DNA from: Candidatus Eiseniibacteriota bacterium
GTDB lineage: Bacteria > Eisenbacteria > RBG-16-71-46 > CAVPCR01
Direction of reading: 5' to 3'
NCBI GenBank assembly: GCA_963702435.1
Contig: CAVPCR010000004.1
Coordinates: 384,001-448,000, forward strand
Length of the DNA stretch: 64,000 bases
The notes under the pieces are model-generated. The model saw only the letters and a list, made by a program, of their open reading frames with translations. It had not been told where the DNA came from and did not search any database. This document shows positions 1 through 64,000 of this stretch, one piece after another. The translations under genes were made by a program, and so were the position numbers. The number at the start of each line of letters is the position of its first letter. Position 1 is the first letter of the stretch.

Positions 1-3000
1 TACGTATGCGACCGGGGGCGTGTACACGGTGGCGCTCGTGGTCACCGATCCAGGCGGGTTGACCGCGACGGATCTCACGAGCGCGACGGTGAGCGGGACG
101 CCGGTAGCGGAGGCGAACGGTCCTTACGGAGCGAACCTGGGCCAGGCGATCGCGTTCTCGTCGGCGGGCTCGATCGATCCGGACGGGCAGGCGCTCACGT
201 ACCTGTGGACGTTCGGAGATGGGACGACCTCGACCGGGGAGAACCCGAGCCACACCTACGCGACGGGCGGGGTATTCAATGTCGTCCTTCGCGTGACCGA
301 CCCGGGCGGGTTGTTTGATGAGGACACGGCGACGGCGACGGTGAACCGGCCGCCGGTGGCGGAGGCGAACGGGCCGTACGCTGGGAACCAGGGCGCGCCG
401 ATCGCGTTCTCGTCGGCGGGATCGAGCGACCCGGAGGGGCAGGCGCTCGCCTATCTGTGGACGTTCGGGGACGGGACGACGTCGACGGCGGCCAATCCCA
501 GTCACGCTTACACGCCGGGCGGCACCTTCAACGTGACGCTGCGCGTGACGGACCCGGGCGGGCTCTTCAGCGAGGACACGGCGACGGCGACGGTGAACCG
601 GCCGCCGGTGGCGGAGGCGAACGGGCCGTACGCGGGGAACCAGGGTGCACCGATCGCGTTCTCGTCGGCGGGATCGAGCGACCCGGAGGGGCAGGCGCTC
701 GCCTATCTGTGGACGTTCGGGGACGGGACGACGTCGACGGCGGCCAATCCCAGTCACGCCTACACGCCGGGCGGGACGTTCACGGTGACGCTGCGCGTCA
801 CGGACCCGGGCGGGCTCTTCAGCGAGGACACGGCGACGGCGACGGTGAACCGGCCGCCGGTCGCCGATGCGAACGGGCCGTACGCGGGGAACGAGGGCCA
901 GCCGATCGTATTCTCATCGGCGGGATCGAGCGACCCGGAGGGACAGGCGCTCACGTACCTGTGGACGTTCGGGGACGGAGCGACGTCGACCGCGGCGAAT
1001 CCGAGCCACACCTACGTGACGGGCGGGACGTTCAACGTGACGCTTCGCGTCACCGATCCGGGCGGTCTCTTCACCGAGGACGCGACACAGGCCGCCGTCG
1101 GCCGCACCCCCGTCGCCAACGCGAACGGGCCGTACACGGGGAACGAGGGCCAGCCGATCGCGTTCTCATCGGCGGGTTCGGGCGATCCCGACGGGCAGCA
1201 GATCACGTACCTGTGGACGTTCGGGGACGGAGCGACCTCGACCGCGGCGAATCCGAGCCACACCTACGTGACGGGCGGGACGTTCACGGTGACCTTGCGC
1301 GTCACCGATCCCGACAATCTCTTCGCCGAGGACACGGCGCAGGCGCGGGTGAACCGGACGCCGGCGGCGGAGGCGAACGGGCCGTACAGCGGCAACCCCG
1401 GCGCTCCGATCGCGTTCTCGTCGGCAGGGTCGAGCGATCCGGACGGCGACGGGCTCACCTACCGCTGGAGCTTCGGGGACGGGGCGACCTCGACGCAGGC
1501 GAACCCGAGCCACGCGTACGCGGCGGGCGGGACGTACACGGTCACGCTCCGCGTGACCGACCCCGGCGGCCTGTTCAACGAGGATACGGCGCAGGCCGTG
1601 GTGAACCGCCCGCCGGTGGCCGAGGCGAACGGGCCGTACGCGGGGAACCAGGGAGCAGCCATCAGCTTCTCGTCAACGGGGTCGAGCGATCCGGACGGGC
1701 AGGCACTCACGTATCTGTGGACCTTCGGCGACGGCACGACCTCGACCGCGGCGAACCCGACGCACTCCTACACACCGGGCGGCTCGTTCATCGCGACGCT
1801 CCGCGTCACCGATGCCGGCGGCCTGTTCGCCGAGGACACGGCGCCGGTGGCGGTGAATCGCCCGCCCGTCGCCGACGCCGGACCGGCTCTCTACACCACC
1901 GATCGCGGCGTCCCGGCGAGCTTCTCGTCCGCGGGGTCGAGCGATCCGGACGGCGATCCGCTCACCTATCTCTGGGAGTTCGGGGACGGGACGACCTCGA
2001 CCCAGGCGAACCCGACGCACATCTACACCGCGGGCGGGGCCTTCACGGTGAACCTCCGGGTGCGCGATCCGGGAGGTCTCACCGGCACCGACCTGGCAGC
2101 CATGTCCGTGAACGACCTCGCGGTCACTGCACCGGCGACGGGTGCGGTGTGGTCGGAGGGCTCGACCCAGACCATCACCTGGAGCGTCGTCGGCACGGTG
2201 GACACCGTCGTCGTCGAGTATCGGACCGGCGCCGCCCTGCCCTGGATCCCGCTCGGCACGGTGATCCGCGACACCGAGCTAGAGTGGCAGGTGCCCGACA
2301 TCGGCACCAGCGACGAGACGGGCGTGCGGGTCCGCGTGCGCCGCCCGAACGGATTGCTCTCCGACCCGAGCGATCCCTTCACCATCCGGAACCGCGTGCT
2401 CCTCGTCACCGCGCCCGGGGGCGATGCGATCTACGAGACGGAGGGGACCAACATCGCGTGGACGAGCGTCGGTTTCATCGAGCGGGTGAATCTCCAGTAC
2501 CGTCTCGCGCCGGGGAGCCCGTGGCTCCCGATCGCGGCCGATGAACCGGATGACGGGAGCTTCGCCTGGACCCTCCCCGAGGTGACGTCGGATCAGGAGC
2601 GCGCGCAGGTCCGGGTGCTCGATGCCGCCGATACGCTCGCCACATCGGACGCGAGCGCGGAGTTCGCGATCCTCGATCGCACGCTCGCCGTCGATTCGCC
2701 TGACCTTGGCGTCGTCTGGTCGGAGGGGACCACGCAGACGATCGCCTGGACCGTGGACGGGCCGGTGGACTCGGTGGCGATCGAGTTCCGCCGGAGTCCC
2801 CTCGACGGCTACGAGCAGATCGCGCGCCGCCGGGCGAGCGCGGGCAGCTACTCCTGGTCGGTGGCGGGAGTCACGGCCGACGCCCCCGAGGCGCAGGTAC
2901 GCGTGCGCGAGACCGCAACGCGCATCGATCCGGTCGCCGGCGTGTCCCCGGTGTTCACGATCCAGAACCGCACGCTCGCGATCACCGCCCCGGTCGCCGG

Positions 3001-5887
3001 CGAGGAGATCTCCGAGCGCGCGCCGTACACGATCCGCTGGCAGAGCGCGGGACGTATCGACAACGTGCGCGTCGAGTACCGGCTGCAATCGGCCGCTCCG
3101 TGGCAGGAGATCGCGGCGTCGGCGCCGAACACGGGTGCCTACCTGTGGGCCGACCCGCCGGAGGTGACGAGCGACGAGAGCGCGGCGGAGATCCGGGTGA
3201 CCGATGTGGCCACGGTTCCCGATCTCACGCAGACCGTGAGTCCGCCGTTCACGCTCGTCGACCGCGTGCTCGCGCCGACCGCGCCCGCGCCCGGAGCCGT
3301 CGCCTGCGAGGCGGATACGCTCACGATCGCCTGGGGCTCGCGCGGGGCGATCCCGAACGTGACGATCGAGTGGCGGCTCGATCAGGGCTCGCCGTGGCAG
3401 CCGGTGGCGACGAACATCTCGAACACGGGATCGGCAGTCTGGTCGACGCCGGATCTCCCGGCGACAGCAGATGCGGTCGAGCTCCGCCTGCGCCATGCGA
3501 CCGACCCGAGCGTGGTCGCCGCCTGGGGGCCCGTAACGCTCCGGAACCGCACGCTCGCGTTCCTCCGGCCGCTCGGCGGCGAGGTCTACTCAGAGGGCGA
3601 CGCGGTGCCGGTGAGCTGGAGCTCCGATTGCATCGATTCGGTGCGCGTCGAGGCCCGCGTCGACGCCGAGTCACCGTGGCAGCTCCAGGGCCCCGGCGTG
3701 TGGTCCAACACGGGCCAGATCATCTGGAGTGTCATCCGCGTCGACACCAACCAGAACGCGGTCCAGCTCCGCATCGCCGACGCCTCCGACCCCGATCTGG
3801 TCGTCGCCGTGTCGCAGCCGTTCACCGTGCTCAACCGGGTGCTCGACGTCGTGCGCCCGACGGTCACCGACAGCCTGTCGGAGACCGCGACCTTCCCGAT
3901 CGCCTGGGACTGGGTCGGCACGTTGCAGCGCGTGACGATCGATTACCGTCTCGATCCCGCGCTCGACTGGGTGCCGATCATCAGCAACATCGTGAACACC
4001 GGCACCTACACTTGGACCGTGCCGCTCGTGGATCGCGACCACCGGAGCGCCCAGATCCGGGTCTTCGACACCAACAACCCGAACACGATCGACGAGGGGG
4101 ACTCCTTCATCATCATCAACCGGGCTCTTGCGCTGACGCGCCCGGCGCCGGGCGACACCCTGACCGAGGCGACGGCCGACACGATCCGCTGGTCGACGCG
4201 CGGCGTCGTGCCGACGGTGAATGTGAGCTATCGCGAGCAGCCGGTCGGCGCCTGGCAGGTGATCGCGGCGGGCATTTCGAACACCGGCGTTCTGGCCTGG
4301 TCGGTGCCCGAGGTGAGCGGCGATGTCGTGGGCGCCCAGGTGCGGGTCGAGTCCGCCACGGCGCTTGAGGTGTCCGCCGTGAGCCTGCCCTTCGTCATCC
4401 TCGATCGCTCCTTCGCCGTGCTCTCGCCCGCCGGCGGCGAGAGCTGGTCCGAGGCGACGACCCAGACGATCCGCTGGCAGTCGGTGGGCACCATCGAGTC
4501 GGTGAAGATCGAGCTCCTGCTCCCGGGCGGCGGGACGCAGCTCATCGTCGCCTCGACTCCGAACGACGGCGCCGAGACGTGGTTCATTCCCGATGTCCCG
4601 GCGGGCATCGCCGGCGCCCGGATCCGCTTGACCGACACGCGCCCGCCCTCGGCCAGCGCCACCTCGGCCCCGTTCGACATCGTGAACCGCGCGCTGGCCT
4701 TCACCGCGCCGCCCCCCGAGCCTGGGGTCCAGTGGCGGATCGGGTCGGCCCAGGTCATCCGCTGGACCTCGACCGGGGCCATCGATTCGGTGGCGATCGA
4801 GCTCGGCCGGAACGGCCCGGGAGGCGCCTTCGAGACCCTGATGCCGGCGACGATCAATGACGGGGACTTCGCCTGGGAGGTGACCGGTCCCGAGACGTGG
4901 AATGCGGTGCTTCGCGTGCGCGACCTGCGCGTCGCCGATATTCGCACAGAGACGCCGCTTCTTGCGCTCTATGATCTGGTGCCGCCGGATCTGTGCGCCG
5001 ATTTCGACCACTCGGGCGGCGTATCGCTCGACGAGATCGTGCGCGTCGAGGGCATCATCGTCGGCGCGCTCGCGGCCAGCGAGGCGGACTCGCTCGCCGC
5101 GGACGGGACGCGTGACGCGGCGATCGATATCCGCGACATCCTGTGCGGCGTGGACGAGATGATTGCGGGCGAACGCGCCGGGAAGGGGCGGCCGTTCGTC
5201 GATGCGGGAGTGGAGGAGGCGGCCGCGCGCGGCGTCGTCGTCGGTGTCGGGGCGGTGGCGGAATCCGGGAGCGTGCCGATCACGGTCGAGGCGCGGGTGC
5301 TGCTCGCCGGCCTCCTCGTCGCGATCGAGATCGACGGCGGGAGCGGCGAGCCCGCGCTCGGGGCGGAGGGCGCAGGGCTCGCCCTCGCCTGGACCGCGAC
5401 CGGACCCGGCCGTTTCACGGCGACCGTGCGCCGCGAACCCGGCGGCGCGGGGCTTGCGGCCGGGACGAGCACGCCGCTCCGCGTGCTCGTGCCGGCGAGC
5501 GGCGGGGGCGGGGCGGTCGTGCGCATCGTGCGCGCCGAGGCGGTGGCAATGGACGCGACCCTTCTCCCCGTGCACATCGCCGGCGGGGCCGCGGCCGTCG
5601 TGCCGCCCCGGGTCGCCCTCGGCCAGAACCGGCCGAATCCGTTCAATCCGGTGACCGTGATCCCCTTCGAGCTGCCGGCGGCCGCGCGCGTCACGCTCGC
5701 GGTGCACGACGTGAGCGGACGCCTGGTCTCGCGTCTCGTCGATGGTGCGGTGTTGCCGGCCGGCTACCACGCCGTGCGCTGGGACGGCCACGACGCGCGC
5801 GGCGCCGTCGTGCCGAGCGGCATCTACTTCGCCACGCTCCGCGCCGGCGGCGAGACCATCACCCGCAAGATGACCGTCATCCGCTGA
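1..5887 (+). CDS. Giant secreted/surface protein, 5' end outside the window: about 8 PKD domains, about 10 Ig-like 'W..G...I.W' repeats, dockerin-like segment, C-terminal FlgD-Ig domain
   Basis: Repeated 'YLWTFGDG...NPSHTY...VTLRVTD' PKD signature. Repeated 'APxxGxxWSEGxTQTIxW' units. Dockerin-like pair 'ADFDHSGGVSLDEI...AADGTRDAAIDIRDI'. C-terminus 'QNRPNPFNP...WDG...SGIYF...TRKM'. The frame is open at the window edge. Confidence 0.9.
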   Translation, partial: TYATGGVYTVALVVTDPGGLTATDLTSATVSGTPVAEANGPYGANLGQAIAFSSAGSIDPDGQALTYLWTFGDGTTSTGENPSHTYATGGVFNVVLRVTDPGGLFDEDTATATVNRPPVAEANGPYAGNQGAPIAFSSAGSSDPEGQALAYLWTFGDGTTSTAANPSHAYTPGGTFNVTLRVTDPGGLFSEDTATATVNRPPVAEANGPYAGNQGAPIAFSSAGSSDPEGQALAYLWTFGDGTTSTAANPSHAYTPGGTFTVTLRVTDPGGLFSEDTATATVNRPPVADANGPYAGNEGQPIVFSSAGSSDPEGQALTYLWTFGDGATSTAANPSHTYVTGGTFNVTLRVTDPGGLFTEDATQAAVGRTPVANANGPYTGNEGQPIAFSSAGSGDPDGQQITYLWTFGDGATSTAANPSHTYVTGGTFTVTLRVTDPDNLFAEDTAQARVNRTPAAEANGPYSGNPGAPIAFSSAGSSDPDGDGLTYRWSFGDGATSTQANPSHAYAAGGTYTVTLRVTDPGGLFNEDTAQAVVNRPPVAEANGPYAGNQGAAISFSSTGSSDPDGQALTYLWTFGDGTTSTAANPTHSYTPGGSFIATLRVTDAGGLFAEDTAPVAVNRPPVADAGPALYTTDRGVPASFSSAGSSDPDGDPLTYLWEFGDGTTSTQANPTHIYTAGGAFTVNLRVRDPGGLTGTDLAAMSVNDLAVTAPATGAVWSEGSTQTITWSVVGTVDTVVVEYRTGAALPWIPLGTVIRDTELEWQVPDIGTSDETGVRVRVRRPNGLLSDPSDPFTIRNRVLLVTAPGGDAIYETEGTNIAWTSVGFIERVNLQYRLAPGSPWLPIAADEPDDGSFAWTLPEVTSDQERAQVRVLDAADTLATSDASAEFAILDRTLAVDSPDLGVVWSEGTTQTIAWTVDGPVDSVAIEFRRSPLDGYEQIARRRASAGSYSWSVAGVTADAPEAQVRVRETATRIDPVAGVSPVFTIQNRTLAITAPVAGEEISERAPYTIRWQSAGRIDNVRVEYRLQSAAPWQEIAASAPNTGAYLWADPPEVTSDESAAEIRVTDVATVPDLTQTVSPPFTLVDRVLAPTAPAPGAVACEADTLTIAWGSRGAIPNVTIEWRLDQGSPWQPVATNISNTGSAVWSTPDLPATADAVELRLRHATDPSVVAAWGPVTLRNRTLAFLRPLGGEVYSEGDAVPVSWSSDCIDSVRVEARVDAESPWQLQGPGVWSNTGQIIWSVIRVDTNQNAVQLRIADASDPDLVVAVSQPFTVLNRVLDVVRPTVTDSLSETATFPIAWDWVGTLQRVTIDYRLDPALDWVPIISNIVNTGTYTWTVPLVDRDHRSAQIRVFDTNNPNTIDEGDSFIIINRALALTRPAPGDTLTEATADTIRWSTRGVVPTVNVSYREQPVGAWQVIAAGISNTGVLAWSVPEVSGDVVGAQVRVESATALEVSAVSLPFVILDRSFAVLSPAGGESWSEATTQTIRWQSVGTIESVKIELLLPGGGTQLIVASTPNDGAETWFIPDVPAGIAGARIRLTDTRPPSASATSAPFDIVNRALAFTAPPPEPGVQWRIGSAQVIRWTSTGAIDSVAIELGRNGPGGAFETLMPATINDGDFAWEVTGPETWNAVLRVRDLRVADIRTETPLLALYDLVPPDLCADFDHSGGVSLDEIVRVEGIIVGALAASEADSLAADGTRDAAIDIRDILCGVDEMIAGERAGKGRPFVDAGVEEAAARGVVVGVGAVAESGSVPITVEARVLLAGLLVAIEIDGGSGEPALGAEGAGLALAWTATGPGRFTATVRREPGGAGLAAGTSTPLRVLVPASGGGGAVVRIVRAEAVAMDATLLPVHIAGGAAAVVPPRVALGQNRPNPFNPVTVIPFELPAAARVTLAVHDVSGRLVSRLVDGAVLPAGYHAVRWDGHDARGAVVPSGIYFATLRAGGETITRKMTVIR
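322..858 (+). repeat. Near-identical 252-bp tandem PKD-coding repeats
   Basis: About 322-573 and 574-825 are almost identical at DNA level; more diverged units follow to about 2100. Confidence 0.85.
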
Positions 5888-5933
5888 GGGCCACCGCCGA
5901 GATCCCGGTCGCGCGTACGACCGCGGTCAGGGC

Positions 5934-7292
5934 TCAGAACATGAGCGAGTACGCGACCGAGACCGTGCTGCCCGTCTGTCCCGCCGTGTAGTACCCGAAC
6001 GTGCTCCCCACCGGGGAGCGGTTGACGCCGATGTACTGGATGTTCAGGCGGGTATCGCGCGTCTTGAACGGGTAGAAGTTGCTGCCGATCAGGTACTCGT
6101 TGGAATTGCCGAAACCGGCATCCTCGTCACCATAGATCTGGGATGTGGCGACATAGGCTTCCAGCTTCCTGGGCACGGGAAAGCAGGAGGCCTGGACGTA
6201 GAAGCCGTGGTCCACGATCTGGTCGATGGGCAGGGGGGCGTCGGCCTCGAACTGGTCGAGCCAGCGCACGTAATGCTCGAACTGCACGAAGAACCCCTTG
6301 TACTTCGCGCCGATGTCGGCGGCCACGATTCGGTAGTCGAGGTTGTCGACCGTCGCGCCGGGAGCGAGGGCCCCCGTGTCGAAGACGTTGGTGGCATCGG
6401 CCAGCTTGATGGTGGTGTTCTTGGACGTCCCGGTGCCGTTGAAGCTCTGCTCCGGGCTGTAGCAGGCCGAGACGCCGAAGCGCGTGGCGATCTGCTCGTG
6501 CATCTCATAGTCGCCGTAGGCGCCGCGCGGTCCGAACTCGCCCGTCGGCATGTACCACGCGGAACCGCTGAACGTCGCGTTGCGGTCGAGATCGGAGGCC
6601 TTGACTCCGAGGATGCTGTTGCTGTTGCCGGCCATGGCGCTGTACCAGAAGCCACGGAAGAGCTCGCCGTTGGCATAGATGCCGGCGCCGAAGAAGGGCC
6701 GGAAGAACTCGTCGGCCATCACGCGGTCATGACCGAGCCAGTAGGGATGCGAGCCGAGGATCGAGCGGGTGCCGGCATTCCCGGCGATGCCACCGTAGAG
6801 GTTGAAGTAGCGACTGAACTGGTAGCCGACGTTCCCGAAGAGAGCGTCCTGGTCGGTGGTGTTCACGGTCCAGATGGTGAAAGTGTAGATCAGCTTCGGA
6901 TCGAACATCCAGCCCTTGAGCCAGATGATGATGCGGTGCGGGTAGAAGTCCTGGCGAGCATCGACCGGATGCTGGTTGCCCAGATGGTCGGTGTAGGTCT
7001 GCTCGCCCGGCATCTGGTTCATGTACCGCAGGACGGCGTAGGCGCTGATCGCCAGTTCCCCGCTGGACGTACGGGCGACCAGGAATCCCCGGCCGGGGTC
7101 ATAGGTGCCATATGTCTCATGCTCCGGGAGAGTGGGAGCATCCTTCCCGCCGGCCGTCGAATCGGACGGTGCGGCGTTCACGGCGGCCGCCGAATCAGGC
7201 CTCGCGGATTCGTTTCCGGCGGCGATCGCGGGGGTCATCCAGAGGACAGTGCAGACCACCATCACCGGCCACAGCTTGGAACCAGCATTCAT
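5934..7292 (-). CDS. Secreted outer-membrane beta-barrel/porin-like protein
   Basis: Likely start ATG 7292 after AAAGGG. Signal peptide MNAGSKLWPVMVVCTVLWMTPAIAA. Alternating amphipathic strands and C-terminal Phe (YSLMF). Confidence 0.65.
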   Translation of the reverse strand: MNAGSKLWPVMVVCTVLWMTPAIAAGNESARPDSAAAVNAAPSDSTAGGKDAPTLPEHETYGTYDPGRGFLVARTSSGELAISAYAVLRYMNQMPGEQTYTDHLGNQHPVDARQDFYPHRIIIWLKGWMFDPKLIYTFTIWTVNTTDQDALFGNVGYQFSRYFNLYGGIAGNAGTRSILGSHPYWLGHDRVMADEFFRPFFGAGIYANGELFRGFWYSAMAGNSNSILGVKASDLDRNATFSGSAWYMPTGEFGPRGAYGDYEMHEQIATRFGVSACYSPEQSFNGTGTSKNTTIKLADATNVFDTGALAPGATVDNLDYRIVAADIGAKYKGFFVQFEHYVRWLDQFEADAPLPIDQIVDHGFYVQASCFPVPRKLEAYVATSQIYGDEDAGFGNSNEYLIGSNFYPFKTRDTRLNIQYIGVNRSPVGSTFGYYTAGQTGSTVSVAYSLMF

Positions 7293-7816
7293 GACGACGA
7301 CCCTTTCTGTTGACGGGCGGCGGGGGCCATTGGCATCCTCTCTCCGGTTGGTCGCGGCGCGAAGACGGTTGGGGCAACGTTCCGTGCCATGCTTCTTTCT
7401 CCGTCGGGGAGGCATTCTAGTCTCGTCCACCCTGATCATCAACCGGACAGATGACACGCCGCGGCGGCTCGTGATCCTTGCACACGCGAGCTGCCCCCAG
7501 ACCTGGTGCGCAGATGGCCGCGGTGTACGGTGACCCGGCCCGCCTGCTGCGCCGGGGATTCCTGCGCCGGCGCGCTGGTCGAGCCCGTCATCGGATCGAT
7601 TCCACTACGCGGCTGGTCTGGGCGGCACCATCCGGTCAGCGGCGGGATGGATTCCCCGGCCCTGACGGGCCGGGAGTCCGACAGGCCGAGAACAGGAAGG
7701 TTGGCATGTTTGATGCTCATCGCGGGCGAAGTTTTCCCGCCTCCGCCACGAGGTCTCGTATATCATTGCGCGCCGTCACGAGGGCGGCGATTGCGGCCAA
7801 CGGCCGAGAGCTCCCT

Positions 7817-8977
7817 ATGAGTCGAGAGAGGTGTCCATTGGAAACGCGATCCAAGGTCCAGCCGGCAGCGGTCCTGGTTCTTGCGGCCCTGTGTCTACAT
7901 GTCGCAGCCGGCCAGGCGCGCGCCCAGTCGAGCGCCGCGGCGGGGGACGGATACCTCTTCCACGACGCGCATTTCCACCTCACGAACTACATCCAGGAAG
8001 GGACCGATATCCATGACTTCCTGAAGATCATGGGGGACAAGGTAGGGCGGGTGGCGGTGTTCGGGATCCCGCTCCAGCAGCAGTGGGCCTATGAGGTCAC
8101 CGGCGACTACGCCCCCACCTACTACCTGCAGACGGACGCGCCGCTCTATTACTACTCGTTCACCGACGCCCACATCGCCATGGCGTACAAGTCGTTGACT
8201 CCGGCCGAGCAGGCGCGCTTCGACCCGATGATCACGGGTTTCAATCCGACCGACATGTACGCCGCGGATCACATCAAGCGCGTGCTTCGCACTTTCCCGG
8301 GCGTGTTCTCGGGCATCGGCGAGTTCACGATCCACAAGGAGTTCGTCTCGTCGAAGATCTCGGGTGAGGTGGCGAGCCTCAAGAATCCGGCGCTCGATCG
8401 CATCCTCGACTTCGCCGGCGAGTCCGGGCTTGTCGTGATTCTGCACAACGACATCAACATGCCGTTTCCGAAGCCGAACCAGGATCCGTACATGGTCCTG
8501 CAGCTGAAGGAGCTCTTCGAGCGGCACAGCGGGACCACCATCATCTGGGCGCACCTGGGGCTCGGCCGGATCGTGCGGCCGGTCGAGAATCAAGTCGGGA
8601 TGATCGAGCGGGCCGTCCAGAACCCGAAGCTCAACCACGTGTACTTCGACATCTCGTGGGACGAGGTCGCCAAGTATCTGGTGGCGACCCCCGAGTCGAT
8701 CAAGCGATCGGCCGATCTGATCAACCGCTACCCCGACCGCTTCCTCTTCGGGACGGACGAGGTGGCGCCCACCGAGCAGGCAAAGTACCTGAAGGTCTAC
8801 GACATGTACGCGCCGCTCCTGGCGGCCCTCACGCCGGAGGCGAGGGCGAAGGTCCTCAAGGGGAACTACGAGCGGCTCTTCGACGCGGCGCGGCAGAAGG
8901 TGCGGGCCTGGGAGGCGGCGAACGTGGGGAAGCCGCTGCCGCCGCCGACGCCGACACCCATTTCTGGTTACAAGTAG
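7817..8977 (+). CDS. Amidohydrolase-superfamily (TIM-barrel metallohydrolase) protein with signal peptide
   Basis: 'DAHFH' HxH motif, 'GIGE', 'ILHND', 'WAHLG', 'RFLFGTD'. Hydrophobic N-terminus ending ARA-Q. The exact start is uncertain. Confidence 0.8.
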   Translation: MSRERCPLETRSKVQPAAVLVLAALCLHVAAGQARAQSSAAAGDGYLFHDAHFHLTNYIQEGTDIHDFLKIMGDKVGRVAVFGIPLQQQWAYEVTGDYAPTYYLQTDAPLYYYSFTDAHIAMAYKSLTPAEQARFDPMITGFNPTDMYAADHIKRVLRTFPGVFSGIGEFTIHKEFVSSKISGEVASLKNPALDRILDFAGESGLVVILHNDINMPFPKPNQDPYMVLQLKELFERHSGTTIIWAHLGLGRIVRPVENQVGMIERAVQNPKLNHVYFDISWDEVAKYLVATPESIKRSADLINRYPDRFLFGTDEVAPTEQAKYLKVYDMYAPLLAALTPEARAKVLKGNYERLFDAARQKVRAWEAANVGKPLPPPTPTPISGYK

Positions 8978-9051
8978 CGAAGGGTGCCCGCCGGGGATGA
9001 GATTCCCGGCTCGACGACGCCACGGACGTGGCGAACACAGGGAGGAAGGCG

Positions 9052-10278
9052 ATGAAGAGACAGAGAGTCGGCGAGCGAATGAGCGCTTGCTGGATGGTCG
9101 TTCTGTTCGTGCTCCTGGCCTTGGTGCCGGCAGCCCGCGCCGAGAGCCCGCGCCTGGACATCTACGGGTTCGCGATGCTCGACATGGGCTACCAGTTCAA
9201 GCAGAACGACCCGAGCTGGTTCGACGTCCTGCGGCCGACCAAGTTGCCGGCCTTCGAGGACCAGTTCGGGCAGGACGGCCGCTTTTTCTCCGGAGTCCGC
9301 CAGAGCCGCCTCGGTGTGAAGGGCTACTTCCCCACCGAACTCGGGGAGATCAAGACGACCTTCGAGTTCGAGCTCTTCGGGGTCGGCGTCGACGCCGGCC
9401 AGACCACCTTCCGGCTCCGCCACGCCTACGGCGAACTCGGCAAGTTCGGCGCGGGCCAGACCTGGAGCCCGTTCATGGACATCGACGTGTTCCCGAACTC
9501 GATCGAGTACTGGGGACCGAACGGCATGGTCTTCTTCCGTAACGTGCAGTTCCGCTACATGCCGATCCAGGGCGACACCCGCATGACGATCGCCATCGAG
9601 CGGCCGGGCGCGAGCGGCGACCTCGGTGAGTTCCGCTCCGGCCTCGAGGTGGAAGGCGTGCAGGCCCGCTTCCCGGCTCCGGATCTCTCGGCGGAGTACC
9701 ACCGGGCGTTCGGCATGGGCTATGTCGAGGTCGCCGGGATCCTCCGCTACATCAAGTGGGACGACAATGTGGACAACCAGTTCGACCTCGAGGGCGACGA
9801 GATCGGCTGGGGCGTGAACGTGAGCTCGAACATCAACATCGACACGGCGGCCGAGGCCAACGACACGATCCGGCTCCAGGTCGTCTACGGCGAGGGGATC
9901 CAGAACTACATGAACGACGCGCCGGCCGACATCGGCGTCGTCCCGACCGACGATCCGGTGACGCCGGTCGACGGGGAAGCGCTCCCGGTGCTCGGCCTCG
10001 TGGCCTTCTACGATCACTACTGGAACAACAAGTGGAGCACCTCGGGCGGCTACTCGATGGTCGACATCGAGCCGTCGGAGGGGATGTCCGACGACTCCTT
10101 CGCCCGCGGCCACTATGCACTGGCCAATCTGCTGTACTATCCGGTGAAGAACGTGATGATGGGCGGCGAGTTCCAGTGGGGTCGCCGCGAGAACCACGAC
10201 GATGGATGGACCGCGGATGACTACCGCATCCAGTTCTCGGCCAAGTACAACTTCTCGCATACGCTCGGAGGCATGTAA
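9052..10278 (+). CDS. DcaP-family trimeric outer-membrane porin
   Basis: 'RQSRLG...FEFELFG...FRLRHAYGE...GQTWSPFMD' DcaP-like motifs; signal peptide; GGAGG RBS before ATG 9052. Confidence 0.8.
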   Translation: MKRQRVGERMSACWMVVLFVLLALVPAARAESPRLDIYGFAMLDMGYQFKQNDPSWFDVLRPTKLPAFEDQFGQDGRFFSGVRQSRLGVKGYFPTELGEIKTTFEFELFGVGVDAGQTTFRLRHAYGELGKFGAGQTWSPFMDIDVFPNSIEYWGPNGMVFFRNVQFRYMPIQGDTRMTIAIERPGASGDLGEFRSGLEVEGVQARFPAPDLSAEYHRAFGMGYVEVAGILRYIKWDDNVDNQFDLEGDEIGWGVNVSSNINIDTAAEANDTIRLQVVYGEGIQNYMNDAPADIGVVPTDDPVTPVDGEALPVLGLVAFYDHYWNNKWSTSGGYSMVDIEPSEGMSDDSFARGHYALANLLYYPVKNVMMGGEFQWGRRENHDDGWTADDYRIQFSAKYNFSHTLGGM

Positions 10279-11307
10279 ATGAAACCGTGCAGGAATCAGG
10301 TGATGAAGTCGGGGCTGGTCGGGCTCGCGGTCGCCGCGATCGCGTTCACGGCGGTCGCGGCCTGCGCGCAGACGCCGGCCGAGATCGAGGCGGCGCTCAA
10401 GGCCGCCCAGGACAAGTACAAGGATCTGAAGGAGGGCGCGAACGCCGACTACATTCCCGCCCTCGCCAAGGTCGACTCGAAGATCTATGGCATCGCGCTC
10501 GTGACTGTGGACGGGAAGGCGTACACGTCCGGAGACATCACCTCGGAGGTCTCGATCCAGTCGATCTCCAAGGTCTTCACCATGGCCAAGGTGATGGAGG
10601 AGCAGGGGACGGAAGCGATCGAGAAGAACATGGGGGTCGACGCCACCGGGCAGGTGTTCAATTCGATCAACGCGGTCGAGCAGTACAAGGGCGCCGAGAT
10701 GAATGCCCTGGTCAACCCGGGCGCCATCACCGCGACGAGCATGGTCAAGGGCGGTTCGCGGGACGAGATCTGGAACAAGATCCTCGCCTACCACTCGGAC
10801 TTCGCCGGGCGGCCGCTCAAGGTGAACCAGGAGGTCTACGAGTCCGAGGCGGCGACCAACCAGCGGAACCAGGCCATCGCGTCTCTCATGTTCGCCTATG
10901 GCCACATCAAGGAGAACCCGGCGCAGGCCTGCGACATCTACACCGAACAGTGCTCGATCAGCGTGAACGCCAAGGACCTGGCGACGATGGCCGCCACGCT
11001 CGCCAACGGCGGCAAGAACCCGGTCACCGGGAAGCAGGTCCTGGATGCGAAGCACGTCCCGGAAGTGCTGGCGGTGATGGCCACGGCCGGGCTCTATGAC
11101 GACTCGGGCAAGTGGCTCTACAGGACCGGGCTCCCCGCCAAGAGCGGGGTCGGCGGCGGCATCATCGCCGTCTCCCCCGGCAAGTTCGGGATCGCGGTGA
11201 TCTCGCCGCCGCTCGACGCGGCGGGCAACAGCGTGAAGGCCCAGAAGGCGATCGCCGACATCTCGAACGCGCTCGGCGGCAATCCGTACGCGGCGACGCC
11301 GAAGTAG
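10279..11307 (+). CDS. glsA: Glutaminase A with N-terminal signal peptide
   Basis: 'ADYIPALA', catalytic 'IQSISK' SxxK, 'NALVNPGAI', 'YTEQCS', 'GLPAKSGVGGGI'. Confidence 0.92.
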   Translation: MKPCRNQVMKSGLVGLAVAAIAFTAVAACAQTPAEIEAALKAAQDKYKDLKEGANADYIPALAKVDSKIYGIALVTVDGKAYTSGDITSEVSIQSISKVFTMAKVMEEQGTEAIEKNMGVDATGQVFNSINAVEQYKGAEMNALVNPGAITATSMVKGGSRDEIWNKILAYHSDFAGRPLKVNQEVYESEAATNQRNQAIASLMFAYGHIKENPAQACDIYTEQCSISVNAKDLATMAATLANGGKNPVTGKQVLDAKHVPEVLAVMATAGLYDDSGKWLYRTGLPAKSGVGGGIIAVSPGKFGIAVISPPLDAAGNSVKAQKAIADISNALGGNPYAATPK

Positions 11308-11486
11308 CGCGCGGCGACGCCGGCGGTCGGACAGGAACACATTGAGGGCGGGCTCGAGCCCCTGCCCTCCCGGCTCAGACACTCGCCGGCCGACACACTG
11401 GTGTGCTCATAGCATCCCGGGTGCCGGCCGGCGAAACTCGCCGGGGAGGGCAGGGCTCGTCGCCCGCCCTGTTCGTTGCGCCGCGG

Positions 11487-12302
11487 CTACTCGGTGGGGA
11501 GAGAGAGTTTGAGGACGGCGAGCATCTCGTCGTGGATGAGACCGTTTGAGGCGCAGATGCCGGGACACGTGAGGTGGAATGGTGTGCCGTCGATGGCGGT
11601 GATGCGGCCGCCTGCCTCCTGGATGAGTAGGGCGCCGGCGGCGAGATCCCACGGCTTGAGGCGGAGCTCCCAGAAGCCGTCGAAGCGGCCGCAGGCGACA
11701 TAGGCGAGATCGATGGCGGCGGCGCCGGCGCGGCGGATGGCGAGGGCGCGGGTCGCGAAGCGGGCAAAGTGATCGAGGTTGTTGTCGGGGTTGGTGCGGA
11801 TGTCGTAGGGGAAGCCGGTGGCGAGGAAGCCGCGGTCGAGGTGACCGGTCCCGGAGGCCTGGATGGATCTGCCGTTGAGGGTTGCCCCGGAGCCGAGGGC
11901 CGCGGTGAACATCTCCTCGAGCATGGGTATGTAGACTGCCCCTGCGACGAGCTGATGATCGCGCTCGACGCCCACCGATACCGCGAACATGGGGAACGAG
12001 CGGGCGAAGTTGGTGGTGCCGTCGAGGGGGTCGATGATCCAGCGGATGCTGGTGGCCGGGTTGCCGTCGGCCCCGCGTTCCTCGGCGAGCACGGAGTCCA
12101 GGGGCCGCTCGGCGCGGATGGTCGAGACGGCAATCTCCTCCGCCGCGTGATCGGCCTCGGTCACGAGATCGATCGCGCCTTTCTGGTCCACGCGCCCGGC
12201 GTCACCGAAGCGCGCCCGGAGGTGGTCGCCGGCGGCGCGGGCCGCGCGCTCGGCGAGGGTGCGGAGTGGCTGTAAGATGATAGGGTCTCCCGAGTCAGAC
12301 AC
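11487..12302 (-). CDS. suhB: Inositol monophosphatase
   Basis: 'DLVTEAD', 'WIIDPLDGTTNF', 'ATGFPY', 'RRAGAAAIDL', 'WDLAAG'. Confidence 0.93.
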   Translation of the reverse strand: MSDSGDPIILQPLRTLAERAARAAGDHLRARFGDAGRVDQKGAIDLVTEADHAAEEIAVSTIRAERPLDSVLAEERGADGNPATSIRWIIDPLDGTTNFARSFPMFAVSVGVERDHQLVAGAVYIPMLEEMFTAALGSGATLNGRSIQASGTGHLDRGFLATGFPYDIRTNPDNNLDHFARFATRALAIRRAGAAAIDLAYVACGRFDGFWELRLKPWDLAAGALLIQEAGGRITAIDGTPFHLTCPGICASNGLIHDEMLAVLKLSLPTE

Positions 12303-12350
12303 GCGCGGAGCCTACGCAGAGGCCGGCCGCGCTGCAAGGGGGAGGACATC

Positions 12351-13037
12351 GTGCCCGGAGGCGAGTTGCTCCTGCCGCCGTTCACCGTGGAGGGAGAACT
12401 GGCGGCACTGGTTGACATCGGTCTCCTCACCGCGGGCGGGCTCGAGGTCACGCCGGCGGGTGCAGCCATCGGGGCGGCGATTGCGGCCGAGGCGGCGGCC
12501 AAGCGCGCGTTCGCCGGTGACCGCGCGATCGGGGACGTCCCGGGCGTCGCGCCGGTCCGGCGGCTCATGAGCGCCCTCGGCACCGATCCCACGAAGACGC
12601 GCCCGTCCTCGGAGGCGCTGCTGCGCCGTGTGCTCAGGGGGCAGGGTCTCTACGCGGTGAACAACGTGGTCGACACGGTGAACCTGGCGTCGCTCCGCTG
12701 GCTCCTGCCCATGGGCCTCTACGATCTTGCGGCATTGCGCGGGAATCTGCGGCTTGCGCGCGGCGGTTCCGGCGACGGCTACTCCGGCATCGGCAAGGAG
12801 CACGTGAGCCTCGCGGACCGGCCGGCGCTCTACGACGACGAGGGGCCGTTCGGGGCTCCGACCTCCGATTCGTTCCGGACGCGGGTCCACGCCGGAACGA
12901 CGCGCATCCTCCTCGTCGTCTTCGCGCCCCGCGACATCCACGCCGACATGCTCCCGCGGTGTCTCGCCGATACCAGGGACCTCCTCGTCAATCTCTGCGG
13001 GGCGCGCCCGGGCTCCGAGCGACTTCTCCGCGGCTAG
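12351..13037 (+). CDS. Free-standing B3/B4 (PheRS beta editing-like) domain protein
   Basis: 'GTDPTKTRPSSEALLRR', 'VNNVVDTVNLASL', 'GLYD', 'PTSDSFRT'. Confidence 0.85.
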   Translation: MPGGELLLPPFTVEGELAALVDIGLLTAGGLEVTPAGAAIGAAIAAEAAAKRAFAGDRAIGDVPGVAPVRRLMSALGTDPTKTRPSSEALLRRVLRGQGLYAVNNVVDTVNLASLRWLLPMGLYDLAALRGNLRLARGGSGDGYSGIGKEHVSLADRPALYDDEGPFGAPTSDSFRTRVHAGTTRILLVVFAPRDIHADMLPRCLADTRDLLVNLCGARPGSERLLRG

Positions 13038-13157
13038 TCCTGGAACGGCCGGCGCCCGCCGCCGAACGCGCCTCGCGGGTCGCCGCGCCGCCGAGCGCGA
13101 CCCAGTGACCCTCGAAACCGCGCGGACCGCCCTGGCGACGGGTGCTATCCTCGGCCC

Positions 13158-14570
13158 ATGGTGCGCCTCGATCGCCTCCTCGTCGCCGGCCCGCGGAGCG
13201 GCGCCGGCAAGACCACGATCACCCTCGGGCTCCTCGCCGGCGCGGTCGAGCGCGGACGGAAGGTGCAGCCGTTCAAGGTGGGGCCCGACTTCATCGACAC
13301 CGGGTTCCACGCGGCGCTCACCCGTCGCCCCTGCTACAACCTCGACGGCTGGATGATGCCGGGCGAGCGGCTCGCCGACACCTTCCGCCGCGCCATGCGC
13401 CGCGGCGCCGATCTCGCCGTGGTCGAGGGCATGATGGGCCTCTACGACGGCGCGGGCGCGGGTGAGGAGGGCACTGCGAGCGCCGACATCGCCAGGCGGC
13501 TCGGGCTCCCGGTGATCCTGGTCCTCGACGTATTCGCCATGGCCGGCTCGGCCGGCGCCGCGGCGCTCGGCTACCGGCTCTACGATCCCGACGTCAACGT
13601 GGCCGGCGTCATCCTGAACCGGGTCGTCGGGGAGCGGCATGCGGCGGCCTGCAAGGAATCGCTCGACCGCGCCGGTTTTCGCGTCCTGGGCGTGGTGCCG
13701 GCGGACGATGCCCTCGTCCTCCCGGAGCGGCATCTCGGCCTGGTGCCGGCGTGGGAGCAGGCAGGAGCAGGGAAGGCGCTCGCCTCGATGGCGCGCGCGG
13801 TCGCCCAGCACCTCGACATGGACGCGATCCTCGCCCTCGCGGCCTCCGCGCCGCCCCTGGGAGATCTTGCCGCCGGCGACTTGCAGGGGAACGGCGGCGC
13901 CAAGCCGGCGCCGGTCACGATCGGTCTCGCTCGCGACGAGGCCTTCGGTTTCTACTACCAGGACACGCTCGATGCGCTTGCCGCCGCCGGGGCATCGCTC
14001 GTCCCGTTCGCGCCTTCGCGCGATGAGGAGCTGCCCGCCACCCTCGGCGGCCTCTATCTCGGCGGCGGCTTTCCCGAGCGCCACCTCGATGCGCTCGAGG
14101 CCAATGTGACGCTTCGCTCGGAGATCGCGCGGCTCGCCCGGGCAGGCCTGCCGATCTACGCCGAGTGCGGCGGGCTCATGTATCTCTGCCGGTCGATCGC
14201 GCCCGAGCGGGGCGCGCGCCGGGCGATGGCCGGGGTGCTCGACGGGCACGTGCGCATGGGCGGCCGGCAGGCGATCGCCTACGTCGGCGTGGAGGTGCGG
14301 GAAGACACGCCGCTCGCACCGCAGGGGACGCACCTCCGCGGCCATGTCTTCCACAACTCGGTGGTCGAGCGGATCGGACCCGACGCGCGCTTCACCTACC
14401 GGCTCGCGCCCGGGCCGGGGATCAGGGATCTCGAAGACGGCTGGCTCTCGGGGAACGTGCTGGCGAGCTACACCCACCTGCCGCTCGCCGCCTACCCGGA
14501 GCTGGTCGCACGCTGGCTCGCCGCGTGCCGGCACTTTCGTGACCGGCAAGCTGCAGCTGGTGGTGCATAG
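13158..14570 (+). CDS. cbiA: Cobyrinate a,c-diamide synthase
   Basis: 'SGAGKTT', 'FKVGPDFID', 'EGMMGLYDG', 'PERHLGL', 'GGGFPE', 'YAECGGLMYL', 'SYTH'. Confidence 0.9.
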   Translation: MVRLDRLLVAGPRSGAGKTTITLGLLAGAVERGRKVQPFKVGPDFIDTGFHAALTRRPCYNLDGWMMPGERLADTFRRAMRRGADLAVVEGMMGLYDGAGAGEEGTASADIARRLGLPVILVLDVFAMAGSAGAAALGYRLYDPDVNVAGVILNRVVGERHAAACKESLDRAGFRVLGVVPADDALVLPERHLGLVPAWEQAGAGKALASMARAVAQHLDMDAILALAASAPPLGDLAAGDLQGNGGAKPAPVTIGLARDEAFGFYYQDTLDALAAAGASLVPFAPSRDEELPATLGGLYLGGGFPERHLDALEANVTLRSEIARLARAGLPIYAECGGLMYLCRSIAPERGARRAMAGVLDGHVRMGGRQAIAYVGVEVREDTPLAPQGTHLRGHVFHNSVVERIGPDARFTYRLAPGPGIRDLEDGWLSGNVLASYTHLPLAAYPELVARWLAACRHFRDRQAAAGGA

Positions 14571-14743
14571 CGAGCCACCCCGTTACCCGCCGCGGGCGGG
14601 AAACGGCAGCCAGGAGGCGACTTAGCGCCGGGACGCGGCTGGCACCGACCTTGCTCTCTCCCGGTCGGGGTGCTCTTGCCCCCGAGTTGATCTGGGCAAT
14701 TTGGCGCGGAAGAAGGTCCACCGCGGAGAAGGAGAGGAACGTG

Positions 14744-15673
14744 ATGAGCGCTCGCACCTGCTGGCGCCGGAGGGCGCGTGTATCTATCGCCGGGCTCGTG
14801 CTGGCCCTCGTCGCCGGCGGATTCGGCGGCTGCGATGAGACCGGCACGAGCACGGTGGGTGAGGACGAGCTCGCTCCCCCGCTCGGACTCACCAGCATCA
14901 CGGGGAATCGGGAAGTGACCCTCATCTGGTACACGAGCAACTTCGAGTCGGGATTCGAGGGTTACATCGTGTACCAGCGCAACGGCGACTACGAGACGGA
15001 CCGGTCGTCGCCGCTGCCCACGGGCTTCGTCGAGGTGGATCGCATGCCGCTCGGCCAGTCCGGCACACAGCAGAGCGTTCTGGTCCAGGATCTCGAGAAC
15101 GGTACGACCTTCAGCTTCGCGATCTGCGCCTACCGCGACGGCGGAAACGAGGTGAGCCTCGCGAGCAACATCGTCGCCGACACCCCGCGTCCCGAGATCA
15201 CGAGCGTCACTCTGACCTCGGCCTCGACCGGCGATGTGTCCGGCAACGACGCCACGGCGGGCTTCGACTTCGCGGGCTTCGCCATCGAGAGCGTGCCTCT
15301 CGATCTCAGCGGATCCAACTACACCAACAACTCGGGGACCGATGTCGTGCACGAGGCCTTCGATCCCGGCCAGGCCAACCTGAACATCCGCTCGTGGCTC
15401 GCCGGGATGAACGGCGGCGGGGTGCAGGATCTGGGCTGGATGGGGAATCTCGACGGTTCCTCCGAGGCGCCGCCCGAAGGGTATGCCGATTCGGGCGAGT
15501 CGGTGCTCCTGACCGTGGGGCATGTCTATGCCGTCCGGACCGGCGACGGTCACTACGGCAAGCTGATCGTGACGAGCGTCCAGGGGGCGCCTGCGCACCT
15601 CGTGACGTTCAATGCGGCCTACCAGACCAAGCCCGACGAACCGAACTACTTCCCGGCGCTCGGCATCCACTAG
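14744..15673 (+). CDS. Lipoprotein with N-terminal fibronectin type III-like domain
   Basis: Lipobox-like 'FGGC'; 'PPLGL...VTLIW...GYIVY...LENGTTFSFAICAY' FN3 pattern; GGAGAGG RBS. Confidence 0.65.
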   Translation: MSARTCWRRRARVSIAGLVLALVAGGFGGCDETGTSTVGEDELAPPLGLTSITGNREVTLIWYTSNFESGFEGYIVYQRNGDYETDRSSPLPTGFVEVDRMPLGQSGTQQSVLVQDLENGTTFSFAICAYRDGGNEVSLASNIVADTPRPEITSVTLTSASTGDVSGNDATAGFDFAGFAIESVPLDLSGSNYTNNSGTDVVHEAFDPGQANLNIRSWLAGMNGGGVQDLGWMGNLDGSSEAPPEGYADSGESVLLTVGHVYAVRTGDGHYGKLIVTSVQGAPAHLVTFNAAYQTKPDEPNYFPALGIH

Positions 15674-15802
15674 AGGCGGCAGCCGGGCGCTCACCAGGCG
15701 CCTGCACGCGCTGGCGGCGCGCTCCCGGAACGGGCGGCGGTGCTCTCGCATCGCCGCCCGTTCCATGTCATCCTTCCGCCGGCAACGGAAGGATGGGGGA
15801 GC

Positions 15803-16504
15803 ATGAGACGCCAGCGATCGCCGGCCTTGTGGTATGGCCTCCTGCTGCTCGCCGCGCTCGCCATCGCGGTGTGGCGTCTCTCCGCAGGGGGCATCTCGCC
15901 CTTCCCGGATTCCCTCCTCCAGCCCGCGCCGCGAGTCGCGCTCGTGGACGCCTTCGCCCGCGCCGGCGTGCGCTACCCGCCGGCCGAGGTCGCCCTGCTC
16001 GGGTTCAAGGCGGAGAAGTCCCTCGAGGTGTGGGCGGCCGACGGCGGACCGTGGCGATTCATCACGAGCTACCCGATCCGCGCCGCGAGCGGCCGGGCCG
16101 GCCCCAAGCTCCGCGAGGGCGACCGGCAGGTTCCGGAGGGTGTCTACCGGATCGTCTGGCTCAATCCCCACTCGAGCTTTCACCTGTCCATGCAGCTCGA
16201 CTATCCGAATGCCTTCGATCGTCGCCGCGCCCGCGCCGACGGGCGCACGCAGCCCGGCAGCGACATCTTCATCCACGGCGCTGCGGTGTCGATCGGCTGC
16301 CTCGCCATGGGCGACCGGGCGATCGAGGAGCTCTATGCGCTGGTCGAGAAGACCGGACTCGCCGGCGCCCGCGTCCTCCTCGCTCCGCACGATCCACGGG
16401 TGCGGCCGCTCCCGCGCACGCTCGGCGGGGCGCCGGCGTGGCTGCCGGAACTGTACGACCAGCTCGAGGCGGAGTTCGCTGCCTTCAAGAAGGACGCGGG
16501 TTGA
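15803..16504 (+). CDS. L,D-transpeptidase (YkuD/YafK-like) family protein
   Basis: 'GPKLREGDRQVPEGVY', 'LDYPN', 'IFIHG...SIGC' catalytic H/C; N-terminal TM segment. Confidence 0.88.
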   Translation: MRRQRSPALWYGLLLLAALAIAVWRLSAGGISPFPDSLLQPAPRVALVDAFARAGVRYPPAEVALLGFKAEKSLEVWAADGGPWRFITSYPIRAASGRAGPKLREGDRQVPEGVYRIVWLNPHSSFHLSMQLDYPNAFDRRRARADGRTQPGSDIFIHGAAVSIGCLAMGDRAIEELYALVEKTGLAGARVLLAPHDPRVRPLPRTLGGAPAWLPELYDQLEAEFAAFKKDAG

Positions 16505-16531
16505 CTTCCACCGGCGGGCGCCGCCGGCTCT

Positions 16532-16951
16532 CTACTCCCCGATGATCTTGACGAGCACGCGCTTCGGGCGGCGGCCGTCGAACTCCCCGTAGAAGATCTG
16601 CTCCCACGGGCCGAAGTCGAGCCTCCCGCCGGTGATCGCCACCACCACCTCGCGGCCCATCAGCTGCCGCTTGATGTGCGCGTCGGCATTGTCCTCGCCG
16701 GTCAGGTGATGGCGGTAGTCGGTTCCGGGCCGGTAGGGGGCGAACGCCTCGAGCCAGCGCGCGAAGTCGGCATGGAGGCCTGACTCGTCGTCGTTGATGA
16801 AGACGCTCGAGGTGATGTGCATCGAGTTGACGAGGCAGAGCCCCTCCTGGACGCCGCTTGCGCGCACGGCGGCTTCTACCTCCGAAGTGATGTTCACGAA
16901 CTCGAGCCGCTCGGGCGTGGTGATCCTGATCTCGTGGCGATGGGTCTTCAC
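16532..16951 (-). CDS. yjbQ: YjbQ/UPF0047 family protein
   Basis: '[10 protein letters not shown]', 'NADAHIK', '[14 protein letters not shown]'. Confidence 0.92.
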
Positions 16952-17778
16952 GGGAAAAGCCTCCGGGCCACCGCCGCCCAGCCGGCGGGGCCGGGCGCCG
17001 GGGCGAGCGCGGCGCGGGGGACGCCGCGCCGGAGATCGGGGTCGGGCGCGCCGTCTCGGCGCGGCACGATGACCGGATGATCCACGGCGCCGAGCAGCGC
17101 CACGTCGTGCGGGCCGTCGCCGAAGCCGATCGTCACCGGAGCCCAGCCGGCACGGCGGAACCAGTCGATGACGATGCGGGTTGCATGCCCCTTGTCGGTG
17201 CGACCGTGCAGGTGGTGCATGATCGCCCCGCGCGTGATCGTGAGGCCGCGGCGGGCGAGGACCCGGCGGATGGCCGCCGCGTGTCCGCGCGGGTGGCGGA
17301 GGAAGACGAAGGGCTCGTCGAACTGGCGGCGGCGGGCGAGGCGGATCGCGGCCGGGGCGAGGCCGGTGAGCGCGCGGAGTTCCGCCTCGCTCATCGCGCC
17401 GAGGCCTCGCACGCCGTTCCCGAGGAGGGTGCCGATCTCGGCGAGGCCGGCCCGCACCTCGTCGATCCCGACTGCGAGCGGGATGAGGAGCCCCTCGCGC
17501 GTGCGCCGGCGGGGGATGCCGGGAGGCAGCGGAACCGGCAGCGAGCCCGCGGGGATCACGACCGCTCCGCCGCTCTCGACGATCGCGGGCAGGCGGAATC
17601 CGATCGCGCGCTCGAGCGCGCGCACCTCGGCCTCCGTCTTGCTGGTGCAGAGGATGACGGGCACGCCAGCGCGGTGGAGGCGCCGGAGCACGGTCCGCGC
17701 CGGCCCCAGGCGATAGGTGCGCGCGTCGAGGAGGCAGCCGTCGACGTCGGTGAAGACGAGGAGTCGGGGTGACATCAT
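16948..17778 (-). CDS. HAD-IIB hydrolase, mannosyl-3-phosphoglycerate phosphatase-like
   Basis: '[10 protein letters not shown]', 'CTSKT', 'RQFDEPF', 'DKG', 'GDGPHD'. Confidence 0.85.
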
Positions 17779-17916
17779 CGCGGCGAGCTTAGAGCGGGGT
17801 GCGGGGTCCGGCAAGCGGGCATCGGCGCATCTTCGCGCGTGTCAAGGGGTCGCATCTCGCCTATTCTCTCTTCGCGCGCGGCGCCCGGCCCGGCCGTTGC
17901 CGCTCCAGGAACCCGG

Positions 17917-19899
17917 ATGCTGACACCTTTCCTCCGCGATCTCGCCATCCTCCTCGCGCTCGGCGTCGTGGTGGTCCTCGCCTTCCACCGCCTGCGCCTG
18001 CCGGCGATCGTCGGCTTCCTCCTCGCCGGTGTGATCGCGGGTCCGCACGGGCTCCGGCTGATCGACAACGTGCACGCGGTCGAGAGCCTGGCCGAGGTCG
18101 GGGTCATCGTGCTCATGTTCACGATCGGTCTCGAGTTCTCGGTCGGCGAGCTCAAGCGGATCCGCACGGTCGCGCTGACCGCCGGCACCGTGCAGGTCGC
18201 CGGCACGATCGCCGCCGTCGCCGGGCTCGGCGTCGCGTTCCTCGGTCTCTCGCTCGCCGAGGGCCTCTTCGCCGGCATGCTCGTCGCGCTGAGCTCGACC
18301 GTCATCGTCCTGAAGATCCTCGGCGACCGCGGCGAGCTGACCGCCCCGCACGGGAAGATCGCGGTCGCCGTGCTCATCTTCCAGGACCTCTGCGTCGTGC
18401 CGATGATGCTCGTGGCCCCGCTCCTCGCCGGCGGGGAGACGTCGCTCACCCGCATCGCCCTCGTTCTGGGCCAGGCGCTTCTCGTCGTGGTCCTGACCGT
18501 CGTGCTCTCACGGCGGGTGGTGCCGCGACTTCTCCATCTCGCCGCCGGGACGCGGAGCCGCGAGGTGTTCATCCTCACCGTCATCCTCGTCTGCATCGGC
18601 ACCGCCTGGATCTCCCAGCGCATCGGGCTCTCGCTCGCGCTCGGCGCCTTCATCGCCGGGATCGTGATCTCCGAGTCGGAGTACAGCCACCAGGCGATGA
18701 GCGACGTGCTTCCCTTCCGCGACACCCTGGCCAGCGTCTTCTTCCTCGCGGCGGGCATGCTCCTCGATCTGGGCGCGATCGGGCGCGCGCCGGGCTTCGT
18801 CTTCGGGCTCGCCGTCGTCCTCATCGCGCTCAAGGCGATCGTGGCGGGGATCGCCGTCCTCGTGCTCCTTCGCTATCCGCTCCGGGTCGTCGTCCTCTCC
18901 GCGCTCGCGCTGGCCCAGCTCGGCGAGTTCTCGTTCGTGCTGGCGGCGGTCGGTACCGATCTGGGTCTCACCCCGCCGGCGTTGCGCCAGCCCCTCCTCG
19001 CCGCGATCGTGCTCAGCATGGTGGTCACTCCCTTCCTGATCGCCGGCGGCCGGCGGCTGGCCGAGCGGATCGCGACCCGCGCTGCCGACTCCGGGGGGCG
19101 CGCCGACCAGGGCGTGCTCGCCCAGTCGCCGTCCCGGCTCCACGATCACACGATCATCATCGGCTTCGGTCTCAACGGGCGGAACGTCGCTCGCGTCCTC
19201 GACGAGGCCGACATCCGCTACGTCGCGGTCGAGATGAACGCGCAGACCGTGGCCGGCGAGCGGCAGCGCGGAGTGCCCATCGTCTACGGGGACGCCTGTC
19301 AGGCCAACGTGCTCGAGGGCGTCGGCGCGCGGGCGGCGCGCGTCATCGTGATCGCGATTTCCGATCCGGCGGCGACCCGCCGCATCACGCAAACCGCGCG
19401 CCGCCTGAATCCGGCGGCGGAGATCATCGTGCGCACGCGCTACGTCGAGGAGGTCGAGGCGCTGGCGCTGGCGGGGGCGAGCGACGTGGTGCCGGAGGAG
19501 TTCGAGACCTCGATCGAGATCTTCTCGCGGGTGCTCCGCACCTACATGGTGCCGGGCGAGGTGATCGAGGACCTGATCCGCGCCATCCGCCAGGACGAGT
19601 ACGTGATGCTCCGCTATCGCGATCTGCCCGGGGTGAGTCTCGTCGGGAACCTCGCCGGCCTGAAGACCGAGATCGTCCGCGTCGAGCGCGGCGCGCCGAT
19701 CGCAGGGCTCACGCTCCAGGAGAGCCAGATCCGGTCGACCACCGGGACCGCGGTCGTCGCCATCCGGCGTGGCGAGGAGACCATCTCGAACCCGCCGCCG
19801 GAGACGCGCCTCGAGCCGGACGACGTGGCGCTCCTCCTCGGGAAGGCCGAGCAGGTGCTGGCGGCGGCGGTGCTCTTCCGCGGCGGGCGGGGCGCGTAG
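17917..19899 (+). CDS. CPA2 monovalent cation:proton antiporter (Kef-like) with TrkA-N and TrkA-C domains
   Basis: About 12 TM segments, 'LIFQD', 'AQLGEFSF', 'IIGFGLNG' RCK domain, C-terminal 'VAIRRG...NP'. Confidence 0.92.
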   Translation: MLTPFLRDLAILLALGVVVVLAFHRLRLPAIVGFLLAGVIAGPHGLRLIDNVHAVESLAEVGVIVLMFTIGLEFSVGELKRIRTVALTAGTVQVAGTIAAVAGLGVAFLGLSLAEGLFAGMLVALSSTVIVLKILGDRGELTAPHGKIAVAVLIFQDLCVVPMMLVAPLLAGGETSLTRIALVLGQALLVVVLTVVLSRRVVPRLLHLAAGTRSREVFILTVILVCIGTAWISQRIGLSLALGAFIAGIVISESEYSHQAMSDVLPFRDTLASVFFLAAGMLLDLGAIGRAPGFVFGLAVVLIALKAIVAGIAVLVLLRYPLRVVVLSALALAQLGEFSFVLAAVGTDLGLTPPALRQPLLAAIVLSMVVTPFLIAGGRRLAERIATRAADSGGRADQGVLAQSPSRLHDHTIIIGFGLNGRNVARVLDEADIRYVAVEMNAQTVAGERQRGVPIVYGDACQANVLEGVGARAARVIVIAISDPAATRRITQTARRLNPAAEIIVRTRYVEEVEALALAGASDVVPEEFETSIEIFSRVLRTYMVPGEVIEDLIRAIRQDEYVMLRYRDLPGVSLVGNLAGLKTEIVRVERGAPIAGLTLQESQIRSTTGTAVVAIRRGEETISNPPPETRLEPDDVALLLGKAEQVLAAAVLFRGGRGA

Positions 19900-20142
19900 C
19901 TCCCTCCGGCGAGCGACCGATCTGATCATGGTGCTCAGTCAAGCGATGACCGGCGCGAGCCAGCGGGACTTCAACCTGTACAGCGAGCTCGCCTCGGCCT
20001 ACCATGAACTCGGGATTCCTGATCCTATGAAGTTCTCGCCGGGGCCGCTGACCAAGCTGGCAGAGCAGACGAAACCCTTGATCCGGCATGCAGACGGAAT
20101 CGATGCGATGGCGGGGTGCACAGGTGCCTTGAGGAGACGCTG

Positions 20143-20502
20143 ATGCTCATGGGCAGTCGGAGAGCGATGGTCATTGCCGTGTCATGGCTCGGGATTGGCG
20201 GGCTGTTGCTGGGGTGCGAGGATGACGGGGGTGGTCCAGACACGGGCTTCCTGTCGGTCTCAGTGCTGGACCAGGAAGTCGGCCCGGTAAGCGGACAAGC
20301 GATCTCGGTTTCGCCGGCAGGCATGGACGGGGAGACGAACGCAGAGGGCATCGCGATGTTCGAGCTGGCCGCTGGCGAGTACGTCGTCGATGCCGACGTG
20401 TGCTGTGTCGGTCCCGGGTTCATCCAGTATCACGTGCCGGTCACCGTGGTGGCCGGGGACACGACAAAGGTCACCCTGGATGCGTGCATGTCATGTGAGT
20501 GA
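20143..20502 (+). CDS. Small lipoprotein with carboxypeptidase-regulatory-like Ig fold
   Basis: GAGGAG RBS; lipobox 'LLGC'; 'TNAEG...L.AGEY'; CC and terminal CxxC. Confidence 0.6.
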   Translation: MLMGSRRAMVIAVSWLGIGGLLLGCEDDGGGPDTGFLSVSVLDQEVGPVSGQAISVSPAGMDGETNAEGIAMFELAAGEYVVDADVCCVGPGFIQYHVPVTVVAGDTTKVTLDACMSCE

Positions 20503-21103
20503 GCCACTGCCGGCCAGTGGTGTCCTGCCGACGGCGCTGCGGTTGTTCCTGGTCGCCGCGCTCTGCCTCGTCGGCGTCACCGCTGCGAATGCGGCAGACA
20601 AGAGCGACCAGCCCTGGCAGTCAGTCGTTCGCGCCGTCCGGGATCCCGACACCGGGGCCAGCTCGATCAAGGTCAACGGTTACCTGCTGCAGAAGGCCGG
20701 CGAGCCCAGAACGTTCCACTTTCTCAGCCTCTGGCAGTACGACGTGACGGCAGGCAGGTGGCGGAGAATCATCATCGTGCGCGCCGGAGAACCCATCACT
20801 CTCGAGCCAGAAGCAGGTACGATCTACTCTGCGCGGCAGGACCGCGAGCTGGTTGTCATGCCGGACCAGAGCGGCCTCTTCTGGTGCGAGTGGGAAGAGG
20901 ACGGCCGGCAGACAGGCACCCTGGTCCATTCCGGTCCCATTCTCTGCAACGATCTGCACATCGGTCCTCCTCCGGAGGGAATGATCGCTGCGTGCGTTCC
21001 ATCCTCCAGTGGGGCCAGGGCGATGTTTGTTCCGGATCCGCAGTCGCATTGTCGGGAGCCGGCCCGGTCGAGCCAGGCCGTGATCCTCGAGGTGGCGCCG
21101 TGA
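20495..21103 (+). CDS. Secreted hypothetical protein
   Basis: GTG start overlapping the upstream gene end; signal peptide ending ANA-A; stop overlaps the next start (GTGA). Confidence 0.55.
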   Translation: MSEPLPASGVLPTALRLFLVAALCLVGVTAANAADKSDQPWQSVVRAVRDPDTGASSIKVNGYLLQKAGEPRTFHFLSLWQYDVTAGRWRRIIIVRAGEPITLEPEAGTIYSARQDRELVVMPDQSGLFWCEWEEDGRQTGTLVHSGPILCNDLHIGPPPEGMIAACVPSSSGARAMFVPDPQSHCREPARSSQAVILEVAP

Positions 21104-22278
21104 ACGACGAACGGCATGTTCCGGTGAGGCGAACTGCCGGCGCCGAACGGGCGATCGCGCTCGCCGCAGCCCTGATCGTGGCGATCGCTGCCGCCGGCTG
21201 CGATGACGAAGAGACGCCCTATCAGCCGGTGCCCGTGGACGTCGCCGGCATCTGGCAGCAGGTCGCCGGGGCCCATCTCCTCCATCCCCGGGACGACATC
21301 ACGGCAACCGGCGACGCGCTCTACCTCCGGCTCGATGACGGCACCGGCCGGCTCCAGATCCGGGACTGGACCAACGGGATCGTCGACTGCATCCCGGTCC
21401 TCTATGCGCTCGCCCCGCCCCGGGCGCTCATCCTCGAAGCCGCGGAGTGGTCGGACATCTACCGCGTCGACCGCAGTGCCGGCGACACCCTCAAGCTTGC
21501 CGATCCGGAGGGGCGCGAGTCGGTCTTCGCGCTCTGCGCGACACTTCCCGACTCGGTGCGTTGCGGCGAGATCGAGGTGGTGCGGCGCTTCGATCTCCCC
21601 GACTCGGTCTCCGCCACCGGCGGACTCGCCTTCGACGGCACCTTGCTCTGGTTCACCTCATCCGGATGCGAGCAGCTCTACGGCGTCGATCCGGAGAGCG
21701 GCGCGATCGCCGCGGTCCGCCCCGTGCTCGCCTCGCCGGCCACTCTCGTCACGGGCGCCGAGGGCCCTGATCTCTGGCGCCTGTATGGATGCGGCGTGGT
21801 GGGCGACAATCCCATGCGCAGCAAGGTCTGGCGCATCGCGCCCGACGAGTCGATCCGGGACGAGGTGGACACGGCGGATCTCGCGCCCTGGAACGCGGTG
21901 GGTTCTGCGGCGCACGATCCGGCGACGGGCCACCTGTGGACGTTCCGGGCCACATTCCCGGGGCAGGTGGAATTCGTCGTGATCGACACCGCCGCCGAAC
22001 CGGACCGGCTGGTGCTCACGCGCGATGCCCGGTTGATCGTCTCCGAGATGTGCTGGCAGGGGGAGCGGCTCCTTGCGCTCACCCGCGGCGAGGAATCGCT
22101 GCTCCTGACCGAGATCGACACCGAGACATTCATGGTGAGCCGCACCTATGCGTCCCTCGCGGGTCTCTGGCTCGGCGGCGTGGCCGCCGTGGGCGACAGG
22201 ATCTTCCTGCTCGCGGCTCCGGAGCGGGAACGCCGGGCCGTCCTGCTCGAGGTGAAGCTCGTATGGCCCGGTCCGTGA
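21100..22278 (+). CDS. Lipoprotein with probable beta-propeller C-terminal domain (paralog 1)
   Basis: Lipobox 'AAGC'; 'GLAFDGTLLW...VDP.SG' blade-like repeats; translationally coupled. Confidence 0.65.
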   Translation: MNDERHVPVRRTAGAERAIALAAALIVAIAAAGCDDEETPYQPVPVDVAGIWQQVAGAHLLHPRDDITATGDALYLRLDDGTGRLQIRDWTNGIVDCIPVLYALAPPRALILEAAEWSDIYRVDRSAGDTLKLADPEGRESVFALCATLPDSVRCGEIEVVRRFDLPDSVSATGGLAFDGTLLWFTSSGCEQLYGVDPESGAIAAVRPVLASPATLVTGAEGPDLWRLYGCGVVGDNPMRSKVWRIAPDESIRDEVDTADLAPWNAVGSAAHDPATGHLWTFRATFPGQVEFVVIDTAAEPDRLVLTRDARLIVSEMCWQGERLLALTRGEESLLLTEIDTETFMVSRTYASLAGLWLGGVAAVGDRIFLLAAPERERRAVLLEVKLVWPGP

Positions 22279-23402
22279 GCGGGTCTCGAGGCCGTCCCGG
22301 ACGGCGAGTCGGGGCCGGCGCGGCGGCGCTTCTCCTCGCCGCCCTGGTCGCCTCGTGCGATGAGGACGATCCGGTCCGGCCGCTCCTTCCGGATGTGGCC
22401 GGGATCTGGATGCAGGTCGGCGGGCAGTATCTCCTGGATCCCGATGTCGCGGCCGAGGCCGCCGGTGTCGCGCTCGTCCTCGAGATCGATGATGACTCCG
22501 GCGGGAGCCTCCACCGGAGAGCCCTGGCGAGCGGGGTCGTCACCTGCATCTCGATCATCTACGGCTTGCCGGCAGCCGATCAGATGCTCGCCTCCCTCGG
22601 CCGCGGGACGACCCTCTACGGGGTCGCCAGACCGCATGCCGACTCGCTCGTGCTCACCGACGCCGCGGGACACCTGACGGTCTTCGCGCGGATCGCGGCT
22701 CCTCCCGACTCCATGCTCTGCTCCTCACTCCCGATCGTGCGGCGCCACGATCTGAGCCTCGATTGCGACGGGCGCACCGGGCTCGCCTTCGACGGAACGT
22801 TTCTCTGGTTCACCGGGATCACCGCCCACGATCTTATCCCGGTCGAGCCCGCGAGCGGCGCCGTCGCCGCGCCGCGGCGCATCGACGTCGCCGATGCCAG
22901 CGTCGTCGAGAGCGCACAGGGTGCGGATCTCTGGCGCACCTGCGGGTGTGATCCCTATGATCCCGGATTCGGGAAGGTGTTCCGGATCACTCCGGAGGAG
23001 ACGATCGCCGAGAAGGTGAGCAGTCGCGCCTTCGGCACATGGGATACGCCGCGCTGCGTGGCCTACGATCCCGGCGCCGGTTCGCTGTGGATCCATGGAT
23101 TCGGGCGGCACGGGCCGTTCACGCTCCTCGAGATCGATGCCGAGGCCGATCCGGACGAGCTGCTCCGATCCTTCAGCCTGGGGTTTGCGGTCGATGCCAT
23201 GTGCTGGCGCGGAAGCGAGCTCCTCGCCTTGATCGGGAACCGCGTGGTGCGGATCGACGGGTCGACGTTCCGCGTGCTCCGGACCTACGACCCGCCCGCC
23301 GATCTCGAGCTCTCCGGGATCGCGGTGGCCGGAGCGCAGGTTTTTGCCCTCGCCACCCCCTGGGCATCGAGTCAGGCCATCATCCTCGAGCTCGGGCTCT
23401 GA
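22275..23402 (+). CDS. Lipoprotein with probable beta-propeller C-terminal domain (paralog 2)
   Basis: Lipobox 'VASC'; shares 'DVAGIW.QV.G', 'GLAFDGT.LWFT', 'G.DLWR', 'MCW.G..LLAL' with the upstream gene. Confidence 0.65.
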   Translation: MSGSRGRPGRRVGAGAAALLLAALVASCDEDDPVRPLLPDVAGIWMQVGGQYLLDPDVAAEAAGVALVLEIDDDSGGSLHRRALASGVVTCISIIYGLPAADQMLASLGRGTTLYGVARPHADSLVLTDAAGHLTVFARIAAPPDSMLCSSLPIVRRHDLSLDCDGRTGLAFDGTFLWFTGITAHDLIPVEPASGAVAAPRRIDVADASVVESAQGADLWRTCGCDPYDPGFGKVFRITPEETIAEKVSSRAFGTWDTPRCVAYDPGAGSLWIHGFGRHGPFTLLEIDAEADPDELLRSFSLGFAVDAMCWRGSELLALIGNRVVRIDGSTFRVLRTYDPPADLELSGIAVAGAQVFALATPWASSQAIILELGL

Positions 23403-23509
23403 CCGATGATGCGGCGGCTGCCGCGCCGGCGCCGTATCGGCGCCGTATCGGCGCCGGCTCCGCGGTGGTAATGTAAGCACGGATCTCCCCGGCGGCGCGG
23501 AGTCGAGCC

Positions 23510-24772
23510 ATGCCCTATGCGATCGACACGATCGTCCGCGGTCTTCTCCAGGCGCTCGCGATCGGCTTCCTGATCGGCGCCGAGCGCGAGAGCCGCGCCC
23601 TCGAGTCGCCGCGCGCGGTGGCGCCCGGGCTCCGCGACTTCATCCTGATCGCCCTCACCGGTAGCGTGGCCGGTTTTCTCGGCGCGACGCTGTTCACCGC
23701 GCTCGCCTTCGCCGCCATCGTCGCGGTCATCCTCGTCCGGCGGCTCAAGGATCCCAGCGAGCACGGGATCACGACCGAGATCGCCGCGCTCCTCACCTTC
23801 TGGCTCGGGCTCCTCACCCAGCGCCCGCCCTTCGGCATGCTCGCTCTCGGGAGCGCGGTCGGGGTCACCATCATCCTCATGGTGAAGGACCCGATCACCC
23901 GTCTCGTGCGCGAGGTCATTTCGAAGACCGAGTTCTACGACACGGTCAAGTTCCTCGCCATCGTCTTCATCGTGTATCCACTCCTCCCGGCCGGCGAGTA
24001 CGGGCCGTACGGCTTCTTCGCACCGCGCACGATCTGGAAGTTCGTGATCCTCGTGTCGTCGGTTTCCTACGTCGGCTATTTCCTCACCCGCTTCATCGGG
24101 GGGTCGCGCGGTCTCCTCCTGACCGGCGTGGTCGGGGCGCTCGCCTCGACCACCGCCACGACCTCGGCCTTCGCCGAGGGGGCCCGCGAGTTTCCCGAGC
24201 GCTGGCGGGAATACGCCTGGGCGACCACCATCTCGAACGCCATACAGTTTCCGCGGGTCGCCGCCATCATCTACGTGATGAACCCGGGGCTCTCGCTCGC
24301 CGCACTGCGGCCGCTGCTCGCCATGTTCGCAGCCGGGCTCCTCGTCGGCCTCTGGCAGGCGCGAGCCGCCCGCCGCTCGCAGGAGAGCGCGCCGGCCGCG
24401 GCGCGGCCGCTCGTCAGGAACCCGTTCTCCTTGTGGCCGGCGGTCCAGTTCGGCCTCATCTTCACCGTGATCCTCTTCATCGCCAGGTTCGGGGCGATGC
24501 GCTTCGGCGCGCGCGGCGCCCTGAGTTCGAGCCTGGTCGGCGGGCTCATCGATGTCGACGCCATCACGATCTCGCTCGCCAATCTGGTGGCCGCGGGCGA
24601 GCTGGCGCCGGCGGTGGGCCTGCTCGCGGTGCTTCTCGCCCTCCTCGCCAACGCCGCGTTCAAGACGGGGCTCGCGTTCACGGCGGGCGGGCGGCGGTTC
24701 GGGTGGGCGCTCGCCCTCGCCTTCGGCGCGATGTTCGCGATCGGCTTCGCGGTGGCGTTTGCGGTCCGCTGA
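23510..24772 (+). CDS. MgtC/SapB-family membrane protein with DUF4010
   Basis: 'GFLIGAERE', 'GLRDF', 'GITTEIA', 'ASTTATT', 'DVDAIT'. Confidence 0.88.
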   Translation: MPYAIDTIVRGLLQALAIGFLIGAERESRALESPRAVAPGLRDFILIALTGSVAGFLGATLFTALAFAAIVAVILVRRLKDPSEHGITTEIAALLTFWLGLLTQRPPFGMLALGSAVGVTIILMVKDPITRLVREVISKTEFYDTVKFLAIVFIVYPLLPAGEYGPYGFFAPRTIWKFVILVSSVSYVGYFLTRFIGGSRGLLLTGVVGALASTTATTSAFAEGAREFPERWREYAWATTISNAIQFPRVAAIIYVMNPGLSLAALRPLLAMFAAGLLVGLWQARAARRSQESAPAAARPLVRNPFSLWPAVQFGLIFTVILFIARFGAMRFGARGALSSSLVGGLIDVDAITISLANLVAAGELAPAVGLLAVLLALLANAAFKTGLAFTAGGRRFGWALALAFGAMFAIGFAVAFAVR

Positions 24773-24789
24773 CCGACGCGGCGCTGGCG

Positions 24790-25150
24790 ATGGCCGCTTC
24801 CTCCCCCTCGTTGGTCGAGCGTCCCCTGCGCTTTGTCGCTTGGGCTCTTCTCGCTCTGGCGATGAGCCCGAGCCCGACACCGGCAGACCAGGACTCTGTG
24901 CTCCTGGTCCCCGGCGTGGAGTACACGACCCCGATCCACTTCGGCGTCGCCGGGATCCCGCATTCGCTCGATAGCTTCGCCTACCAATCGGGGACCGTTC
25001 CCCCCTATGCCGCCGTCGCGGCCGATCTCCGGAGCGTGGTCTGGGATGGAAGGGACGGCCGCGGCCTCCCAGTGTCATCCGGAATGTACGTCCTGCGGTT
25101 GAGCACCGGCGGGCGCACCTGGACCAGCCGGCTCATGGTCAATCGCTAGG
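24790..25150 (+). pseudogene. Short signal peptide plus partial FlgD-Ig tail, probably an internally deleted secreted protein
   Basis: About 119 aa. A signal peptide is followed about 50 aa later by 'VVWDGRDGRGLPVSSGMYVLRL', lacking the 'NPFNP' start of the domain. Confidence 0.5.
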
Positions 25151-25369
25151 ACCGGGTCGGCGCCATCACGATCTGGCTCGCCAATCTGGCGGCCGCAGGC
25201 GAGGCGCCGGTCGGCGCCAGCGGGCCAGCACCACCTCGGTGGTCCGTTCACCCCCCGGCGTGGTGACCGGCGCGAAGTAGACGCCGGATGACACCGGTGG
25301 TCCGGAGTCATCGCGCCCGTCCCAGCGGCCGGGATCCTCCCGTAGCCAGCGAGACGCCCGGCGCTATGT

Positions 25370-25412
25370 GCCGCCGCCGGCCTGGATCACCGAGCCCGCG
25401 AACGAGGAGGCG
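25370..25412 (+). repeat. 43-bp exact direct repeat, second copy at 29433-29475 inside the uvrD 5' end
   Basis: gccgccgccggcctggatcaccgagcccgcgaacgaggaggcg at both positions. Confidence 0.9.
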
Positions 25413-25520
25413 TCTCGCTGAGACCGCCTGGATGTCGTTGATCTATCTCTCCACGGCCGACTGGTCCGCATACGTGCCGACCGCGCGGGTTGCGGGCCCT
25501 GGCTCCCGTTGCGATCCACG

Positions 25521-27737
25521 CTACTCGTTGAGGAGCCAGCGGATCGAGGCCGCCATCACGGCGTTCACCTCATCGGGTGGATAGAAGTAGAACGGGAAAC
25601 CGTACATCATGAGCCGGCCCTGCCCCGGCCCGGAGTAACGGAGCGCGCATGCCCCGTCGTCCATGTAGGAAGCGCTGGGCGGGCCGATCTGCGCGCGGGC
25701 ATTCGAAATGTAGAAGTACAGCGTGTCGAGCTGCCCGCCGAAGAGCCGGAGCCGCGGATTGATGTCGAGCCCGCAGCACACCACCATGGCCTCGCAGTCC
25801 GGGATTCCGGTCGATCCGGACCCCGGAGTTGAATACGGAGGGCGGAAGACGATGAGGTCCGGATACCCCTCCGCCGCTGCCTGCCCATGCGCGTAGGCCC
25901 CGTCCATGCCGTTCGTACGCCTGATGCGAGGGCTTCCCCCGCCACTCCGGAAGCAGCCGTTCACGCACATTGCATCCTCGAAGGCCGACTCGATCTTGAG
26001 GAAATCGTAGGCTAGGTCCCCGGGCTTGAATCCGAATGAACCCAGCCCCACGGCATCGGGTGGGGGGTAGATGCTCCGTGAGAAGGCGCCTGTTCCCATC
26101 AGCAGCACCGGCCCGCCAGACTCGAGGAAGATCCCCAGGAAGTTGTCCTCCCCCACCCGGTACATCCTGGAGAGCTGGGTGGTGCCTTCCGACCTGGTGT
26201 TCCAGATGACGAGCTTGTACCGGGCGAGAACTTCGAGCGTCACCCGACCCGAGTAGACCCAGTAGGAATACGTCGTCGAGTCGATAACGACATCGCTGCG
26301 GCTCGTGAGCTGGCCGGTGCGTGGATCCAGGGGCTCGCAGCGGTCGACACCCCAGTCCGGATGTCCGATCCGGGCCAGCGCATCGGCGATCCGCTCCTGG
26401 AGGTACTGGTCATGGCACTGATCATGCGGTTCGTCGCTGCCCACGCTGATCTCGTCAGCCGGCGGCGGCGGAATGCAGTCGGCCGGAGCACCACCGCGCA
26501 CATCGGGACCGAAGTCGTCGATGTAGAGGACGTCCCGCTCTCGGCTCAGCGGCACCACGACGAGATTGAGATCGGCGATGACCGTGGTCCCGACGTCATC
26601 CCGAACCCGCACGTACAGAATGTGCTCTTCGGTACGCCCGCCCGGAGGCAGCTCGAAGCGGAGGACGGCGCGCGTGAGCGTGGCGTTTTCCGGCGTCCAG
26701 CCGGGGCCGTCAGCGAACGGGTCGAGAAGATCGAGGCCGTACGAGTATCCTGTGATGCGGCCGCCATAGCGGGAGGCATCCCCACCCCAGGTGAAGGTCA
26801 CACTCGAGCCGGCCGGAATCTGAAAGGTCTTCTTCCGCTCGTCCGCCGTCGGGTAGCAGGTGGTCTTGACCGAGCTCGAGACGCAGAGATCGGGCAGGCC
26901 GCCCGCTTCGCGCGCCCGGATGCGAAGCGTATTGATCGGCCCCGGCGACCCCGCGGTGCGGAGTCGGGGCTCCACCGCTCCGGCCTGGTCGAGCGCCCGC
27001 ACTCCAAAGACGTAGTCCAAAGGCACGCCGAGCGGCCCGATGGGAACGGATGTGCGGGCTTCGAATGGGCTCCACGGATCTCCGCGGGAGTCCGGGTCGT
27101 AGAGAGCCGCCTCGACCTGCTCGGGAGTCAGGAACACGACGTCATCGACCGCGACGATACGATAGGAGTAGGCCACGGGGTTCTCTGTGCCGTCGAGGTC
27201 GGTACCTTCCCAGCTCACCGTGAACCTGGGGCCGAGCGCGGCGATGACCGAAGTCGAGGGGATCAGGATCCCAGTCTCGGGGGCGATGGTCTCCGCGGTG
27301 AAGGAGATGGACACCGGCGCGGACATGTCCTCGTCGTCATCGATGGCCCTCAGAAAGAGAGTGTGCGCACCGCGGTAGCGATAGCGCTCGATGGGCACGG
27401 TGGAGACACCGACATAGATGGAGTCGACCCCGGTCGAGTCGCCGGCCGCGAACAGGAGCGTGATCTCGTAGGCGGTGGTCGCAATCCAGGCGTCCGGACC
27501 CAGGGTGTCGTCAATCGCATACTCGAAGCGTTCGACCCTTCCGTCCGTGTCGGTGGCGTTCCAGTTGAACGTCATGATGAAGACGCTGACCGAATCGCGA
27601 ATCGGCCCGGCCGAAATGGCGACCGTGGGTCGCTGATTCGGTATGAGGAAACCCGACGGTGACTCGGCGCAGGAGCCGATGAGCCAGGCGGCAAGGATCG
27701 CCGCGACGAGCCCGAGGAGCGGGACATGCAGGCGCAT
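25521..27737 (-). CDS. Large lipoprotein with Ig/FN3-like repeats and C-terminal alpha/beta domain
   Basis: Start ATG 27737 after GAGGAAG; lipobox 'LIGSC'; 'W.GTD.DG...Y.Y' repeats. The upstream extension in the ORF track crosses a tandem repeat and is unlikely. Confidence 0.75.
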   Translation of the reverse strand: MRLHVPLLGLVAAILAAWLIGSCAESPSGFLIPNQRPTVAISAGPIRDSVSVFIMTFNWNATDTDGRVERFEYAIDDTLGPDAWIATTAYEITLLFAAGDSTGVDSIYVGVSTVPIERYRYRGAHTLFLRAIDDDEDMSAPVSISFTAETIAPETGILIPSTSVIAALGPRFTVSWEGTDLDGTENPVAYSYRIVAVDDVVFLTPEQVEAALYDPDSRGDPWSPFEARTSVPIGPLGVPLDYVFGVRALDQAGAVEPRLRTAGSPGPINTLRIRAREAGGLPDLCVSSSVKTTCYPTADERKKTFQIPAGSSVTFTWGGDASRYGGRITGYSYGLDLLDPFADGPGWTPENATLTRAVLRFELPPGGRTEEHILYVRVRDDVGTTVIADLNLVVVPLSRERDVLYIDDFGPDVRGGAPADCIPPPPADEISVGSDEPHDQCHDQYLQERIADALARIGHPDWGVDRCEPLDPRTGQLTSRSDVVIDSTTYSYWVYSGRVTLEVLARYKLVIWNTRSEGTTQLSRMYRVGEDNFLGIFLESGGPVLLMGTGAFSRSIYPPPDAVGLGSFGFKPGDLAYDFLKIESAFEDAMCVNGCFRSGGGSPRIRRTNGMDGAYAHGQAAAEGYPDLIVFRPPYSTPGSGSTGIPDCEAMVVCCGLDINPRLRLFGGQLDTLYFYISNARAQIGPPSASYMDDGACALRYSGPGQGRLMMYGFPFYFYPPDEVNAVMAASIRWLLNE

Positions 27738-27885
27738 CTTGCTCTTCCTCGGGGGATTCCACCAACCACCAAAGAGACCAAGGACCCGGTGAGCAAGGCC
27801 GGTCGCTGTCCGGGATCGGTAACCGCGTGGTGGATTGTCAGCGTGCCGGTCAGCGTGCCGGCGTGGGCGACTCGGCCCCTCCGCG

Positions 27886-28003
27886 CGGATCGAGCCACCG
27901 AGAATCGAGCCGCTGAGATCCGAGCTATCGAGATCCGAGCCGCCGAGATCCGAGCCGCCGAGATCCGAGCTATCGAGATCCGAGCCGCCGAGATCCGAGC
28001 CGC
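27886..28003. repeat. 15-bp tandem repeat (GAGATCCGAGCCGCC / GAGATCCGAGCTATC), about 8 units
   Basis: Directly visible periodicity with two unit variants. Confidence 0.92.
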
Positions 28004-28368
28004 GGTCCTGGTCGATCGCCGACAACCTGATCCGAGTGCTCGATCCCGCAACCGGCATGGTGTTGTCGGCCGAGCGCGCGTCGAATCCGGTTCGCCCTCG
28101 TCGAGAGGGCAGCCCCCGGCCAGCGACGCTCCCCGCTACCACCCTTTGTCCAGTCCGGCCCGGCAACCCGGGACATCCGGCCGTGACCGGCCATGAAGGT
28201 CGTAACGGAACGAACTCCTGGGTTTCGGACCGGGGGGCGCGGTGCTGGTGGCCGTCGCTGGCCCTTACCACGCGGCAACCGTGTCGTTGCGGTGAACGCC
28301 TGTGATGGACCGCGGGCTCCTGCATTGATACTGATTGGACTACAGCGCCGATGCGGGCGGTGACCGCA

Positions 28369-28403
28369 AGGGATAGGAGTTTCCATTCGTCGCTGCGCCG
28401 GGC
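28369..28403 (-). mobile_element. Degenerate oriIS-like terminus of the IS91/ISCR-like element
   Basis: Reverse complement cccggcgcagcgacgaatggaaactcctatccct closely matches 30470-30503. Confidence 0.75.
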
Positions 28404-28490
28404 GGGGGCTTCGCCTGAGAAGTGCGCGGATGGAGAGCGCCACAACCCCGCATGCGCCGCCTGATGGGCGACCGTGCCACCGGCCCAGCG

Positions 28491-28715
28491 ACCGGCTCTT
28501 TCGGCGATGAGGCTTCGGTGCTGCAGCCCGTCGCCGATATCTACATCCGCCTGATGCAGATGCCGGTGCTGCCCTATCTCGTGCTGGCCTGATCATCGGG
28601 TTCGGCCAGCTCGAGGCGGAGCAGGCACGGCGGTTCGCGAAGCGCGCACCAGCGCTCCTGCTCCTGACCTTGGGGCTGACCTTCGCAGTCATCGTTGCCA
28701 TGCCTGTGTTGAAGG
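28491..28715 (+). pseudogene. Frameshifted N-terminal fragment of a dicarboxylate/amino acid:cation symporter
   Basis: 'FGDEASVLQPVADIYIRLMQMPVLPYLVLA' then a frameshift to 'LIIGFGQLEAEQARR...VIVAMP'. Confidence 0.6.
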
Positions 28716-28816
28716 CCGGGGTCATGGCAGCCGGCGGGCTGTAGGGAGGCAAGGCGAGCTCCCGAGGCCTCGTGCCTGAGGAGCTGGGCGACAACTGCAG
28801 CTGAGTTGGGAGGTTT

Positions 28817-29100
28817 CATCGAGCCGCACGGCGTTGTGGACATGGAAGCCGGAGTAGGGCCAGGCGGGCATGGAGGCGGCCACGTCGTCGCTGAACAGTC
28901 CGCGCTGGACGAAGGCGCGGAGCACGGCCCGGCGGAAGGCCTCGGTCAGCACCGCGAGCGCGTGGGTGCCGAGCGGCACAAAGGTGCCGTCGAGGCGAAA
29001 GGCGCCGTCGGTAGCGAGCACGAGCAGGCGGGGGTGCCAGTTGGTGAGCGTGCCATGGGTCTGGATCGAGGAGATGACGCCGGGGACGGCGCCGTCCGCA
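28817..29100 (-). pseudogene. Diverged internal fragment of the IS91/ISCR-like transposase
   Basis: 'VPGVISSIQTHGTLTNWHPRLLVLATDGAF...SGFHVHNAVRLD' matches 52411-53862; HUH motif HPHLH decayed to HPRLL. Confidence 0.88.
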
Positions 29101-29358
29101 CCGAGAGTGGCCCGCCCGCTGGTGCCGATAGCGGGATAGAATGCCGCTCAGGCCCAAGGTGCGCTATCGGACCCCGTGTCGCGAGTGAAAATCGCGTAAC
29201 CTCCTGGAGAGGCGCCCTGCGGTGAGAAACCGCCGTCGCTCATGCCAGTGGTCTATCCCGGCTGAGGCGCCAGGTTGCTGTGACACGCGGCTGCCGCGGA
29301 GCCCGGTGCGGGAGCGGGGCGAACGGAGCGCGAGGTTCTGAGAGGGAGAGCGGAAAGG

Positions 29359-30270
29359 GTGATCGAGATCATGTCGCCGCGGGATGCGATCCAGTCCGAG
29401 TTCGCGCTCGGCGCGGCGGAGTCCGATCCGGGGCCGCCGCCGGCCTGGATCACCGAGCCCGCGAACGAGGAGGCGATCGCGAGCGCGCTCGCCGAGCTCG
29501 ATCCTGAGCAGCAGGCGGCGGTCACGCACGGCGAAGGGCCGCTCCTCATTGTCGCCGGCGCCGGCACCGGGAAGACGCGCGTCATTGCGCATCGCATCGC
29601 CTATCTCATCGCCGCCAGGAAGGCCGAGCCGTCCGAGATCCTCGCGCTCACCTTCACCGAGCGCGCCGCGGCGGAGATGGAGGCGCGGGTCGATCTCCTC
29701 GTCCCCTATGGCTACACGGACATGTGGATCTCGACCTTCCATGCCTTCGGCGACCGTATCTACCGCGAGTACGCGCTCGAGATGGGGCTCTCCGATGCGG
29801 CGGTCGTCCTGAACGAGGCGGAGCGGCTCGTCTTCTTCCGCGAGCGGCTCTTCCGCCTCCCGCTCCGGCGCTTGCTGCCGCTCGGAAACCCGGTGCGCCA
29901 CCTGGCGGCGCTCCTGCGCGTCGTCGCGCGGGCGAAGGACGAGGGGGTGACGCCCGAACGCTACGTCGAGCACGCGCGCATCGAGCTCGATGCAGCGGCG
30001 GCGGAGGCGGCGGCCGCCGCCGATGATCTCGACGCCGGCGCCCGCCTCGCCGCGGCGCGCCGACAGCTCGAGATCGCCGAGACCTACCGGGCCATGGACG
30101 AGGAGCTGCACGCGGCCGATCGCATCGACTTCGGCGATCAGCTCCTCCTCACGCTCCGCCTCCTCCGCGAGCAGGAGCACGTCCTCGCCCAGGTGCGCCG
30201 CCGCTTCCGCTAATCGCGGTCGCCGATCGCGTGCACGCCTTCGTCGATCACCTCGAGCTCCTGGTGGATG
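29359..30270 (+). pseudogene. Truncated UvrD/PcrA-type helicase
   Basis: 'AGAGTGKT', 'LTFTERAA.EM', 'STFHAF', 'IDFGD'. Stops at 'RRRFR*' just before the expected Walker B (VDEFQD). A short 'DRVHAFVDHLELLVDA' piece then runs into an element end. Confidence 0.85.
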
Positions 30271-30509
30271 CCGATCATCCTCGGCAGCGCGAGGGGAGAG
30301 GTGCGCCCAGCGGGGACCGGGGGTCGGTCCGCGGGACCGCCTCGCCGCGCGGCGGCCGTGGCCACCCCGCGCCAACACCACACGCTGACGCGCGGCCGCC
30401 GCTCACGCCACCGATTAGATGCGCCGCCGCCGCCGGTCACGCCGCTTCGCCCCCCGTTCCCCGCCTCCTCCCGGCGCCGCGACGAAAGGAAATTCCTATC
30501 CCTATCCCT
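30268..30509 (+). mobile_element. Transposase-less 3' end (oriIS region) of the IS91/ISCR-like element
   Basis: Diverged copy of the 3' non-coding region seen at 35750-36021, ending GACGAAAGGAAATTCCTATCCCT plus ATCCCT. Confidence 0.85.
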
Positions 30510-30514
30510 TCGAC

Positions 30515-31753
30515 TCACAGCACTCTCCACCAGGGTACGGCCAGCACGTCGGGAGCCAGCCACTCGATCGTCCTTCCCGTGTGCAGCACGAGCCCAGCGC
30601 GCGCCTTCTTGCCGTACTCTGCACGGAAGGTTCGCACATGGGCCGCGTCGCCGAGCCGGGGCCGGCCTGTCGCCTTGACCTCGACAGGCAACAAGCGCCC
30701 GCCCGCCTCGATCACGAAGTCCACCTCCTCGCCGACGCTCGTTCGCCAGTAGAAGACATCGGCTCGCTCCAGGCGCGCGTCCCGCCACGCCAGAAGATCG
30801 TGAAGGACGATGTTCTCGAGATGGGGGCCGCCGGGCTCGGCGCCCCCCCCGAGATGCAGCGCCACTCCCGTGTCACCCCAGTAGAGCTTCGGAGACTTGA
30901 TGAGCCGCTTGGTGCGATTCACCGCGTACGCGGGCACCCGCACCAGCAGGTAAGAAGTCTCGAGGAGATTCAAGTAGCGGTGCACGGTCGGCTGGGGCAG
31001 CGCGACATCTCGGCCTAGTTCCGTCTGGTTGACGAGCTGGCCCAGCCGCTGGCCGGCCGCGCGCATGAGGCGGCGGAAGTCCGGCAGTGCCGCGACCGCG
31101 GAGAGATCCGGCAAGTCGCGCTCGAGGTAGGTGCGAACGTAGCCGTCGAACCACACCGCCCGCTGCCGGTCCGTCTTCAGGTGAACGGCCGGCGTCGGAA
31201 AGCCGCCGCGGCGCGCCAGGGCACGCCAGTCCTCCGGCTCGTCGGGCTCTGCCGACATGAGGTCGAGCCATTGCTCGTCACGGGCGGCAAGCAACTCGTC
31301 CCAGAGCCCGCAGCGGCCGAGCCCGCGCTGCTCCCGGCGCGTCATCGGCCACAGGGTGAGATAGCTCGCTCGACCGGCCAGCGACTCGGAAACCCGGCGC
31401 ATCAGGAGTAGATTGGCCGACCCGGTGAGCAGAAAATGCCCCGGCCGCCGGCGGCGGTCGATCGCCCGCTTGACGGCGCGCAAGAGATCCGGCTCGCGTT
31501 GCACCTCGTCGAGCGTGACCGGCTGCGGACCGCCGAGAAGCACCTCGGGATCGCGCCGTGCCGCATCGACCGTATCCAGATCGTCGAGGGAAAGGTAACG
31601 CCTCCCCGCCGGGGCGAGATCCTGCACCAAGGTGCTCTTCCCGGTCTGGCGGGCGCCGGTCACTACGACAGCGGGCATGGTGCTGAGGCATTCGTCGAGA
31701 CTGCGGCCGACAAGCCGCGGAAGGGTGGCATCCATGCCGCGAATGATAATCAT
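30515..31753 (-). CDS. AAA_14 / DUF4143 ATP-binding protein
   Basis: 'GARQTGKS', 'LDEVQR', 'LTGSA', 'ESLAGR', 'GGFP', 'TYLERD', 'KSPKLY', 'EVDFVIE...VEVK'. ATG 31735 is an alternative start. Confidence 0.9.
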   Translation of the reverse strand: MIIIRGMDATLPRLVGRSLDECLSTMPAVVVTGARQTGKSTLVQDLAPAGRRYLSLDDLDTVDAARRDPEVLLGGPQPVTLDEVQREPDLLRAVKRAIDRRRRPGHFLLTGSANLLLMRRVSESLAGRASYLTLWPMTRREQRGLGRCGLWDELLAARDEQWLDLMSAEPDEPEDWRALARRGGFPTPAVHLKTDRQRAVWFDGYVRTYLERDLPDLSAVAALPDFRRLMRAAGQRLGQLVNQTELGRDVALPQPTVHRYLNLLETSYLLVRVPAYAVNRTKRLIKSPKLYWGDTGVALHLGGGAEPGGPHLENIVLHDLLAWRDARLERADVFYWRTSVGEEVDFVIEAGGRLLPVEVKATGRPRLGDAAHVRTFRAEYGKKARAGLVLHTGRTIEWLAPDVLAVPWWRVL

Positions 31754-31912
31754 TCACGCTGTGAATAGACAAGGGCCAAGCGGGATCCCGGGCGGGCGGC
31801 GTCCGCGGCCGGCCCGCGGGAGCCACGGGCCGGGGGCTCGCTCCTTCTGTGTCGCCCAGCCATTCCTTCCGCACCGCGGCCTGGATCCCGGCGTGGGCGT
31901 CGGAGATGCACA

Positions 31913-32011
31913 AGGGATAGGAATCTCCTTTCGTCAATAGCCCGGGAGGAGGAGGAGAACGGGGAGCCAAGCCGCGCGCGCGACCGACCGGGAGGCGTCC
32001 GCGGCGTGGCG
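31913..32011 (-). mobile_element. 99-bp terminal (oriIS) piece of the IS91/ISCR-like element, inverted
   Basis: Reverse complement matches the last about 99 bp before 36021, ending ctattgacgaaaggagattcctatccct. Confidence 0.88.
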
Positions 32012-32019
32012 GCGGCAGC

Positions 32020-32299
32020 TCGCTCTCGCGGTCCTCTGTCTCCGGTCGCGTGCAGAGCGCCGTGACGAAGCGGCTGCCGAACTCGCGCCAATGGCTGAAC
32101 ACCGGCGGAAGGACACCTGCCCCACCTCGGCGGCTCCGAGCCGGAGGAGGCCATGCCCGGCTCCGCGATGGAACGCCCGTCGGATTCGTTCGCCGAGCAC
32201 CGGGCCGAGCAAGGGGGCATCGTCCTGCGGCACGATCACCAGGCGACCGTGGGGCGTGAGAGAAGGGGTCAGTCCAAGCTCGGTCGAGGTGGACGTCAT
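32020..32299 (-). pseudogene. Frameshifted N-terminal fragment of a SNF2-family helicase
   Basis: 'LTPHGRL...AFHRGAGHGLLRLGAAEVG' and 'FSHWREFGSRFVTALC' resemble N-termini of bacterial SNF2 proteins; cut by the element end. Confidence 0.55.
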
Positions 32300-32583
32300 C
32301 TCTGCGCGCCCTTGCCGAGGTGGCGCATGAGATCGTCGATGAACCACGAGGGGGGAGGTGCTCCGGCAGACCGGTACTCGACAGGGACGACGACGTAGAA
32401 GCCGCGCTTCGGGACGACCAGGCGGCCCTTGCCGGCGAGCCGCATCACTGCCTTCTTGAGCATCACGGCGCTCGTCCCGAGCGCGGCCAGCGCCTCGGTG
32501 CGATCGAAGGTGTACCGACCTGCGCCCTGCAGGTCGTTCACAAGATCGGCCAGCGCTCGGTGTCTTGGTTCGTTGTCAGCCAC
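32296..32583 (-). pseudogene. Truncated type IV TA AbiEi-family antitoxin (N-terminal part)
   Basis: 'LQGAGRYTF...RGFYVVVPVEYRSAGAPPPSWFIDDLMRHLG' then ends; no abiEii partner adjacent. Confidence 0.7.
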
Positions 32584-33444
32584 GTCAGCTCCCCCAGGGA
32601 CCATTGTCGGATGCACAAAGCACCTCGGAGAGGGCCTTTTTGCAATCGTTATCGCGATTCAGCCTTGACCTGCCGGCGGGCGAAATGCGGTGGCTGCGCG
32701 GTTGCGCGCCGAGGTCCAAGGGGCTCAAGCGCCCTGAGTTCGGCGTTCGGCGGCGAGGTTGCCCTTCAAGCGACGGCCGCCTCTCCCACCGGGAGCCGTC
32801 AACCCGGCGTCACAAGGAGGTCTCAGTTCATCGCGTGATTCGAACCTGCAACCGGTGCCGTCGCTTTGGGCAGCAAGCTCAGGGCGGGCACGAAGCCGCA
32901 GGTACCTCATGGCCCGAATCGCCGCCGGTTCGGTGAGGAAGTCCATGTGTGCTCCTCTCTGGCTGAAGAAGCAGGTGGGGACTGGCTCCGGCGGCTGGAA
33001 CGGGAGAGGCGTCATAGGCCCTGCCGAAGCTAGTGACCACGACGCCTTTCGCGATGCAGCCGGGACGCCGTCTGGCGGCAGCGCTTCTTCTTTGGCCGTC
33101 GTGTCTACCGCTGACGCTGCTGTACGGCTCCCGTACCCGCCCCGCCTCGCAGACCGGCACATATGGCTCCCCATCTTGGACGGTGTGCGAACGATTCTCG
33201 TTCTTCGAGTCCCCCGGGTCATCCGGCCGGACCATCCGCCTCCCCCCGCGGCCGAGGGCCCCATCCATCCCGAGGCGACCAGGGAGATGGCATGGAGCAG
33301 GGCCGATCGGACGTGCTGCGTCCAGCTTCTCGGCAGCGCGACGCGGTGCGAGACGTGAGAGGACGTCATCCTGCGCTCCCGGTAACTCCGCTGCCGCTCT
33401 TCGCAGTGGACCCGCCGCCCGTGCCAAGGTAGAATCGGTTCCGC

Positions 33445-33921
33445 ATGGACTTCGGTGAAGCCAAACGAATCCTGGCCGCCTTCGAGCGAGAGGGAGTCCG
33501 TTACGTGCTCGTGGGCTCGATGGCCATGGCCGCGCAGGGGCTCATCCGAGCCACGCGGGACATGGACTTGTTCGTGGCTGCCGACCCGGAGAACATCGCC
33601 CGTCTCCGCTGTGCGCTCAAGACGCTCTTCCCTGAGGATCCCAATGTGGACCTGATCACGGCAGAGGACCTCGGGGGAAGCTATCCCGCGATCGAGTACA
33701 CACCACCTCATGGCCTCTACTCGCTCGACATCCTGACCCGGCTTGGCGAGGCGTTCCGGTTCGAGGACTTGGAGGCGGAGGCGATCGTCGTGGAGGGCAT
33801 CACGATCCGGGTTGCCACGCCGCGCACGCTTTACCGCATGAAGAGGGGGACGGCCCGGCCGCAGGACCGCATTGACGCCGCCGCTATCCGTGAACGATTC
33901 GATCTCCCGGAGGATGCCTGA
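33445..33921 (+). CDS. Pol-beta-like nucleotidyltransferase
   Basis: 'YVLVGSMAM...RATRDMDL' GS/DxD motif and 'MKRGTARPQDRID'. Confidence 0.8.
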   Translation: MDFGEAKRILAAFEREGVRYVLVGSMAMAAQGLIRATRDMDLFVAADPENIARLRCALKTLFPEDPNVDLITAEDLGGSYPAIEYTPPHGLYSLDILTRLGEAFRFEDLEAEAIVVEGITIRVATPRTLYRMKRGTARPQDRIDAAAIRERFDLPEDA

Positions 33922-34232
33922 TGGGAGTGCGGCGATACCGATCCGTGGAGGACATGCCCGCGGGCTCTCCCCGCCGCCCGCTGGATCCCGAGAACCTGGT
34001 GATTGCTTTCGGGCTCATGGATCTCGCGCACCGCATCGCCGCATTGTCATTCCCGCCCGGCATCAAGAAGTACCGCTCCCATGACGAAATGCTGCGCGCG
34101 CGCGAACGGTGGGCGGCGGCCGGGACCCACGGGTCACGCGACGGAGACGATTGCGGACTTCAAGGCCGCGGGGATCCGCACCTACATCCCCGAACCCAAA
34201 ACCCCCGGGGGCCGTCGCCGCTGGAAGGGTAA
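33921..34232 (+). CDS. Small protein coupled to the nucleotidyltransferase; 3' end probably replaced by an IS fragment
   Basis: TGATG overlap; internal repeat 'GVRRYRSVEDM' / 'GIKKYRSHDEM'. Confidence 0.6.
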   Translation: MGVRRYRSVEDMPAGSPRRPLDPENLVIAFGLMDLAHRIAALSFPPGIKKYRSHDEMLRARERWAAAGTHGSRDGDDCGLQGRGDPHLHPRTQNPRGPSPLEG

Positions 34233-34248
34233 ACCACCGGCCCCGTAG
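34125..34248 (+). pseudogene. Fragment of a DDE transposase (IS1182/IS5-like)
   Basis: 'GHATETIADFKAAGIRTYIPEPK...RRRWKGK' resembles the segment after the ADKGY motif. Confidence 0.45.
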
Positions 34249-34444
34249 TATCTGCCTGTGCCTCCCGAAAACTGTCTCTCTGTCCCTCCCGAAAACCCCG
34301 TAGCCGCCTGCCCCAATTGAGTATGCGCCCGCTCGGCCTCGCCGTCCTGCCGTTCTTCCCGTGCCGACCAGCGGAATCGGGTACTCCCTTGCGTCGTGGT
34401 AGTCTCCCTGCTCTCCCCGCAGGCCCGAGCGGTTGCCGCGACCC

Positions 34445-35749
34445 ATGACGCCTATCTTCGCCGCCCTCTTCGCGTTCCTCGGCGCCAGCCTTCGTTCCCG
34501 GGCCTCGATGCAGCTTGAGATCCTCGCGCTCCGGCATCAGTTGGCCGTCTGCCAGCGATCTCTGAAGCGACCGCGTCTCCGGCCCGCCGACCGCCTCCTC
34601 TGGCCCTGGCTCGCCCGCCTCTGGCCGCGCTGGCGAGAAGCCCTCATGATCGTTCAGCCGAGAACCGTCATCACCTGGCAACGGCGCCGCTTCCGCGAGC
34701 ACTGGACCCGTCTCTGCCGCTCGGGGAAACCTGGACGGCCGTTGGTAGCGAAAGAAGTGCGTGTTCTCATCCGGCGGCTGTCGGCCGCCAATCCACTCTG
34801 GGGAGCACCGAGGATTGTCGGCGAGCTCGCCAAGATCGGAATCGCCGTGACCAAGGCCACGGTCGAGAAGTACACGCTCGCCAACTGGCATCCCCACCTG
34901 CACGTGCTCGCCACCGACGGCGCCTTTCGGCCCGACGGCACGTTCGTGCCGCTCGGTGTTCACTCGCTCGCGGTGCTGACCGAGGCGTTCCGCCGCGCCG
35001 TGCTCCGCGCCTTCGTCCAGCGCGGCCTGTTCAGCGCCGAGGTGGCCGCCTCCATGCGCGCCTGGCCCCACTCCGGCTTCCATGTCCACAACGCCGTGCG
35101 GCTCGATGGGGATGACCTCGGCGGCCTCTTGCCGCTCGCTCGCTACGCAGCCCGCGCCCCCCTCGCCCTCACCCGCATCACCTACGACGCTGCAAAGCCG
35201 CAGGTCCTGGTTGCCTCCGACAAGGCCGAAGGGCCCACCGCCGGGACGCATGCCTTCGCTCCTCTCGACTTCCTTGCCCAGCTCCTCACCCACATCCCGC
35301 GCCAGGGCGAACACCTCGTGCGCTACTACGGCGCGTATGCGAGCCGCACCCGCGGCACCTGGCGCCGGCAAGGGATCGGCCCCTGGGTCGAGCGGCAGCG
35401 CGGCGAGGGGGACCAAGAGGACGAGCCACCGGGTGCACCCCGCGATGCCAACGCTGATCCTGGCGGTGACCCGGTGGTGCCACCTCCGGAACCGCTATCC
35501 CCATCGCGGGCCGCGCTCAGGAAGCGCTGGGCGGAACTCCTCCGTCGCCTCTACGAGGTCGATCCGCTGAGTTGCCCGCGGTGCGGGGGCGAGATGCGGA
35601 TCATCGCCTTCCTCCTCGATCCACCGGTGATCGACGCCATCCTCCGCCACCTCCGCCGCGCTGCCTACGACGCGCGGGCCGGCCCGTGGGCGGAGGTGGT
35701 TGGGAGCAATGCGGTGGCGGGGGACGCCGGCCCGGCGGGGTGCGGCTAG
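34445..35749 (+). CDS. Chimeric transposase: N-terminus of an integrase-core (rve)-type IS protein fused in frame to the IS91/ISCR HUH domain
   Basis: 'LEILALRHQL...IVQPRTVITW...GRP...NPLWGAPRIVGEL..IGI.V...TVEKY' joined at 34873 to 'TLANWHPHLHVLATDG'. Confidence 0.85.
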   Translation: MTPIFAALFAFLGASLRSRASMQLEILALRHQLAVCQRSLKRPRLRPADRLLWPWLARLWPRWREALMIVQPRTVITWQRRRFREHWTRLCRSGKPGRPLVAKEVRVLIRRLSAANPLWGAPRIVGELAKIGIAVTKATVEKYTLANWHPHLHVLATDGAFRPDGTFVPLGVHSLAVLTEAFRRAVLRAFVQRGLFSAEVAASMRAWPHSGFHVHNAVRLDGDDLGGLLPLARYAARAPLALTRITYDAAKPQVLVASDKAEGPTAGTHAFAPLDFLAQLLTHIPRQGEHLVRYYGAYASRTRGTWRRQGIGPWVERQRGEGDQEDEPPGAPRDANADPGGDPVVPPPEPLSPSRAALRKRWAELLRRLYEVDPLSCPRCGGEMRIIAFLLDPPVIDAILRHLRRAAYDARAGPWAEVVGSNAVAGDAGPAGCG

Positions 35750-36021
35750 CCCGGCCGGCCGCGGCCAGCGCGCGGTTTGGGGTGCTGCCGATCACCATCG
35801 GCAGCGCAAGGGGAGAGGTGCGCCCAGCCGCGACCGGGCGTCGGTCGGCGGGGCCGCATCGCGGTGCGGCGGCCGCGGCCACCCCGCGGCAACGTCGGGC
35901 CACGACGCGCAGTCGCCGGTCACGCCACGCCGCGGACGCCTCCCGGTCGGTCGCGCGCGCGGCTTGGCTCCCCCTTCTCCTCCTCCTCCCAGGCTATTGA
36001 CGAAAGGAAATTCCTATCCCT
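34873..36021 (+). mobile_element. 5'-truncated IS91/ISCR-like element, copy A
   Basis: Near-identical to 52986-54134; ends GACGAAAGGAAATTCCTATCCCT about 270 bp after the stop. Confidence 0.92.
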
Positions 36022-36022
36022 T

Positions 36023-36256
36023 GATCGGCTGTACGACGCTGAGGGCCAGAACGTCGGGTACTTTCGCGGTGATGTCGCGTATTCGCTTCAGGGAGATTAC
36101 CTCGGCGAGCTATACGACGACGAGCGCATCGGGAAGCGCACGACGCGCATGCAGAGCAGAGGAAGCGCGATGATGGGGCACGTCGGGATCGCCCTGATGA
36201 GGCAAGTCGGACGCGTCGGCCTGTCGGTTGCTGGGTGGTCAGACCCGGATTTCTAA
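36023..36256 (+). pseudogene. Small protein resembling the 4-fold beta-flower family, start removed by the element end
   Basis: 'DRLYDAEGQNVGYFRGDVAYSLQGDYLGEL...GWSDPDF*' begins right after the terminus with no start codon. Confidence 0.45.
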
Positions 36257-36310
36257 CCTCGAGGCAGCTCTGACGCGGGAGTTGGGGTAATGGAGTTGCG
36301 GAGGGACGCT

Positions 36311-36345
36311 AAAAAGGGCCCCAGGTGAGTGCCTGGAGCCCTTTT
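36311..36345. terminator. Bidirectional intrinsic terminator
   Basis: AAAAAGGGC-C-CCAGG-loop-CCTGG-A-GCCCTTTT between convergent genes. Confidence 0.8.
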
Positions 36346-36362
36346 CGAGGCGTGTTCAGTGA

Positions 36363-37097
36363 CTAAGGACCGGATGGTTGACACGTGTCAATGCCGGGGA
36401 CCTCTACGCCGATGGCTCCTCGCTGATCTTGTGGAATGGGCGTGGGCATGTTTCCACCGGCGGTTATAACATGGGTCCCGAGGGGGAACTCAGCCTCGGC
36501 GATGGTGAGCATCGTTCCTGGATTCCCAGCTCGGATGAGCAGGCGGCCGATAGGAGCAAGATCTCCACCACGCAGAGGGTTGAAAGCGACGGCATAGTTA
36601 CCATTGCCAGTACAGGGCGTGACCACCTCGATGGCTCCTGATCGGCAGCTGCCGATCCATCCGTAGCAAGTCCAGCTTGGATCCCATGAGAGGCGCAGCT
36701 GGATGCCGGTCACGGCCTCGTAGTCAATGAGGTAGACGTACACGATGACGAGCGCTGCGGAGTCGACCGTGGTGGTCGCGGTCTGCGTGGCGCAGTCGAG
36801 TCCCTGGAGCTGCGGCGTCTCACAAGTGGAGGCCGGATCGTAGGACACAGCGTGGAGGACGATGCGCGTATCTGCGTTGGGTGTGCTTGGTGGCGCCTCG
36901 ACGGGGGTGGGGGTGACATCGGTGACTCCAGACGTGTCGATGACGACGCCTACGGAGTCATCTACCTGTAGATGGCCGTCGCCTGGCACCACCGCTGGGG
37001 GGTTGATGGCTTTGTTCCCGGGAGGGGCGCCGGGATCAAGACAGCTCAGTGCGGCCATGAGGCCCAGGAGCACTGAGACCAGAGTAAGGTTTTTCAT
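36363..37097 (-). CDS. Lipoprotein, hypothetical (Cys-containing beta-sandwich)
   Basis: AAGGAG RBS; 'MKNLTLVSVLLGLMAALSC' lipobox; Pro/Thr linker. Confidence 0.75.
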   Translation of the reverse strand: MKNLTLVSVLLGLMAALSCLDPGAPPGNKAINPPAVVPGDGHLQVDDSVGVVIDTSGVTDVTPTPVEAPPSTPNADTRIVLHAVSYDPASTCETPQLQGLDCATQTATTTVDSAALVIVYVYLIDYEAVTGIQLRLSWDPSWTCYGWIGSCRSGAIEVVTPCTGNGNYAVAFNPLRGGDLAPIGRLLIRAGNPGTMLTIAEAEFPLGTHVITAGGNMPTPIPQDQRGAIGVEVPGIDTCQPSGP

Positions 37098-37113
37098 TTC
37101 GGTACTCCTTTGC

Positions 37114-38352
37114 TTACCTGAGGACAATGGCCTTATGGGTGAGGTCTCGGCCGGCGGCGTGGATGCGGTAGAAGTAGACGCCGGAGGAGACCGGTTGCCC
37201 GCCATCAGTGCGGCCGTCCCAGGTGGCGGCGTGCTCGCCGGGGTCTTCGAAACGGTCGACGAGCCGGCGGATGAGGCGACCACTGGGCGTGAGGACATCG
37301 AGAGTTACGTGCCCGCGAGTCGGGAGCTGGTAGGTGATGCGGGCAGATCCGGGCGAGGGGTTCGGCGCTATCCCGCGAAGCGCAAACGGTGGGGCCATCG
37401 GCACGTGATCCCGGACGGCGTAGACGAGTCCGAGACAGTTCGTGCCCTTGGGGACGCCGATGTCGAGAAAGATGTTCCCTGGTTCGTTCGCAAAGGGGTA
37501 CCCGAAGGTGTCCCATCCTTCGCAGAACTCAGAGAATTCATAGATGAAGTGCCCGCCGATCATGTAGTTGACCGAGACATCGGCGATCTCAGTTATCCCG
37601 GTATAGAAGGTGGTGCTGTTGTCGTCATCGTTATAGGCGTCGTGGTCGTTGGGAAGGTCGTAGATGTCCCAGAGGTGGGTGGCGACGGCACGCTCCGCCG
37701 ATTCCCCGCGCGGGTAAGGGGTGTTTCCGCCCCATTCGAGGTCGTAGGTCTCGGGCAGCGTGTCGTTGAGGGCACCGTTGTAGACGTAATCTTCGAACAG
37801 GAAATCGTTGGTGGCCCCGCACGGGTAGAACCACGCCCAGCCTTCACTGTACGCGCAGTATGGGTCGGTGACAGCCCCCCAGTGATGGCTGTTGCAGGGG
37901 GTGGTCGGCGGTGGGAGGGCCGCAAGGGTGTTCAACACGTGATGGGCATATTCATGGCCGATGATGTCGAAGTCCCACTCATCGAATCGAATGTCGCTTG
38001 GTGGATTGCTGTAGCCATCGAGGTGGATGATCGCATCTAGGCGTGTGTAGTAGGAGTATGTTTGTGGTAGCGTGCGGTCCCAAATGCACTGGACTGGCGG
38101 GGCAGTGTAACCGGTCGCCGTCTCGGTGAAGTGGGCGAGGTCGTAAAGGTCGTATGTGATGTTGAAAGCACCGCGCTCGGTGCCGGTATAGGTGAAGGCC
38201 CCATAGAGGCCTTCGAGATCGATGAAGTTGGCGTTGTTGACGTACCGGGCCGCAAGGGGAAGCCAGACGCCATATCCATAGAGGTAGTCGTCTTGATCGA
38301 CAACGGTCCGGTAGTCGACCAGGTCGGTGGTCCATGTCGGGATGAAGAGCTG
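37114..38352 (-). pseudogene. 3' part of a transposon-interrupted secreted zinc metalloprotease with FlgD-Ig tail
   Basis: The frame stays open upstream of the ORF-track start to 38352 and contains 'WDFDIIGHEYAHH' (HExxH), 'AYSEGWA' and C-terminal 'APNP...WDG...SGVYF'. Confidence 0.8.
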
Positions 38353-38407
38353 TGAGCGTGGGCGCGGTGTTTGATGGCATTTGAGTCACGCATGTCGAGG
38401 GGAGTGT

Positions 38408-39247
38408 TTATCGCGCCTTGGCGCGGCCGCGGTCGGGGACCTTCGGCACGGTGAAGACCTCGAGGTAGAGCTTTTCGTCGAGCTGGCGTGCATCACGCTG
38501 AACGGCAGCATCGAGGAGCTCTCCGGCCATGGTCATGAGGATGCGGTAGTTGCCGGCGGCGTGCTCGCAGAGCGTGGTCATGAGCTCGGTCGTCATCAAG
38601 TGCGGGTTTCCGGTCTGGTTGAGGGCGTGACGCAAGCATTCGAGCAGTTCCTGTGGAGTGGCGGGCTGGAGGACGAGGCGAACACGCATCCGGCTGCCGA
38701 GGGGAAGGAGCTCCTCGCCGCGGAAGTTCTCGGTCAGGCGAGAGTCACCGCCGAGGACGACGGTGAGGAGCGCGCGGGAGTCGAGCTCGGTGGCGCAGAG
38801 CAGGCGGAGCTCGTTGAGCACGGCGGGCCGCATCTCCTGTGCCTCGTCGACGATGAGCACGGGACGGAGGAGAGCGGCTTCGATGTGCGCTTGCCAGCGT
38901 TCGCGGAGCACCCGGGCTCCGGCCCAGCGGTTGTGGGGTGAGAGCTGAACGCCGAACAGGTCGCCGAGCTCGCGGTAGAAGTCGGGGACGCCGCTCTGGG
39001 GACGGGTGAGGATCCCGACCATGAGGTCACGATGTCCGGAGAGCTTGTCGACGAGGAGCCGCAGCGCGACCGACTTGCCGAGTCCGGGATCGCCGGTGAT
39101 CAGGGCGAAGCCTCCTTCGCGGGTCAGGTTCTCGACGCGCCACGAGAAGTGCTCGAGCTTGGGAGTGAGGAGGAGCGCCTCGATGGGGACCTCGGGCGAG
39201 AAGGGGTTCCACTTGAGGCCATGGAGCGAGAGGAGCTTCGGGTTCAT
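38408..39247 (-). CDS. ExeA/AAA_22-family transposition ATPase
   Basis: 'GLKWNPF', Walker A 'GDPGLGKS', Walker B 'LIVDEAQ'. Confidence 0.9.
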   Translation of the reverse strand: MNPKLLSLHGLKWNPFSPEVPIEALLLTPKLEHFSWRVENLTREGGFALITGDPGLGKSVALRLLVDKLSGHRDLMVGILTRPQSGVPDFYRELGDLFGVQLSPHNRWAGARVLRERWQAHIEAALLRPVLIVDEAQEMRPAVLNELRLLCATELDSRALLTVVLGGDSRLTENFRGEELLPLGSRMRVRLVLQPATPQELLECLRHALNQTGNPHLMTTELMTTLCEHAAGNYRILMTMAGELLDAAVQRDARQLDEKLYLEVFTVPKVPDRGRAKAR

Positions 39248-40764
39248 GGCTGGTCCTCCTGGAGAGTGGTCTGCGGGGGCGGCGCGTGGTGCGCGGCGAG
39301 TGGATACGGTGCGGGTTTCGGGAGATAGGCCGGCGGGAGGCCGGTGGCGGCGTAATCTTTCATCAGCTGGCGCATCAACGGCGCCATGCCGGACTCGGTC
39401 GGCGGATCCTGATCGCGGGTGGCGAGGGGATCTTCAGGCAGTCGACGCCTGAGGCCGTCAGCGTTACGTGCCTTGTCGAGGGGGTAAAGTTGACAGAGTA
39501 CCGCTCCCGTGCGTTCGTCGACGAGGTGAACCTGAGAGAGGTCCCAGGTGGCGTAGCGCACGGCGACGCGTTCGAGGGTGCGGTAGTGCGCGGGGATCTC
39601 GAAGCGGCATCCCTCGAGCGTCAGGGTGCCGTCGCTACGGCGCTGAGTGCGCCGCACTTCGATCGTGAAGGCGAGGCGCAGCGGCTGGCTGTCGGGGCTC
39701 GATCGGCCGACGTCGGGTCCTTGGAGGTAGCGTTCGACGGGGGACTGGTGGATCTCGGAGTGCACGGTGCGGTTGTACTCCATCTCGGCCCAAGCCTGGG
39801 TGGCCTCGTTGAGAAGCGGCAGCGTCAGGTCGCGCACTCCTTCGAGCATGGCGATCAGCCGTCCTTCGAGCTGGGCCCAGAAGACTTCTTGTTTGGCGTT
39901 CTGGTAGGCGGAGTAGGGCAAGGTCAGGTGATGGAGGATGCCGAGCCGGGCCAGGCCCTGGGTCACCTCGCCAGCCTTCATGGCGGTGCCGTTGTCGCTC
40001 ATCAACGACCTCGGCAACGAGCGCTTCTGAATCGCCTGCGAGAGACCATGCACGAGGTTCTCCGCGTTCTCAGCGTGGTACCATTGCGCGTGACAGACCA
40101 ATCGTGAGCGATCATCGAGGATCGCCAGAACCTGCGGGATCACCCACTCGCCGTCGGGCGTGAGCACCTTCTTCGAGCCGGCGTGGAAGTCGAGATGCCA
40201 AAGCCCGTGGACGTACTCGGCCTCGAAGCTACGCACCTCGCGCTCATCGAGCCGTGCTTCGGCGCGTCGCACCCCGGTGGTGTCGGCGCTGGAGACCCGG
40301 CGCCGCTTCCACAGCCCGTTGGCCTTCATGAACCGACGGACGGTCGAGTACGAGGGTAGCGGCCCGAGGGTCGGATCCGCACCCGCCAGCACTGCGAGGT
40401 TGTCGTAGTGCAGCGCGTAGCTCCAACCGCGGTGGGCCTTGTACAGTTCGTGAATCGCCTGCTTGAGCCCGTCCCCGATCGCGAGCGCCCGGCCGGAGTC
40501 CTTGCGGATCTTGCGCCGAAGCACCCTGACTGGATCGAACCGCTCCCGCTTCGCCTGGTGATACCAACGTTCGATGGTCGACACCCCGAACTGCATCGGT
40601 CGAGCGGTCACGGGGTGGAGCCACTGCTTCTCGGCCAGCTTCCGGAGCTCGCCCTGAAGCTCGCCACGCGCCGGCGGCGCCGCCAGGAGCGGGCCGATCA
40701 CCGAGAAGCGCAGATGCGCCCAGCGTTCGTGGACCGTGAGCTTACGGTTCTCGTCGTCTGCCAT
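39244..40764 (-). CDS. DDE (rve) transposase with Mu-like C-terminal domain
   Basis: 'LWHLDF', 'LDDRSR', 'SDNG', 'AKQE', 'YNRTVHSE', 'DGTLTLEG..FE'. Confidence 0.9.
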   Translation of the reverse strand: MADDENRKLTVHERWAHLRFSVIGPLLAAPPARGELQGELRKLAEKQWLHPVTARPMQFGVSTIERWYHQAKRERFDPVRVLRRKIRKDSGRALAIGDGLKQAIHELYKAHRGWSYALHYDNLAVLAGADPTLGPLPSYSTVRRFMKANGLWKRRRVSSADTTGVRRAEARLDEREVRSFEAEYVHGLWHLDFHAGSKKVLTPDGEWVIPQVLAILDDRSRLVCHAQWYHAENAENLVHGLSQAIQKRSLPRSLMSDNGTAMKAGEVTQGLARLGILHHLTLPYSAYQNAKQEVFWAQLEGRLIAMLEGVRDLTLPLLNEATQAWAEMEYNRTVHSEIHQSPVERYLQGPDVGRSSPDSQPLRLAFTIEVRRTQRRSDGTLTLEGCRFEIPAHYRTLERVAVRYATWDLSQVHLVDERTGAVLCQLYPLDKARNADGLRRRLPEDPLATRDQDPPTESGMAPLMRQLMKDYAATGLPPAYLPKPAPYPLAAHHAPPPQTTLQEDQP

Positions 40765-40821
40765 CGCGTTCGCCTCCCTTTCGGGCGGCCGAGCCTGGCC
40801 GCCGTGATGTGGGAGCGGACG

Positions 40822-41466
40822 CTAATCGCGGTCACCCTCGGCCCGCACCGCGCGTCTTCTGCGGGTGGCCCGCGGGGTCACCCGGCGCCGCACATAGCTT
40901 GCGCATTCCGGCGCCGACGCGGTGGTGATCGGGGAGAGGAATCGCAGGAGGGCGATCAGCCGGGAACGGTCATCGCCAGGGAAGCGACCGAGGAGCACGC
41001 GGGGTAGATCCATCGCGAGCAGGCGTCCGGTGAACCGGCCGCGGGCCACGCTCCAGAACCGGCTACGCGCGAAGGTGGTGCGCCACCACCGGCGCCACCG
41101 GGCCAGGGTCCGGGAGCTCACCCCCAGCCATTGCCGAAGCTGCCGTTGAGCGCGCCCCCGCCCTCGCATCGCCGCCAGGACGACCACCGCCGCGGAGTAA
41201 ACCCGCCGGCCCAAGAAGCGTACCGAAGGTGGCGTCAGCCGCCGCCGGCACCCCTCCACGGCGCAGCACAAGCTCAGTCGGAGGTCATACCGGACCGCCA
41301 ACCGCTCTGGAAGACCCCGCGGCTTACGGGGGTAGTTCGCCTGGTCGACCCTCCCGCCGCACCACCCGCACCCCCCGCGGCGGGCCGCCCGGGCGAGATC
41401 CTGGTCGTACTGAAAAAGGACCTCGTAGAGCCGCTCGTCCCTGAGCAGATCCTGGTACAATCCCAT
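40822..41466 (-). CDS. Transposon accessory protein with Cys motifs and HTH (DUF6431-like)
   Basis: 'CGWCGG', 'SLCC...CRRR.TPPSVRFLGRRVY', 'RTLARWRRWW'. Confidence 0.7.
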   Translation of the reverse strand: MGLYQDLLRDERLYEVLFQYDQDLARAARRGGCGWCGGRVDQANYPRKPRGLPERLAVRYDLRLSLCCAVEGCRRRLTPPSVRFLGRRVYSAAVVVLAAMRGRGRAQRQLRQWLGVSSRTLARWRRWWRTTFARSRFWSVARGRFTGRLLAMDLPRVLLGRFPGDDRSRLIALLRFLSPITTASAPECASYVRRRVTPRATRRRRAVRAEGDRD

Positions 41467-41632
41467 CCTCCTTCGTCTTTGCTGGACTGAAGGAGGAAAC
41501 CCCCTCGGGGCGCTTGAATCAAGCTCCTTGAGGGGGTTCTGCTTGCACTCCCTGATGGCGCCTCGGACGATTCCATCAGTGATCGTGATCCGAAACGCCG
41601 TCCCCGACCATCAACTTTCTTGCTTACGCTGA

Positions 41633-42874
41633 CTGATCGACTGATACGTTGTACATGCCCCAACTGCCAGAGCCGTCCGTCTCGGTCGCCTGGTCAAATC
41701 GGAAGTAGAATGTGCCGCCGGGGACGGTAAACTGGTACTGTCCGTTGGGGTGAGTGTAGTAAAGTTCAGTAAGAAGATACTTCATCGCCCTATTGGTCTG
41801 TGGCCCTGTCACGTTGTCGTAGTCCTGGTAGAGATACCTTCCCAAGATGTCGAAGTCGCGGACGACGCGCACGGGATAAGGATCCACGGTGAAGCCGGTT
41901 TTGCGGGCGCGGATCTCGCCGGTCATCGCGGCGGTGCCGGCAGTGAAGCGGGCTTTGTGATCGGGAAGCTCGGTGATGGTGCCTAAAGATGCCGGGACGA
42001 GCCACCACTCCTCCATGTCGAGGATCGTACCCGGAGGATACTCGTACCAGAAGAGCATGCAGTATCCGCTTGTGACTTGAAAGTATGGGAAGTTAACGGA
42101 ACGGACAGGACCGGCTGTGCAATCACCCTGGTAGCGGGGACTCAGGGATCCGTGGTCACGGGCAGGGGGCTGGGAATGCGGGGGATCGATGCAACAAGGG
42201 TCAGGGCGCTTGTTGACCTGGGGTGCGACGTCTGGTTCGGGGGGAACAGAGACGGTGGGTGGTGGGGGAGTGGTGACGGGGTGGCTTGTGCTATCGCTTC
42301 GAGGTGCACCCTCTGGGTATGCCTGGAGGATGTCGTAGGCAAATGGCGGCGTGGGGGAGGAGGGATCAGGGGCGCGTGGACGGTAACCGTGGATGCAAAC
42401 AGGAAGGGATGCCGCTGCCAGAGGGGTATCGGGAGATGCAGGCCCGTCGGCCGTGCAGGACCACGGACGGATGGGGTTGATGCACTGTGCGCGGATGGTG
42501 TCGCTTCCGCAAGTGGTGGCAACGAAACGCACAGAGAGTTGGAGGGGCGTATGTGGCTTGAATGAACCACGCCAGTGCTTGCCCTTCCGCGTCAAGAGGA
42601 CACCGCCCTCACGCGTCCAGACGGTGCGCGACGTGGTGTCTTGGGGCGCAGCGATAGCTATGCCCGGACAACCGAGTGATGCCAGGGCAAGATCCATTGG
42701 CGCATCAGCGGTAAAGCTCGCAGTTACCGAGACCGTGTCCCCGACGCTAATCTCGGTCTTGGAAGCAGTGAGTTGAACGCGAACGTTCGGAGCAGGCTCT
42801 TGGGGCGCTGCGGAGGTCGAGGAGATTGCCAAAACAAATGCAGCGCAAGCAAGGGCCGGGTTGAGATGCTTCAT
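41633..42874 (-). pseudogene. 5' part of the interrupted secreted metalloprotease
   Basis: AGGAGG RBS, ATG 42874, signal peptide. The frame ends within a few codons of entering the transposon IR. Confidence 0.72.
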
Positions 42875-43038
42875 ATCGGCCTCCTGCCTGCCGGGATGGG
42901 TCCCTGAATGATACTCCTGCGAAGAGCGGGGCAAGAAGAAATTGTGTATCCGCTAAGACGCTGCAACAACGACGGTTGCAATAGGCAGTGAAACGAGCGG
43001 ACCACGAGAGAAGAGACCGAAGGGACCGACCGATCATT

Positions 43039-44293
43039 TCATCCGGCGGCTGTCGGCCGCCAATCCACTCTGGGGAGCACCGAGGATTGTCGGCGAGCTC
43101 GCCAAGATCGGAATCGCCGTGACCAAGGCCACGGTCGAGAAGTACACGCTCGCCAACTGGCATCCCCACCTGCACGTGCTCGCCACCGACGGCGCCTTTC
43201 GGCCCGACGGCACGTTCGTGCCGCTCGGTGTTCACTCGCTCGCGGTGCTGACCGAGGCTTTCCGCCGCGCCGTGCTCCGCGCCTTCGTCCAGCGCGGCCT
43301 GTTCAGCGCCGAGGTGGCCGCCTCCATGCTCGCCTGGCCCCACTCCGGCTTCCATGTCCACAACGCCGTGCGGCTCGATGGGGATGACCTCGGCGGCCTC
43401 TTGCCGCTCGCTCGCTACGCAGCCCGCGCCCCCCTCGCCCTCACCCGCATCACCTACGACGCTGCAAAGCCGCAGGTCCTGGTTGCCTCCGACAAGGCCG
43501 AAGGGCCCACCGCCGGGACGCATGCCTTCGCTCCTCTCGACTTCCTTGCCCAGCTCCTCACCCACATCCCGCGCCAGGGCGAACACCTCGTGCGCTACTA
43601 CGGCGCGTATGCGAGCCGCACCCGCGGCACCTGGCGCCGGCAAGGGATCGGCCCCTGGGTCGAGCGGCAGCGCGGCGAGGGGGACGCGGAGGACGAGCCA
43701 CCGGGTGCACCCCGCGATGCCAACGCTGATCCTGGCGGTGACCCGGTGGTGCCACCTCCGGAACCGCTATCCCCATCGCGGGCCGCGCTCAGGAAGCGCT
43801 GGGCGGAACTCCTCCGTCGCCTCTACGAGGTCGATCCGCTGAGTTGCCCGCGGTGCGGGGGCGAGATGCGGATCATCGCCTTCCTCCTCGATCCACCGGT
43901 GATCGACGCCATCCTCCGCCACCTCCGCCGCGCTGCCTACGACGCGCGGGCCGGCCCGTGGGCGGAGGTGGTTGGGAGCAATGCGGTGGCGGGGGACGCC
44001 GGCCCGGCGGGGTGCGGCTAGCCCGGCCGGCCGCGGCCAGCGCGCGGTTTGGGGTGCTGCCGATCACCATCGGCAGCGCAAGGGGAGAGGTGCGCCCAGC
44101 CGCGACCGGGCGTCGGTCGGCGGGGCCGCATCGCGGTGCGGCGGCCGCGGCCACCCCGCGGCAACGTCGGGCCACGACGCGCAGTCGCCGGTCACGCCAC
44201 GCCGCGGACGCCTCCCGGTCGGTCGCGCGCGCGGCTTGGCTCCCCCTTCTCCTCCTCCTCCCAGGCTATTGACGAAAGGAAATTCCTATCCCT
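43039..44293 (+). mobile_element. 5'-truncated copy B carrying the same rve/IS91 fusion junction as copy A
   Basis: 43039-43144 matches 34767-34872; the IS91 part starts at 43145; ends ...TTCCTATCCCT. Confidence 0.92.
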
Positions 44294-44738
44294 GAGATGC
44301 GGATCATCGCCTTCCTCCTCGATCCACCGGTGATCGACGCCATCCTCCGCCACCTCCGCCGCGCTGCCTACGACGCGCGGGCCGGCCCGTGGGCGGAGGT
44401 GGTTGGGAGCAATGCGGTGGCGGGGGACGCCGGCCCGGCGGGGTGCGGCTAGCCCGGCCGGCCGCGGCCAGCGCGCGGTTGGGGGTGCTGCCGATGATGA
44501 TCGGTTGCGCGAGGGGAGAGGCGCGCCCTGCGGGGATCGGGTGTCGCTCGGCGGGGCCGCTTCGCGGTGCGGCGGCCGCGGCCACCCCGCGGCAACGTCG
44601 GGCCACGACGCGCAGTCGCCGGTCACGCCACGCCGCGGTCGCCTCCCGGTCGGTCGCGCGCACCACCTCGCTCCCCGTTCTCCTCCTCCTCCCGGGCTAT
44701 TGACGAAAGGAAATTCCTATCCCTTATCCCTTATCCCT
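44294..44738 (+). mobile_element. Tandem second 3' end (copy B') from a different allele, ending (TATCCCT)x3
   Basis: Restarts at gagatgcggatcatc (as at 43863); the non-coding part differs at many positions from copy B. Confidence 0.9.
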
Positions 44739-45453
44739 GCGGCCAGAAGGGGCTCGTCGTGATGCCCCAGGTCCTCGCGAACACCTCGGGGAGGACGAGC
44801 ATCGCCATGTCGCAGCGCACCCCGTCGCACTGGTGGGCGATACGGGACAGCTCGCCGAGCATCGCCTCCTGCAAGGCGGGGTTGCCGTAGTTCAACTGGA
44901 AGGTGTCGGGCCAGCCGTCAAAGTAAGGGTCGCGGCCGTACGCGAGGATCCGGTTCCCGGCGCGCGCCCAGTTCTGGGGCTCGGCCGCGAGCTTCGCCTC
45001 GGTCCCGGCCACGAAGTACTCGGCGTGCTCCGCCACCCACCGGTGGTCCGGCGCCATGTGGTTGGGGACGAAATCGAGGATCAGGCGGAGATCGCGGCGC
45101 CGGAGCCTCTCGCGCAGGCGGGCGAGAGCCTGATCACCGCCGAAGTCCTCGTGGACTCGGTAGTCGCGCACCGCGAAGCACGAGCCCGTGACGTCGGCCT
45201 CTGAGAAATCGGGCAGCACCCGCCGATACTCGGCGAGCCACTCGGGCTTCGACCGGGAGACGCGCCGCGCGGCGTCCCCCGTCTGCCAAACGCCGAGGAA
45301 CCAGACGAGGTCGAAGCCGTTCTCGGCCAGTTGGTCGAGCTCCTCATCCGTCACATCGTCGAGCGTCGCCGGGCGGCGGAGCTCCCGCGAGAGCTCCGCC
45401 AGCCTGACGCGCGTGTTGATCTGGAAGAGCGACGGGTACCGTGGTGAGGACAT
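44731..45453 (-). pseudogene. GH13 alpha-amylase-family gene truncated at its 3' end
   Basis: 'LDFVPNH', 'DGVRCDMA'; ends at 'FWPQG*' with the stop supplied by the TATCCCT repeat. Confidence 0.88.
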
Positions 45454-45474
45454 CGCCGCCTCCTGGCACCCGGC

Positions 45475-48217
45475 CTAGCCCCCGCCCACTTGCTGGCGGA
45501 CCAGATCGGTCAGCACCTTCCCCTTCGACTCCCGGAGCACGGTCTCGGCGTCAAGGCGTCCGAACATGTCGAGGAGGCGGGCGACGACGCCCGTCCAGCC
45601 CGTCTGGTGGCTTGCGCCGAGGCCGGCGCCGTTGTCGCCGTGGAAGTACTCGTAGAAGAGGATCAGGTCCCGCCAGTGCGGGTCGGTCTGGAACTTCTCC
45701 GTTCCTCCGTACAGGGGACGGCGGCCGTTCTCGTCACGGAGGAAGATCGACGCGAGGCGCCGCGAGATCTCCTTGGCAACCGCGAAGAGCGTCATCCGCT
45801 TCCCGGACCCCGTCGGGCACTCGACCGTGAAGTCATCGCCGTAGAAGGCATAGAGGTTGAGGAGCGCGCGGACTATCAGAGCGTTCACGGGCATCCAGAT
45901 CGGGCCCCGCCAGTTCGAGTTGCCCCCGAACATCCCGGTGTCCGACTCCGCCGGCACGTACGTCACGTCGTAGCGCTGCCCCGCCACGTCGAAGACGAAC
46001 GGATGGTCCTTGTGGTGCCGCGACAACGACCGGATGCCGTACGGGCTCAGGAACTCGCGCTCGTCGAGCATGTATCCGAGGACGCGCTCGAGCTTCTTGC
46101 GGTTCAGGACGGAGAGGAGACGGCGGTTCGCGTATCCGATGAACCCCTCCTCCGTCGGGGCCACGTGCGCGAGGACCTCGGGGTGCCGCTGCCGGAAGAG
46201 CGCGATCAGATCACGGAGCTTCGGGTAACGTTCGAGAAGATCCCCCTCGAAGACCGTGGACGAGCAGAGGGGCAGGAGCCCCACCAGCGAGCGGATCTTG
46301 AGCCGCATCGCGCCGCCGTCCGGTAGCCGCAAGAGGTCGTAGAAGAAGCCGTCCTCTTCGTCCTACATCTCGTCCTTGTGCTTGCCGGGACGGTCCATGG
46401 CGTACGAGATCCAGATGAAGTGCTGGAGGAAGCGGTAGGCGTGCTCCTCGTACACCGGGTCCTCCTCGGCGAGGACAAGGGCGGTCTCGAGCATGTTCTG
46501 GCAGTAGAAGGCCATCCAGGCGGTCCCGTCCGCCTGCTCGAGGGACCCTCCCGTGGGGAGCGGCGCACTCCGATCGAAGATGCCGATGTTGTCGAGGCCG
46601 AGGAACCCGCCCGCGAAGACGTTCCGCCCGTCGGGATCCTTCCGGTTCAACCACCAGTTGAAGTTCATCAGCAACCCCTGGAAGGCGCGCTCGAGAAAGA
46701 TGACATCGGCGCGCCCGAGGTTCTGCTCGATCTGGTAGAGGAAGAGCGTCGCCCAGGCGTGAACCGGAGGGTTCACGTCGCTGAAGTTCCACTCGTAGGC
46801 GGGGATCTGCCCGTTCGGGTGAGCGTAGAGGCTCTGGAGCATCAGGAGGAGCTGTTCCTTGGCGAAGTCGAAGTCGACGAGCGCGAGCGACACGGTGTGG
46901 AATGCGAGATCCCATGCCGCGTACCACGGGTACTCCCACTTGTCGGGCATCGAGATCACGTCGCCGTTGAACATGTGGAACCACTCGGAGTTCCGGACTG
47001 AGCCCGGCCGGCTCCCGAGGAGCGGGTGCGCGTCGTGCTCGCCGAGCCACCGATCGACATCATAGAGATAGAACTGCTTCGACCAGAGCATCCCGGCGAG
47101 CGCCTGGCGGTGGACCCGCCGCTCGTCCTCGGTCAGCGTGCGAGGAGTGATCTTCTCGTAGAACTCGTCGGCGTCGGCGATCCGCGCCTCGACCGTCTCG
47201 TCGAAGCCCTTCCCGAAGTGGACCGCGGGGAGCACCGCTGCGAGGCGGAGCCGGACGACCTGGCACCCGCCCGCCGGCACGTCGAGCACGTACCGGGCTG
47301 CGGCCTTGGTGCCGGTCCGCGCGGGATTCACCGCAGCCGTCTCCCCGCCGACGACATAGCGGTGGAACGCGTCCTTCACGAACGGGGACGGATTGGGCTG
47401 TCCCCATAGGCGCTCGTTGTTCGTCTCGTTCTCAGTGAAGAGGAACTCCGGCTCGCCGTCACAGGCCAGCGTGTACGCGCCCAGCTCGGGATGCTCGACG
47501 CGGATCTTGACCGGCCCATCGGCCGCAAGCCGCGGCCGTTGCGCACCGGCGTCCCACGACCACGTGTTGCGGAACCAGAGCGTCGGGAGGAGGTGCAGGC
47601 GCGCCGGCTCGGGGCCGCGGTTGTGAACGGTGACGCGGATCAGGAGATCCTCCGGACCCTCCTTGGCGTACTCGAGGATGACGTCGAAGTAGCGATCCTC
47701 GTGGAACGCCCCGGTGTCGATCAGCTCGTACTCCATCTCCTGGCGCGAGCGACCGCGGTTGGTCTCGACCAGGTCCCGGTAGGGGAACTCCCGCTGCGGG
47801 TACTTGTAGATGGACTTCATGTAGGAGTGCGTCTGGGGTCGAGTCGACGTAGAAGTAGTACTCCTTGACGTCCTCGCCGTGATTCGCCTCGCTGTTCGTC
47901 AGGCCGAAGAACCGCTCCTTGAGAATCGGGTCCTTCTCGTTCCAGAGAGCGAGGGCGAAGCAGAGGCGCTGCTTGTCGTCCGCGATCCCGCCGATGCCGT
48001 CCTCGCCCCACCGGTAGGCGCGCGAGCGCGACTGGTCGTGGGTGAAGTAGTCCCAGGCGTTGCCGTCCGCGCTGTAGTCCTCGCGGACGGTCCCCCACTG
48101 CCTCTCCGAGAGGTACGGCCCCCACTTCTTCCAGGGGATCCCCTCCTCGCGGGCGTCATTCAGTCGCTTCTGTTCGATGCACTCGGTCAAACCTGCAGGT
48201 CGCGGAGAGCGGTTCAT
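45475..48217 (-). pseudogene. GH63/MGH1-like glucosidase, disrupted
   Basis: '[18 protein letters not shown]', 'MPDKWEYPW', 'GASHQTGWT'. +1 frameshift near 47834 and TAG at 46363-46365 where Trp is expected (EM*DEEDGFFYD). Confidence 0.88.
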
Positions 48218-48591
48218 AGGTCGCTCCTCATCTCGACGCCGCCATCGGGTCTCGGCGGCGCGACCAGTACTTCGAGCGTCCCCCCGCAGCCGGCGGCCAT
48301 CGAATAGTCAGGGTACTCCGTTGCGGCCGCCGCGCAAGCCGTGTTCCCGGTGGCGGCGGTCTTGACCGCGCTCGGGTTCGACGTGCTCGTCGTCGCCCGG
48401 CGTGCCCGGGCCGACACGAGCACCTGGTGTCGAACGTCAGTTAGCGAGTCGATGACACAATCTTTGCCTTCTTGTCCGGCACTTCATCCCGCACCATGCT
48501 ACGATGCTCGTGTCTTGGGGCGCGTAGTCATCACTGCGTGCGGGTTCGCGATGCACACTAAATTGGAGTTCCACAGCCTGGGAGAAACACG

Positions 48592-49341
48592 ATGAAGACA
48601 CTGCCAACTTGCCTCCTCGTTGCGATCTCCGTGCTCGGCCTGGCCTCGCTGGCGGCAGCCCAGCAGACCCCGCGGCTGAACGAGATAGTAAGGAACGACG
48701 TCAGCACCGATGACCGCGAGTTCGTCGAGATCTGCGCCGAGCCAGGCACGAGCCTCGTCGACTACTGGATCATCGAGATCGAGGGTGAAGGGACCACCGG
48801 CAAGGGCCTGATCGACAAGGCGATCCGTCTTACCGGTACGGTCGGCGCGAGCGGGCTCTACACGATCGGCATGCCTCTGGTGACCTGCGCCGACCAGACG
48901 GACGCGCTCACGATCGAGAACGGCGGCGTCACAATTCTCCTGGTTCAGGGATTCACGGGTGCCGTCGGCACCGACCTCGACACCAACGACGACTGCGTCG
49001 CCGATGTTCCGTTCCCCGGGACCATCGTCGACGGCGTCGGCATGGGCATGCCGAGCGCCGGCGACTGCTACACCTACTACGGAGTACCGGGGTTCGGACC
49101 TGACACCGGCTCCGGCGGCACCGGCGACTTCGACCCAGCGGGGCTCGCCCGCTGCCAGGACTGCACGGGCAACTGGGGCATGATCTGCCTCGATGGGACC
49201 GAGGGCACCCTGTTCTGCTTCGCCAACAACCCGCAAGGGCTTTACAGCGTGGATGCGGCCTCGCCCTGCGCCCGCAACCTCTGCGGCGCGGTCCCCGTCG
49301 AGAACACGACCTGGGGTGCGATCAAGAACACGTACAAGTAG
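48592..49341 (+). CDS. Secreted Cys-rich protein (lamin-tail-like N-terminus) with C-terminal 'TWGAIK' motif
   Basis: GGAG RBS; signal peptide; 'LNEI...D.REFVEI'; ends 'VPVENTTWGAIKNTYK'. Confidence 0.75.
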   Translation: MKTLPTCLLVAISVLGLASLAAAQQTPRLNEIVRNDVSTDDREFVEICAEPGTSLVDYWIIEIEGEGTTGKGLIDKAIRLTGTVGASGLYTIGMPLVTCADQTDALTIENGGVTILLVQGFTGAVGTDLDTNDDCVADVPFPGTIVDGVGMGMPSAGDCYTYYGVPGFGPDTGSGGTGDFDPAGLARCQDCTGNWGMICLDGTEGTLFCFANNPQGLYSVDAASPCARNLCGAVPVENTTWGAIKNTYK

Positions 49342-49378
49342 GCAAGCAGAGGGCGCTCGATAGAGATGCGCACGAACG

Positions 49379-49413
49379 CGCAGCCCCGGCGGAGACCCTC
49401 CGCCGGGGCTGCG
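49379..49413. terminator. 16-bp perfect GC hairpin after the gene (terminator-like, no U-tract)
   Basis: cgcagccccggcggag-acc-ctccgccggggctgcg. Confidence 0.6.
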
Positions 49414-49846
49414 TGCTGTACGAGGACCGCACGAGTGTTTCGCCCGAGCAACCCGCCGCCATCGATGGCATCGCCACGGACATGTGCCCGCCCTACATCG
49501 AGTCGACCAAGGCGTAGGTGCCGGATCCCGCGAAGAAGAGCGTTCTGGCCATCGCGCGGGTACCGCAACCGGGCTCGGTTCCGCAACGCGATCCTCTTCC
49601 ATCCCGGAGACCTCGAGCTACATCCACGCCCCGCGGAAGTCATCCGATGAACTCACCCGCACGAAAGCTGGAAGAGCCCCATTTAATGTCATCCTCGCAT
49701 GAGATTCACGCTCCTATCGCACGCCGCCGCTAGCGTCATTCCCGGCAAGCGGAGGTGCCCCGAGTCCGGATGCTCGCGGCCGCGCGAGGGCCAGGCTCTC
49801 GGCTCCGCCTCCATCATGAGCAGGAACGTGGACAAGGGGGTATGTG

Positions 49847-51871
49847 ATGATGCGGCACTGGTTCGGAACTGGTTGCGTATTCCTGGCCTTCATGCTGTCG
49901 TTCACCGGTCTGGCGCAGGCGCAGGTCAAGAACTTCATCGTCATGATCAGTGACGGGTGGGGAGAATCGCAGATCGACGCCACCGCCTACTGGAACGGCT
50001 CCAACCCGGTCTACGAGACCGAGCCCGGCTGGACCAAGATCGGGATGAGCAACTACATGTACCAGCTGGGTAACGAGAACCCGCCCTACGGCAATCCGGG
50101 TTTCATCGGCATCCATGGTTACGATCCCGACTCGGCGTGGGCCGACTGGATGTACATGCAGAACTACGCTACCGACTCCGCCGCCGCCGCAACGGCCATG
50201 TCATGCGGAGAGAAGTCATACAACGGCGGCATCGGCTACAACTGGAATCATGTCTCGCTGACGCACATGTTCGAGCATGCAGAAGCGGCCGGCCTCTCCA
50301 CGGGCGTCGTGACGACCGTGCCCCTGAGCCATGCCACCCCGGCGGCCTTCCGCGCGCACAACATCCACCGCAACAATTACGCCGAGATCGCGCGTGAGCT
50401 GTTCGCGTCTCCGCTCAAGGTCGTCATGGGCGGCGGCCACCCGAACTACGGCGAGAATGGCCAGTGGGAGCCGGGTAATCCCTCCGTTCCCGCCGACTGG
50501 CGGTACGTAGGCGGTTACGACCAGTGGAACGACCTCGTGGCGGGCGTCGGCGGCTGGACCCTCATCGAGGAGAGGGCCGACTTCGAGGCGCTGGCCAACG
50601 GCACTCTGGTCGTCGACCGCGTCGCCGGCATTCCGCAGGTGGCTCAAACCGTGCAATACAATCGCGCGGGCATGCCGCCCTTCAACAGCACGGAGCCGCC
50701 CTACACTGTGCCCTTCATCGCGAACGTGCCGACTCTCGAGACCATGACCAGGGGCGCCCTCAACGTCCTGGAGCAGAATCCGCTCGGCTTCGCCCTGATG
50801 ATCGAGGGCGGGGCCATCGACTGGGCCGGCCACGGGCGCACGCTCGGGCGGCTGATCGAGGAGCAGAACGACTTCGACGCCTCTGTCGCGGCCGTCGTCG
50901 ACTGGGTCGAGACCAACAGCAACTGGAACGAGACGATCCTCGTCGTCACCGGCGATCATGAGACCGGCTTCCTGTGGGGCCCGGGGATCGATCCCGCCAA
51001 CTCGAGCACGTGGTTCATCCCGGTCCAGGACAACGGTCCCAGCAGCATGCCCGGCTTCTACTTCTACAGCGCTCCTCGCGACAACTGGCAGAATCCGACC
51101 AACGAAGCCGGCCACACGAACCAGATCATCCCCTTCTACATGAAGGGCGCCGCTTCCGCCGTCCTCGTCGCCTACGCGGACGAGTTCGACATGCAGTGGG
51201 GCGCTCTCGGCGGCTATGACGGCCGCTATCTGGACAACACCGAGCTAGGCCTCGGGCTCATCTCCCTGGTCAACACCACGACCCCGGTCGAGCTCGCCTC
51301 CTTCGAGCTCACGAGCACGGATGGCGTCGTCTCGATCGCCTGGGAGACCTCGTTCGAGGATCGGAGCGCGGGCTTCAACATCCTGCGCGCGACGGAGGGT
51401 GCGGCCGCGGTGCAGGTGAACGACCAGACGATCCCGAGCCATGGCGGGAACGGCACGGCTCGCTACGAGTTCGTCGACCGCGCGGTCGCACGCGGCGCCA
51501 CCTACGAGTACACGCTCGAGTCGATCGACCTGAACGGCGCGACCGAGCGTCACTCGCTCGGCCTCGTGACCGTGGCGACCGGGTCTCCGATCCGCCAGCT
51601 CAGCCTGAGTCAGAACACGCCCAACCCGTTCAACCCGACGACCCTGATCTCCTTCGAGATGGCTGCCGCCGGGCACGCGAAGCTCGACATCTATGACGCC
51701 GCCGGGCACCTGATCCGCACCCTGGTCGACAGCGCTCTGCCCGCCGACCGGCACACAGTGGAATGGAACGGACTCGAGCAGAGCGGCCAGGCGGTCAATT
51801 CGGGGATCTACTTCTGCCGCCTCCAGGCGGGTAGCAGCACCCTGACCCGCAAGATGACGCTCATGAAGTAA
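49847..51871 (+). CDS. Alkaline phosphatase (PhoA family) with FlgD-Ig C-terminal domain
   Basis: 'MISDG', 'TDSAAAATA', 'HATPAAF', 'IEGGAIDWAGH', 'TGDHETG'; 'QNTPNPFNP'. Confidence 0.92.
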   Translation: MMRHWFGTGCVFLAFMLSFTGLAQAQVKNFIVMISDGWGESQIDATAYWNGSNPVYETEPGWTKIGMSNYMYQLGNENPPYGNPGFIGIHGYDPDSAWADWMYMQNYATDSAAAATAMSCGEKSYNGGIGYNWNHVSLTHMFEHAEAAGLSTGVVTTVPLSHATPAAFRAHNIHRNNYAEIARELFASPLKVVMGGGHPNYGENGQWEPGNPSVPADWRYVGGYDQWNDLVAGVGGWTLIEERADFEALANGTLVVDRVAGIPQVAQTVQYNRAGMPPFNSTEPPYTVPFIANVPTLETMTRGALNVLEQNPLGFALMIEGGAIDWAGHGRTLGRLIEEQNDFDASVAAVVDWVETNSNWNETILVVTGDHETGFLWGPGIDPANSSTWFIPVQDNGPSSMPGFYFYSAPRDNWQNPTNEAGHTNQIIPFYMKGAASAVLVAYADEFDMQWGALGGYDGRYLDNTELGLGLISLVNTTTPVELASFELTSTDGVVSIAWETSFEDRSAGFNILRATEGAAAVQVNDQTIPSHGGNGTARYEFVDRAVARGATYEYTLESIDLNGATERHSLGLVTVATGSPIRQLSLSQNTPNPFNPTTLISFEMAAAGHAKLDIYDAAGHLIRTLVDSALPADRHTVEWNGLEQSGQAVNSGIYFCRLQAGSSTLTRKMTLMK

Positions 51872-51989
51872 GGCCATTTGTCCTCCCACTTTCTGTTGAG
51901 CGAGGCCGAGGTGGCCCCTAGATTGGGGCCACCTCGGACCTCGGAGACAGAGGGGATGGAGGGCGCGATGGCAAAGCTTCGCTCGCCGC

Positions 51990-52190
51990 GGGTCCTCATG
52001 CTCCGGTCGCAGGAGCCGCCGGTGTCCTCCCGGCTCCTGGCGCGGGTGCGCGGTCACCAGGCGGAGACCCATCAAAGATGCGGACCGGGGCCCAGGTCTC
52101 CCGGACTTCGAGCCGGCGTCCGATGAAGGCGGCGGGAACCGAGTAGCGGTTGGCGTGCAGGTTGATGTAACCATCGACGCTGCATCTCCT
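51990..52190 (-). pseudogene. IS21-family IstA C-terminal fragment
   Basis: 'SVDGYINLHANRYSVPAAFIGRRLEVR...RIFDG', frameshifted to 'LVTAH.R'. Confidence 0.65.
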
Positions 52191-52410
52191 CACCGGGATC
52201 GAAGTGATAGTGACCGGGCAGGCGACCGCTGATCGCGCGCTGGTCGAGAAGGCCTATCGATTGCTCGTCGAGTTCCGGGACCGGGCCCCGGAGTCGTACC
52301 GCGGGAAGCTTCCGTGTACCTCGTTGCCGGGGGTTCGGCCGCTGACCCGGGGAAGCCGCTGACTCCCGCCCCGATAGTCCTGGCATCGATCGTGATCCGG
52401 TCCCGGGGGC

Positions 52411-53862
52411 GTGGTCGCATCTCTCGGCAACGACCCGAAGACGCGGGCCGCGGGCACCCGTCTGTCCGCTACCGGCGCCCGCACCGGTGTCTACCGGCCG
52501 CGCCGTCCCCAGGCCTCGCCGCTCTACCGGCTGATCGAGGAGCACTTCGAGCGGGTGGCCACGGCATGGGAGGAGCGCTACGAGCCGCGCTACGGTCGGT
52601 GGCGGCCGGTCATGCGCGCGGTGGTCGAGAAGTTTCTCGATTGCGGCTTGCTCGAGCCGGGCTTCGCGCGGGTGCGTTGCGGCGACTGCGGGGCCGAGTT
52701 CCTGCTTGCCTTCAGCTGCAAGTGCCGCTACTTCTGTCCGTCCTGCCACGCCAAGCGCCTGGCCCTCTGGTGCGACTGGCTCGAGCGCGAGCTCCTGCTG
52801 CCGATCCCGCATCGGCAGTACGTCTTCACCGTCCCCAAGCGCCTGCGACCCTACTTCCTCTACGACCGCCGTCTGCTCGGGCTGTTGAGCCGTGTCGCCT
52901 ACGACACCATGCGCGACTTCATGCGCGCCACCCTCGGCGCGGATGACGTCGTCCCCGGCGTCATCTCCTCGATCCAGACCCATGGCACGCTCGCCAACTG
53001 GCATCCCCACCTGCACGTGCTCGCCACCGACGGCGCCTTTCGGCCCGACGGCACGTTCGTGCCGCTCGGTGTTCACTCGCTCGCGGTGCTGACCGAGGCG
53101 TTCCGCCGCGCCGTGCTCCGCGCCTTCGTCCAGCGCGGCCTGTTCAGCGCCGAGGTGGCCGCCTCCATGCTCGCCTGGCCCCACTCCGGCTTCCATGTCC
53201 ACAACGCCGTGCGGCTCGATGGGGATGACCTCGGCGGCCTCTTGCCGCTCGCTCGCTACGCAGCCCGCGCCCCCCTCGCCCTCACCCGCCTCACCTACGA
53301 CGCTGCAAAGCCGCAGGTCTTCGTCATCTCCGACAAGGCCGAAGGGCCCACCGCCGGGACGCATGCCTTCGCTCCTCTCGACTTCCTTGCCCAGCTCCTC
53401 ACCCACATCCCGCGCCAGGGCGAACACCTCGTGCGCTACTACGGCGCGTATGCGAGCCGCACCCGCGGCACCTGGCGCCGGCAAGGGATCGGCCCCTGGG
53501 TCGAGCGGCAGCGCGGCGAGGGGGACCAAGAGGACGAGCCACCGGGTGCACCCCGCGATGCCAACGCTGATCCTGGCGGTGACCCGGTGGTGCCACCTCC
53601 GGAACCGCTATCCCCATCGCGGGCCGCGCTCAGGAAGCGCTGGGCGGAACTCCTCCGTCGCCTCTACGAGGTCGATCCGCTGAGTTGCCCGCGGTGCGGG
53701 GGCGAGATGCGGATCATCGCCTTCCTCCTCGATCCACCGGTGATCGACGCCATCCTCCGCCACCTCCGCCGCGCTGCCTACGACGCGCGGGCCGGCCCGT
53801 GGGCGGAGGTGGTTGGGAGCAATGCGGTGGCGGGGGACGCCGGCCCGGCGGGGTGCGGCTAG
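52411..53862 (+). CDS. Full-length IS91/ISCR-family HUH rolling-circle transposase
   Basis: Zn-binding 'CG..C...SCKCRYFCPSC', 'HRQYVFTVP', HUH 'WHPHLH', single Tyr 'LARYAARAP', 'HLVRYYG', C-terminal 'CPRCGGEM'. Confidence 0.95.
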   Translation: MVASLGNDPKTRAAGTRLSATGARTGVYRPRRPQASPLYRLIEEHFERVATAWEERYEPRYGRWRPVMRAVVEKFLDCGLLEPGFARVRCGDCGAEFLLAFSCKCRYFCPSCHAKRLALWCDWLERELLLPIPHRQYVFTVPKRLRPYFLYDRRLLGLLSRVAYDTMRDFMRATLGADDVVPGVISSIQTHGTLANWHPHLHVLATDGAFRPDGTFVPLGVHSLAVLTEAFRRAVLRAFVQRGLFSAEVAASMLAWPHSGFHVHNAVRLDGDDLGGLLPLARYAARAPLALTRLTYDAAKPQVFVISDKAEGPTAGTHAFAPLDFLAQLLTHIPRQGEHLVRYYGAYASRTRGTWRRQGIGPWVERQRGEGDQEDEPPGAPRDANADPGGDPVVPPPEPLSPSRAALRKRWAELLRRLYEVDPLSCPRCGGEMRIIAFLLDPPVIDAILRHLRRAAYDARAGPWAEVVGSNAVAGDAGPAGCG

Positions 53863-54134
53863 CCCGGCCGGCCGCGGCCAGCGCGCGGTTTGGGGTGCTG
53901 CCGATCACCATCGGCAGCGCGAGGGGAGAGGCGCGCCCAGCCGCGACCGGGCGTCGGTCGGCAGGGCCGCATCGCGGTGCGGCGGCCGCGGCCACCCCGC
54001 GGCAACGTCGGGCCACGACGCGCAGTCGCCGGTCACGCCACGCCGCGGACGCCTCCCGGTCGGTCGCGCGCGCGGCTTGGCTCCCCCTTCTCCTCCTCCT
54101 CCCAGGCTATTGACGAAAGGAAATCCCTATCCCT
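53863..54134 (+). mobile_element. 3' non-coding arm and oriIS-like terminus of the full-length copy C
   Basis: Same arm as the other copies; variant terminus GACGAAAGGAAATCCCTATCCCT. Confidence 0.9.
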
Positions 54135-54901
54135 AACAGGTCATGGAGACCTTCGGCCGCAACCTCGGCGTGAAGGTCGTGCACGTGGACGCTGCGGAGA
54201 ATTTCCTGGGCGAGCTTGCCGGCGTGGCCGATCCCGAGCAGAAGCGCCGCGTCATCGGGCGCATCTTCGTCGAGGTGTTCCAGCGCGAGGCGGCGAAGCT
54301 CCCCAAGGCGCGCTGGCTCGCGCAGGGCACCATCTACCCCGACGTCATCGAGTCGGCCGGCGGCAAGACCAAGAAGGCGCACACCATCAAGAGCCACCAC
54401 AACGTGGGCGGTCTCCCCGAGACGCTGAACCTCAAGCTGCTCGAGCCGCTGCGCGAGCTCTTCAAGGACGAGGTGCGGGAGCTGGGCATCGCGCTGGGCC
54501 TCGCGCACGAGATGGTCTACCGCCACCCGTTCCCGGGGCCGGGGCTGGGCGTGCGCATTTTGGGCGAGGTGAAGCGCGAGTACGCGGAGCTCCTGCGGCG
54601 CGCCGACGCGATCTTCATCGACGAGCTGCGCGCCGCCGACTGGTACGACAAGACCTCGCAGGCCTTCGCCGTGTTCCTGCCCGTGAAGTCCGTGGGCGTG
54701 ATGGGCGACGGGCGGACCTACGAGTACGTCGTCGCGCTGCGCGCCGTCCAGACGCAGGACTTCATGACCGCCCACTGGGCCGAGCTTCCCCACGCGCTGC
54801 TGGGCAAGGTCTCCAACCGCATCATCAACGAGGTGCGGGGCATCAACCGCGTCGTCTACGACATCTCCGGCAAGCCCCCCGCCACTATTGAGTGGGAGTA
54901 G
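54135..54901 (+). pseudogene. guaA: C-terminal half of GMP synthase, 5'-truncated by the element end
   Basis: 'DPEQKR..IG', '[11 protein letters not shown]', '[11 protein letters not shown]', 'HPFPGPGLG', 'KPPATIEWE*'. The GATase domain and PP-loop are missing. Confidence 0.93.
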
Positions 54902-55068
54902 GGGGTCTGCGCTCCTGATTGCGCGTCCACCGGGCGTGGTGCCGATCGCAATAGCCGCGATGCCGTTCCGTCCTGATTGGCAAGCGTCGTTGGCCCGTCG
55001 GGGGCGACCGGTGTCAGGAGGATCCTCACGCAGCTGGCGACCAGAGCTGCCTTGCCGATGGACCCTGC

Positions 55069-57876
55069 TCAGGCGCGTCTTCGATTGCGGATCAACTTCT
55101 CCACAGAGATCACCGGCAGGATGATCGCGCCGGCCAATGCGCTGAAGAGAAGCGACTGCACGGTCAGCGGGAAGGTGGAGAAGATCGCCTGCATCGGCGG
55201 GGCGTAGATGAACAGCGCTTGCAGGGCCAGGACCGCGGCGATGCCGATGAACACCGTCTTGTTGCTGAAGAAGCCGATTCTGAAGATCGAGTCCTTCAGC
55301 GAGCGGCAGCTCAGCATGTAGAAGACCTGGAACATGATCACCGTGGTGACCGCCATCGTCTGCGCCTCGCTCACGATCTGGGCTTCGGTCAGACCGGTGC
55401 TTGCGCGGGTGGCCATCTCCAGCTCGTACCTCCAGAGGAAGAGGCCCACGGCGCCGGCGGCCATGAGAGTGGCCGCCAGGAAGGTGCGGAACACCACGAA
55501 CTTGTTCAGCACCGGCTCCTTCGGGTCGCGCGGCGGGCGGTTCATCACGTCCGGCTCCTTCGCCTCGAAGGCAAGCGGCAGGGCGAGAGCCACGGCGGCG
55601 ACCAGGTTGATCCAGAGCAGCTGGGTCGGCAACATCGGCAGCAGCAGGTCCTTGACCACCTGGCCGTCGAAGGTCTTCTCGACCAGCGGGAAGAACGCGA
55701 CCGCATAGATCAGGATCAGCGCGAGGCCGAGGTTGGTGGGCAGTACGAACGCCAGCGACTTGATGAGGTTGTCGTAGACGCGGCGGCCTTCTTCCACCGC
55801 CGCGGCGATGGAGGCGAAGTTGTCGTCCGTGAGCACGATGTCGGCGGCTTCCTTGGAAACCGAGGTGCCGGTGATCCCCATCGCCACGCCGATGTTCGAC
55901 TGCTTGAGCGCGGGCGCGTCGTTCACCCCGTCGCCGGTCATCGCCGTCACCTGGCCGTTGTCTTGCAGGGCGCGCACGAGGCGCAGCTTGTGCTCGGGGG
56001 CCACGCGGGCGAAGACGTTGTGGTCCTTCACGATCTCGCGCATGGCGGTCTCGTCCATCTCGGCGAGCTGGACGCCGGTCACGGCCTTGGCGCCATGCTT
56101 GGCGATGCCCAGCTGTTCACCAATGGCCTGGGCGGTGCCCATGTGGTCGCCGGTGATCATCTTGACCGTGATGCCGGCCTGGTGGCAGGCGCGGATGGCG
56201 TCGATCACCTCGGTGCGCGGCGGGTCGATCATGGCCTGCAGGCCGGTGAACTCGAAGCCCTGGGCGCAGTCTTCCATGGTCAGTCCGGCGCGGTCGAACC
56301 GCTTCTCGGCAAAGCCGAGCACGCGCATGCCCTCGTTCGCGAACGCCTCCACGTGGTGGATCACCGTGTCCGGGTCCACGTTGCCGCAGCGCCTCAACAC
56401 CATCTCGGGCGCGCCCTTGATGATGATCTTCTGGCCCTCGGCGCCCCAGTCGTGCAGCGTGGCCATGAACTGGTTGGCGCTCTCGAACGGGATCGTGTCG
56501 AGGCGAGCGTGGCGCATGCGGGCGTTCGGGGTGTGGATGCCGAACTTCTCTCCAGCGGTCACGAGCGCGCCTTCGGTCGGGTCTCCGGTGATCTGCCAGC
56601 GGCCTTCCTTCTGCTCCAGGGTAGCGTCGCAGCAGAGGATGCCGGCCAGCAGCAGTTCGTGCACGTCGTTGGAGGTGGGGGTGAGGGGGTCGCCATCCTT
56701 CGACAGGCGGCCGACGGGCTCATAGCCCGCGCCCTCCACGCGGTACACGCCCGACCCCGGCAGATAGAGCGCCTGCACCGTCATCTCGTTGCGCGTGAGG
56801 GTGCCGGTCTTGTCCGAGCAGATCACGGTGGTGCTGCCCAGCGTCTCCACCGAAGGCAGCTTGCGCACCACGGCGCGACGGGCGGCCATGCGCTGCACGC
56901 CGATGGCCAGCGCGATGGTCACGATGGCGGGCAAGCCCTCGGGAATGGCGCCCACCGCCAGCGTGATGGCGAAGATGACCGATTCGCGCAGGCCGGTCAG
57001 CAGCTCCACGCCGCCTTCCAACATCGCCCGGGCCGTGCCCACGAAGAGGATCACCACCGAGATCACCGCGATACCGACGGTGAGCACGATGCCGATCTTG
57101 TGCAAGGCGATGCTCAGCGGGGTCTCCATCGCGGTGGCCTCGCCCAGCATCGCGTTGATGCGGCCGAGTTCGGTGCCGTTTCCGGTGGTGGTCACCATGC
57201 CCAGGCCCGTCCCGTAGGTCACCAGCGAGCCGCTGAACGCCATGTTCCTGCGGTCGCCCAGGCCGGCGTTCTCGGCCACGGGTTCGGTCATCTTCTCCAC
57301 CGGAACCGACTCGCCGGTCAGCGCCGCCTCCTCGATCTGCAGCGTGCGCAAGTGGAAGAGGCGCATGTCGGCGGGCACCTTGTCGCCGCTTTGCAGGAAC
57401 ACCACGTCGCCGCGCACCAGATCGGCCACCGGCAACTGCACGCGCTTGCCGTCGCGTTGAACGGTGGCGAACTCCGGCACCATCGCGCTCAGGCTTTCGA
57501 TCGCCTTGCTCGCCTTGTATTCCTGCGCGAAGCCGATGATCGTGTTGATGATCACCACCGCCAGGATCACGAGGCCGTTCTTGATGCCGTCGGCCGGGTC
57601 GACCAGCATCGCTATCACCGCGCTGCCGATCAGCACCCAGATCAGCGGGTTGTTGATCTGGCGCCAGATCAGCTCCATGACTGACGCACCGCCCTTCTTG
57701 TCCAGCACGTTGGGGCCGAACTGGGTCAGGCGCTTCTGGGCCTCGTCGTTGGCCAGTCCGTCCCGAGTCGCGCTCAGGGCGGACAGCACATCATCAGGCG
57801 TCTGGGCGTGCCACGGGCGGTTGGCCGCTCCCTGCGAGCGCTTGTCGAATGAATAGACCACTGCTTCGCTCCTCAA
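55069..57876 (-). CDS. Type II cation-transporting P-type ATPase (Ca2+/Mn2+-like)
   Basis: 'TGES', 'IPEGLP', 'DKTGTLT', 'KGAPE', 'TGD', 'GDGVND'. The start codon is uncertain by a few codons. Confidence 0.95.
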
Positions 57877-57917
57877 TGCGTCAACGCGACAGCGTTGGCG
57901 CGGGCGTCTACATGAGG

Positions 57918-58034
57918 TCGCGTTGGTCTTGCGTCGCCGCGTTCGCCTTCGGCGGGCGGCGTGCCCCGGGCGGATCCGTCTCCAGACCGTGTTGACGCCC
58001 GAAAGCCACTTGGGAGCTACTCCCCAGCACGTCC
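57918..58034 (-). ncRNA. yybP-ykoY (Mn2+) riboswitch
   Basis: The minus strand reads TGGGGAGTAGC...GCGTCAACAC...GCAAGACC, the conserved yybP-ykoY blocks in order, directly upstream of the P-type ATPase. Confidence 0.8.
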
Positions 58035-58186
58035 TATCGAAAGCACATGATACCTGTTAGAGGCCAAGCAATACGGGCTCATCTCGTCGCGGCAATTACG
58101 ACTTCAACGACGATCCGGGCCATCCGAAGTGGGTCATCCGAGCGGGTCAGTGAATCCTACGGCGCGGATCCAAGCGCGAAGATGTT

Positions 58187-59478
58187 CCTACTTCCTCTAC
58201 GACCGCCGTCTGCTCGGGCTGTTGAGCCGTGTCGCCTACGACACCCTGCGCGACTTCATGCGCGCCACCCTCGGCGCGGATGACGTCGTCCCCGGCGTCA
58301 TCTCCTCGATCCAGACCCATGGCACGCTCGCCAACTGGCATCCCCACCTGCACGTGCTCGCCACCGACGGCGCCTTTCGGCCCGACGGCACGTTCGTGCC
58401 GCTCGGTGTTCACTCGCTCGCGGTGCTGACCGAGGCGTTCCGCCGCGCCGTGCTCCGCGCCTTCGTCCAGCGCGGCCTGTTCAGCGCCGAGGTGGCCGCC
58501 TCCATGCGCGCCTGGCCCCACTCCGGCTTCCATGTCCACAACGCCGTGCGGCTCGATGGGGATGACCTCGGCGGCCTCTTGCCGCTCGCTCGCTACGCAG
58601 CCCGCGCCCCCCTCGCCCTCACCCGCATCACCTACGACGCTGCAAAGCCGCAGGTCCTGGTTGCCTCCGACAAGGCCGAAGGGCCCACCGCCGGGACGCA
58701 TGCCTTCGCTCCTCTCGACTTCCTTGCCCAGCTCCTCACCCACATCCCGCGCCAGGGCGAACACCTCGTGCGCTACTACGGCGCGTATGCGAGCCGCACC
58801 CGCGGCACCTGGCGCCGGCAAGGGATCGGCCCCTGGGTCGAGCGGCAGCGCGGCGAGGGGGACCAAGAGGACGAGCCACCGGGTGCACCCCGCGATGCCA
58901 ACGCTGATCCTGGCGGTGACCCGGTGGTGCCACCTCCGGAACCGCTATCCCCATCGCGGGCCGCGCTCAGGAAGCGCTGGGCGGAACTCCTCCGTCGCCT
59001 CTACGAGGTCGATCCGCTGAGTTGCCCGCGGTGCGGGGGCGAGATGCGGATCATCGCCTTCCTCCTCGATCCACCGGTGATCGACGCCATCCTCCGCCAC
59101 CTCCGCCGCGCTGCCTACGACGCGCGGGCCGGCCCGTGGGCGGAGGTGGTTGGGAGCAATGCGGTGGCGGGGGACGCCGGCCCGGCGGGGTGCGGCTAGC
59201 CCGGCCGGCCGCGGCCAGCGCGCGGTTGGGGGTGCTGCCGATCACCATCGGCAGCGCGAGGGGAGAGGCGCGCCCAGCCGCGACCGGGCGTCGGTCGGCA
59301 GGGCCGCATCGCGGTGCGGCGGCCGCGGCCACCCCGCGGCAACGTCGGGCCACGACGCGCAGTCGCCGGTCACGCCACGCCGCGGACGCCTCCCGGTCGG
59401 TCGCGCGCGCGGCTTGGCTCCCCCTTCTCCTCCTCCTCCCAGGCTATTGACGAAAGGAAATTCCTATCCCTTATCCCT
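58187..59478 (+). mobile_element. 5'-truncated IS91/ISCR-like copy D ending (TATCCCT)x2
   Basis: Matches copy C from 'YFLYDRR' onward; lacks the Zn-binding N-terminus. Confidence 0.92.
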
Positions 59479-59567
59479 AGGAATCGCGCGTCCGAACCGC
59501 GCGTTGAAGTCCGTGGACCAGCACAGTGGCCCAGTTCACCTGGCCAGCGCCCAGCCCGGCAACGGAC

Positions 59568-59596
59568 TTGAGAAATCTAAAGTAATGGTTTAGATT
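59568..59596 (+). promoter_or_regulatory. AT-rich promoter/operator palindrome upstream of the DUF4143 ATPase
   Basis: TTGAGA then AATCTAAA-N7-TTTAGATT, 6 bp before the ATG. Confidence 0.55.
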
Positions 59597-59602
59597 ACTC
59601 AC

Positions 59603-60775
59603 ATGCCCTACATTCCACGCCTCCTCGAACAGGAGATCCTGCGCGCAACGCGGCACTTTCCGGCGCTCATCTTGACCGGCCCGCGCCGAGCCGGAAAGAC
59701 GACCCTGCTCCGCCACCTCTTCCCCGAAGCCTCATACTTTCTGCTGGAGGATCCAGACGTCGTCGCCCGCATTCGCTCCGACCCGCGGGGCTTCATGGCC
59801 GAGATACAGCCGCCGGCCATCCTCGACGAGATCCAGAACGTGCCGGAGATCCTGAGTTACGTGCGGACGCGCGTCGACGCGGCGCCGAGCCGGAAGGGGC
59901 GATGGATTCTCACTGGCTCTCAGGAGGCGGCGCTCATGCAGGGCGTCACCGAGTCTCTGGCGGGTCGAGCGGCGGTGTTCCATCTTCTTCCGCTCTCTAC
60001 CCAGGAGGCGCCAAAGGTCTCGCTCCTTCGCGGAGGGTTTCCGGAGGTGCTCGCCAGGCCTTCTGCCGCCAGCACCTGGTTTCGCTCGTACGTGCAAACC
60101 TACCTCGAGCGGGACGTCCGCGCTGTCAGCGCCATTCGCGATCTCGCGACCTACCGTCGATTCCTCGCGCTGCTCGCCAGCCGGTGCGGGCAGATCCTCA
60201 ACAAGACCGACTTGGCCGCACCGCTGGGCGTCTCGGTCCCCACGCTATCCCAGTGGCTGAGCATCCTGGAGATCACCGCGCAGATCATCGTGGTGCCGCC
60301 CTTCTACGAGAACTTTGGCAAGCGGCTCACGAAGTCCCCTAAGCTCTACTTCGTGGACTCGGGGCTTGCTTGCCACCTGCTCGGAATCGACAGCCAACAA
60401 TCGTTGAACCACTCGCCTTTCCTGGGTCCGCTCTTCGAGGGCTTCGTGGCTTCAGAAATCCTCAAGCTGCAGATCGCTCGGGGTCGACGCCGGGAGCTCT
60501 ACTACTTCCGTGATCAGCAGGGGCTCGAGGTGGACTTCGTGGTTCCGGCCGGACACCGGAAGCTCGCGCTCATCGAGGCCAAGGCGTCCCACACCGTCAT
60601 GCCGGCGATGGCCGACCCCCTCGAGCGCCTCGCGCGGGCAGTCTCGCGCTACGAGGTGGTGCGGTTCGTAGTCCATCGGCCCCTGGGCGCGGCAGCTCGC
60701 CTCTCCGCACTGCGCCCAGGGGTGCGTGCCAGCGGAATCGACGCCCTGCTCAGCGTCCTCGAACCTGAGGGTTGA
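59603..60775 (+). CDS. AAA_14 / DUF4143 ATP-binding protein (paralog)
   Basis: 'GPRRAGKT', 'LDEIQ', 'LTGSQ', 'ESLAGR', 'GGFP', 'KSPKLYF', 'EVDF...IEAK'. Confidence 0.92.
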   Translation: MPYIPRLLEQEILRATRHFPALILTGPRRAGKTTLLRHLFPEASYFLLEDPDVVARIRSDPRGFMAEIQPPAILDEIQNVPEILSYVRTRVDAAPSRKGRWILTGSQEAALMQGVTESLAGRAAVFHLLPLSTQEAPKVSLLRGGFPEVLARPSAASTWFRSYVQTYLERDVRAVSAIRDLATYRRFLALLASRCGQILNKTDLAAPLGVSVPTLSQWLSILEITAQIIVVPPFYENFGKRLTKSPKLYFVDSGLACHLLGIDSQQSLNHSPFLGPLFEGFVASEILKLQIARGRRRELYYFRDQQGLEVDFVVPAGHRKLALIEAKASHTVMPAMADPLERLARAVSRYEVVRFVVHRPLGAAARLSALRPGVRASGIDALLSVLEPEG

Positions 60776-61110
60776 GATCGGCCTGCGGCAATTGGGGCTG
60801 GCGACCGCACCTTTCCCGGATGAGGTAGACCACCCGAGCACGACGCCCGTCCCCGTGCCCGAGAGTGGTTCGAGCACCGGCACACTCGGGGAGCCATCAT
60901 CGGGAGTCGCGAACTGCAAGCGGCTCCGTGGTTTAACGCGTGACCCCGGTGGAGCGATCCGCCGGGGTCGGGGGTTCGAGGAACGGAACGCGGCAGCATC
61001 CGGGCAGGCCACCCCGGGGTGCCCGGGGCGTTGAGGGTCACGTCAACCGCGAGGATTCCGTCGACCGGCAGCGCTCCAGTCCTCCACGATCCCGCGCTCG
61101 GGTTCCAGGG

Positions 61111-61854
61111 TTACTTCGCGACCTTCGCGAAGCTGATCTCCTCCACCTTCACCTGCACTTCCTTCTCCGGGGCGTTGACCGTGGTGACGCCCGCATAGTT
61201 GGTGCCGTCGGGCAGCGCCTGGAACTCCACGGTCATGGTCAGCGGGTCCTTGTTCTCGAGCATCGACGAGATTTCGAGGCGCCTGATCTTCTTGCTCGCC
61301 GTGTCGAAGTGCAGGGTCATGTGGTCTCCCGGCTTCACGTAGTCGGTGAACTTGATCTGCGCGAGGTTCGCGCCGGGCGTCGAGAGCGCAGCGCGGCCGC
61401 CGGCGAATGCCTCCTGCATCTTGGTGGACGATGGCGGCACGTACTGGCCGACCAGCGTCTTGATCTCCGCCATGTAGGCCTTCATGTCCTCGATCTTCCC
61501 TTCCGCGGCCTTGCCCTTCAACCCGCGCTTCTTCTCCGGGGGCGGCGGCGGCTCCGTGAGCGGGGCCTTCTGCTGCTTGCCGCTCGCGTCGTAGCTGACC
61601 TGAGCGAGGCTCGTGTTCTTCACCTCGCCCTTCATGGTGAGCGTCGTGCGCTCCACCCACGTGTACTGCTTCATTGCCTCCTGGTTGGCGGCTGCGGCCT
61701 GCTTGGCTGCGGCCACGTTCTGCTTGAGCAGATCCTGGGCGGAGCTCGCCGCCTGGTCCTGCGCACGCACTGCGGGAGCGAGGCTCGCGAGGGCGAGCAG
61801 CATCGCGGAGGCGGCCATCCATCGAATGGCCTTCGACATCCATGTGTGATCCAT
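61111..61854 (-). CDS. Secreted hypothetical protein
   Basis: GAGGAG RBS before ATG 61854; signal peptide ending VRA-Q. Confidence 0.75.
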   Translation of the reverse strand: MDHTWMSKAIRWMAASAMLLALASLAPAVRAQDQAASSAQDLLKQNVAAAKQAAAANQEAMKQYTWVERTTLTMKGEVKNTSLAQVSYDASGKQQKAPLTEPPPPPEKKRGLKGKAAEGKIEDMKAYMAEIKTLVGQYVPPSSTKMQEAFAGGRAALSTPGANLAQIKFTDYVKPGDHMTLHFDTASKKIRRLEISSMLENKDPLTMTVEFQALPDGTNYAGVTTVNAPEKEVQVKVEEISFAKVAK

Positions 61855-61937
61855 TGGTTTTCTCCTCATGTGAGCGATTCAGTCAGCTCGGTTCCTGTCT
61901 TCGTCAGCGGGCGGATGCCCTTGCCTCGCCGGGTCCG

Positions 61938-63212
61938 TTACAGCTTCCACTCCAGGCTGGCGGCTGCGAAGTGCAGCGCCGTGCTGGCGAACTCCCCTGA
62001 GACCCGGCCCGCCAACGGCCCCTTGGACTGGTCGACCGGCAGATCTCCCGACCAGAGGATGGTGTAGCCGAGTCCGAGGTGCAAGGTCGGACCAAGCTGC
62101 AACCTTCCCCCGCCGGCGAACCGATAGGTCTCCCCGACGGCGAAATCGAGGGTCCGATCATCATCGCTGACGGCCGAGGTGTCGTAGGCGAATCCGGTCG
62201 TCAGGAGGAGTCCGGGCGTGACCCTGGCTTCCGCGCCCACTGCTCCGTGCCACGTATCGCGGTACTGGCGATCGGCGGTCACGCTCCCCAGCGTATCAGC
62301 CAGGGAGACCCCCACCTTTCCGAAGCGGTCCCAGTTCTGCCACCCGACGTTGAACATGAGCGACCAGCTGTCGCTCACTGCGCTGTTGACGCTGGTCATC
62401 ACCGTCTGTGGCACTTCCATGCCGAGACCGATCTCGGCGCCCATCACTCCACTTCGTGTGAGCACCCGCTCGAGCACCGGACCCAGGTCCTTGAACTCGG
62501 GCGTGTCCTTGAAGTCGAGGGTTACCGGCGAGAGGTAGGTCATGCCGACCCGCGTCCGCTCGTCGGTCCTCATCATCACGCCGATGCTGGCGCCGACCCC
62601 GGTATCGGAGCTATCGAGGATCAGCTCTCCATCGGCCTCGGCGGTCGCATTGTTCACCTTGACCGTCGTATCGAAGATGCCGTACATCACGTTGAGCCCC
62701 GCTCCGACGCTGAATCGATCGTTCGGGGCGTAGCTCACTGCCGGCATTGTCGTCAGCCCGAGCAAGGTGCCTTTCTGGATGTAGTATCGCCCGACCCACC
62801 CCGAGTCGAACTCCTGCGCCAGGCCGAAGTAGGTGAGGAAACCGACACCGTACCCGAGGCCGGAAGCGTGCCGGCGGGCGTAGAAGAAGCTGCCGCCAGG
62901 GATGGCCCCGATCGGATTCCCGCCGTCATTTCCGTCGACCGTGGTCCTTTCATCCGACACAAATCCGAGATCGCCGTAGAGGAGCTGCCCGTTCACGAGC
63001 AGGTCGCCGCCGTCGAGCGCGCTCATGCCGGCCGGGTTCCGGAAGAGGGTCGCTGCATCGTCCGGCCGCGCGGCCCAGCCGGCTCCCGCGAGCCCGATCT
63101 CCCGCGCGTCGATCTCGTAGAGGATGGCGCCGCCGGCCATGGCGTTCCCGGCGCCGAGGGCGCCGAGCAAGAAGCAGGTTCCAAAGATCGGCACGAGTCT
63201 GCGCCTGCGCAT
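61938..63212 (-). CDS. OmpP1/FadL-family outer-membrane transporter
   Basis: 'GLAGAG...DAATLFRNPAGM' FadL N-terminal motif; signal peptide; GGAGG RBS. Confidence 0.9.
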   Translation of the reverse strand: MRRRRLVPIFGTCFLLGALGAGNAMAGGAILYEIDAREIGLAGAGWAARPDDAATLFRNPAGMSALDGGDLLVNGQLLYGDLGFVSDERTTVDGNDGGNPIGAIPGGSFFYARRHASGLGYGVGFLTYFGLAQEFDSGWVGRYYIQKGTLLGLTTMPAVSYAPNDRFSVGAGLNVMYGIFDTTVKVNNATAEADGELILDSSDTGVGASIGVMMRTDERTRVGMTYLSPVTLDFKDTPEFKDLGPVLERVLTRSGVMGAEIGLGMEVPQTVMTSVNSAVSDSWSLMFNVGWQNWDRFGKVGVSLADTLGSVTADRQYRDTWHGAVGAEARVTPGLLLTTGFAYDTSAVSDDDRTLDFAVGETYRFAGGGRLQLGPTLHLGLGYTILWSGDLPVDQSKGPLAGRVSGEFASTALHFAAASLEWKL

Positions 63213-63264
63213 GACTACCTCCCGAGCCGCCGCCGGCCTGGCGGCGGCCGCGGCCATTCCACCC

Positions 63265-63789
63265 CTAGGAGAAGACGCCGGTGCGACCGGCGCCGCGGAA
63301 GCGGTCGAGAATCACATCCAGGGTATTCCCGGTCAGGTTGCCGAGCGTGATCGCGCGCACGTAGGCGATGATCTCGGCCACCTGGGCATCGCTGAAGTGC
63401 CGGCGCAGATTGTCGATCGACTCCTGATCGAACCGATCGAGGCTCTCGGCGTAGTGCTGGGCAAAGAGGATCGCCGCGGCCTCGGCCGGATTCTTCGCCT
63501 CCAGCGACTCGATCTGTTGCGCGAGGATCTGGTTGACCTCCGCCAGCGGCACCCCATGGGCCCTCGCCCAGTGAGTGTGCCCCCACTGGCAGTAGCGGCA
63601 GTCATTGACCGAGGTGACGCCGAGCAGGACCTTCTCGCGTAGCGCGGCGGAGGTCTTTGGCCTGATCAGCGCCGTCAGGAGGACGGGGCCCGCAGCCACC
63701 GCGCCGGCAACCGTCCTCCAGAAATTGCCGGGGGTCAGCGTGCGCTTCATCTTCCTGAAGCGTTTCATCGGCGGGCTCGAGCCGCTCAT
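63265..63789 (-). CDS. Carboxymuconolactone decarboxylase/AhpD-like protein
   Basis: 'REKVLLGVTSVNDCRYCQWGH' CxxC...H motif. Confidence 0.85.
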   Translation of the reverse strand: MSGSSPPMKRFRKMKRTLTPGNFWRTVAGAVAAGPVLLTALIRPKTSAALREKVLLGVTSVNDCRYCQWGHTHWARAHGVPLAEVNQILAQQIESLEAKNPAEAAAILFAQHYAESLDRFDQESIDNLRRHFSDAQVAEIIAYVRAITLGNLTGNTLDVILDRFRGAGRTGVFS

Positions 63790-63813
63790 CAGAGGCGCAT
63801 CATCCGCAGTGGC

Positions 63814-64000
63814 TCACTTCGCCTGCTGCGGAGCGGACTCCTCGAGGATGATCTTCTCCGGATCGAGGGTGTAGCCCCAGGGCGCAGAGTTCTTCCAGCC
63901 GTTCTTCATCCGCTTTCCGTTGAAGACGCTCTCGGGATCTTGCACCGGGTCGCCCTCCACCCCGTCGACGATGTTGTACGCGTTCGTGAACCCGGCGGCG
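63814..64000 (-). CDS. C-terminus of a rhodanese-like protein (5' end outside the window)
   Basis: 'AAGFTNAYNIVDGVEGD...NGWKNS.PW' rhodanese C-terminal pattern. Confidence 0.7.
   Translation of the reverse strand, partial: AAGFTNAYNIVDGVEGDPVQDPESVFNGKRMKNGWKNSAPWGYTLDPEKIILEESAPQQAK

Follow-up and report, generated by a model that had tools for sequence, protein, structure and literature searches.

Beside uvrD, in an island of a Candidatus Eiseniibacteriota genome (G000, 4.98 Mb), copies of an ISCR-type element of the IS91 family form an array which, on balance, sequence comparison suggests has grown at its oriIS ends, with circles recombining into resident copies. The array lies within a window of 64,000 nucleotides, the whole stretch analyzed, on contig C4; another contig of the same genome is referred to as C1. 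The locus itself is not a new system, and sandwich and multicopy ISCR structures have already been published. Its features are as follows (window coordinates, strand).

28369..28403 (-): diverged (B-like) origin end of about 34-35 bp
28817..29115 (-): piece from inside the transposase gene, lacking an origin, B-like, 91% identical to the main copy and 94% to a C1 copy; absent from the original prediction
29113..30271 (+): upstream region of uvrD plus an internally deleted 5′ fragment of the gene, in the place that uvrD occupies in G001
30269..30509 (+): origin end of the B type, 235 bp (77% to main type), then a 6-nt tandem copy of the end
30515..31753 (-): AAA_14/DUF4143 ATPase gene, flanked by two inward-facing origin ends
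31913..32011 (-): 99-bp origin end, main type
33164..34289 (strand not given): cargo, nucleotidyltransferase-like gene and neighbor, 98.5% identical to a G001 array segment
34433..35749 (+): in-frame fusion ORF, N-terminal part plus HUH/Tyr core of an IS91 transposase, 2-bp microhomology
34873..36021 (+): 5′-truncated element copy with origin, 1149 bp
36022..36257 (+): small open frame lacking a start codon that extends to the origin junction, likely a cut gene
38348..41633 (-): DDE insertion element of unrelated type (rve transposase and AAA ATPase) nested in cargo, 99.9% identical copy on C1
43039..44293 (+): copy of 34767-36021, with 106 bp of integrase flank and 1149 bp of element with origin
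44294..44738 (+): 431-bp truncated copy adjoining the previous origin, then two 7-nt tandem end copies
44731..47820 (-): cargo, gene of the alpha-amylase family cut where it meets the origin, and an MGH1-like glycoside hydrolase spread over two ORFs
49844..51871 (+): cargo, an alkaline phosphatase whose tail is of the FlgD type
52309..54134 (+): longest element copy, 1826 bp, origin end 272 bp past the tnp stop
52411..53862 (+): IS91-family transposase, 483 aa, with Zn-binding domain, HUH (H200, H202) and Tyr283 in YxxR
54135..54901 (+): guaA C-terminal half, cut at the origin
55069..57876 (-): cargo, intact P-type cation ATPase
58187..59478 (+): truncated copy with origin, 1285 bp, then one 7-nt tandem end copy
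59603..60775 (+): AAA_14/DUF4143 ATPase gene past the last origin

Origin Ends and Element Copies

Eight oriIS-like ends were recovered by a motif search of the window, at 28369(-), 30503(+), 31913(-), 36021, 44293, 44724, 54134, and 59471, all with the position and strand given in the original prediction. Five carry the exact motif and the remaining three have 1-2 substitutions; no match beyond the eight was found in the window with up to six substitutions allowed. The claimed differences in upstream homology returned the same values on re-measurement, from about 34-35 bp to 1826 bp: about 34-35, 235, 99, and 1149 bp 5′ of the ends at 28369, 30503, 31913, and 36021, and 1255 (1149 of element plus 106 of flank), 431, 1826, and 1285 bp 5′ of those at 44293, 44724, 54134, and 59471, respectively. 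Every unit stops at the same origin nucleotide, with the opposite edge lying anywhere from 6 bp away to past the element. The 3′ end is retained in eight of the nine element pieces of the window, and no common motif was seen at six truncation points. The ends proved to be clustered genome-wide, a check suggested with the prediction: there are 11 motif ends, eight in the window and three within 39 kb on C1, and in 200,000 random placements 8 of the 11 never fell inside 31.1 kb (approximate P 5e-13). Two further claims did not survive. Not all 5′ ends differ: the copies that end at 36021 and 44293 have one element breakpoint and 106 bp of flank in common. Nor is there a single element, as a main type and a diverged B type are both present; the 30503 end shares only 77% identity with the main type, and both the 28369 end and the internal piece at 28817-29115 resemble the diverged C1 copies.

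The copies are SNP mosaics. The 431-bp copy has 23 differences in 431 positions to its neighbor versus 12 in 422 to its distant twin, and the 59471 copy is closer to that at 36021 (4/1149) than to that at 54134 (10/1285); on the plasmid pIAE1, likewise, alleles of flank and origin are reassorted. These SNP patterns rule out that the long copies arose purely by duplication in place, which is consequently shown only for the short tandem self-copies (stutters) described below.

The Transposase and Its Class

The ISCR transposases are IS91-related HUH enzymes with one tyrosine and no fixed target. In a profile scan of the window ORFs the 483-aa transposase was found to contain PF04986 and PF14319 domains, and it scores 161.7 bits against NF033538 (cut-off 125). 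H200 and H202 are invariant among six sequences compared, and the single conserved tyrosine lies in Y283-A-A-R-A (YxxR), the same single-tyrosine pattern as in ISPps1. The common end 272 bp after the stop codon agrees with the predicted IS91/ISCR-like HUH element with oriIS 3′ of tnp, and the fixed-end motif is near-identical to the ISPps1 origin. The flanks 3′ of 11 + 33 ends vary freely, with no target tetranucleotide after the 33 origins from other genomes and metagenomes. Thus the traits of ISCR elements are present, namely HUH, one tyrosine, no fixed target, and diverse genes directly 3′ of oriIS. The score against NF052416 (ISCR clade Ia) is 141.6 bits versus a cut-off of 925, so the protein is not a member of that clade; it is 33% identical to ISPps1 and less than 60% identical to all of the 5000 best plasmid records. 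Judged by sequence, the element has a new transposase of the IS91 family that combines ISCR traits with an ISPps1-like origin. In IS91 sensu stricto (IS91, IS801, and IS1294) a tetranucleotide target, CTTG or GTTC, lies next to oriIS (PMC13181058) and there are two catalytic tyrosines in a YxxxY arrangement, Y249/Y253 (PMC5714925). The present element resembles these in its HUH transposase, above the NF033538 cut-off, and in an origin 3′ of tnp, but lacks the CTTG/GTTC target at the origin and has Y283-A-A-R-A in place of YxxxY.

The original prediction had one autonomous transposase serve the array, a count that must be revised: a second open copy, also of 483 aa and 98% identical, is located at C4:467284-468732, some 24 kb beyond the final array end, with its origin cut 12 bp short. 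The longest copy and its twin diverge at 52309, where contigs of metagenome runs X1 and X2 also diverge. In the IS91 family a terIS with a palindrome lies upstream of tnp. A search for a putative terIS found a palindrome upstream of the twin (z -2.4) that recurs at 29113-29167 and on C1, with no close match in 205 other genomes. IS91-family elements move by rolling-circle transposition with ssDNA circles, lack terminal inverted repeats, and leave the target site unduplicated; no duplication was seen at the flanks here, though no copy is a clean insertion.

Cargo and Junctions

Unrelated and cut genes lie between the ends, as predicted, and unique cargo, such as the guaA half and the amylase, is cut at the origin. 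The foreign nature claimed for this DNA is supported. The guaA half is 96% identical at the amino acid level to one protein and 90-93% to matches mostly named Rhodocyclaceae or Betaproteobacteria, and only 64% to the host's own GuaA; by these matches it is of betaproteobacterial origin. The P-type ATPase could be assigned no donor taxon in a donor search. The coding part of the uvrD fragment shares 94% identity with the intact uvrD that lies about 56 kb downstream, from which it differs by 31 synonymous and 11 non-synonymous codon changes, a pattern suggesting that it is likely an allele from a related strain. The cargo at 33164..34289 is 98.5% identical in an IS91 array of the same-genus G001, although core genes are only 73-84% identical. 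The N-terminal part of the fusion ORF (34433..35749), which has no family match, is presumably that of a DDE integrase, and the exact ORF sequence was absent from the protein collection. Other mobile debris in the island includes the DDE element, an integrase fragment, and short repeats.

Two 5′-side junctions recur in other samples: that of the fusion ORF is bridged by a 612-bp contig of metagenome run X2, and that of the uvrD fragment with the 30269 end is found in run X3. No origin-side junction is bridged by short-read contigs, a result that carries no weight against such junctions. The contig is 759 kb long and syntenic with G001 on both sides of the array. None of the three testable copies (uvrD, integrase, and guaA flanks) is a clean insertion, and the left and right flanks do not rejoin. 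The proposed capture platform stands as a cluster in a variable island with foreign, cut cargo, but its architecture is not special to the locus.

Tandem Self-Copies After Origins

Five of the 11 ends in G000 are directly followed by tandem copies of their own end (6; 431; 7 + 7; 7; and 7 + 6 bp), and the chance of the four short stutters is about 1e-12. The original prediction missed the tandem end repeats after several origins. G003, which has a different end sequence, shows stutter at 6 of 19 script-listed ends plus one 33-bp case, and one of its flanks is identical over 364/364 nt with and without a 6-nt stutter. Stutter also occurs at 3 of 15 sites on the cultured plasmid pIAE1 (22, 28 + 12, and 37 bp) and, for ISPps1, on pBHB (42 bp) and pMSHV. 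Across G000, relatives, and cultured plasmids, the origin-anchored duplicates form a graded series from 6 bp to more than 1 kb. In every case the origin forms the right edge and the repeated unit is the end of the element concerned, evidence against target preference or slippage. A target preference for the heptamer was also rejected, since stutter follows none of 33 scattered ends and multiples occur. Its occurrence is patchy: it was likewise found at none of 21 ends examined in another five genomes, some of these ends being the same as before, at none of eight G001-type ends, and at none of three on pADP-1, and a stutter pattern matched 2 of 206 phylum genomes, G000 and G001. No published description of origin stutter was found, though existing ISCR literature may already contain one.

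Related Arrays and Known Systems

Three relatives and pIAE1, the latter with 18 co-oriented ends, have the same architecture built from other IS91 elements; on this evidence it is a behavior of the IS91 family, not peculiar to the locus. Among neighboring ends within 20 kb, 41 of 46 pairs are co-oriented across five sources, the arrays having been chosen for several matches and the kin not being independent; G000 has the least co-orientation of all sets (4/8 pairs), versus 37/38 outside it. The DNA common to pIAE1 units is a nested upstream flank (1.8-3.4 kb), and the origin-side cargo is nearly all unique. In G001 an end of the present element lies within about 4 nt of the origin of another element. 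Arrays are not universal, as ends in five genomes beyond these are mostly scattered, with one cluster of four in 13 kb on mixed strands. PF04986 occurs in 47 of 151 genomes of the phylum, most of them too fragmented to judge arrays. The origin motif had no matches in viral contigs, and in JGI metagenomes it was found on three short contigs, too short to tell about arrays.

The closest parallels are the ISCR8/ISPps1 arrays of pADP-1, pMSHV, and pBHB, which have a near-identical origin motif, YxxR, co-oriented copies, different cargo at the origin side, and stutter in two records. They differ in a transposase only 33% identical and in being catabolic plasmids, whereas the present array is a chromosomal island of mostly truncated copies whose cargo has no evident common selective theme. 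In ISCR1 complex class 1 integrons diverse genes also directly follow oriIS (PMC13393415), and multicopy arrays occur, which the Toleman model, as summarized, attributes to circles and homologous recombination (PMC7707992). Here, unlike in ISCR1, the repeated part starts inside the element, and no intI1 or 3′ conserved segment was found among 59 scanned window ORFs of 241 listed. In ISCR28, as far as the citing source describes it, cargo is captured between two sequential oriIS, one a remnant (Yuan et al., 2024, as cited in PMC12772301); that system has its remnant upstream and captures one gene, while here there are up to eight ends and the longest copy is usually first. Helitrons share HUH rolling-circle chemistry, a fixed origin, a loose far end, non-autonomous copies, and gene fragments (PMC4778049). 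They capture beyond the terminator, however, and most unique cargo here lies outside the origin; Helitron-style read-through fits the 106-bp flank and is unfit for origin-side cargo. Membership of the Helitrons, which encode a RepHel protein with a helicase domain and have TC...hairpin-CTRR ends, is not supported. No helicase family matched the 483-aa protein, the nearby UvrD piece being a host-gene fragment, and there is no terminal hairpin, the fixed end not being CTRR and the last 100 and 150 nt folding no better than shuffles (z -0.57 and -0.09).

A Model for Array Growth and Its Alternatives

In the published IS91 model, the transposase nicks at oriIS and stays bound to the 5′ end, and the 3′-OH of the flank primes displacement synthesis. 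In a first step proposed here, with one tyrosine and without a target sequence, the bound end would be joined to any 3′-OH nearby. Joining to the nascent strand would give a short tandem duplicate, the stutter; joining to foreign DNA would give an origin/cargo joint, the far side being closed by joining to a partial copy at 0-3 nt of microhomology. In a second step, cargo between two origins would exit as a circle and enter other resident copies via recombination or insertion at the origin, with co-oriented mosaic arrays shared by different species as the outcome. For truncated copies, either of the two intact transposase genes would supply the enzyme in trans. Read-through of terIS also occurs, here accounting only for short common upstream flanks.

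The original prediction had flanking DNA mobilized by missing terIS, and one ter-less copy has indeed moved with a 106-bp flank, but this is not supported as the main cargo route, since unique cargo abuts the origin and is cut there, as in ISCR1; nor can ter read-through make tandem self-copies. Classical one-ended transposition, in which upstream cargo and element are carried by missing terIS and deposited here with no special origin chemistry, is documented at 1-14% (PMC13181058). It would suit the upstream flank on the 43039-44293 copy, the recurrence of both tested 5′-side junctions in other samples, and the nested upstream flanks on pIAE1. On its own it yields neither tandem self-copies of 6-42 bp nor breakpoints within the element, nor does it set units down exactly on a previous origin (44293/44294; about 4 nt in G001), and with unique cargo outside the origin it is rather unlikely to explain the array.

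A graveyard of independent insertions or local hopping in a dispensable island, trimmed later, with origin ends left by chance or as deletion endpoints, is improbable. The mobile debris, the two subtypes and two orientations, and the low co-orientation in G000 speak for it, yet copies 99% identical are nevertheless truncated, the 3′ end is kept in 8/9 pieces, the flanks do not rejoin, co-orientation elsewhere is nearly complete (37/38), and the stutters go unexplained. That repeats joined DNA of several organisms into a chimeric metagenome assembly is very improbable, even for a genome 85% complete with 4.2% contamination, a segment with betaproteobacterial guaA, and no independently bridged origin-side junction; two junctions are found again in runs X2 and X3, the copies have different breakpoints, the 759-kb contig is syntenic with G001 on both sides, and closed plasmids of cultured isolates have the same architecture and stutter.

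Array growth at oriIS ends may be taken a step further, if only tentatively. ISCR-type transposases could be origin-anchored capture enzymes that join a resident origin to any free 3′-OH, that of their own nascent strand and of incoming foreign DNA among them, without prior insertion in the donor. Their products would be polar, integron-like arrays at a fixed landing site, with stutters as zero-cargo products.

Implications

ISCR elements spread resistance and xenobiotic-degradation genes, yet they have their cargo beyond the origin, on the side that would not travel in textbook read-through of terIS. The published account of origin-side cargo is a multi-step model; the series of duplicates from 6 bp to more than 1 kb would place the growth point at the nick. 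Capture by the transposase itself, if true, would give a direct one-step account of why the cargo of ISCR1, ISCR8, and pIAE1 is origin-side, and stutters may offer a cheap sequencing read-out for testing the ISCR capture mechanism. Such arrays exist where no antibiotic selection is evident, in uncultured bacteria of sediment or soil, and take in DNA across phyla.

Origin ends and their clustering

A motif search with the 23-nt end recovered the eight origin ends at the positions originally predicted, with homology to the element extending upstream over the following approximate lengths:

28369 (-): origin end, 35 bp
30503 (+): origin end of a diverged subtype (77%), 235 bp
31913 (-): origin end, 99 bp
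36021: origin end, 1149 bp
44293: origin end, 1255 bp
44724: origin end, 431 bp
54134: origin end, 1826 bp
59471: origin end, 1285 bp

Mapped across the source genome (4.98 Mb, six contigs), as the original prediction had proposed, the motif occurs 11 times, eight in the window and three within 39 kb on contig C1; clustering as tight was seen in none of 200,000 random placements. The ISCR-type array is real and non-random. A second open transposase gene (98% amino acid identity) lies at C4:467284-468732, with an origin 12 bp short. Given this gene and the diverged 30503 subtype, the proposal of a single element served by a single transposase is therefore wrong in detail. Nor are all 5' ends different, as had been claimed, two copies sharing both their breakpoint and a 106-bp flank.

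The element and its transposase

The ORF at 52411-53862 exceeds the IS91 profile cut-off (NF033538) and scores far below ISCR clade Ia. Its product carries the HUH residues and one conserved tyrosine in a YxxR motif, the pattern of ISPps1 (33% identical), whereas IS91 has a catalytic pair, Y249/Y253 (PMC5714925). IS91, IS801, and IS1294 have a tetranucleotide target adjoining the origin (PMC13181058); in contrast, no such target follows the origin at the 11 ends of the source genome or at 33 more found in other genomes and in metagenomes. The ISPps1 origin on plasmid pADP-1 also resembles the end of the window element. The element represents a new addition to the ISCR-like group. Sediment and soil runs hold near-identical pieces of it (20 rows, 10 studies; six runs examined).

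Comparison of copies and a palindrome search did not locate terIS. A 53-bp palindromic stretch lying 5' of element pieces (29113-29167, C1:1217315-1217367, C4:468865-468917), and not present ahead of uvrD in the same-genus relative G001, is a candidate; if it were terIS, the C1 copy would be a candidate ter-plus-ori miniature element.

The island and its cargo

The DUF4010 gene and uvrD lie 3.2 kb apart in G001 and about 60 kb apart in the source genome, where a deleted uvrD fragment lies on the left and an intact uvrD on the right. The 3.2-kb stretch of G001 was not found in the source genome (85% complete). Since differences between fragment and intact gene are mostly synonymous (31 vs. 11 codons), the fragment likely derives from a related strain. 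An origin marks the start of half a guaA gene, with 90-93% identity to matches mostly named Rhodocyclaceae/Betaproteobacteria (64% to the host enzyme), and a 1.1-kb cargo segment is 98.5% identical to part of G001's own array. Among the copies whose flank gene could be identified, three in all (uvrD, integrase, guaA), none had left and right flanks that rejoin.

Several other features were recorded. The host's own guaA has additional IS91 remnants in its vicinity (C2:108-126 kb). An ORF at 34433-35749 (438 aa) fuses integrase-like and IS91 sequence in frame, lacking the Zn domain; the same junction was found in a sample from another study, so the fusion circulates. At 34259-34300 the integrase element has what is presumed to be its left end twice, in tandem. 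A 3.3-kb DDE element (38348-41633; small ORF, rve transposase, and AAA ATPase) seems to split a cargo ORF; the genome holds further copies of it on C1 (99.9%) and on C4 and C5 (74%). AAA_14/DUF4143-type ATPase genes adjoin element pieces three times in the genome (30515-31753, 59603-60775, and C5:670765-672254, the last judged by eye). Short repeats at 33123-33390 and 60861-60970, possibly ends of another mobile element, have many partial matches in G001 variable regions (its C3:577-657 kb and C2:669-716 kb). Outside the island, 20-5887 encodes a large PKD-repeat protein with a FlgD-type tail.

Arrays in other genomes and plasmids

The same architecture is formed by other IS91 elements.

Origin ends in other arrays
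G001: 10 ends, three places
G003 (relative): 22 ends, of which three clusters hold 15
G060 (relative): 6 co-oriented ends, 25 kb
pIAE1 (closed plasmid, cultured Trichlorobacter lovleyi IAE): 18 co-oriented ends, 89 kb of 146 kb examined
pADP-1: 3 ends in 49 kb examined

With stutter copies (below) merged, neighboring pairs within 20 kb are co-oriented in 41 of 46 cases overall and 4 of 8 in the source genome, in sets that were chosen for having several matches and include non-independent kin. Five further genomes have mostly scattered ends. The pIAE1 array (NZ_CP058410.1:162369-251351; L115, L117, L118), of IS91-family ends, has a class 1 integron alongside and, between its ends, reductive dehalogenase and the housekeeping genes gmk, nadD, galE, selA, tatC, cbiB, and shc. 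It is undescribed in the literature searched, which did not extend to the main ISCR reviews, and its novelty is provisional. In G001 (L018:10964-11231) the origin of another IS91 element is followed within about 4 nt by a 243-bp end of the window element, a hint that origins serve as landing sites across elements.

Origin stutter

A tandem copy of the element's own origin end, termed a stutter, directly follows 5 of the 11 ends in the source genome (6; 431; 7+7; 7; 7+6 nt); ten ends were listed for this feature, and the eleventh, 54134, scored from the motif search, has none. G003 has stutters of a different end sequence, its own, in 6 of the 19 ends listed, with as many as five units, and an additional one of 33 bp. 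They occur at 3 of 15 pIAE1 sites and in two ISPps1 plasmids, pBHB and pMSHV, a third record having none (3 of 46 plasmid records, picked for odd match lengths). None was found at 33 scattered ends, 8 G001-type ends, or 3 ends on pADP-1. On the right a stutter always stops at the origin; on the left its edge is free. One G003 flank exists both with and without a 6-nt unit (364/364 identical), which shows that units are added or removed in place. Origin-anchored duplicates as a mechanism were likewise absent from the literature searched, with the same coverage, so that novelty is again provisional.

Mechanism of array formation

An assembly chimera is very improbable: although no origin-side junction is bridged by metagenome contigs and the guaA segment is known from the source assembly alone, contigs of two independent runs carry the integrase-element junction (X2) and the uvrD-end junction (X3). 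The published model (PMC5714925) has the transposase nick at ori, after which displacement synthesis starts from the 3'-OH. A nascent 3'-OH attacking the enzyme-bound end after n nucleotides would yield exactly a stutter, and a 3'-OH from foreign DNA would yield cargo cut at the origin. Long copies are mosaics, often nearer to distant copies than to neighbors, and for this reason likely arrive as circles that then recombine with or insert at resident origins, matching the circle-plus-recombination model for multicopy ISCR1 (PMC7707992). We lean slightly toward a combination of these routes, stutter and capture at the origin nick with circles recombining or inserting, together with some one-ended transposition. 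The latter is visible in the shared 106-bp flank and in the nested upstream flanks of pIAE1 (1.8-3.4 kb), a plasmid on which almost all cargo at the origin side is unique; that plain one-ended transposition built the array by itself is rather unlikely, and insertion plus decay is a still more doubtful account. The array works partly like a Helitron, as had been predicted, yet is not one.

The array architecture belongs to a type already known, here in a new lineage; what is fresh and open to testing is the series of stutters, with pIAE1 as a cultured model for the mechanism.

Follow-up and report, generated by a model that had tools for sequence, protein, structure and literature searches.

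The window analyzed here, 64,000 nucleotides from Candidatus Eiseniibacteriota bacterium (contig CAVPCR010000004.1, positions 384,001 to 448,000), contains an open reading frame that joins the start of one transposase gene to the catalytic end of another, and the same join recurs at a second place. The locus raises the question of whether this hybrid gene encodes a new kind of DNA-binding nuclease, as the original prediction proposed, and of how its junction came to be present twice. We consider it likely that the hybrid arose when a chance deletion joined an rve_3 transposase gene to an IS91-like element, that the protein is, by prediction, catalytically dead, and that a trimmed second copy, copy B, likely spread passively. 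The genome holding the window, referred to as G000, is an assembly of 6 contigs that is 85% complete.

The chimeric open reading frame and its rve half

The open reading frame at 34445-35749 on the forward strand begins with ATG and encodes 434 amino acids without an internal stop, in agreement with what had been read from the sequence. Its first 142 codons (34445-34872, forward strand) come from an rve_3 (PF13683) DDE transposase of the IS3/IS481-like kind and encode a long N-terminal helix and a helix-turn-helix (HTH), with the DDE domain missing. The remainder is codons 193-483 of an IS91/ISCR-like HUH transposase; fusion residues 144-434 correspond to residues 193-483 of native TnpA as encoded by copy C, described below. 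The junction lies at 34871-34874 on the forward strand, with a hybrid codon, TAC, at 34871-34873 and a 2-bp CA microhomology at 34873-34874. Native rve DNA reads ...AAGTACA at this point (...GAGAAGTACA in three of three aligned loci of native relatives) and native tnp DNA reads ...TGGCACG, which places the breakpoint in the CA microhomology. A same-strand break within coding sequence is in frame by chance in 1 of 3 cases, and the in-frame state of the join is not beyond chance.

The element sequence of copy A starts with base 34873 and reads on as native codon 193. Copy A (34873-36021, forward strand) is the 3' 1,149 bp of the element, composed of native codons 193-483, a stop codon at 35747-35749, the 3' noncoding part, and the terminus, oriIS; it is 99.0 to 99.7% identical to copies C and D. 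The oriIS end (36002-36021, forward strand) carries a family-wide motif and is common to copies A, B, B2, C, D, F, and G, and its last 4 bases may belong to the target instead of the element. Immediately to the right is a 5'-truncated beta-flower-like gene (36022-36256, forward strand; Pfam Bflower E value of 0.0009, below the cut-off), and not the 3' half of the rve gene.

Residues 1 to 142 of the fusion are 90% identical to P0001, an intact rve_3 protein of 340 amino acids. This identity backs the earlier assignment of an HTH N-terminus, which is weak by Pfam alone (HTH_32, E of 0.004; HTH_21, E of 0.02; both under the cut-off). The rve profile gives no match in the fusion, i.e., the DDE integrase core is absent. 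The rve homologs (best 120 of 1,619) are mostly proteins of approximately 342 amino acids with PF13683, and none lists PF04986. P0001 itself scores below the cut-offs of the IS481 (84.1 versus 224) and IS3 (75.2 versus 160) families. The relatives of this insertion sequence (IS) are 1.2 to 1.65 kb long and have TG...CA inverted repeats of about 23 bp, which were found as pairs in 9 of 14 loci examined, representing 8 distinct elements. Like other rve_3 "integrase core domain" elements (approximately 342 amino acids; IS3/IS481-like), the one at this locus has, besides the 90% identical N-terminus, a left terminal inverted repeat (IRL; 34281-34304, forward strand), where homology to an intact element (L002) of the same-genus genome G001 begins. 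There is also a partial extra copy of that repeat at 34257-34272 on the forward strand. Unlike those elements, copy A has neither the DDE domain nor the right inverted repeat: an inverted-repeat scan of G000 gave three matches, all of the left-end type, and a tblastn search of the 85% complete assembly found only the rve pieces of copies A and B and did not find residues 146-340 of P0001.

The DNA just upstream (33164-34289, forward strand) is a module made up of a nucleotidyltransferase-like gene (33445-33921), a small partner gene, a short fragment, and the inverted-repeat remnant. It is 98.5% identical over 1,130 bp to a locus in G001 (L013:12572-13699), where the module stops within the repeat remnant and unrelated DNA lies beyond. 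The nucleotidyltransferase-like gene and its small partner alone (33445-34140 and L013:12851-13540) are likewise 98.5% identical between the two same-genus genomes. By appearance they look like a recently moved two-gene module, possibly a toxin-antitoxin-like one.

These features bear on how copy A formed. A simple insertion of a truncated element into an rve gene was rejected, because the right flank is a beta-flower-like gene and not the rve 3' half, which was not found in G000. The sequence itself shows that a CA microhomology connects the left end of an rve IS, of intact type, to an IS91-like element that has lost its 5' part; the remainder of the rve IS was not found in the 85% complete assembly. 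The simplest reading of the sequence is insertion followed by microhomology deletion. The element would first have inserted with its oriIS end in the beta-flower-like gene. The stretch that ran from rve codon 143 through tnp codon 192 would have been lost afterward, either by deletion at the microhomology or by untargeted truncation, with the reading frame surviving by the 1-in-3 chance. We infer this order of events, since a search for the empty site in four related genomes found none.

The single-tyrosine parent and the truncated HUH domain

The parent of the catalytic half is represented in the window by copy C, a full-length element of 1,826 bp (52309-54134, forward strand) with an uninterrupted 483-amino-acid TnpA at 52411-53862. 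This TnpA has PF14319 (Zn_Tnp_IS91) and PF04986 (Y2_Tnp), both above the cut-off, and passes the IS91 family model NF033538 with 161.7 bits against a cut-off of 125; the copy A fusion, with 61.5, fails it. A second full-length element in G000, copy H (C4:468834-467022), is 97.7% identical and is without the last 12 bp. Copies C and H have a common left end at CTTC, the left end of C being defined against H, and this end forms only an imperfect fold of about -9 to -11 kcal/mol, calculated without a shuffle control. Like the IS91 family (IS91, IS801, and IS1294), the parent has the two Pfam domains, passes the family model, and combines variable left ends with a fixed end, marked by a constant tetranucleotide, on the downstream side of tnp. 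Seven window copies finish at one base and start at different places, and all 10 oriIS ends in G000 continue with CCCT, which may be either target or element sequence. The differences from the IS91 family are that the 102 bp before the parent tnp is too short for an orf121-sized gene, that the copy A fusion is without the N-terminal 192 residues, and that the parent has one tyrosine instead of a pair, which one study gives as Y249/Y253 (PMC5714925). In our alignment, Y283 is invariant and position 279 is R, Q, H, or P and never Y, in 78 of 78 sequences. Native codon 279 (35132-35134 in copy A) encodes Pro in all close G000 copies, including C and H, and R, Q, or H in 77 of the 78 aligned sequences.

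ISCR elements are Y1, and the parent shares with them the single catalytic tyrosine and many 5'-truncated copies with captured flanks; its oriIS motif, we assume, also resembles the ISCR end. It differs in scoring 141.6 with the ISCR clade Ia model NF052416, below the cut-off of 925, which the fusion, at 48.9, also fails. The parent element is a new single-tyrosine member of the IS91/ISCR group. For IS91, one-ended transposition and action in trans are described as established (PMC13181058); for single-tyrosine elements, another account puts transposition as being without experimental demonstration as of 2018 (PMC6218425).

The fusion keeps a complete HTH with its own IRL and start codon, the HUH motif, the tyrosine, and the C-terminal CxxC, all without a frameshift. 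The HUH motif H151-L-H153 (native H200/H202; 34895-34903, forward strand) is invariant in 78 of 78 aligned relatives, and the single catalytic-type tyrosine, Y234 (native Y283), is encoded at 35144-35146 on the same strand. The Y2_Tnp profile covers positions 13-178 of 183 in the copy A fusion. The original prediction that the Zn-binding domain had been removed while HUH and Tyr were kept is accurate in these respects, but residues from approximately 130 to 192 of the catalytic domain are gone as well. Retention of the HUH and Tyr motifs should not be taken for retention of the HUH domain.

A structural model of native TnpA (78 alignment rows; pLDDT, 70.6; pTM, 0.58) has sheet strands at 134-140, 183-191, 198-206 (the HUH strand), and 262-269. 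Its fold matches are led by solved HUH domains, the best being 3wrn (Z of 9.2); a Foldseek search with the same model gave no match at an E of ≤0.001. The compact HUH Reps 1l2m, 9pqf, 4er8, and 3dkx align from model residue ~132 onward (Z of 5.2 to 6.3), and the cut at residue 193 therefore falls inside the HUH domain. The fusion has lost about 60 residues of that domain with two core strands, 134-140 and 183-191. Within the lost stretch 130-192, 21 residues are conserved in at least 90% of the 78 relatives, and the invariant residues lost include H134, R135, P142-R146, and Q189; overall, the fusion loses 52 of the 130 residues conserved at this level. It starts at native residue 193 and is without the PF14319 Zn domain. 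In HUH topology the first strand is presumably motif I, lying beside the HUH strand, and the first strand of the native sheet would then be motif I. One study describes motif I as one of three motifs that determine activity (PMC5714925).

In the fold prediction that had been suggested for the fusion, the central sheet is lost, with no strand at the HUH motif, pTM is 0.25 versus 0.58 for the parent, and pLDDT is below 50 at residues 132-156; the helices and hairpin after the HUH motif reach a pLDDT of 70 to 82. The fusion alignment had 37 rows, none of them for residues 1-143, versus 78 for the native model, and part of the contrast may be technical, from the shallower fusion alignment without a matched control. 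A fold search with the low-confidence fusion model returned only generic helices at residues 1-46 and was uninformative. Three substitutions in the fusion are rare in relatives: P54 (0 of 120), M68 (0 of 120), and native L254R (1 of 119; also in copies D and H). With strands one and two of the HUH sheet gone, together with the invariant Q189 and the Zn domain, the protein is predicted not to nick DNA, and the models suggest that it is probably not a working nuclease. The idea of a new DNA-binding/HUH combination is not supported: the cut runs through the core of the HUH domain, no listed homolog has both parts, and the copied form is without 107 of the 142 rve codons. A scan of 34100-36200 for sigma-70-like promoters and terminators gave no match and no RNA datasets containing the sequence are listed, neither of which is evidence on expression.

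Read support and searches for the fusion elsewhere

Six read runs were assembled over the region, and a single one, the public short-read run X1, bridges the junction. Its 612-nt contig has 101 nt to the left and 511 nt to the right, at a depth of 3.8, and provides the read support whose absence would have counted against the junction. In runs X2, X3, and X15, contigs have loose ends no more than 2 bp from the junction, and these carry native tnp sequence. X1 shows no differences from other parts of the window that it matches and may be the source sample; its support is therefore not biologically independent. The X1 junction contig is another mosaic, with B-type alleles at two sites and H-type alleles at four, which may reflect a third copy or low-depth merging. 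None of the six runs bridges the left boundary of copy B or the joint between B and B2; the X1 contig begins 5 bp inside the part shared by A and B.

The recommended search for the junction in genomes and metagenomes did not recover it: a junction 27-mer had no match in the JGI metagenomes, and all seven genome matches of a 21-mer were in unrelated genes. Among the matches listed, none of 239 homologs aligns to both halves, and the fusion was likewise not seen in the best 120 of 1,619 plus the best 120 of 1,528 protein matches (238 to 760 amino acids only), or in the DNA of 41 genomes. Nor did it occur in the 29 rve loci retrieved by searching 206 genomes or among 79 IS91-like loci; in one of the latter, L076, a distinct rve gene lies about 2 kb off. 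These collection scans may omit the window's own genome and very near ones. No conserved fusion family was found in these protein, genome, and locus searches.

Foreign or frameshifted tails were found in 11 of 120 rve homologs (best 120 of 1,619), and foreign N-termini were found in 5 of 119 IS91-like matches listed. In P0050, the same rve N-terminus is joined to a piece of IS110 at residue 139. By these counts, chance chimeras of either half are common. The fusion resembles the chance chimeric open reading frames in IS clusters (P0050, P0019, P0142, and P0233) in being a single-lineage, in-frame join of unrelated mobile-gene pieces, and differs in that the junction here has been duplicated once within the genome. 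Fusions of orf121 with tnpA are reported in PMC13181058. In the open-access literature searched, titles and abstract openings gave no description of an IS91 or HUH chimera with a DDE-HTH protein.

Copy B, repeats at oriIS, and the surrounding island

Copy B (43039-44293, forward strand) consists of 106 bp of rve DNA (43039-43144), the same junction, and 1,149 bp of the element to oriIS. The recurrence of the junction with its 106 bp of foreign DNA is exactly as first described: 34767-36021 corresponds to 43039-44293 with 99.6% identity over 1,255 bp, and none of the 5 differences falls in the 106-bp rve part or the junction. The upstream 106 bp (34767-34872 and 43039-43144) is shared and the downstream flank is not, which removes a local segmental duplication that includes downstream flank as the source of B. 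With the junction of A, the exact oriIS end, and no common downstream flank, B bears out the view that flank and element were copied together and truncated anew. It keeps 35 rve codons, the start and most of the HTH being lost.

The left end of B (43040-43061, forward strand) is terIS-like, with CATC, which matches the native start CTTC in three of four bases, and a perfect 6-bp hairpin at 43045-43061. A CATC-type tetranucleotide with a hairpin is found at 0.5 to 0.7% of positions, or about 3 to 4% after testing five truncated ends, by criteria that were chosen post hoc and whose 6-bp perfect-stem test the native left end itself fails. Only B among the five truncated left ends has both features; the copy A start (CACG/ACGC/CGCT) has neither, and copy D starts at an internal CCTA. 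To the right of B is B2 (44294-44738, forward strand), a 431-bp 5'-truncated older copy that abuts the oriIS end of B and consists of element sequence at 44294-44724 and two tandem 7-bp terminus repeats at 44725-44738. B2 is H-like, with 97.4% identity to H and 94.7% to A and B. Beyond it is an interrupted gene unrelated to the left flank of B. The left and right flanks of B do not make up a single target when put together, so that its formation needs no fewer than two events. B also carries H-type alleles at 34987 and 35414-35416 (copy A coordinates), which A, C, and D do not. When copies A, B, C, D, and H are compared, the junction state and each of the single-nucleotide polymorphisms at 34987 and 35058, 115 and 186 bp away, show every one of the four possible pairings, which implies recombination, gene conversion, recurrent mutation, or consensus mixing.

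In the account that we favor, an oriIS at B or farther downstream would serve full-length TnpA from C or H as the starting point of rolling-circle copying, which would pass through the junction and halt at the terIS mimic that lies 106 bp inside the rve DNA. An intact oriIS end in cis would make copying in trans possible, and copy C is a likely candidate source of transposase, although C and H, the presumed donors, both have P279 four residues before the catalytic tyrosine. Recombination or conversion among copies may then have mixed the alleles, a step that is seen as a pattern. The sequence is suggestive of one-ended transposition of B driven in trans. The original prediction of direct evidence for one-ended mobilization finds a fit in the terIS mimic and the oriIS end but is overstated, given the allele mosaics and the flanks that do not rejoin.

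The copies elsewhere in the window provide context for these events. Copy D (58187-59478, forward strand) is 5'-truncated at CCTA (codon 148) and has element sequence to 59471, followed by one 7-bp terminal repeat at 59472-59478. In copy E (28817-29115, reverse strand) a flank is joined to tnp at about codon 172, with about 640 bp lost relative to the homologous H locus, and it appears to be an internal precedent for flank/tnp junctions made by deletion. Copy G (30269-30509, forward strand) is a diverged oriIS-end fragment with one 6-bp terminal repeat (30504-30509) that interrupts a UvrD-type helicase gene, copy F (31913-32011, reverse strand) is a 99-bp oriIS-end fragment, and more diverged pieces of the element are on G000 contigs C1, C2, and C5. 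The terminal repeats consist of the last n bases of the element plus the following tetranucleotide and stand directly after oriIS, with n from 1 to 38 and units of 5 to 42 bp. They follow 4 of 10 oriIS ends in G000 (44725-44738, 59472-59478, and 30504-30509 in the window and C1:1248961), one end in G001 (L013:16953-16970), and, in metagenome loci, 7 out of 41 oriIS-like ends, where about 0.35% per end would be expected by chance; the 41 include likely miscalled ends and six copies of one element (L073-L078), which are not independent. Other loci with such repeats are L019, L021, L055, L058, L066, L070, L073, and L092. The repeats would fit either repeated self-targeting or a process in which oriIS is nicked, briefly extended, and rejoined. 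The titles and abstract openings of the open-access literature searched had nothing on them. If they do record nicking and rejoining by TnpA at oriIS, they would offer a sequence readout of initiation in single-tyrosine elements. In G001, L013:16958-17500 is an oriIS-end fragment of the same subfamily directly behind the end of a different IS91-like element, like B2 behind B.

The origin of B can also be explained by other events. It is possible, although we think it rather unlikely, that the chimera is dead and that recombination or gene conversion pasted the A junction onto an older copy before B2, the left end at 43039 coming from a nonhomologous deletion or template switch. The four junction/allele combinations, the H-type alleles in B with the H-like B2, the further mosaic in the X1 contig, the deletion seen in copy E, and the flanks of B that do not rejoin into one gene are all in keeping with an origin of B without transposition. 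Against that account, the left end of B is on a rare CATC-plus-hairpin site, and the CCTA end of copy D suggests sequence-directed termination in this element family; moreover, allele mosaics could postdate transposition. For the origin of B, we place one-ended copying somewhat ahead of recombination and deletion. A more doubtful proposal is that TnpA repeatedly nicks, extends, and rejoins or reinserts at oriIS, adding 5'-truncated copies of random length, so that single-tyrosine IS91-like elements grow at their own oriIS into head-to-tail arrays with units from 5 bp to kilobases and with captured genes. The 5- to 42-bp repeats, B2, and perhaps larger inter-oriIS cassettes would then be one process and the chimera its cargo. 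The excess of tandem units over chance, the start of B2 exactly at the end of B, and the 5'-truncated genes after A and C point in this direction. B2, at only 94.7% identity to B, is not a simple in-place duplicate, and right flanks that begin mid-gene are equally explained if ordinary insertion into a gene was followed by loss of its left portion. Among the 41 metagenome ends, some are perhaps miscalled, and those of L073-L078 are not independent. If true, accretion of this kind would make the element a bacterial Helitron-like shuffler of gene fragments, with the rve/HUH chimera and its copy as array cargo.

It seems very improbable that collapsed repeats in a metagenome-assembled genome created the junction or copy B during assembly. 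The island is rich in repeats and in allele mosaics and no run bridges the left boundary of B, but no repeat boundary in common with another rve copy coincides with the junction, which was assembled twice with distinct alleles and flanks and is bridged by the X1 contig with 101 and 511 nt on either side. Least credible of all is an expressed functional hybrid, whose HTH would bind the rve inverted repeats while HUH/Tyr nicks, or whose HTH half would serve as a repressor. The intact frame, native start and IRL, complete HTH, and presence of HUH and Tyr speak for such a protein. Its core strands are gone, however, no homolog among those searched has both halves, the substitutions P54, M68, and L254R are rare in relatives, the copied form B has neither the start nor most of the HTH, and no complete rve IS was found in G000 for it to act on. 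The chimera is real but likely dead, a chance product in an IS-rich island that was copied once as cargo. It adds one more example of IS91/ISCR-type elements moving flanking DNA and leaving chimeric debris.

Several other features of the island were observed. Between copies A and B is a three-gene transposon (38348-41633, reverse strand) with genes for an HTH protein, an rve/Mu-type transposase, and an AAA ATPase; it is 99.9% identical to C1:1472917-1476202 of G000, has two 74% relatives, and appears to be a recent insertion. Two UvrD-type helicase loci, 29113-30271 in the window and C4:468863-470981 in G000, are 88% identical, each adjoins an IS91-like copy (E and H, respectively), and they may mark island boundaries. 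Directly after the oriIS of copy C is a 5'-truncated GMP-synthase-like fragment (54135-54901), which we take to be guaA from its sequence and which is likely foreign, being only 73% identical to another locus on C2. An AAA_14/DUF4143 ATPase gene is at 30515-31753 on the reverse strand, with a similar-looking second ATPase open reading frame at 59603-60775 on the forward strand, and a truncated AbiEi-type antitoxin fragment is at 32296-32616 on the reverse strand. Short noncoding repeats at 33121-33390 and 60860-60973 have many copies of 76 to 94% identity in G000 and G001 and are likely the ends of another mobile element. Finally, positions 1-2080 of the window contain internal repeats that are 72 to 81% alike, at spacings in multiples of about 252 bp.

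Follow-up and report, generated by a model that had tools for sequence, protein, structure and literature searches.

ISCR-type elements are held responsible for mobilising genes for resistance and catabolism. IS91 is defined as Y2 and ISCR as Y1, according to the number of catalytic tyrosines in the HUH transposase (PMC10288648). The TnpA protein of IS91 is described as nicking the ori, after which synthesis is primed from the 3'-OH, and cleavage by HUH enzymes can be reversed (PMC5714925); the bottom strand is given as the substrate, and tetranucleotide targets (CTTG, GTTC and GTCC) are listed for IS91, IS801 and IS1294 (PMC13181058). PMC6218425 states that, up to 2018, transposition had not been demonstrated experimentally for any ISCR. 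Our literature search returned no report of terminal self-duplication at oriIS, although Toleman 2006, Mendiola 1994 and Schleinitz 2010 (on ISCR8 ends) may mention it, and a search of papers for the terminal motif described below gave unrelated primers only. The additional oriIS remnant sandwiching cargo in Yuan 2024, as cited by bioRxiv 2025.01.22.634252, is a different structure.

The window, by which we mean the whole 64,000-nt stretch analysed, contains TATCCCT 12 times against 2.2 expected, a count reached in none of 100 shuffles. The motif forms a tandem triplet, (TATCCCT)3, at 44718-44738, a doublet at 59465-59478 with AGGAAT directly after it at 59479, and a 7+6 form (TATCCCT followed by ATCCCT) at 30497-30509. 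Lone copies are located at 36015, 44287 and 54128 and, on the minus strand, at 28369 and 31913. A previous sequence-only reading of the window had placed the triple, double and 7+6 repeats and the AGGAAT correctly, omitting the single copy at 54128. Each copy is preceded by ...GACGAA(A/T)GGA(A/G)A(T/C)(T/C)CC, which marks the 3' terminus of an IS91-like element. In the source genome (G000; 4.98 Mb in 6 contigs), 11 ends bear the motif and all six TATCCCT(T)ATCCC doublets are located at element ends. Extra units of 6-7 nt are present at 4 of the 11 ends genome-wide, a fifth end has a 431-nt end fragment next to it, and copies 99% identical to one another carry different unit numbers. Set beside the relatives presented below, the tandem 7-mer falls at the short extreme of a terminal duplication that occurs across the family and varies in length. 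Our preferred reading, which we hold with somewhat better than even confidence, is that the tandem TATCCCT represents a head-to-tail duplication of the last 7 nt at an IS91/ISCR-like oriIS end, produced in the inserted element when a rolling-circle start was aborted.

The full element extends over 1826 nt (52309-54134, plus strand), with a single terminal unit and a 5'-truncated GMP synthase gene as its flank; the left flank is unrelated to the right one. Its one ORF encodes a 483-aa HUH transposase (52411-53862, plus strand) with Zn_Tnp_IS91 and Y2_Tnp domains (PF14319, E 2.7e-18; PF04986, E 9.8e-21), HPHLH at residues 198-202 and Y283, and contains no reverse transcriptase domain. The protein scores 161.7 bits with the NCBIfam IS91 family model NF033538, above the cut-off of 125, and 141.6 bits with the ISCR clade Ia model NF052416, far below the cut-off of 925. 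When aligned to ISPps1 and three other plasmid transposases, its LARYAAR motif presents one invariant tyrosine, Y283, which is the arrangement of the ISCR group (Y1) and not the pair of catalytic tyrosines of canonical IS91, IS801 and IS1294 (Y2). The oriIS is found downstream of the gene, with a conserved core common to ISPps1 and the Trichlorobacter lovleyi ends, and there are no terminal inverted repeats. Two full copies begin at the same 5' sequence (CTTCCGTG), most copies are 5'-truncated at varied points, and all intact copies finish on the same base. The element thus belongs to the IS91 family in the broad sense as a Y1 type, ISCR-like in its working and not a canonical IS91. The previous assignment of this locus to the ori end of an IS91-family element is upheld.

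A patchwork of fragments bounded by ori ends, together with a duplicated composite unit, suggests mobilisation of adjacent DNA with variable 5' ends. Between 25300 and 60800 of the window, eight ori ends are interspersed with genes that are unrelated to one another and frequently truncated (alpha-amylase, the C-terminus of GMP synthase, the N-terminus of UvrD and two AAA_14/DUF4143 ATPases), a pattern consistent with repeated one-ended capture or adjacent deletion. The composite unit, in which a truncated transposase is preceded by and fused to 106 nt of coding sequence of foreign origin, is duplicated at 99.6% (34767-36021 and 43039-44293), and an open 438-aa fusion ORF is present there at 34433-35749. 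Three element copies (window 29113-29200; G000:C4:468800-468900; G000:C1:1217300) have at their 5' side one and the same short sequence, which comes from the region upstream of a uvrD-like gene and includes the inverted repeat GATAGCG...CGCTATC; the C1 copy is a miniature element of about 250 nt. Elsewhere in the window lie a 3.3-kb rve + AAA_22 mobile unit (38348-41633) with a second copy, 99.9% identical, on C1; a 1955-aa protein (20-5887) with eight PKD repeats of 252-nt period and a FlgD-type tail; and a 15-nt tandem array of about nine copies (27876-28018).

To define where the element ends, filled and empty sites were compared in six cases: window 44293|44294 against internal copies, a C1 end against a paralogous repeat, and the loci L005, L031, L045 and L111. 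In these empty sites neither TATCCCT nor CT stands before the junction, and the ori junctions are blunt against empty homologues; a seventh comparison, L024, was ambiguous, and an exact empty allele for the 44738 junction was not found. At 54134 the final T completes an in-frame TAA at a position where the GMP synthase (guaA) of the genome itself has Glu. The empty sites and this stop codon together indicate that the terminal bases are element DNA, bluntly joined, and rule out a reading in which the element stops at TATCC and CT is target. They also answer the simplest objection to a terminal extension, namely that the empty alleles already contained TATCCCT: it is absent from them. In 35 of 37 distinct flanks, retrieved with patterns that left the two final positions free, T is the second base to follow CCTATCC. 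No tetranucleotide target is apparent beside oriIS, CT being absent from the empty sites and the sole bias seen in the true flanks being a weak one for A at +2 (80 of 165; background 0.20).

Read along the plus strand, the terminal 7 nt proper, as placed by the empty-site comparisons, occupy 44718-44724 (TATCCCT) and are followed by two exact extra copies at 44725-44738, with no microhomology to the flank. Host sequence starts at 44739, where an alpha-amylase-family gene (44739-45453, minus strand) is cut by the element end. By analogy with IS91 biochemistry, the nick would fall on the bottom strand at 44724|44725. Just inside the terminus, the imperfect palindrome GAAAGGAAATTCCTATC (44705-44721, plus strand) contains the conserved core AAATTCCTAT (44711-44720); the folding energy of the terminal palindrome is no better than that of shuffles (z-scores -0.2 to +2.0). 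This end belongs to a 431-nt 3' remnant (44294-44724, plus strand) of a different element variant. Since it differs at 23 of 419 positions from the adjoining upstream copy (43145-44293, plus strand; 5'-truncated, from element nt 678, single terminal unit), the fragment is a second variant joined bluntly to the end of that copy. Two further 5'-truncated copies lie on the plus strand, one with a single terminal unit (34873-36021) and one with an extra 7-nt unit at 59472-59478 (58187-59478). The same strand carries a 3' fragment (30269-30509) from a relative that has diverged to about 77% identity and whose single extra unit, of 6 nt, occupies 30504-30509, and the minus strand holds end fragments of 99 nt (31913-32011) and about 40 nt (28369-28408), each with a single unit. 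No sigma-70 promoter is created by the extra units.

The census covered 181 distinct ends, of which 153 came from other contigs and MAGs of metagenomes, one plasmid supplied 17 and the genome itself 11. Two scans over largely overlapping sets of 150 genomes were counted as one; the first metagenome pattern demanded TATCCCT, and short-read contigs may under-report repeats. The census flagged 16 rows, and five offset control sets (178-180 flanks each) gave 0 apiece. Three rows were removed: L008, where GATCCCT is host coding sequence; L112, where TATCTCT is doubtful as an extra unit, the orthologous site reading GATCTCT; and one nested double count. Clear duplications remain at 5 of the genome's own 11 ends and at 5 of the 153 from elsewhere; on the closed T. 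lovleyi plasmid pIAE1 they are present at 3 of 14 sites, as exact copies of 22, 28+13 and 37 nt. A search for cut-short ends in five genomes gave none distinguishable from chance matches.

In relatives, the duplications of the element's own terminus measure 6, 7, 11, 12, 13, 22, 28, 37, 42, 50, 60 and 63 nt, and the unit matches each subfamily's own end, as with TATCCAT x2 in G240:C27. Tabulating unit number over collected termini, as had been proposed from the letters of the window, upheld the end duplications in the genome and its relatives but not a fixed unit. Short units of 6-7 nt predominate in G000, and ISPps1 has 11-63 nt. For ISPps1, which we take to be ISCR8 in agreement with the pADP-1 annotation, duplications are present at 4 of 24 distinct flanks: 42 nt on pBHB, 60 nt on pCNB, and 63 and 11 nt on pAKD25. 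The 24 flanks are our own count, in which the last letter of the pattern can drop some ends, and the sample consisted of ten plasmids picked for copy number, one of them because BLAST gave two pieces. One ISPps1 site is available in both states. pAKD25 and pAKD34 share it with 421 of 421 flank bases identical, pAKD34 is without the 11-nt duplication, and over 1561 nt the two differ by this duplication plus one mismatch. A single site with and without the extra sequence indicates that, most likely, insertion comes first and the end is duplicated afterwards.

Several ends carry features of their own. On pIAE1 (L125, L129, L130; NZ_CP058410.1:162300-253000), 15 same-strand IS91-like ends lie within about 90 kb and bracket cargo including a reductive dehalogenase; four copies with the changed terminus TGAC are found at three different flanks. 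JN106175.1 and JN106170.1 (L171, L172, L179, L180) carry an ISPps1 variant that ends 7 nt past the core (CTGGATT) where the usual distance is 4 (CCGT), and this variant has propagated to seven distinct flanks. Many ends at L109-L124 (G240, G307, G287, G347) are without a transposase match in the DNA examined, and several G240 ends have TTGACA-like and TACCCT/TACTCT-like hexamers upstream of the core, resembling an outward promoter.

In total, 23 duplicated units were tabulated, including L011 (2 mismatches, below the census threshold) and leaving out the ATCC of L086 and L095. Sixteen are exact copies of the upstream end, all eight plasmid duplications being exact, and 19 show 0-1 nt of microhomology, the exceptions being three 6-nt units (3 nt, CCT) and one 28-mer. 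All 23, from three element families, stop at the terminus or within one or two mismatched bases of it. A duplication that stops exactly at the ori border, without microhomology and at an inserted end, would most simply be a transposase product.

Mechanistically, a bottom-strand nick, set by the transposase where element and flank meet, would be followed by extension of the flank's 3'-OH, a host polymerase running a few to tens of bases across the terminus. The 5' end still linked to the tyrosine would then be re-joined to the new strand (or that of a sister copy), either at its end or at a second nick. Such re-joining would duplicate the terminus and leave no remainder. Each extra unit would then record one local re-joining at that site, not a transposition round, and units of 6-7 nt, which are without the core motif, would be left behind at the next jump. 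We take the nick position and strand from IS91 biochemistry and infer the polymerase extension and the re-joining in cis. The scheme agrees with duplications that stop at the element end, vary in length, are mostly exact with little microhomology, and are missing from one allele. The recurrence of duplication starts (7 nt in 9 of 23 units, and a shared site for the units of 60 and 63 nt) counts against a polymerase that stops at random; it is better suited to a second nick and hints at preferred secondary nick sites. As a stable hairpin at the terminus is not supported, a polymerase stall there as the cause of the 6-7-nt length is speculation. Nicking and re-joining, or re-insertion, at the element's own ori had already been suggested from the sequence, and we find it the best explanation.

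A purely cis event would not, however, explain everything. Remnants of 431 nt (23 differences), 50 nt (4) and 12 nt (2) are unlike the upstream end, which calls for a second copy or later mutation, and one end reads AATCCCT and then TATCCCT. The low frequency of clear duplications among ends from other contigs and MAGs also counts against the scheme. On the minus strand at G000:C4:467022, a full transposase copy is without exactly its last 12 nt, and a complementary 12-nt stub is found in G256 behind another end. The missing 12 nt are what insertion into a resident end would leave; together with the divergent remnants, this copy indicates that joining to another copy's end happens too. Cis and trans events yield the same sequence when the tandem copies are identical.

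Joining between copies could in principle account for all the extra units. An ori end would be joined to a nick lying between a few and some tens of bases inside the ori end of another copy, by insertion or by deletion, the DNA between (or the displaced remainder) would be lost, and the units would be stubs of older ends. The two-variant remnants (431 nt at 44294, 50 nt in L005, 12 nt in G256) fit this, as do the L045 end inserted within another element's interior, the copy without its last 12 nt, the arrangement of copies in same-strand arrays, and the A at +2 in both the true flanks and 13 of 23 duplication starts (9 of them the same 7-nt site). We nevertheless consider this explanation rather unlikely: it requires a strong preference for the last ~60 nt of another copy, the exactness of all plasmid duplications speaks against it, and no remainder copies, without the matching 13-37 nt, are present among the T. 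lovleyi copies. If the palindromic end were simply prone to slippage during replication, or to repair, without any transposase step, this might explain the CCT microhomology of the three 6-nt units and the growth from two to three 7-nt units, but not the other cases. The 16 exact copies and the near absence of microhomology in 19 of 23 units argue against it, as do the termination of all units at or near the terminus in three element families and a hairpin no more stable than shuffles, and we regard it as improbable.

The sequence-only reading had proposed a telomere-like unit added once per transposition cycle, its number counting the rounds. The short units of G000, nearly all 7 nt and stacked up to three, look the part. 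Against this, duplications in relatives span 6-63 nt, to which the 431-nt remnant can be added, and the ORF has no reverse transcriptase domain. Moreover, 7 of 11 ends are without a 6-7-nt unit and 99%-identical copies differ, so unit number is not a lineage counter, and among the T. lovleyi copies no duplication is common to different insertion sites. We find the proposal barely tenable. Nor does the suggested fold-back synthesis at 59479 stand out, an inverted match of at least 6 nt being found at 2 of 181 ends against 1.06 expected by chance. An assembly or sequencing artefact, or targeting to a TATCCCT already present in the host, is equally hard to credit. The Logan contigs examined do not span 44718-44738 and give no readable sequence beyond the element end, and the apparent units L008 and L112 proved to be host sequence and doubtful, respectively. 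However, like duplications in complete plasmids of cultured strains (pIAE1, pBHB, pCNB, pAKD25) make an artefact unlikely; the same phenomenon is seen in G036 and G240, a pair with and without the duplication exists, and the motif is missing from empty sites.

Returning to the aborted rolling-circle start, the duplication is probably a transposase footprint and not a telomere. More tentatively, and at slightly less than even confidence, we suggest that Y1 IS91/ISCR transposases routinely abort initiation by ligating the covalently held 5' end to the newly extended origin, so that ori ends grow in place, DNA-templated and free of reverse transcriptase. If so, the stacks would amount to a general trace, hitherto overlooked, of ISCR transposases firing in situ, serving as a marker-free activity assay and a source of new origin variants. 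As a transposase product, the duplication would report the nick position and show activity in situ, and sequencing of the junction would offer an inexpensive assay in harmless cultured hosts (Pseudomonas sp. ADP, T. lovleyi). For annotation, the terminal bases in this lineage are element-derived, with no tetranucleotide target, and the end can change, as the spread of the TGAC and CTGGATT variants to several flanks illustrates.

Telomere repeats are short units arranged head to tail at an end. The duplications described here differ from them, and from the products of telomerase: the unit is not fixed, a reverse transcriptase is missing, and the repeats lie at a junction within the chromosome where telomeres have a free end. 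Replitron-1, a eukaryotic Y1 HUH transposon whose enzyme lineage is unrelated to the window transposase, also presents extra sequence of variable length at one end; its fuzzy ends copy the donor flank and come with target duplications, unlike the copies of the element's own terminus seen here (PMC10288648). With IS91, IS801 and IS1294 the element shares a score above the NF033538 cut-off, the lack of terminal inverted repeats and the ori orientation; those elements make no target-site duplication, and here the ori junctions are blunt and the flanks of the full copy unrelated. It differs from them in having one catalytic tyrosine and not the Y249/Y253 pair (PMC5714925) and no CTTG/GTTC/GTCC-type target (PMC13181058), and terminal self-duplication is undescribed in the passages of these sources that concern them. 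The closest plasmid-borne transposase is that of the T. lovleyi pIAE1 element (WP_224963446.1; 37-42% identity), which likewise forms same-strand arrays with cargo and exact end duplications, its ends being TCCT or TGAC and its duplications 13-37 nt long, unlike those of the window element. ISPps1 is more distant in its transposase (only 31-33% identical), and the window element differs from it in ending in CCCT. The two nonetheless share, in the manner of ISCR (Y1), an HUH transposase with one conserved tyrosine, an oriIS downstream of the gene with an AA(A/T)TTCCTAT core followed by a few bases, ragged and variable 5' ends, captured neighbouring DNA and, in ISPps1 too, terminal duplications.
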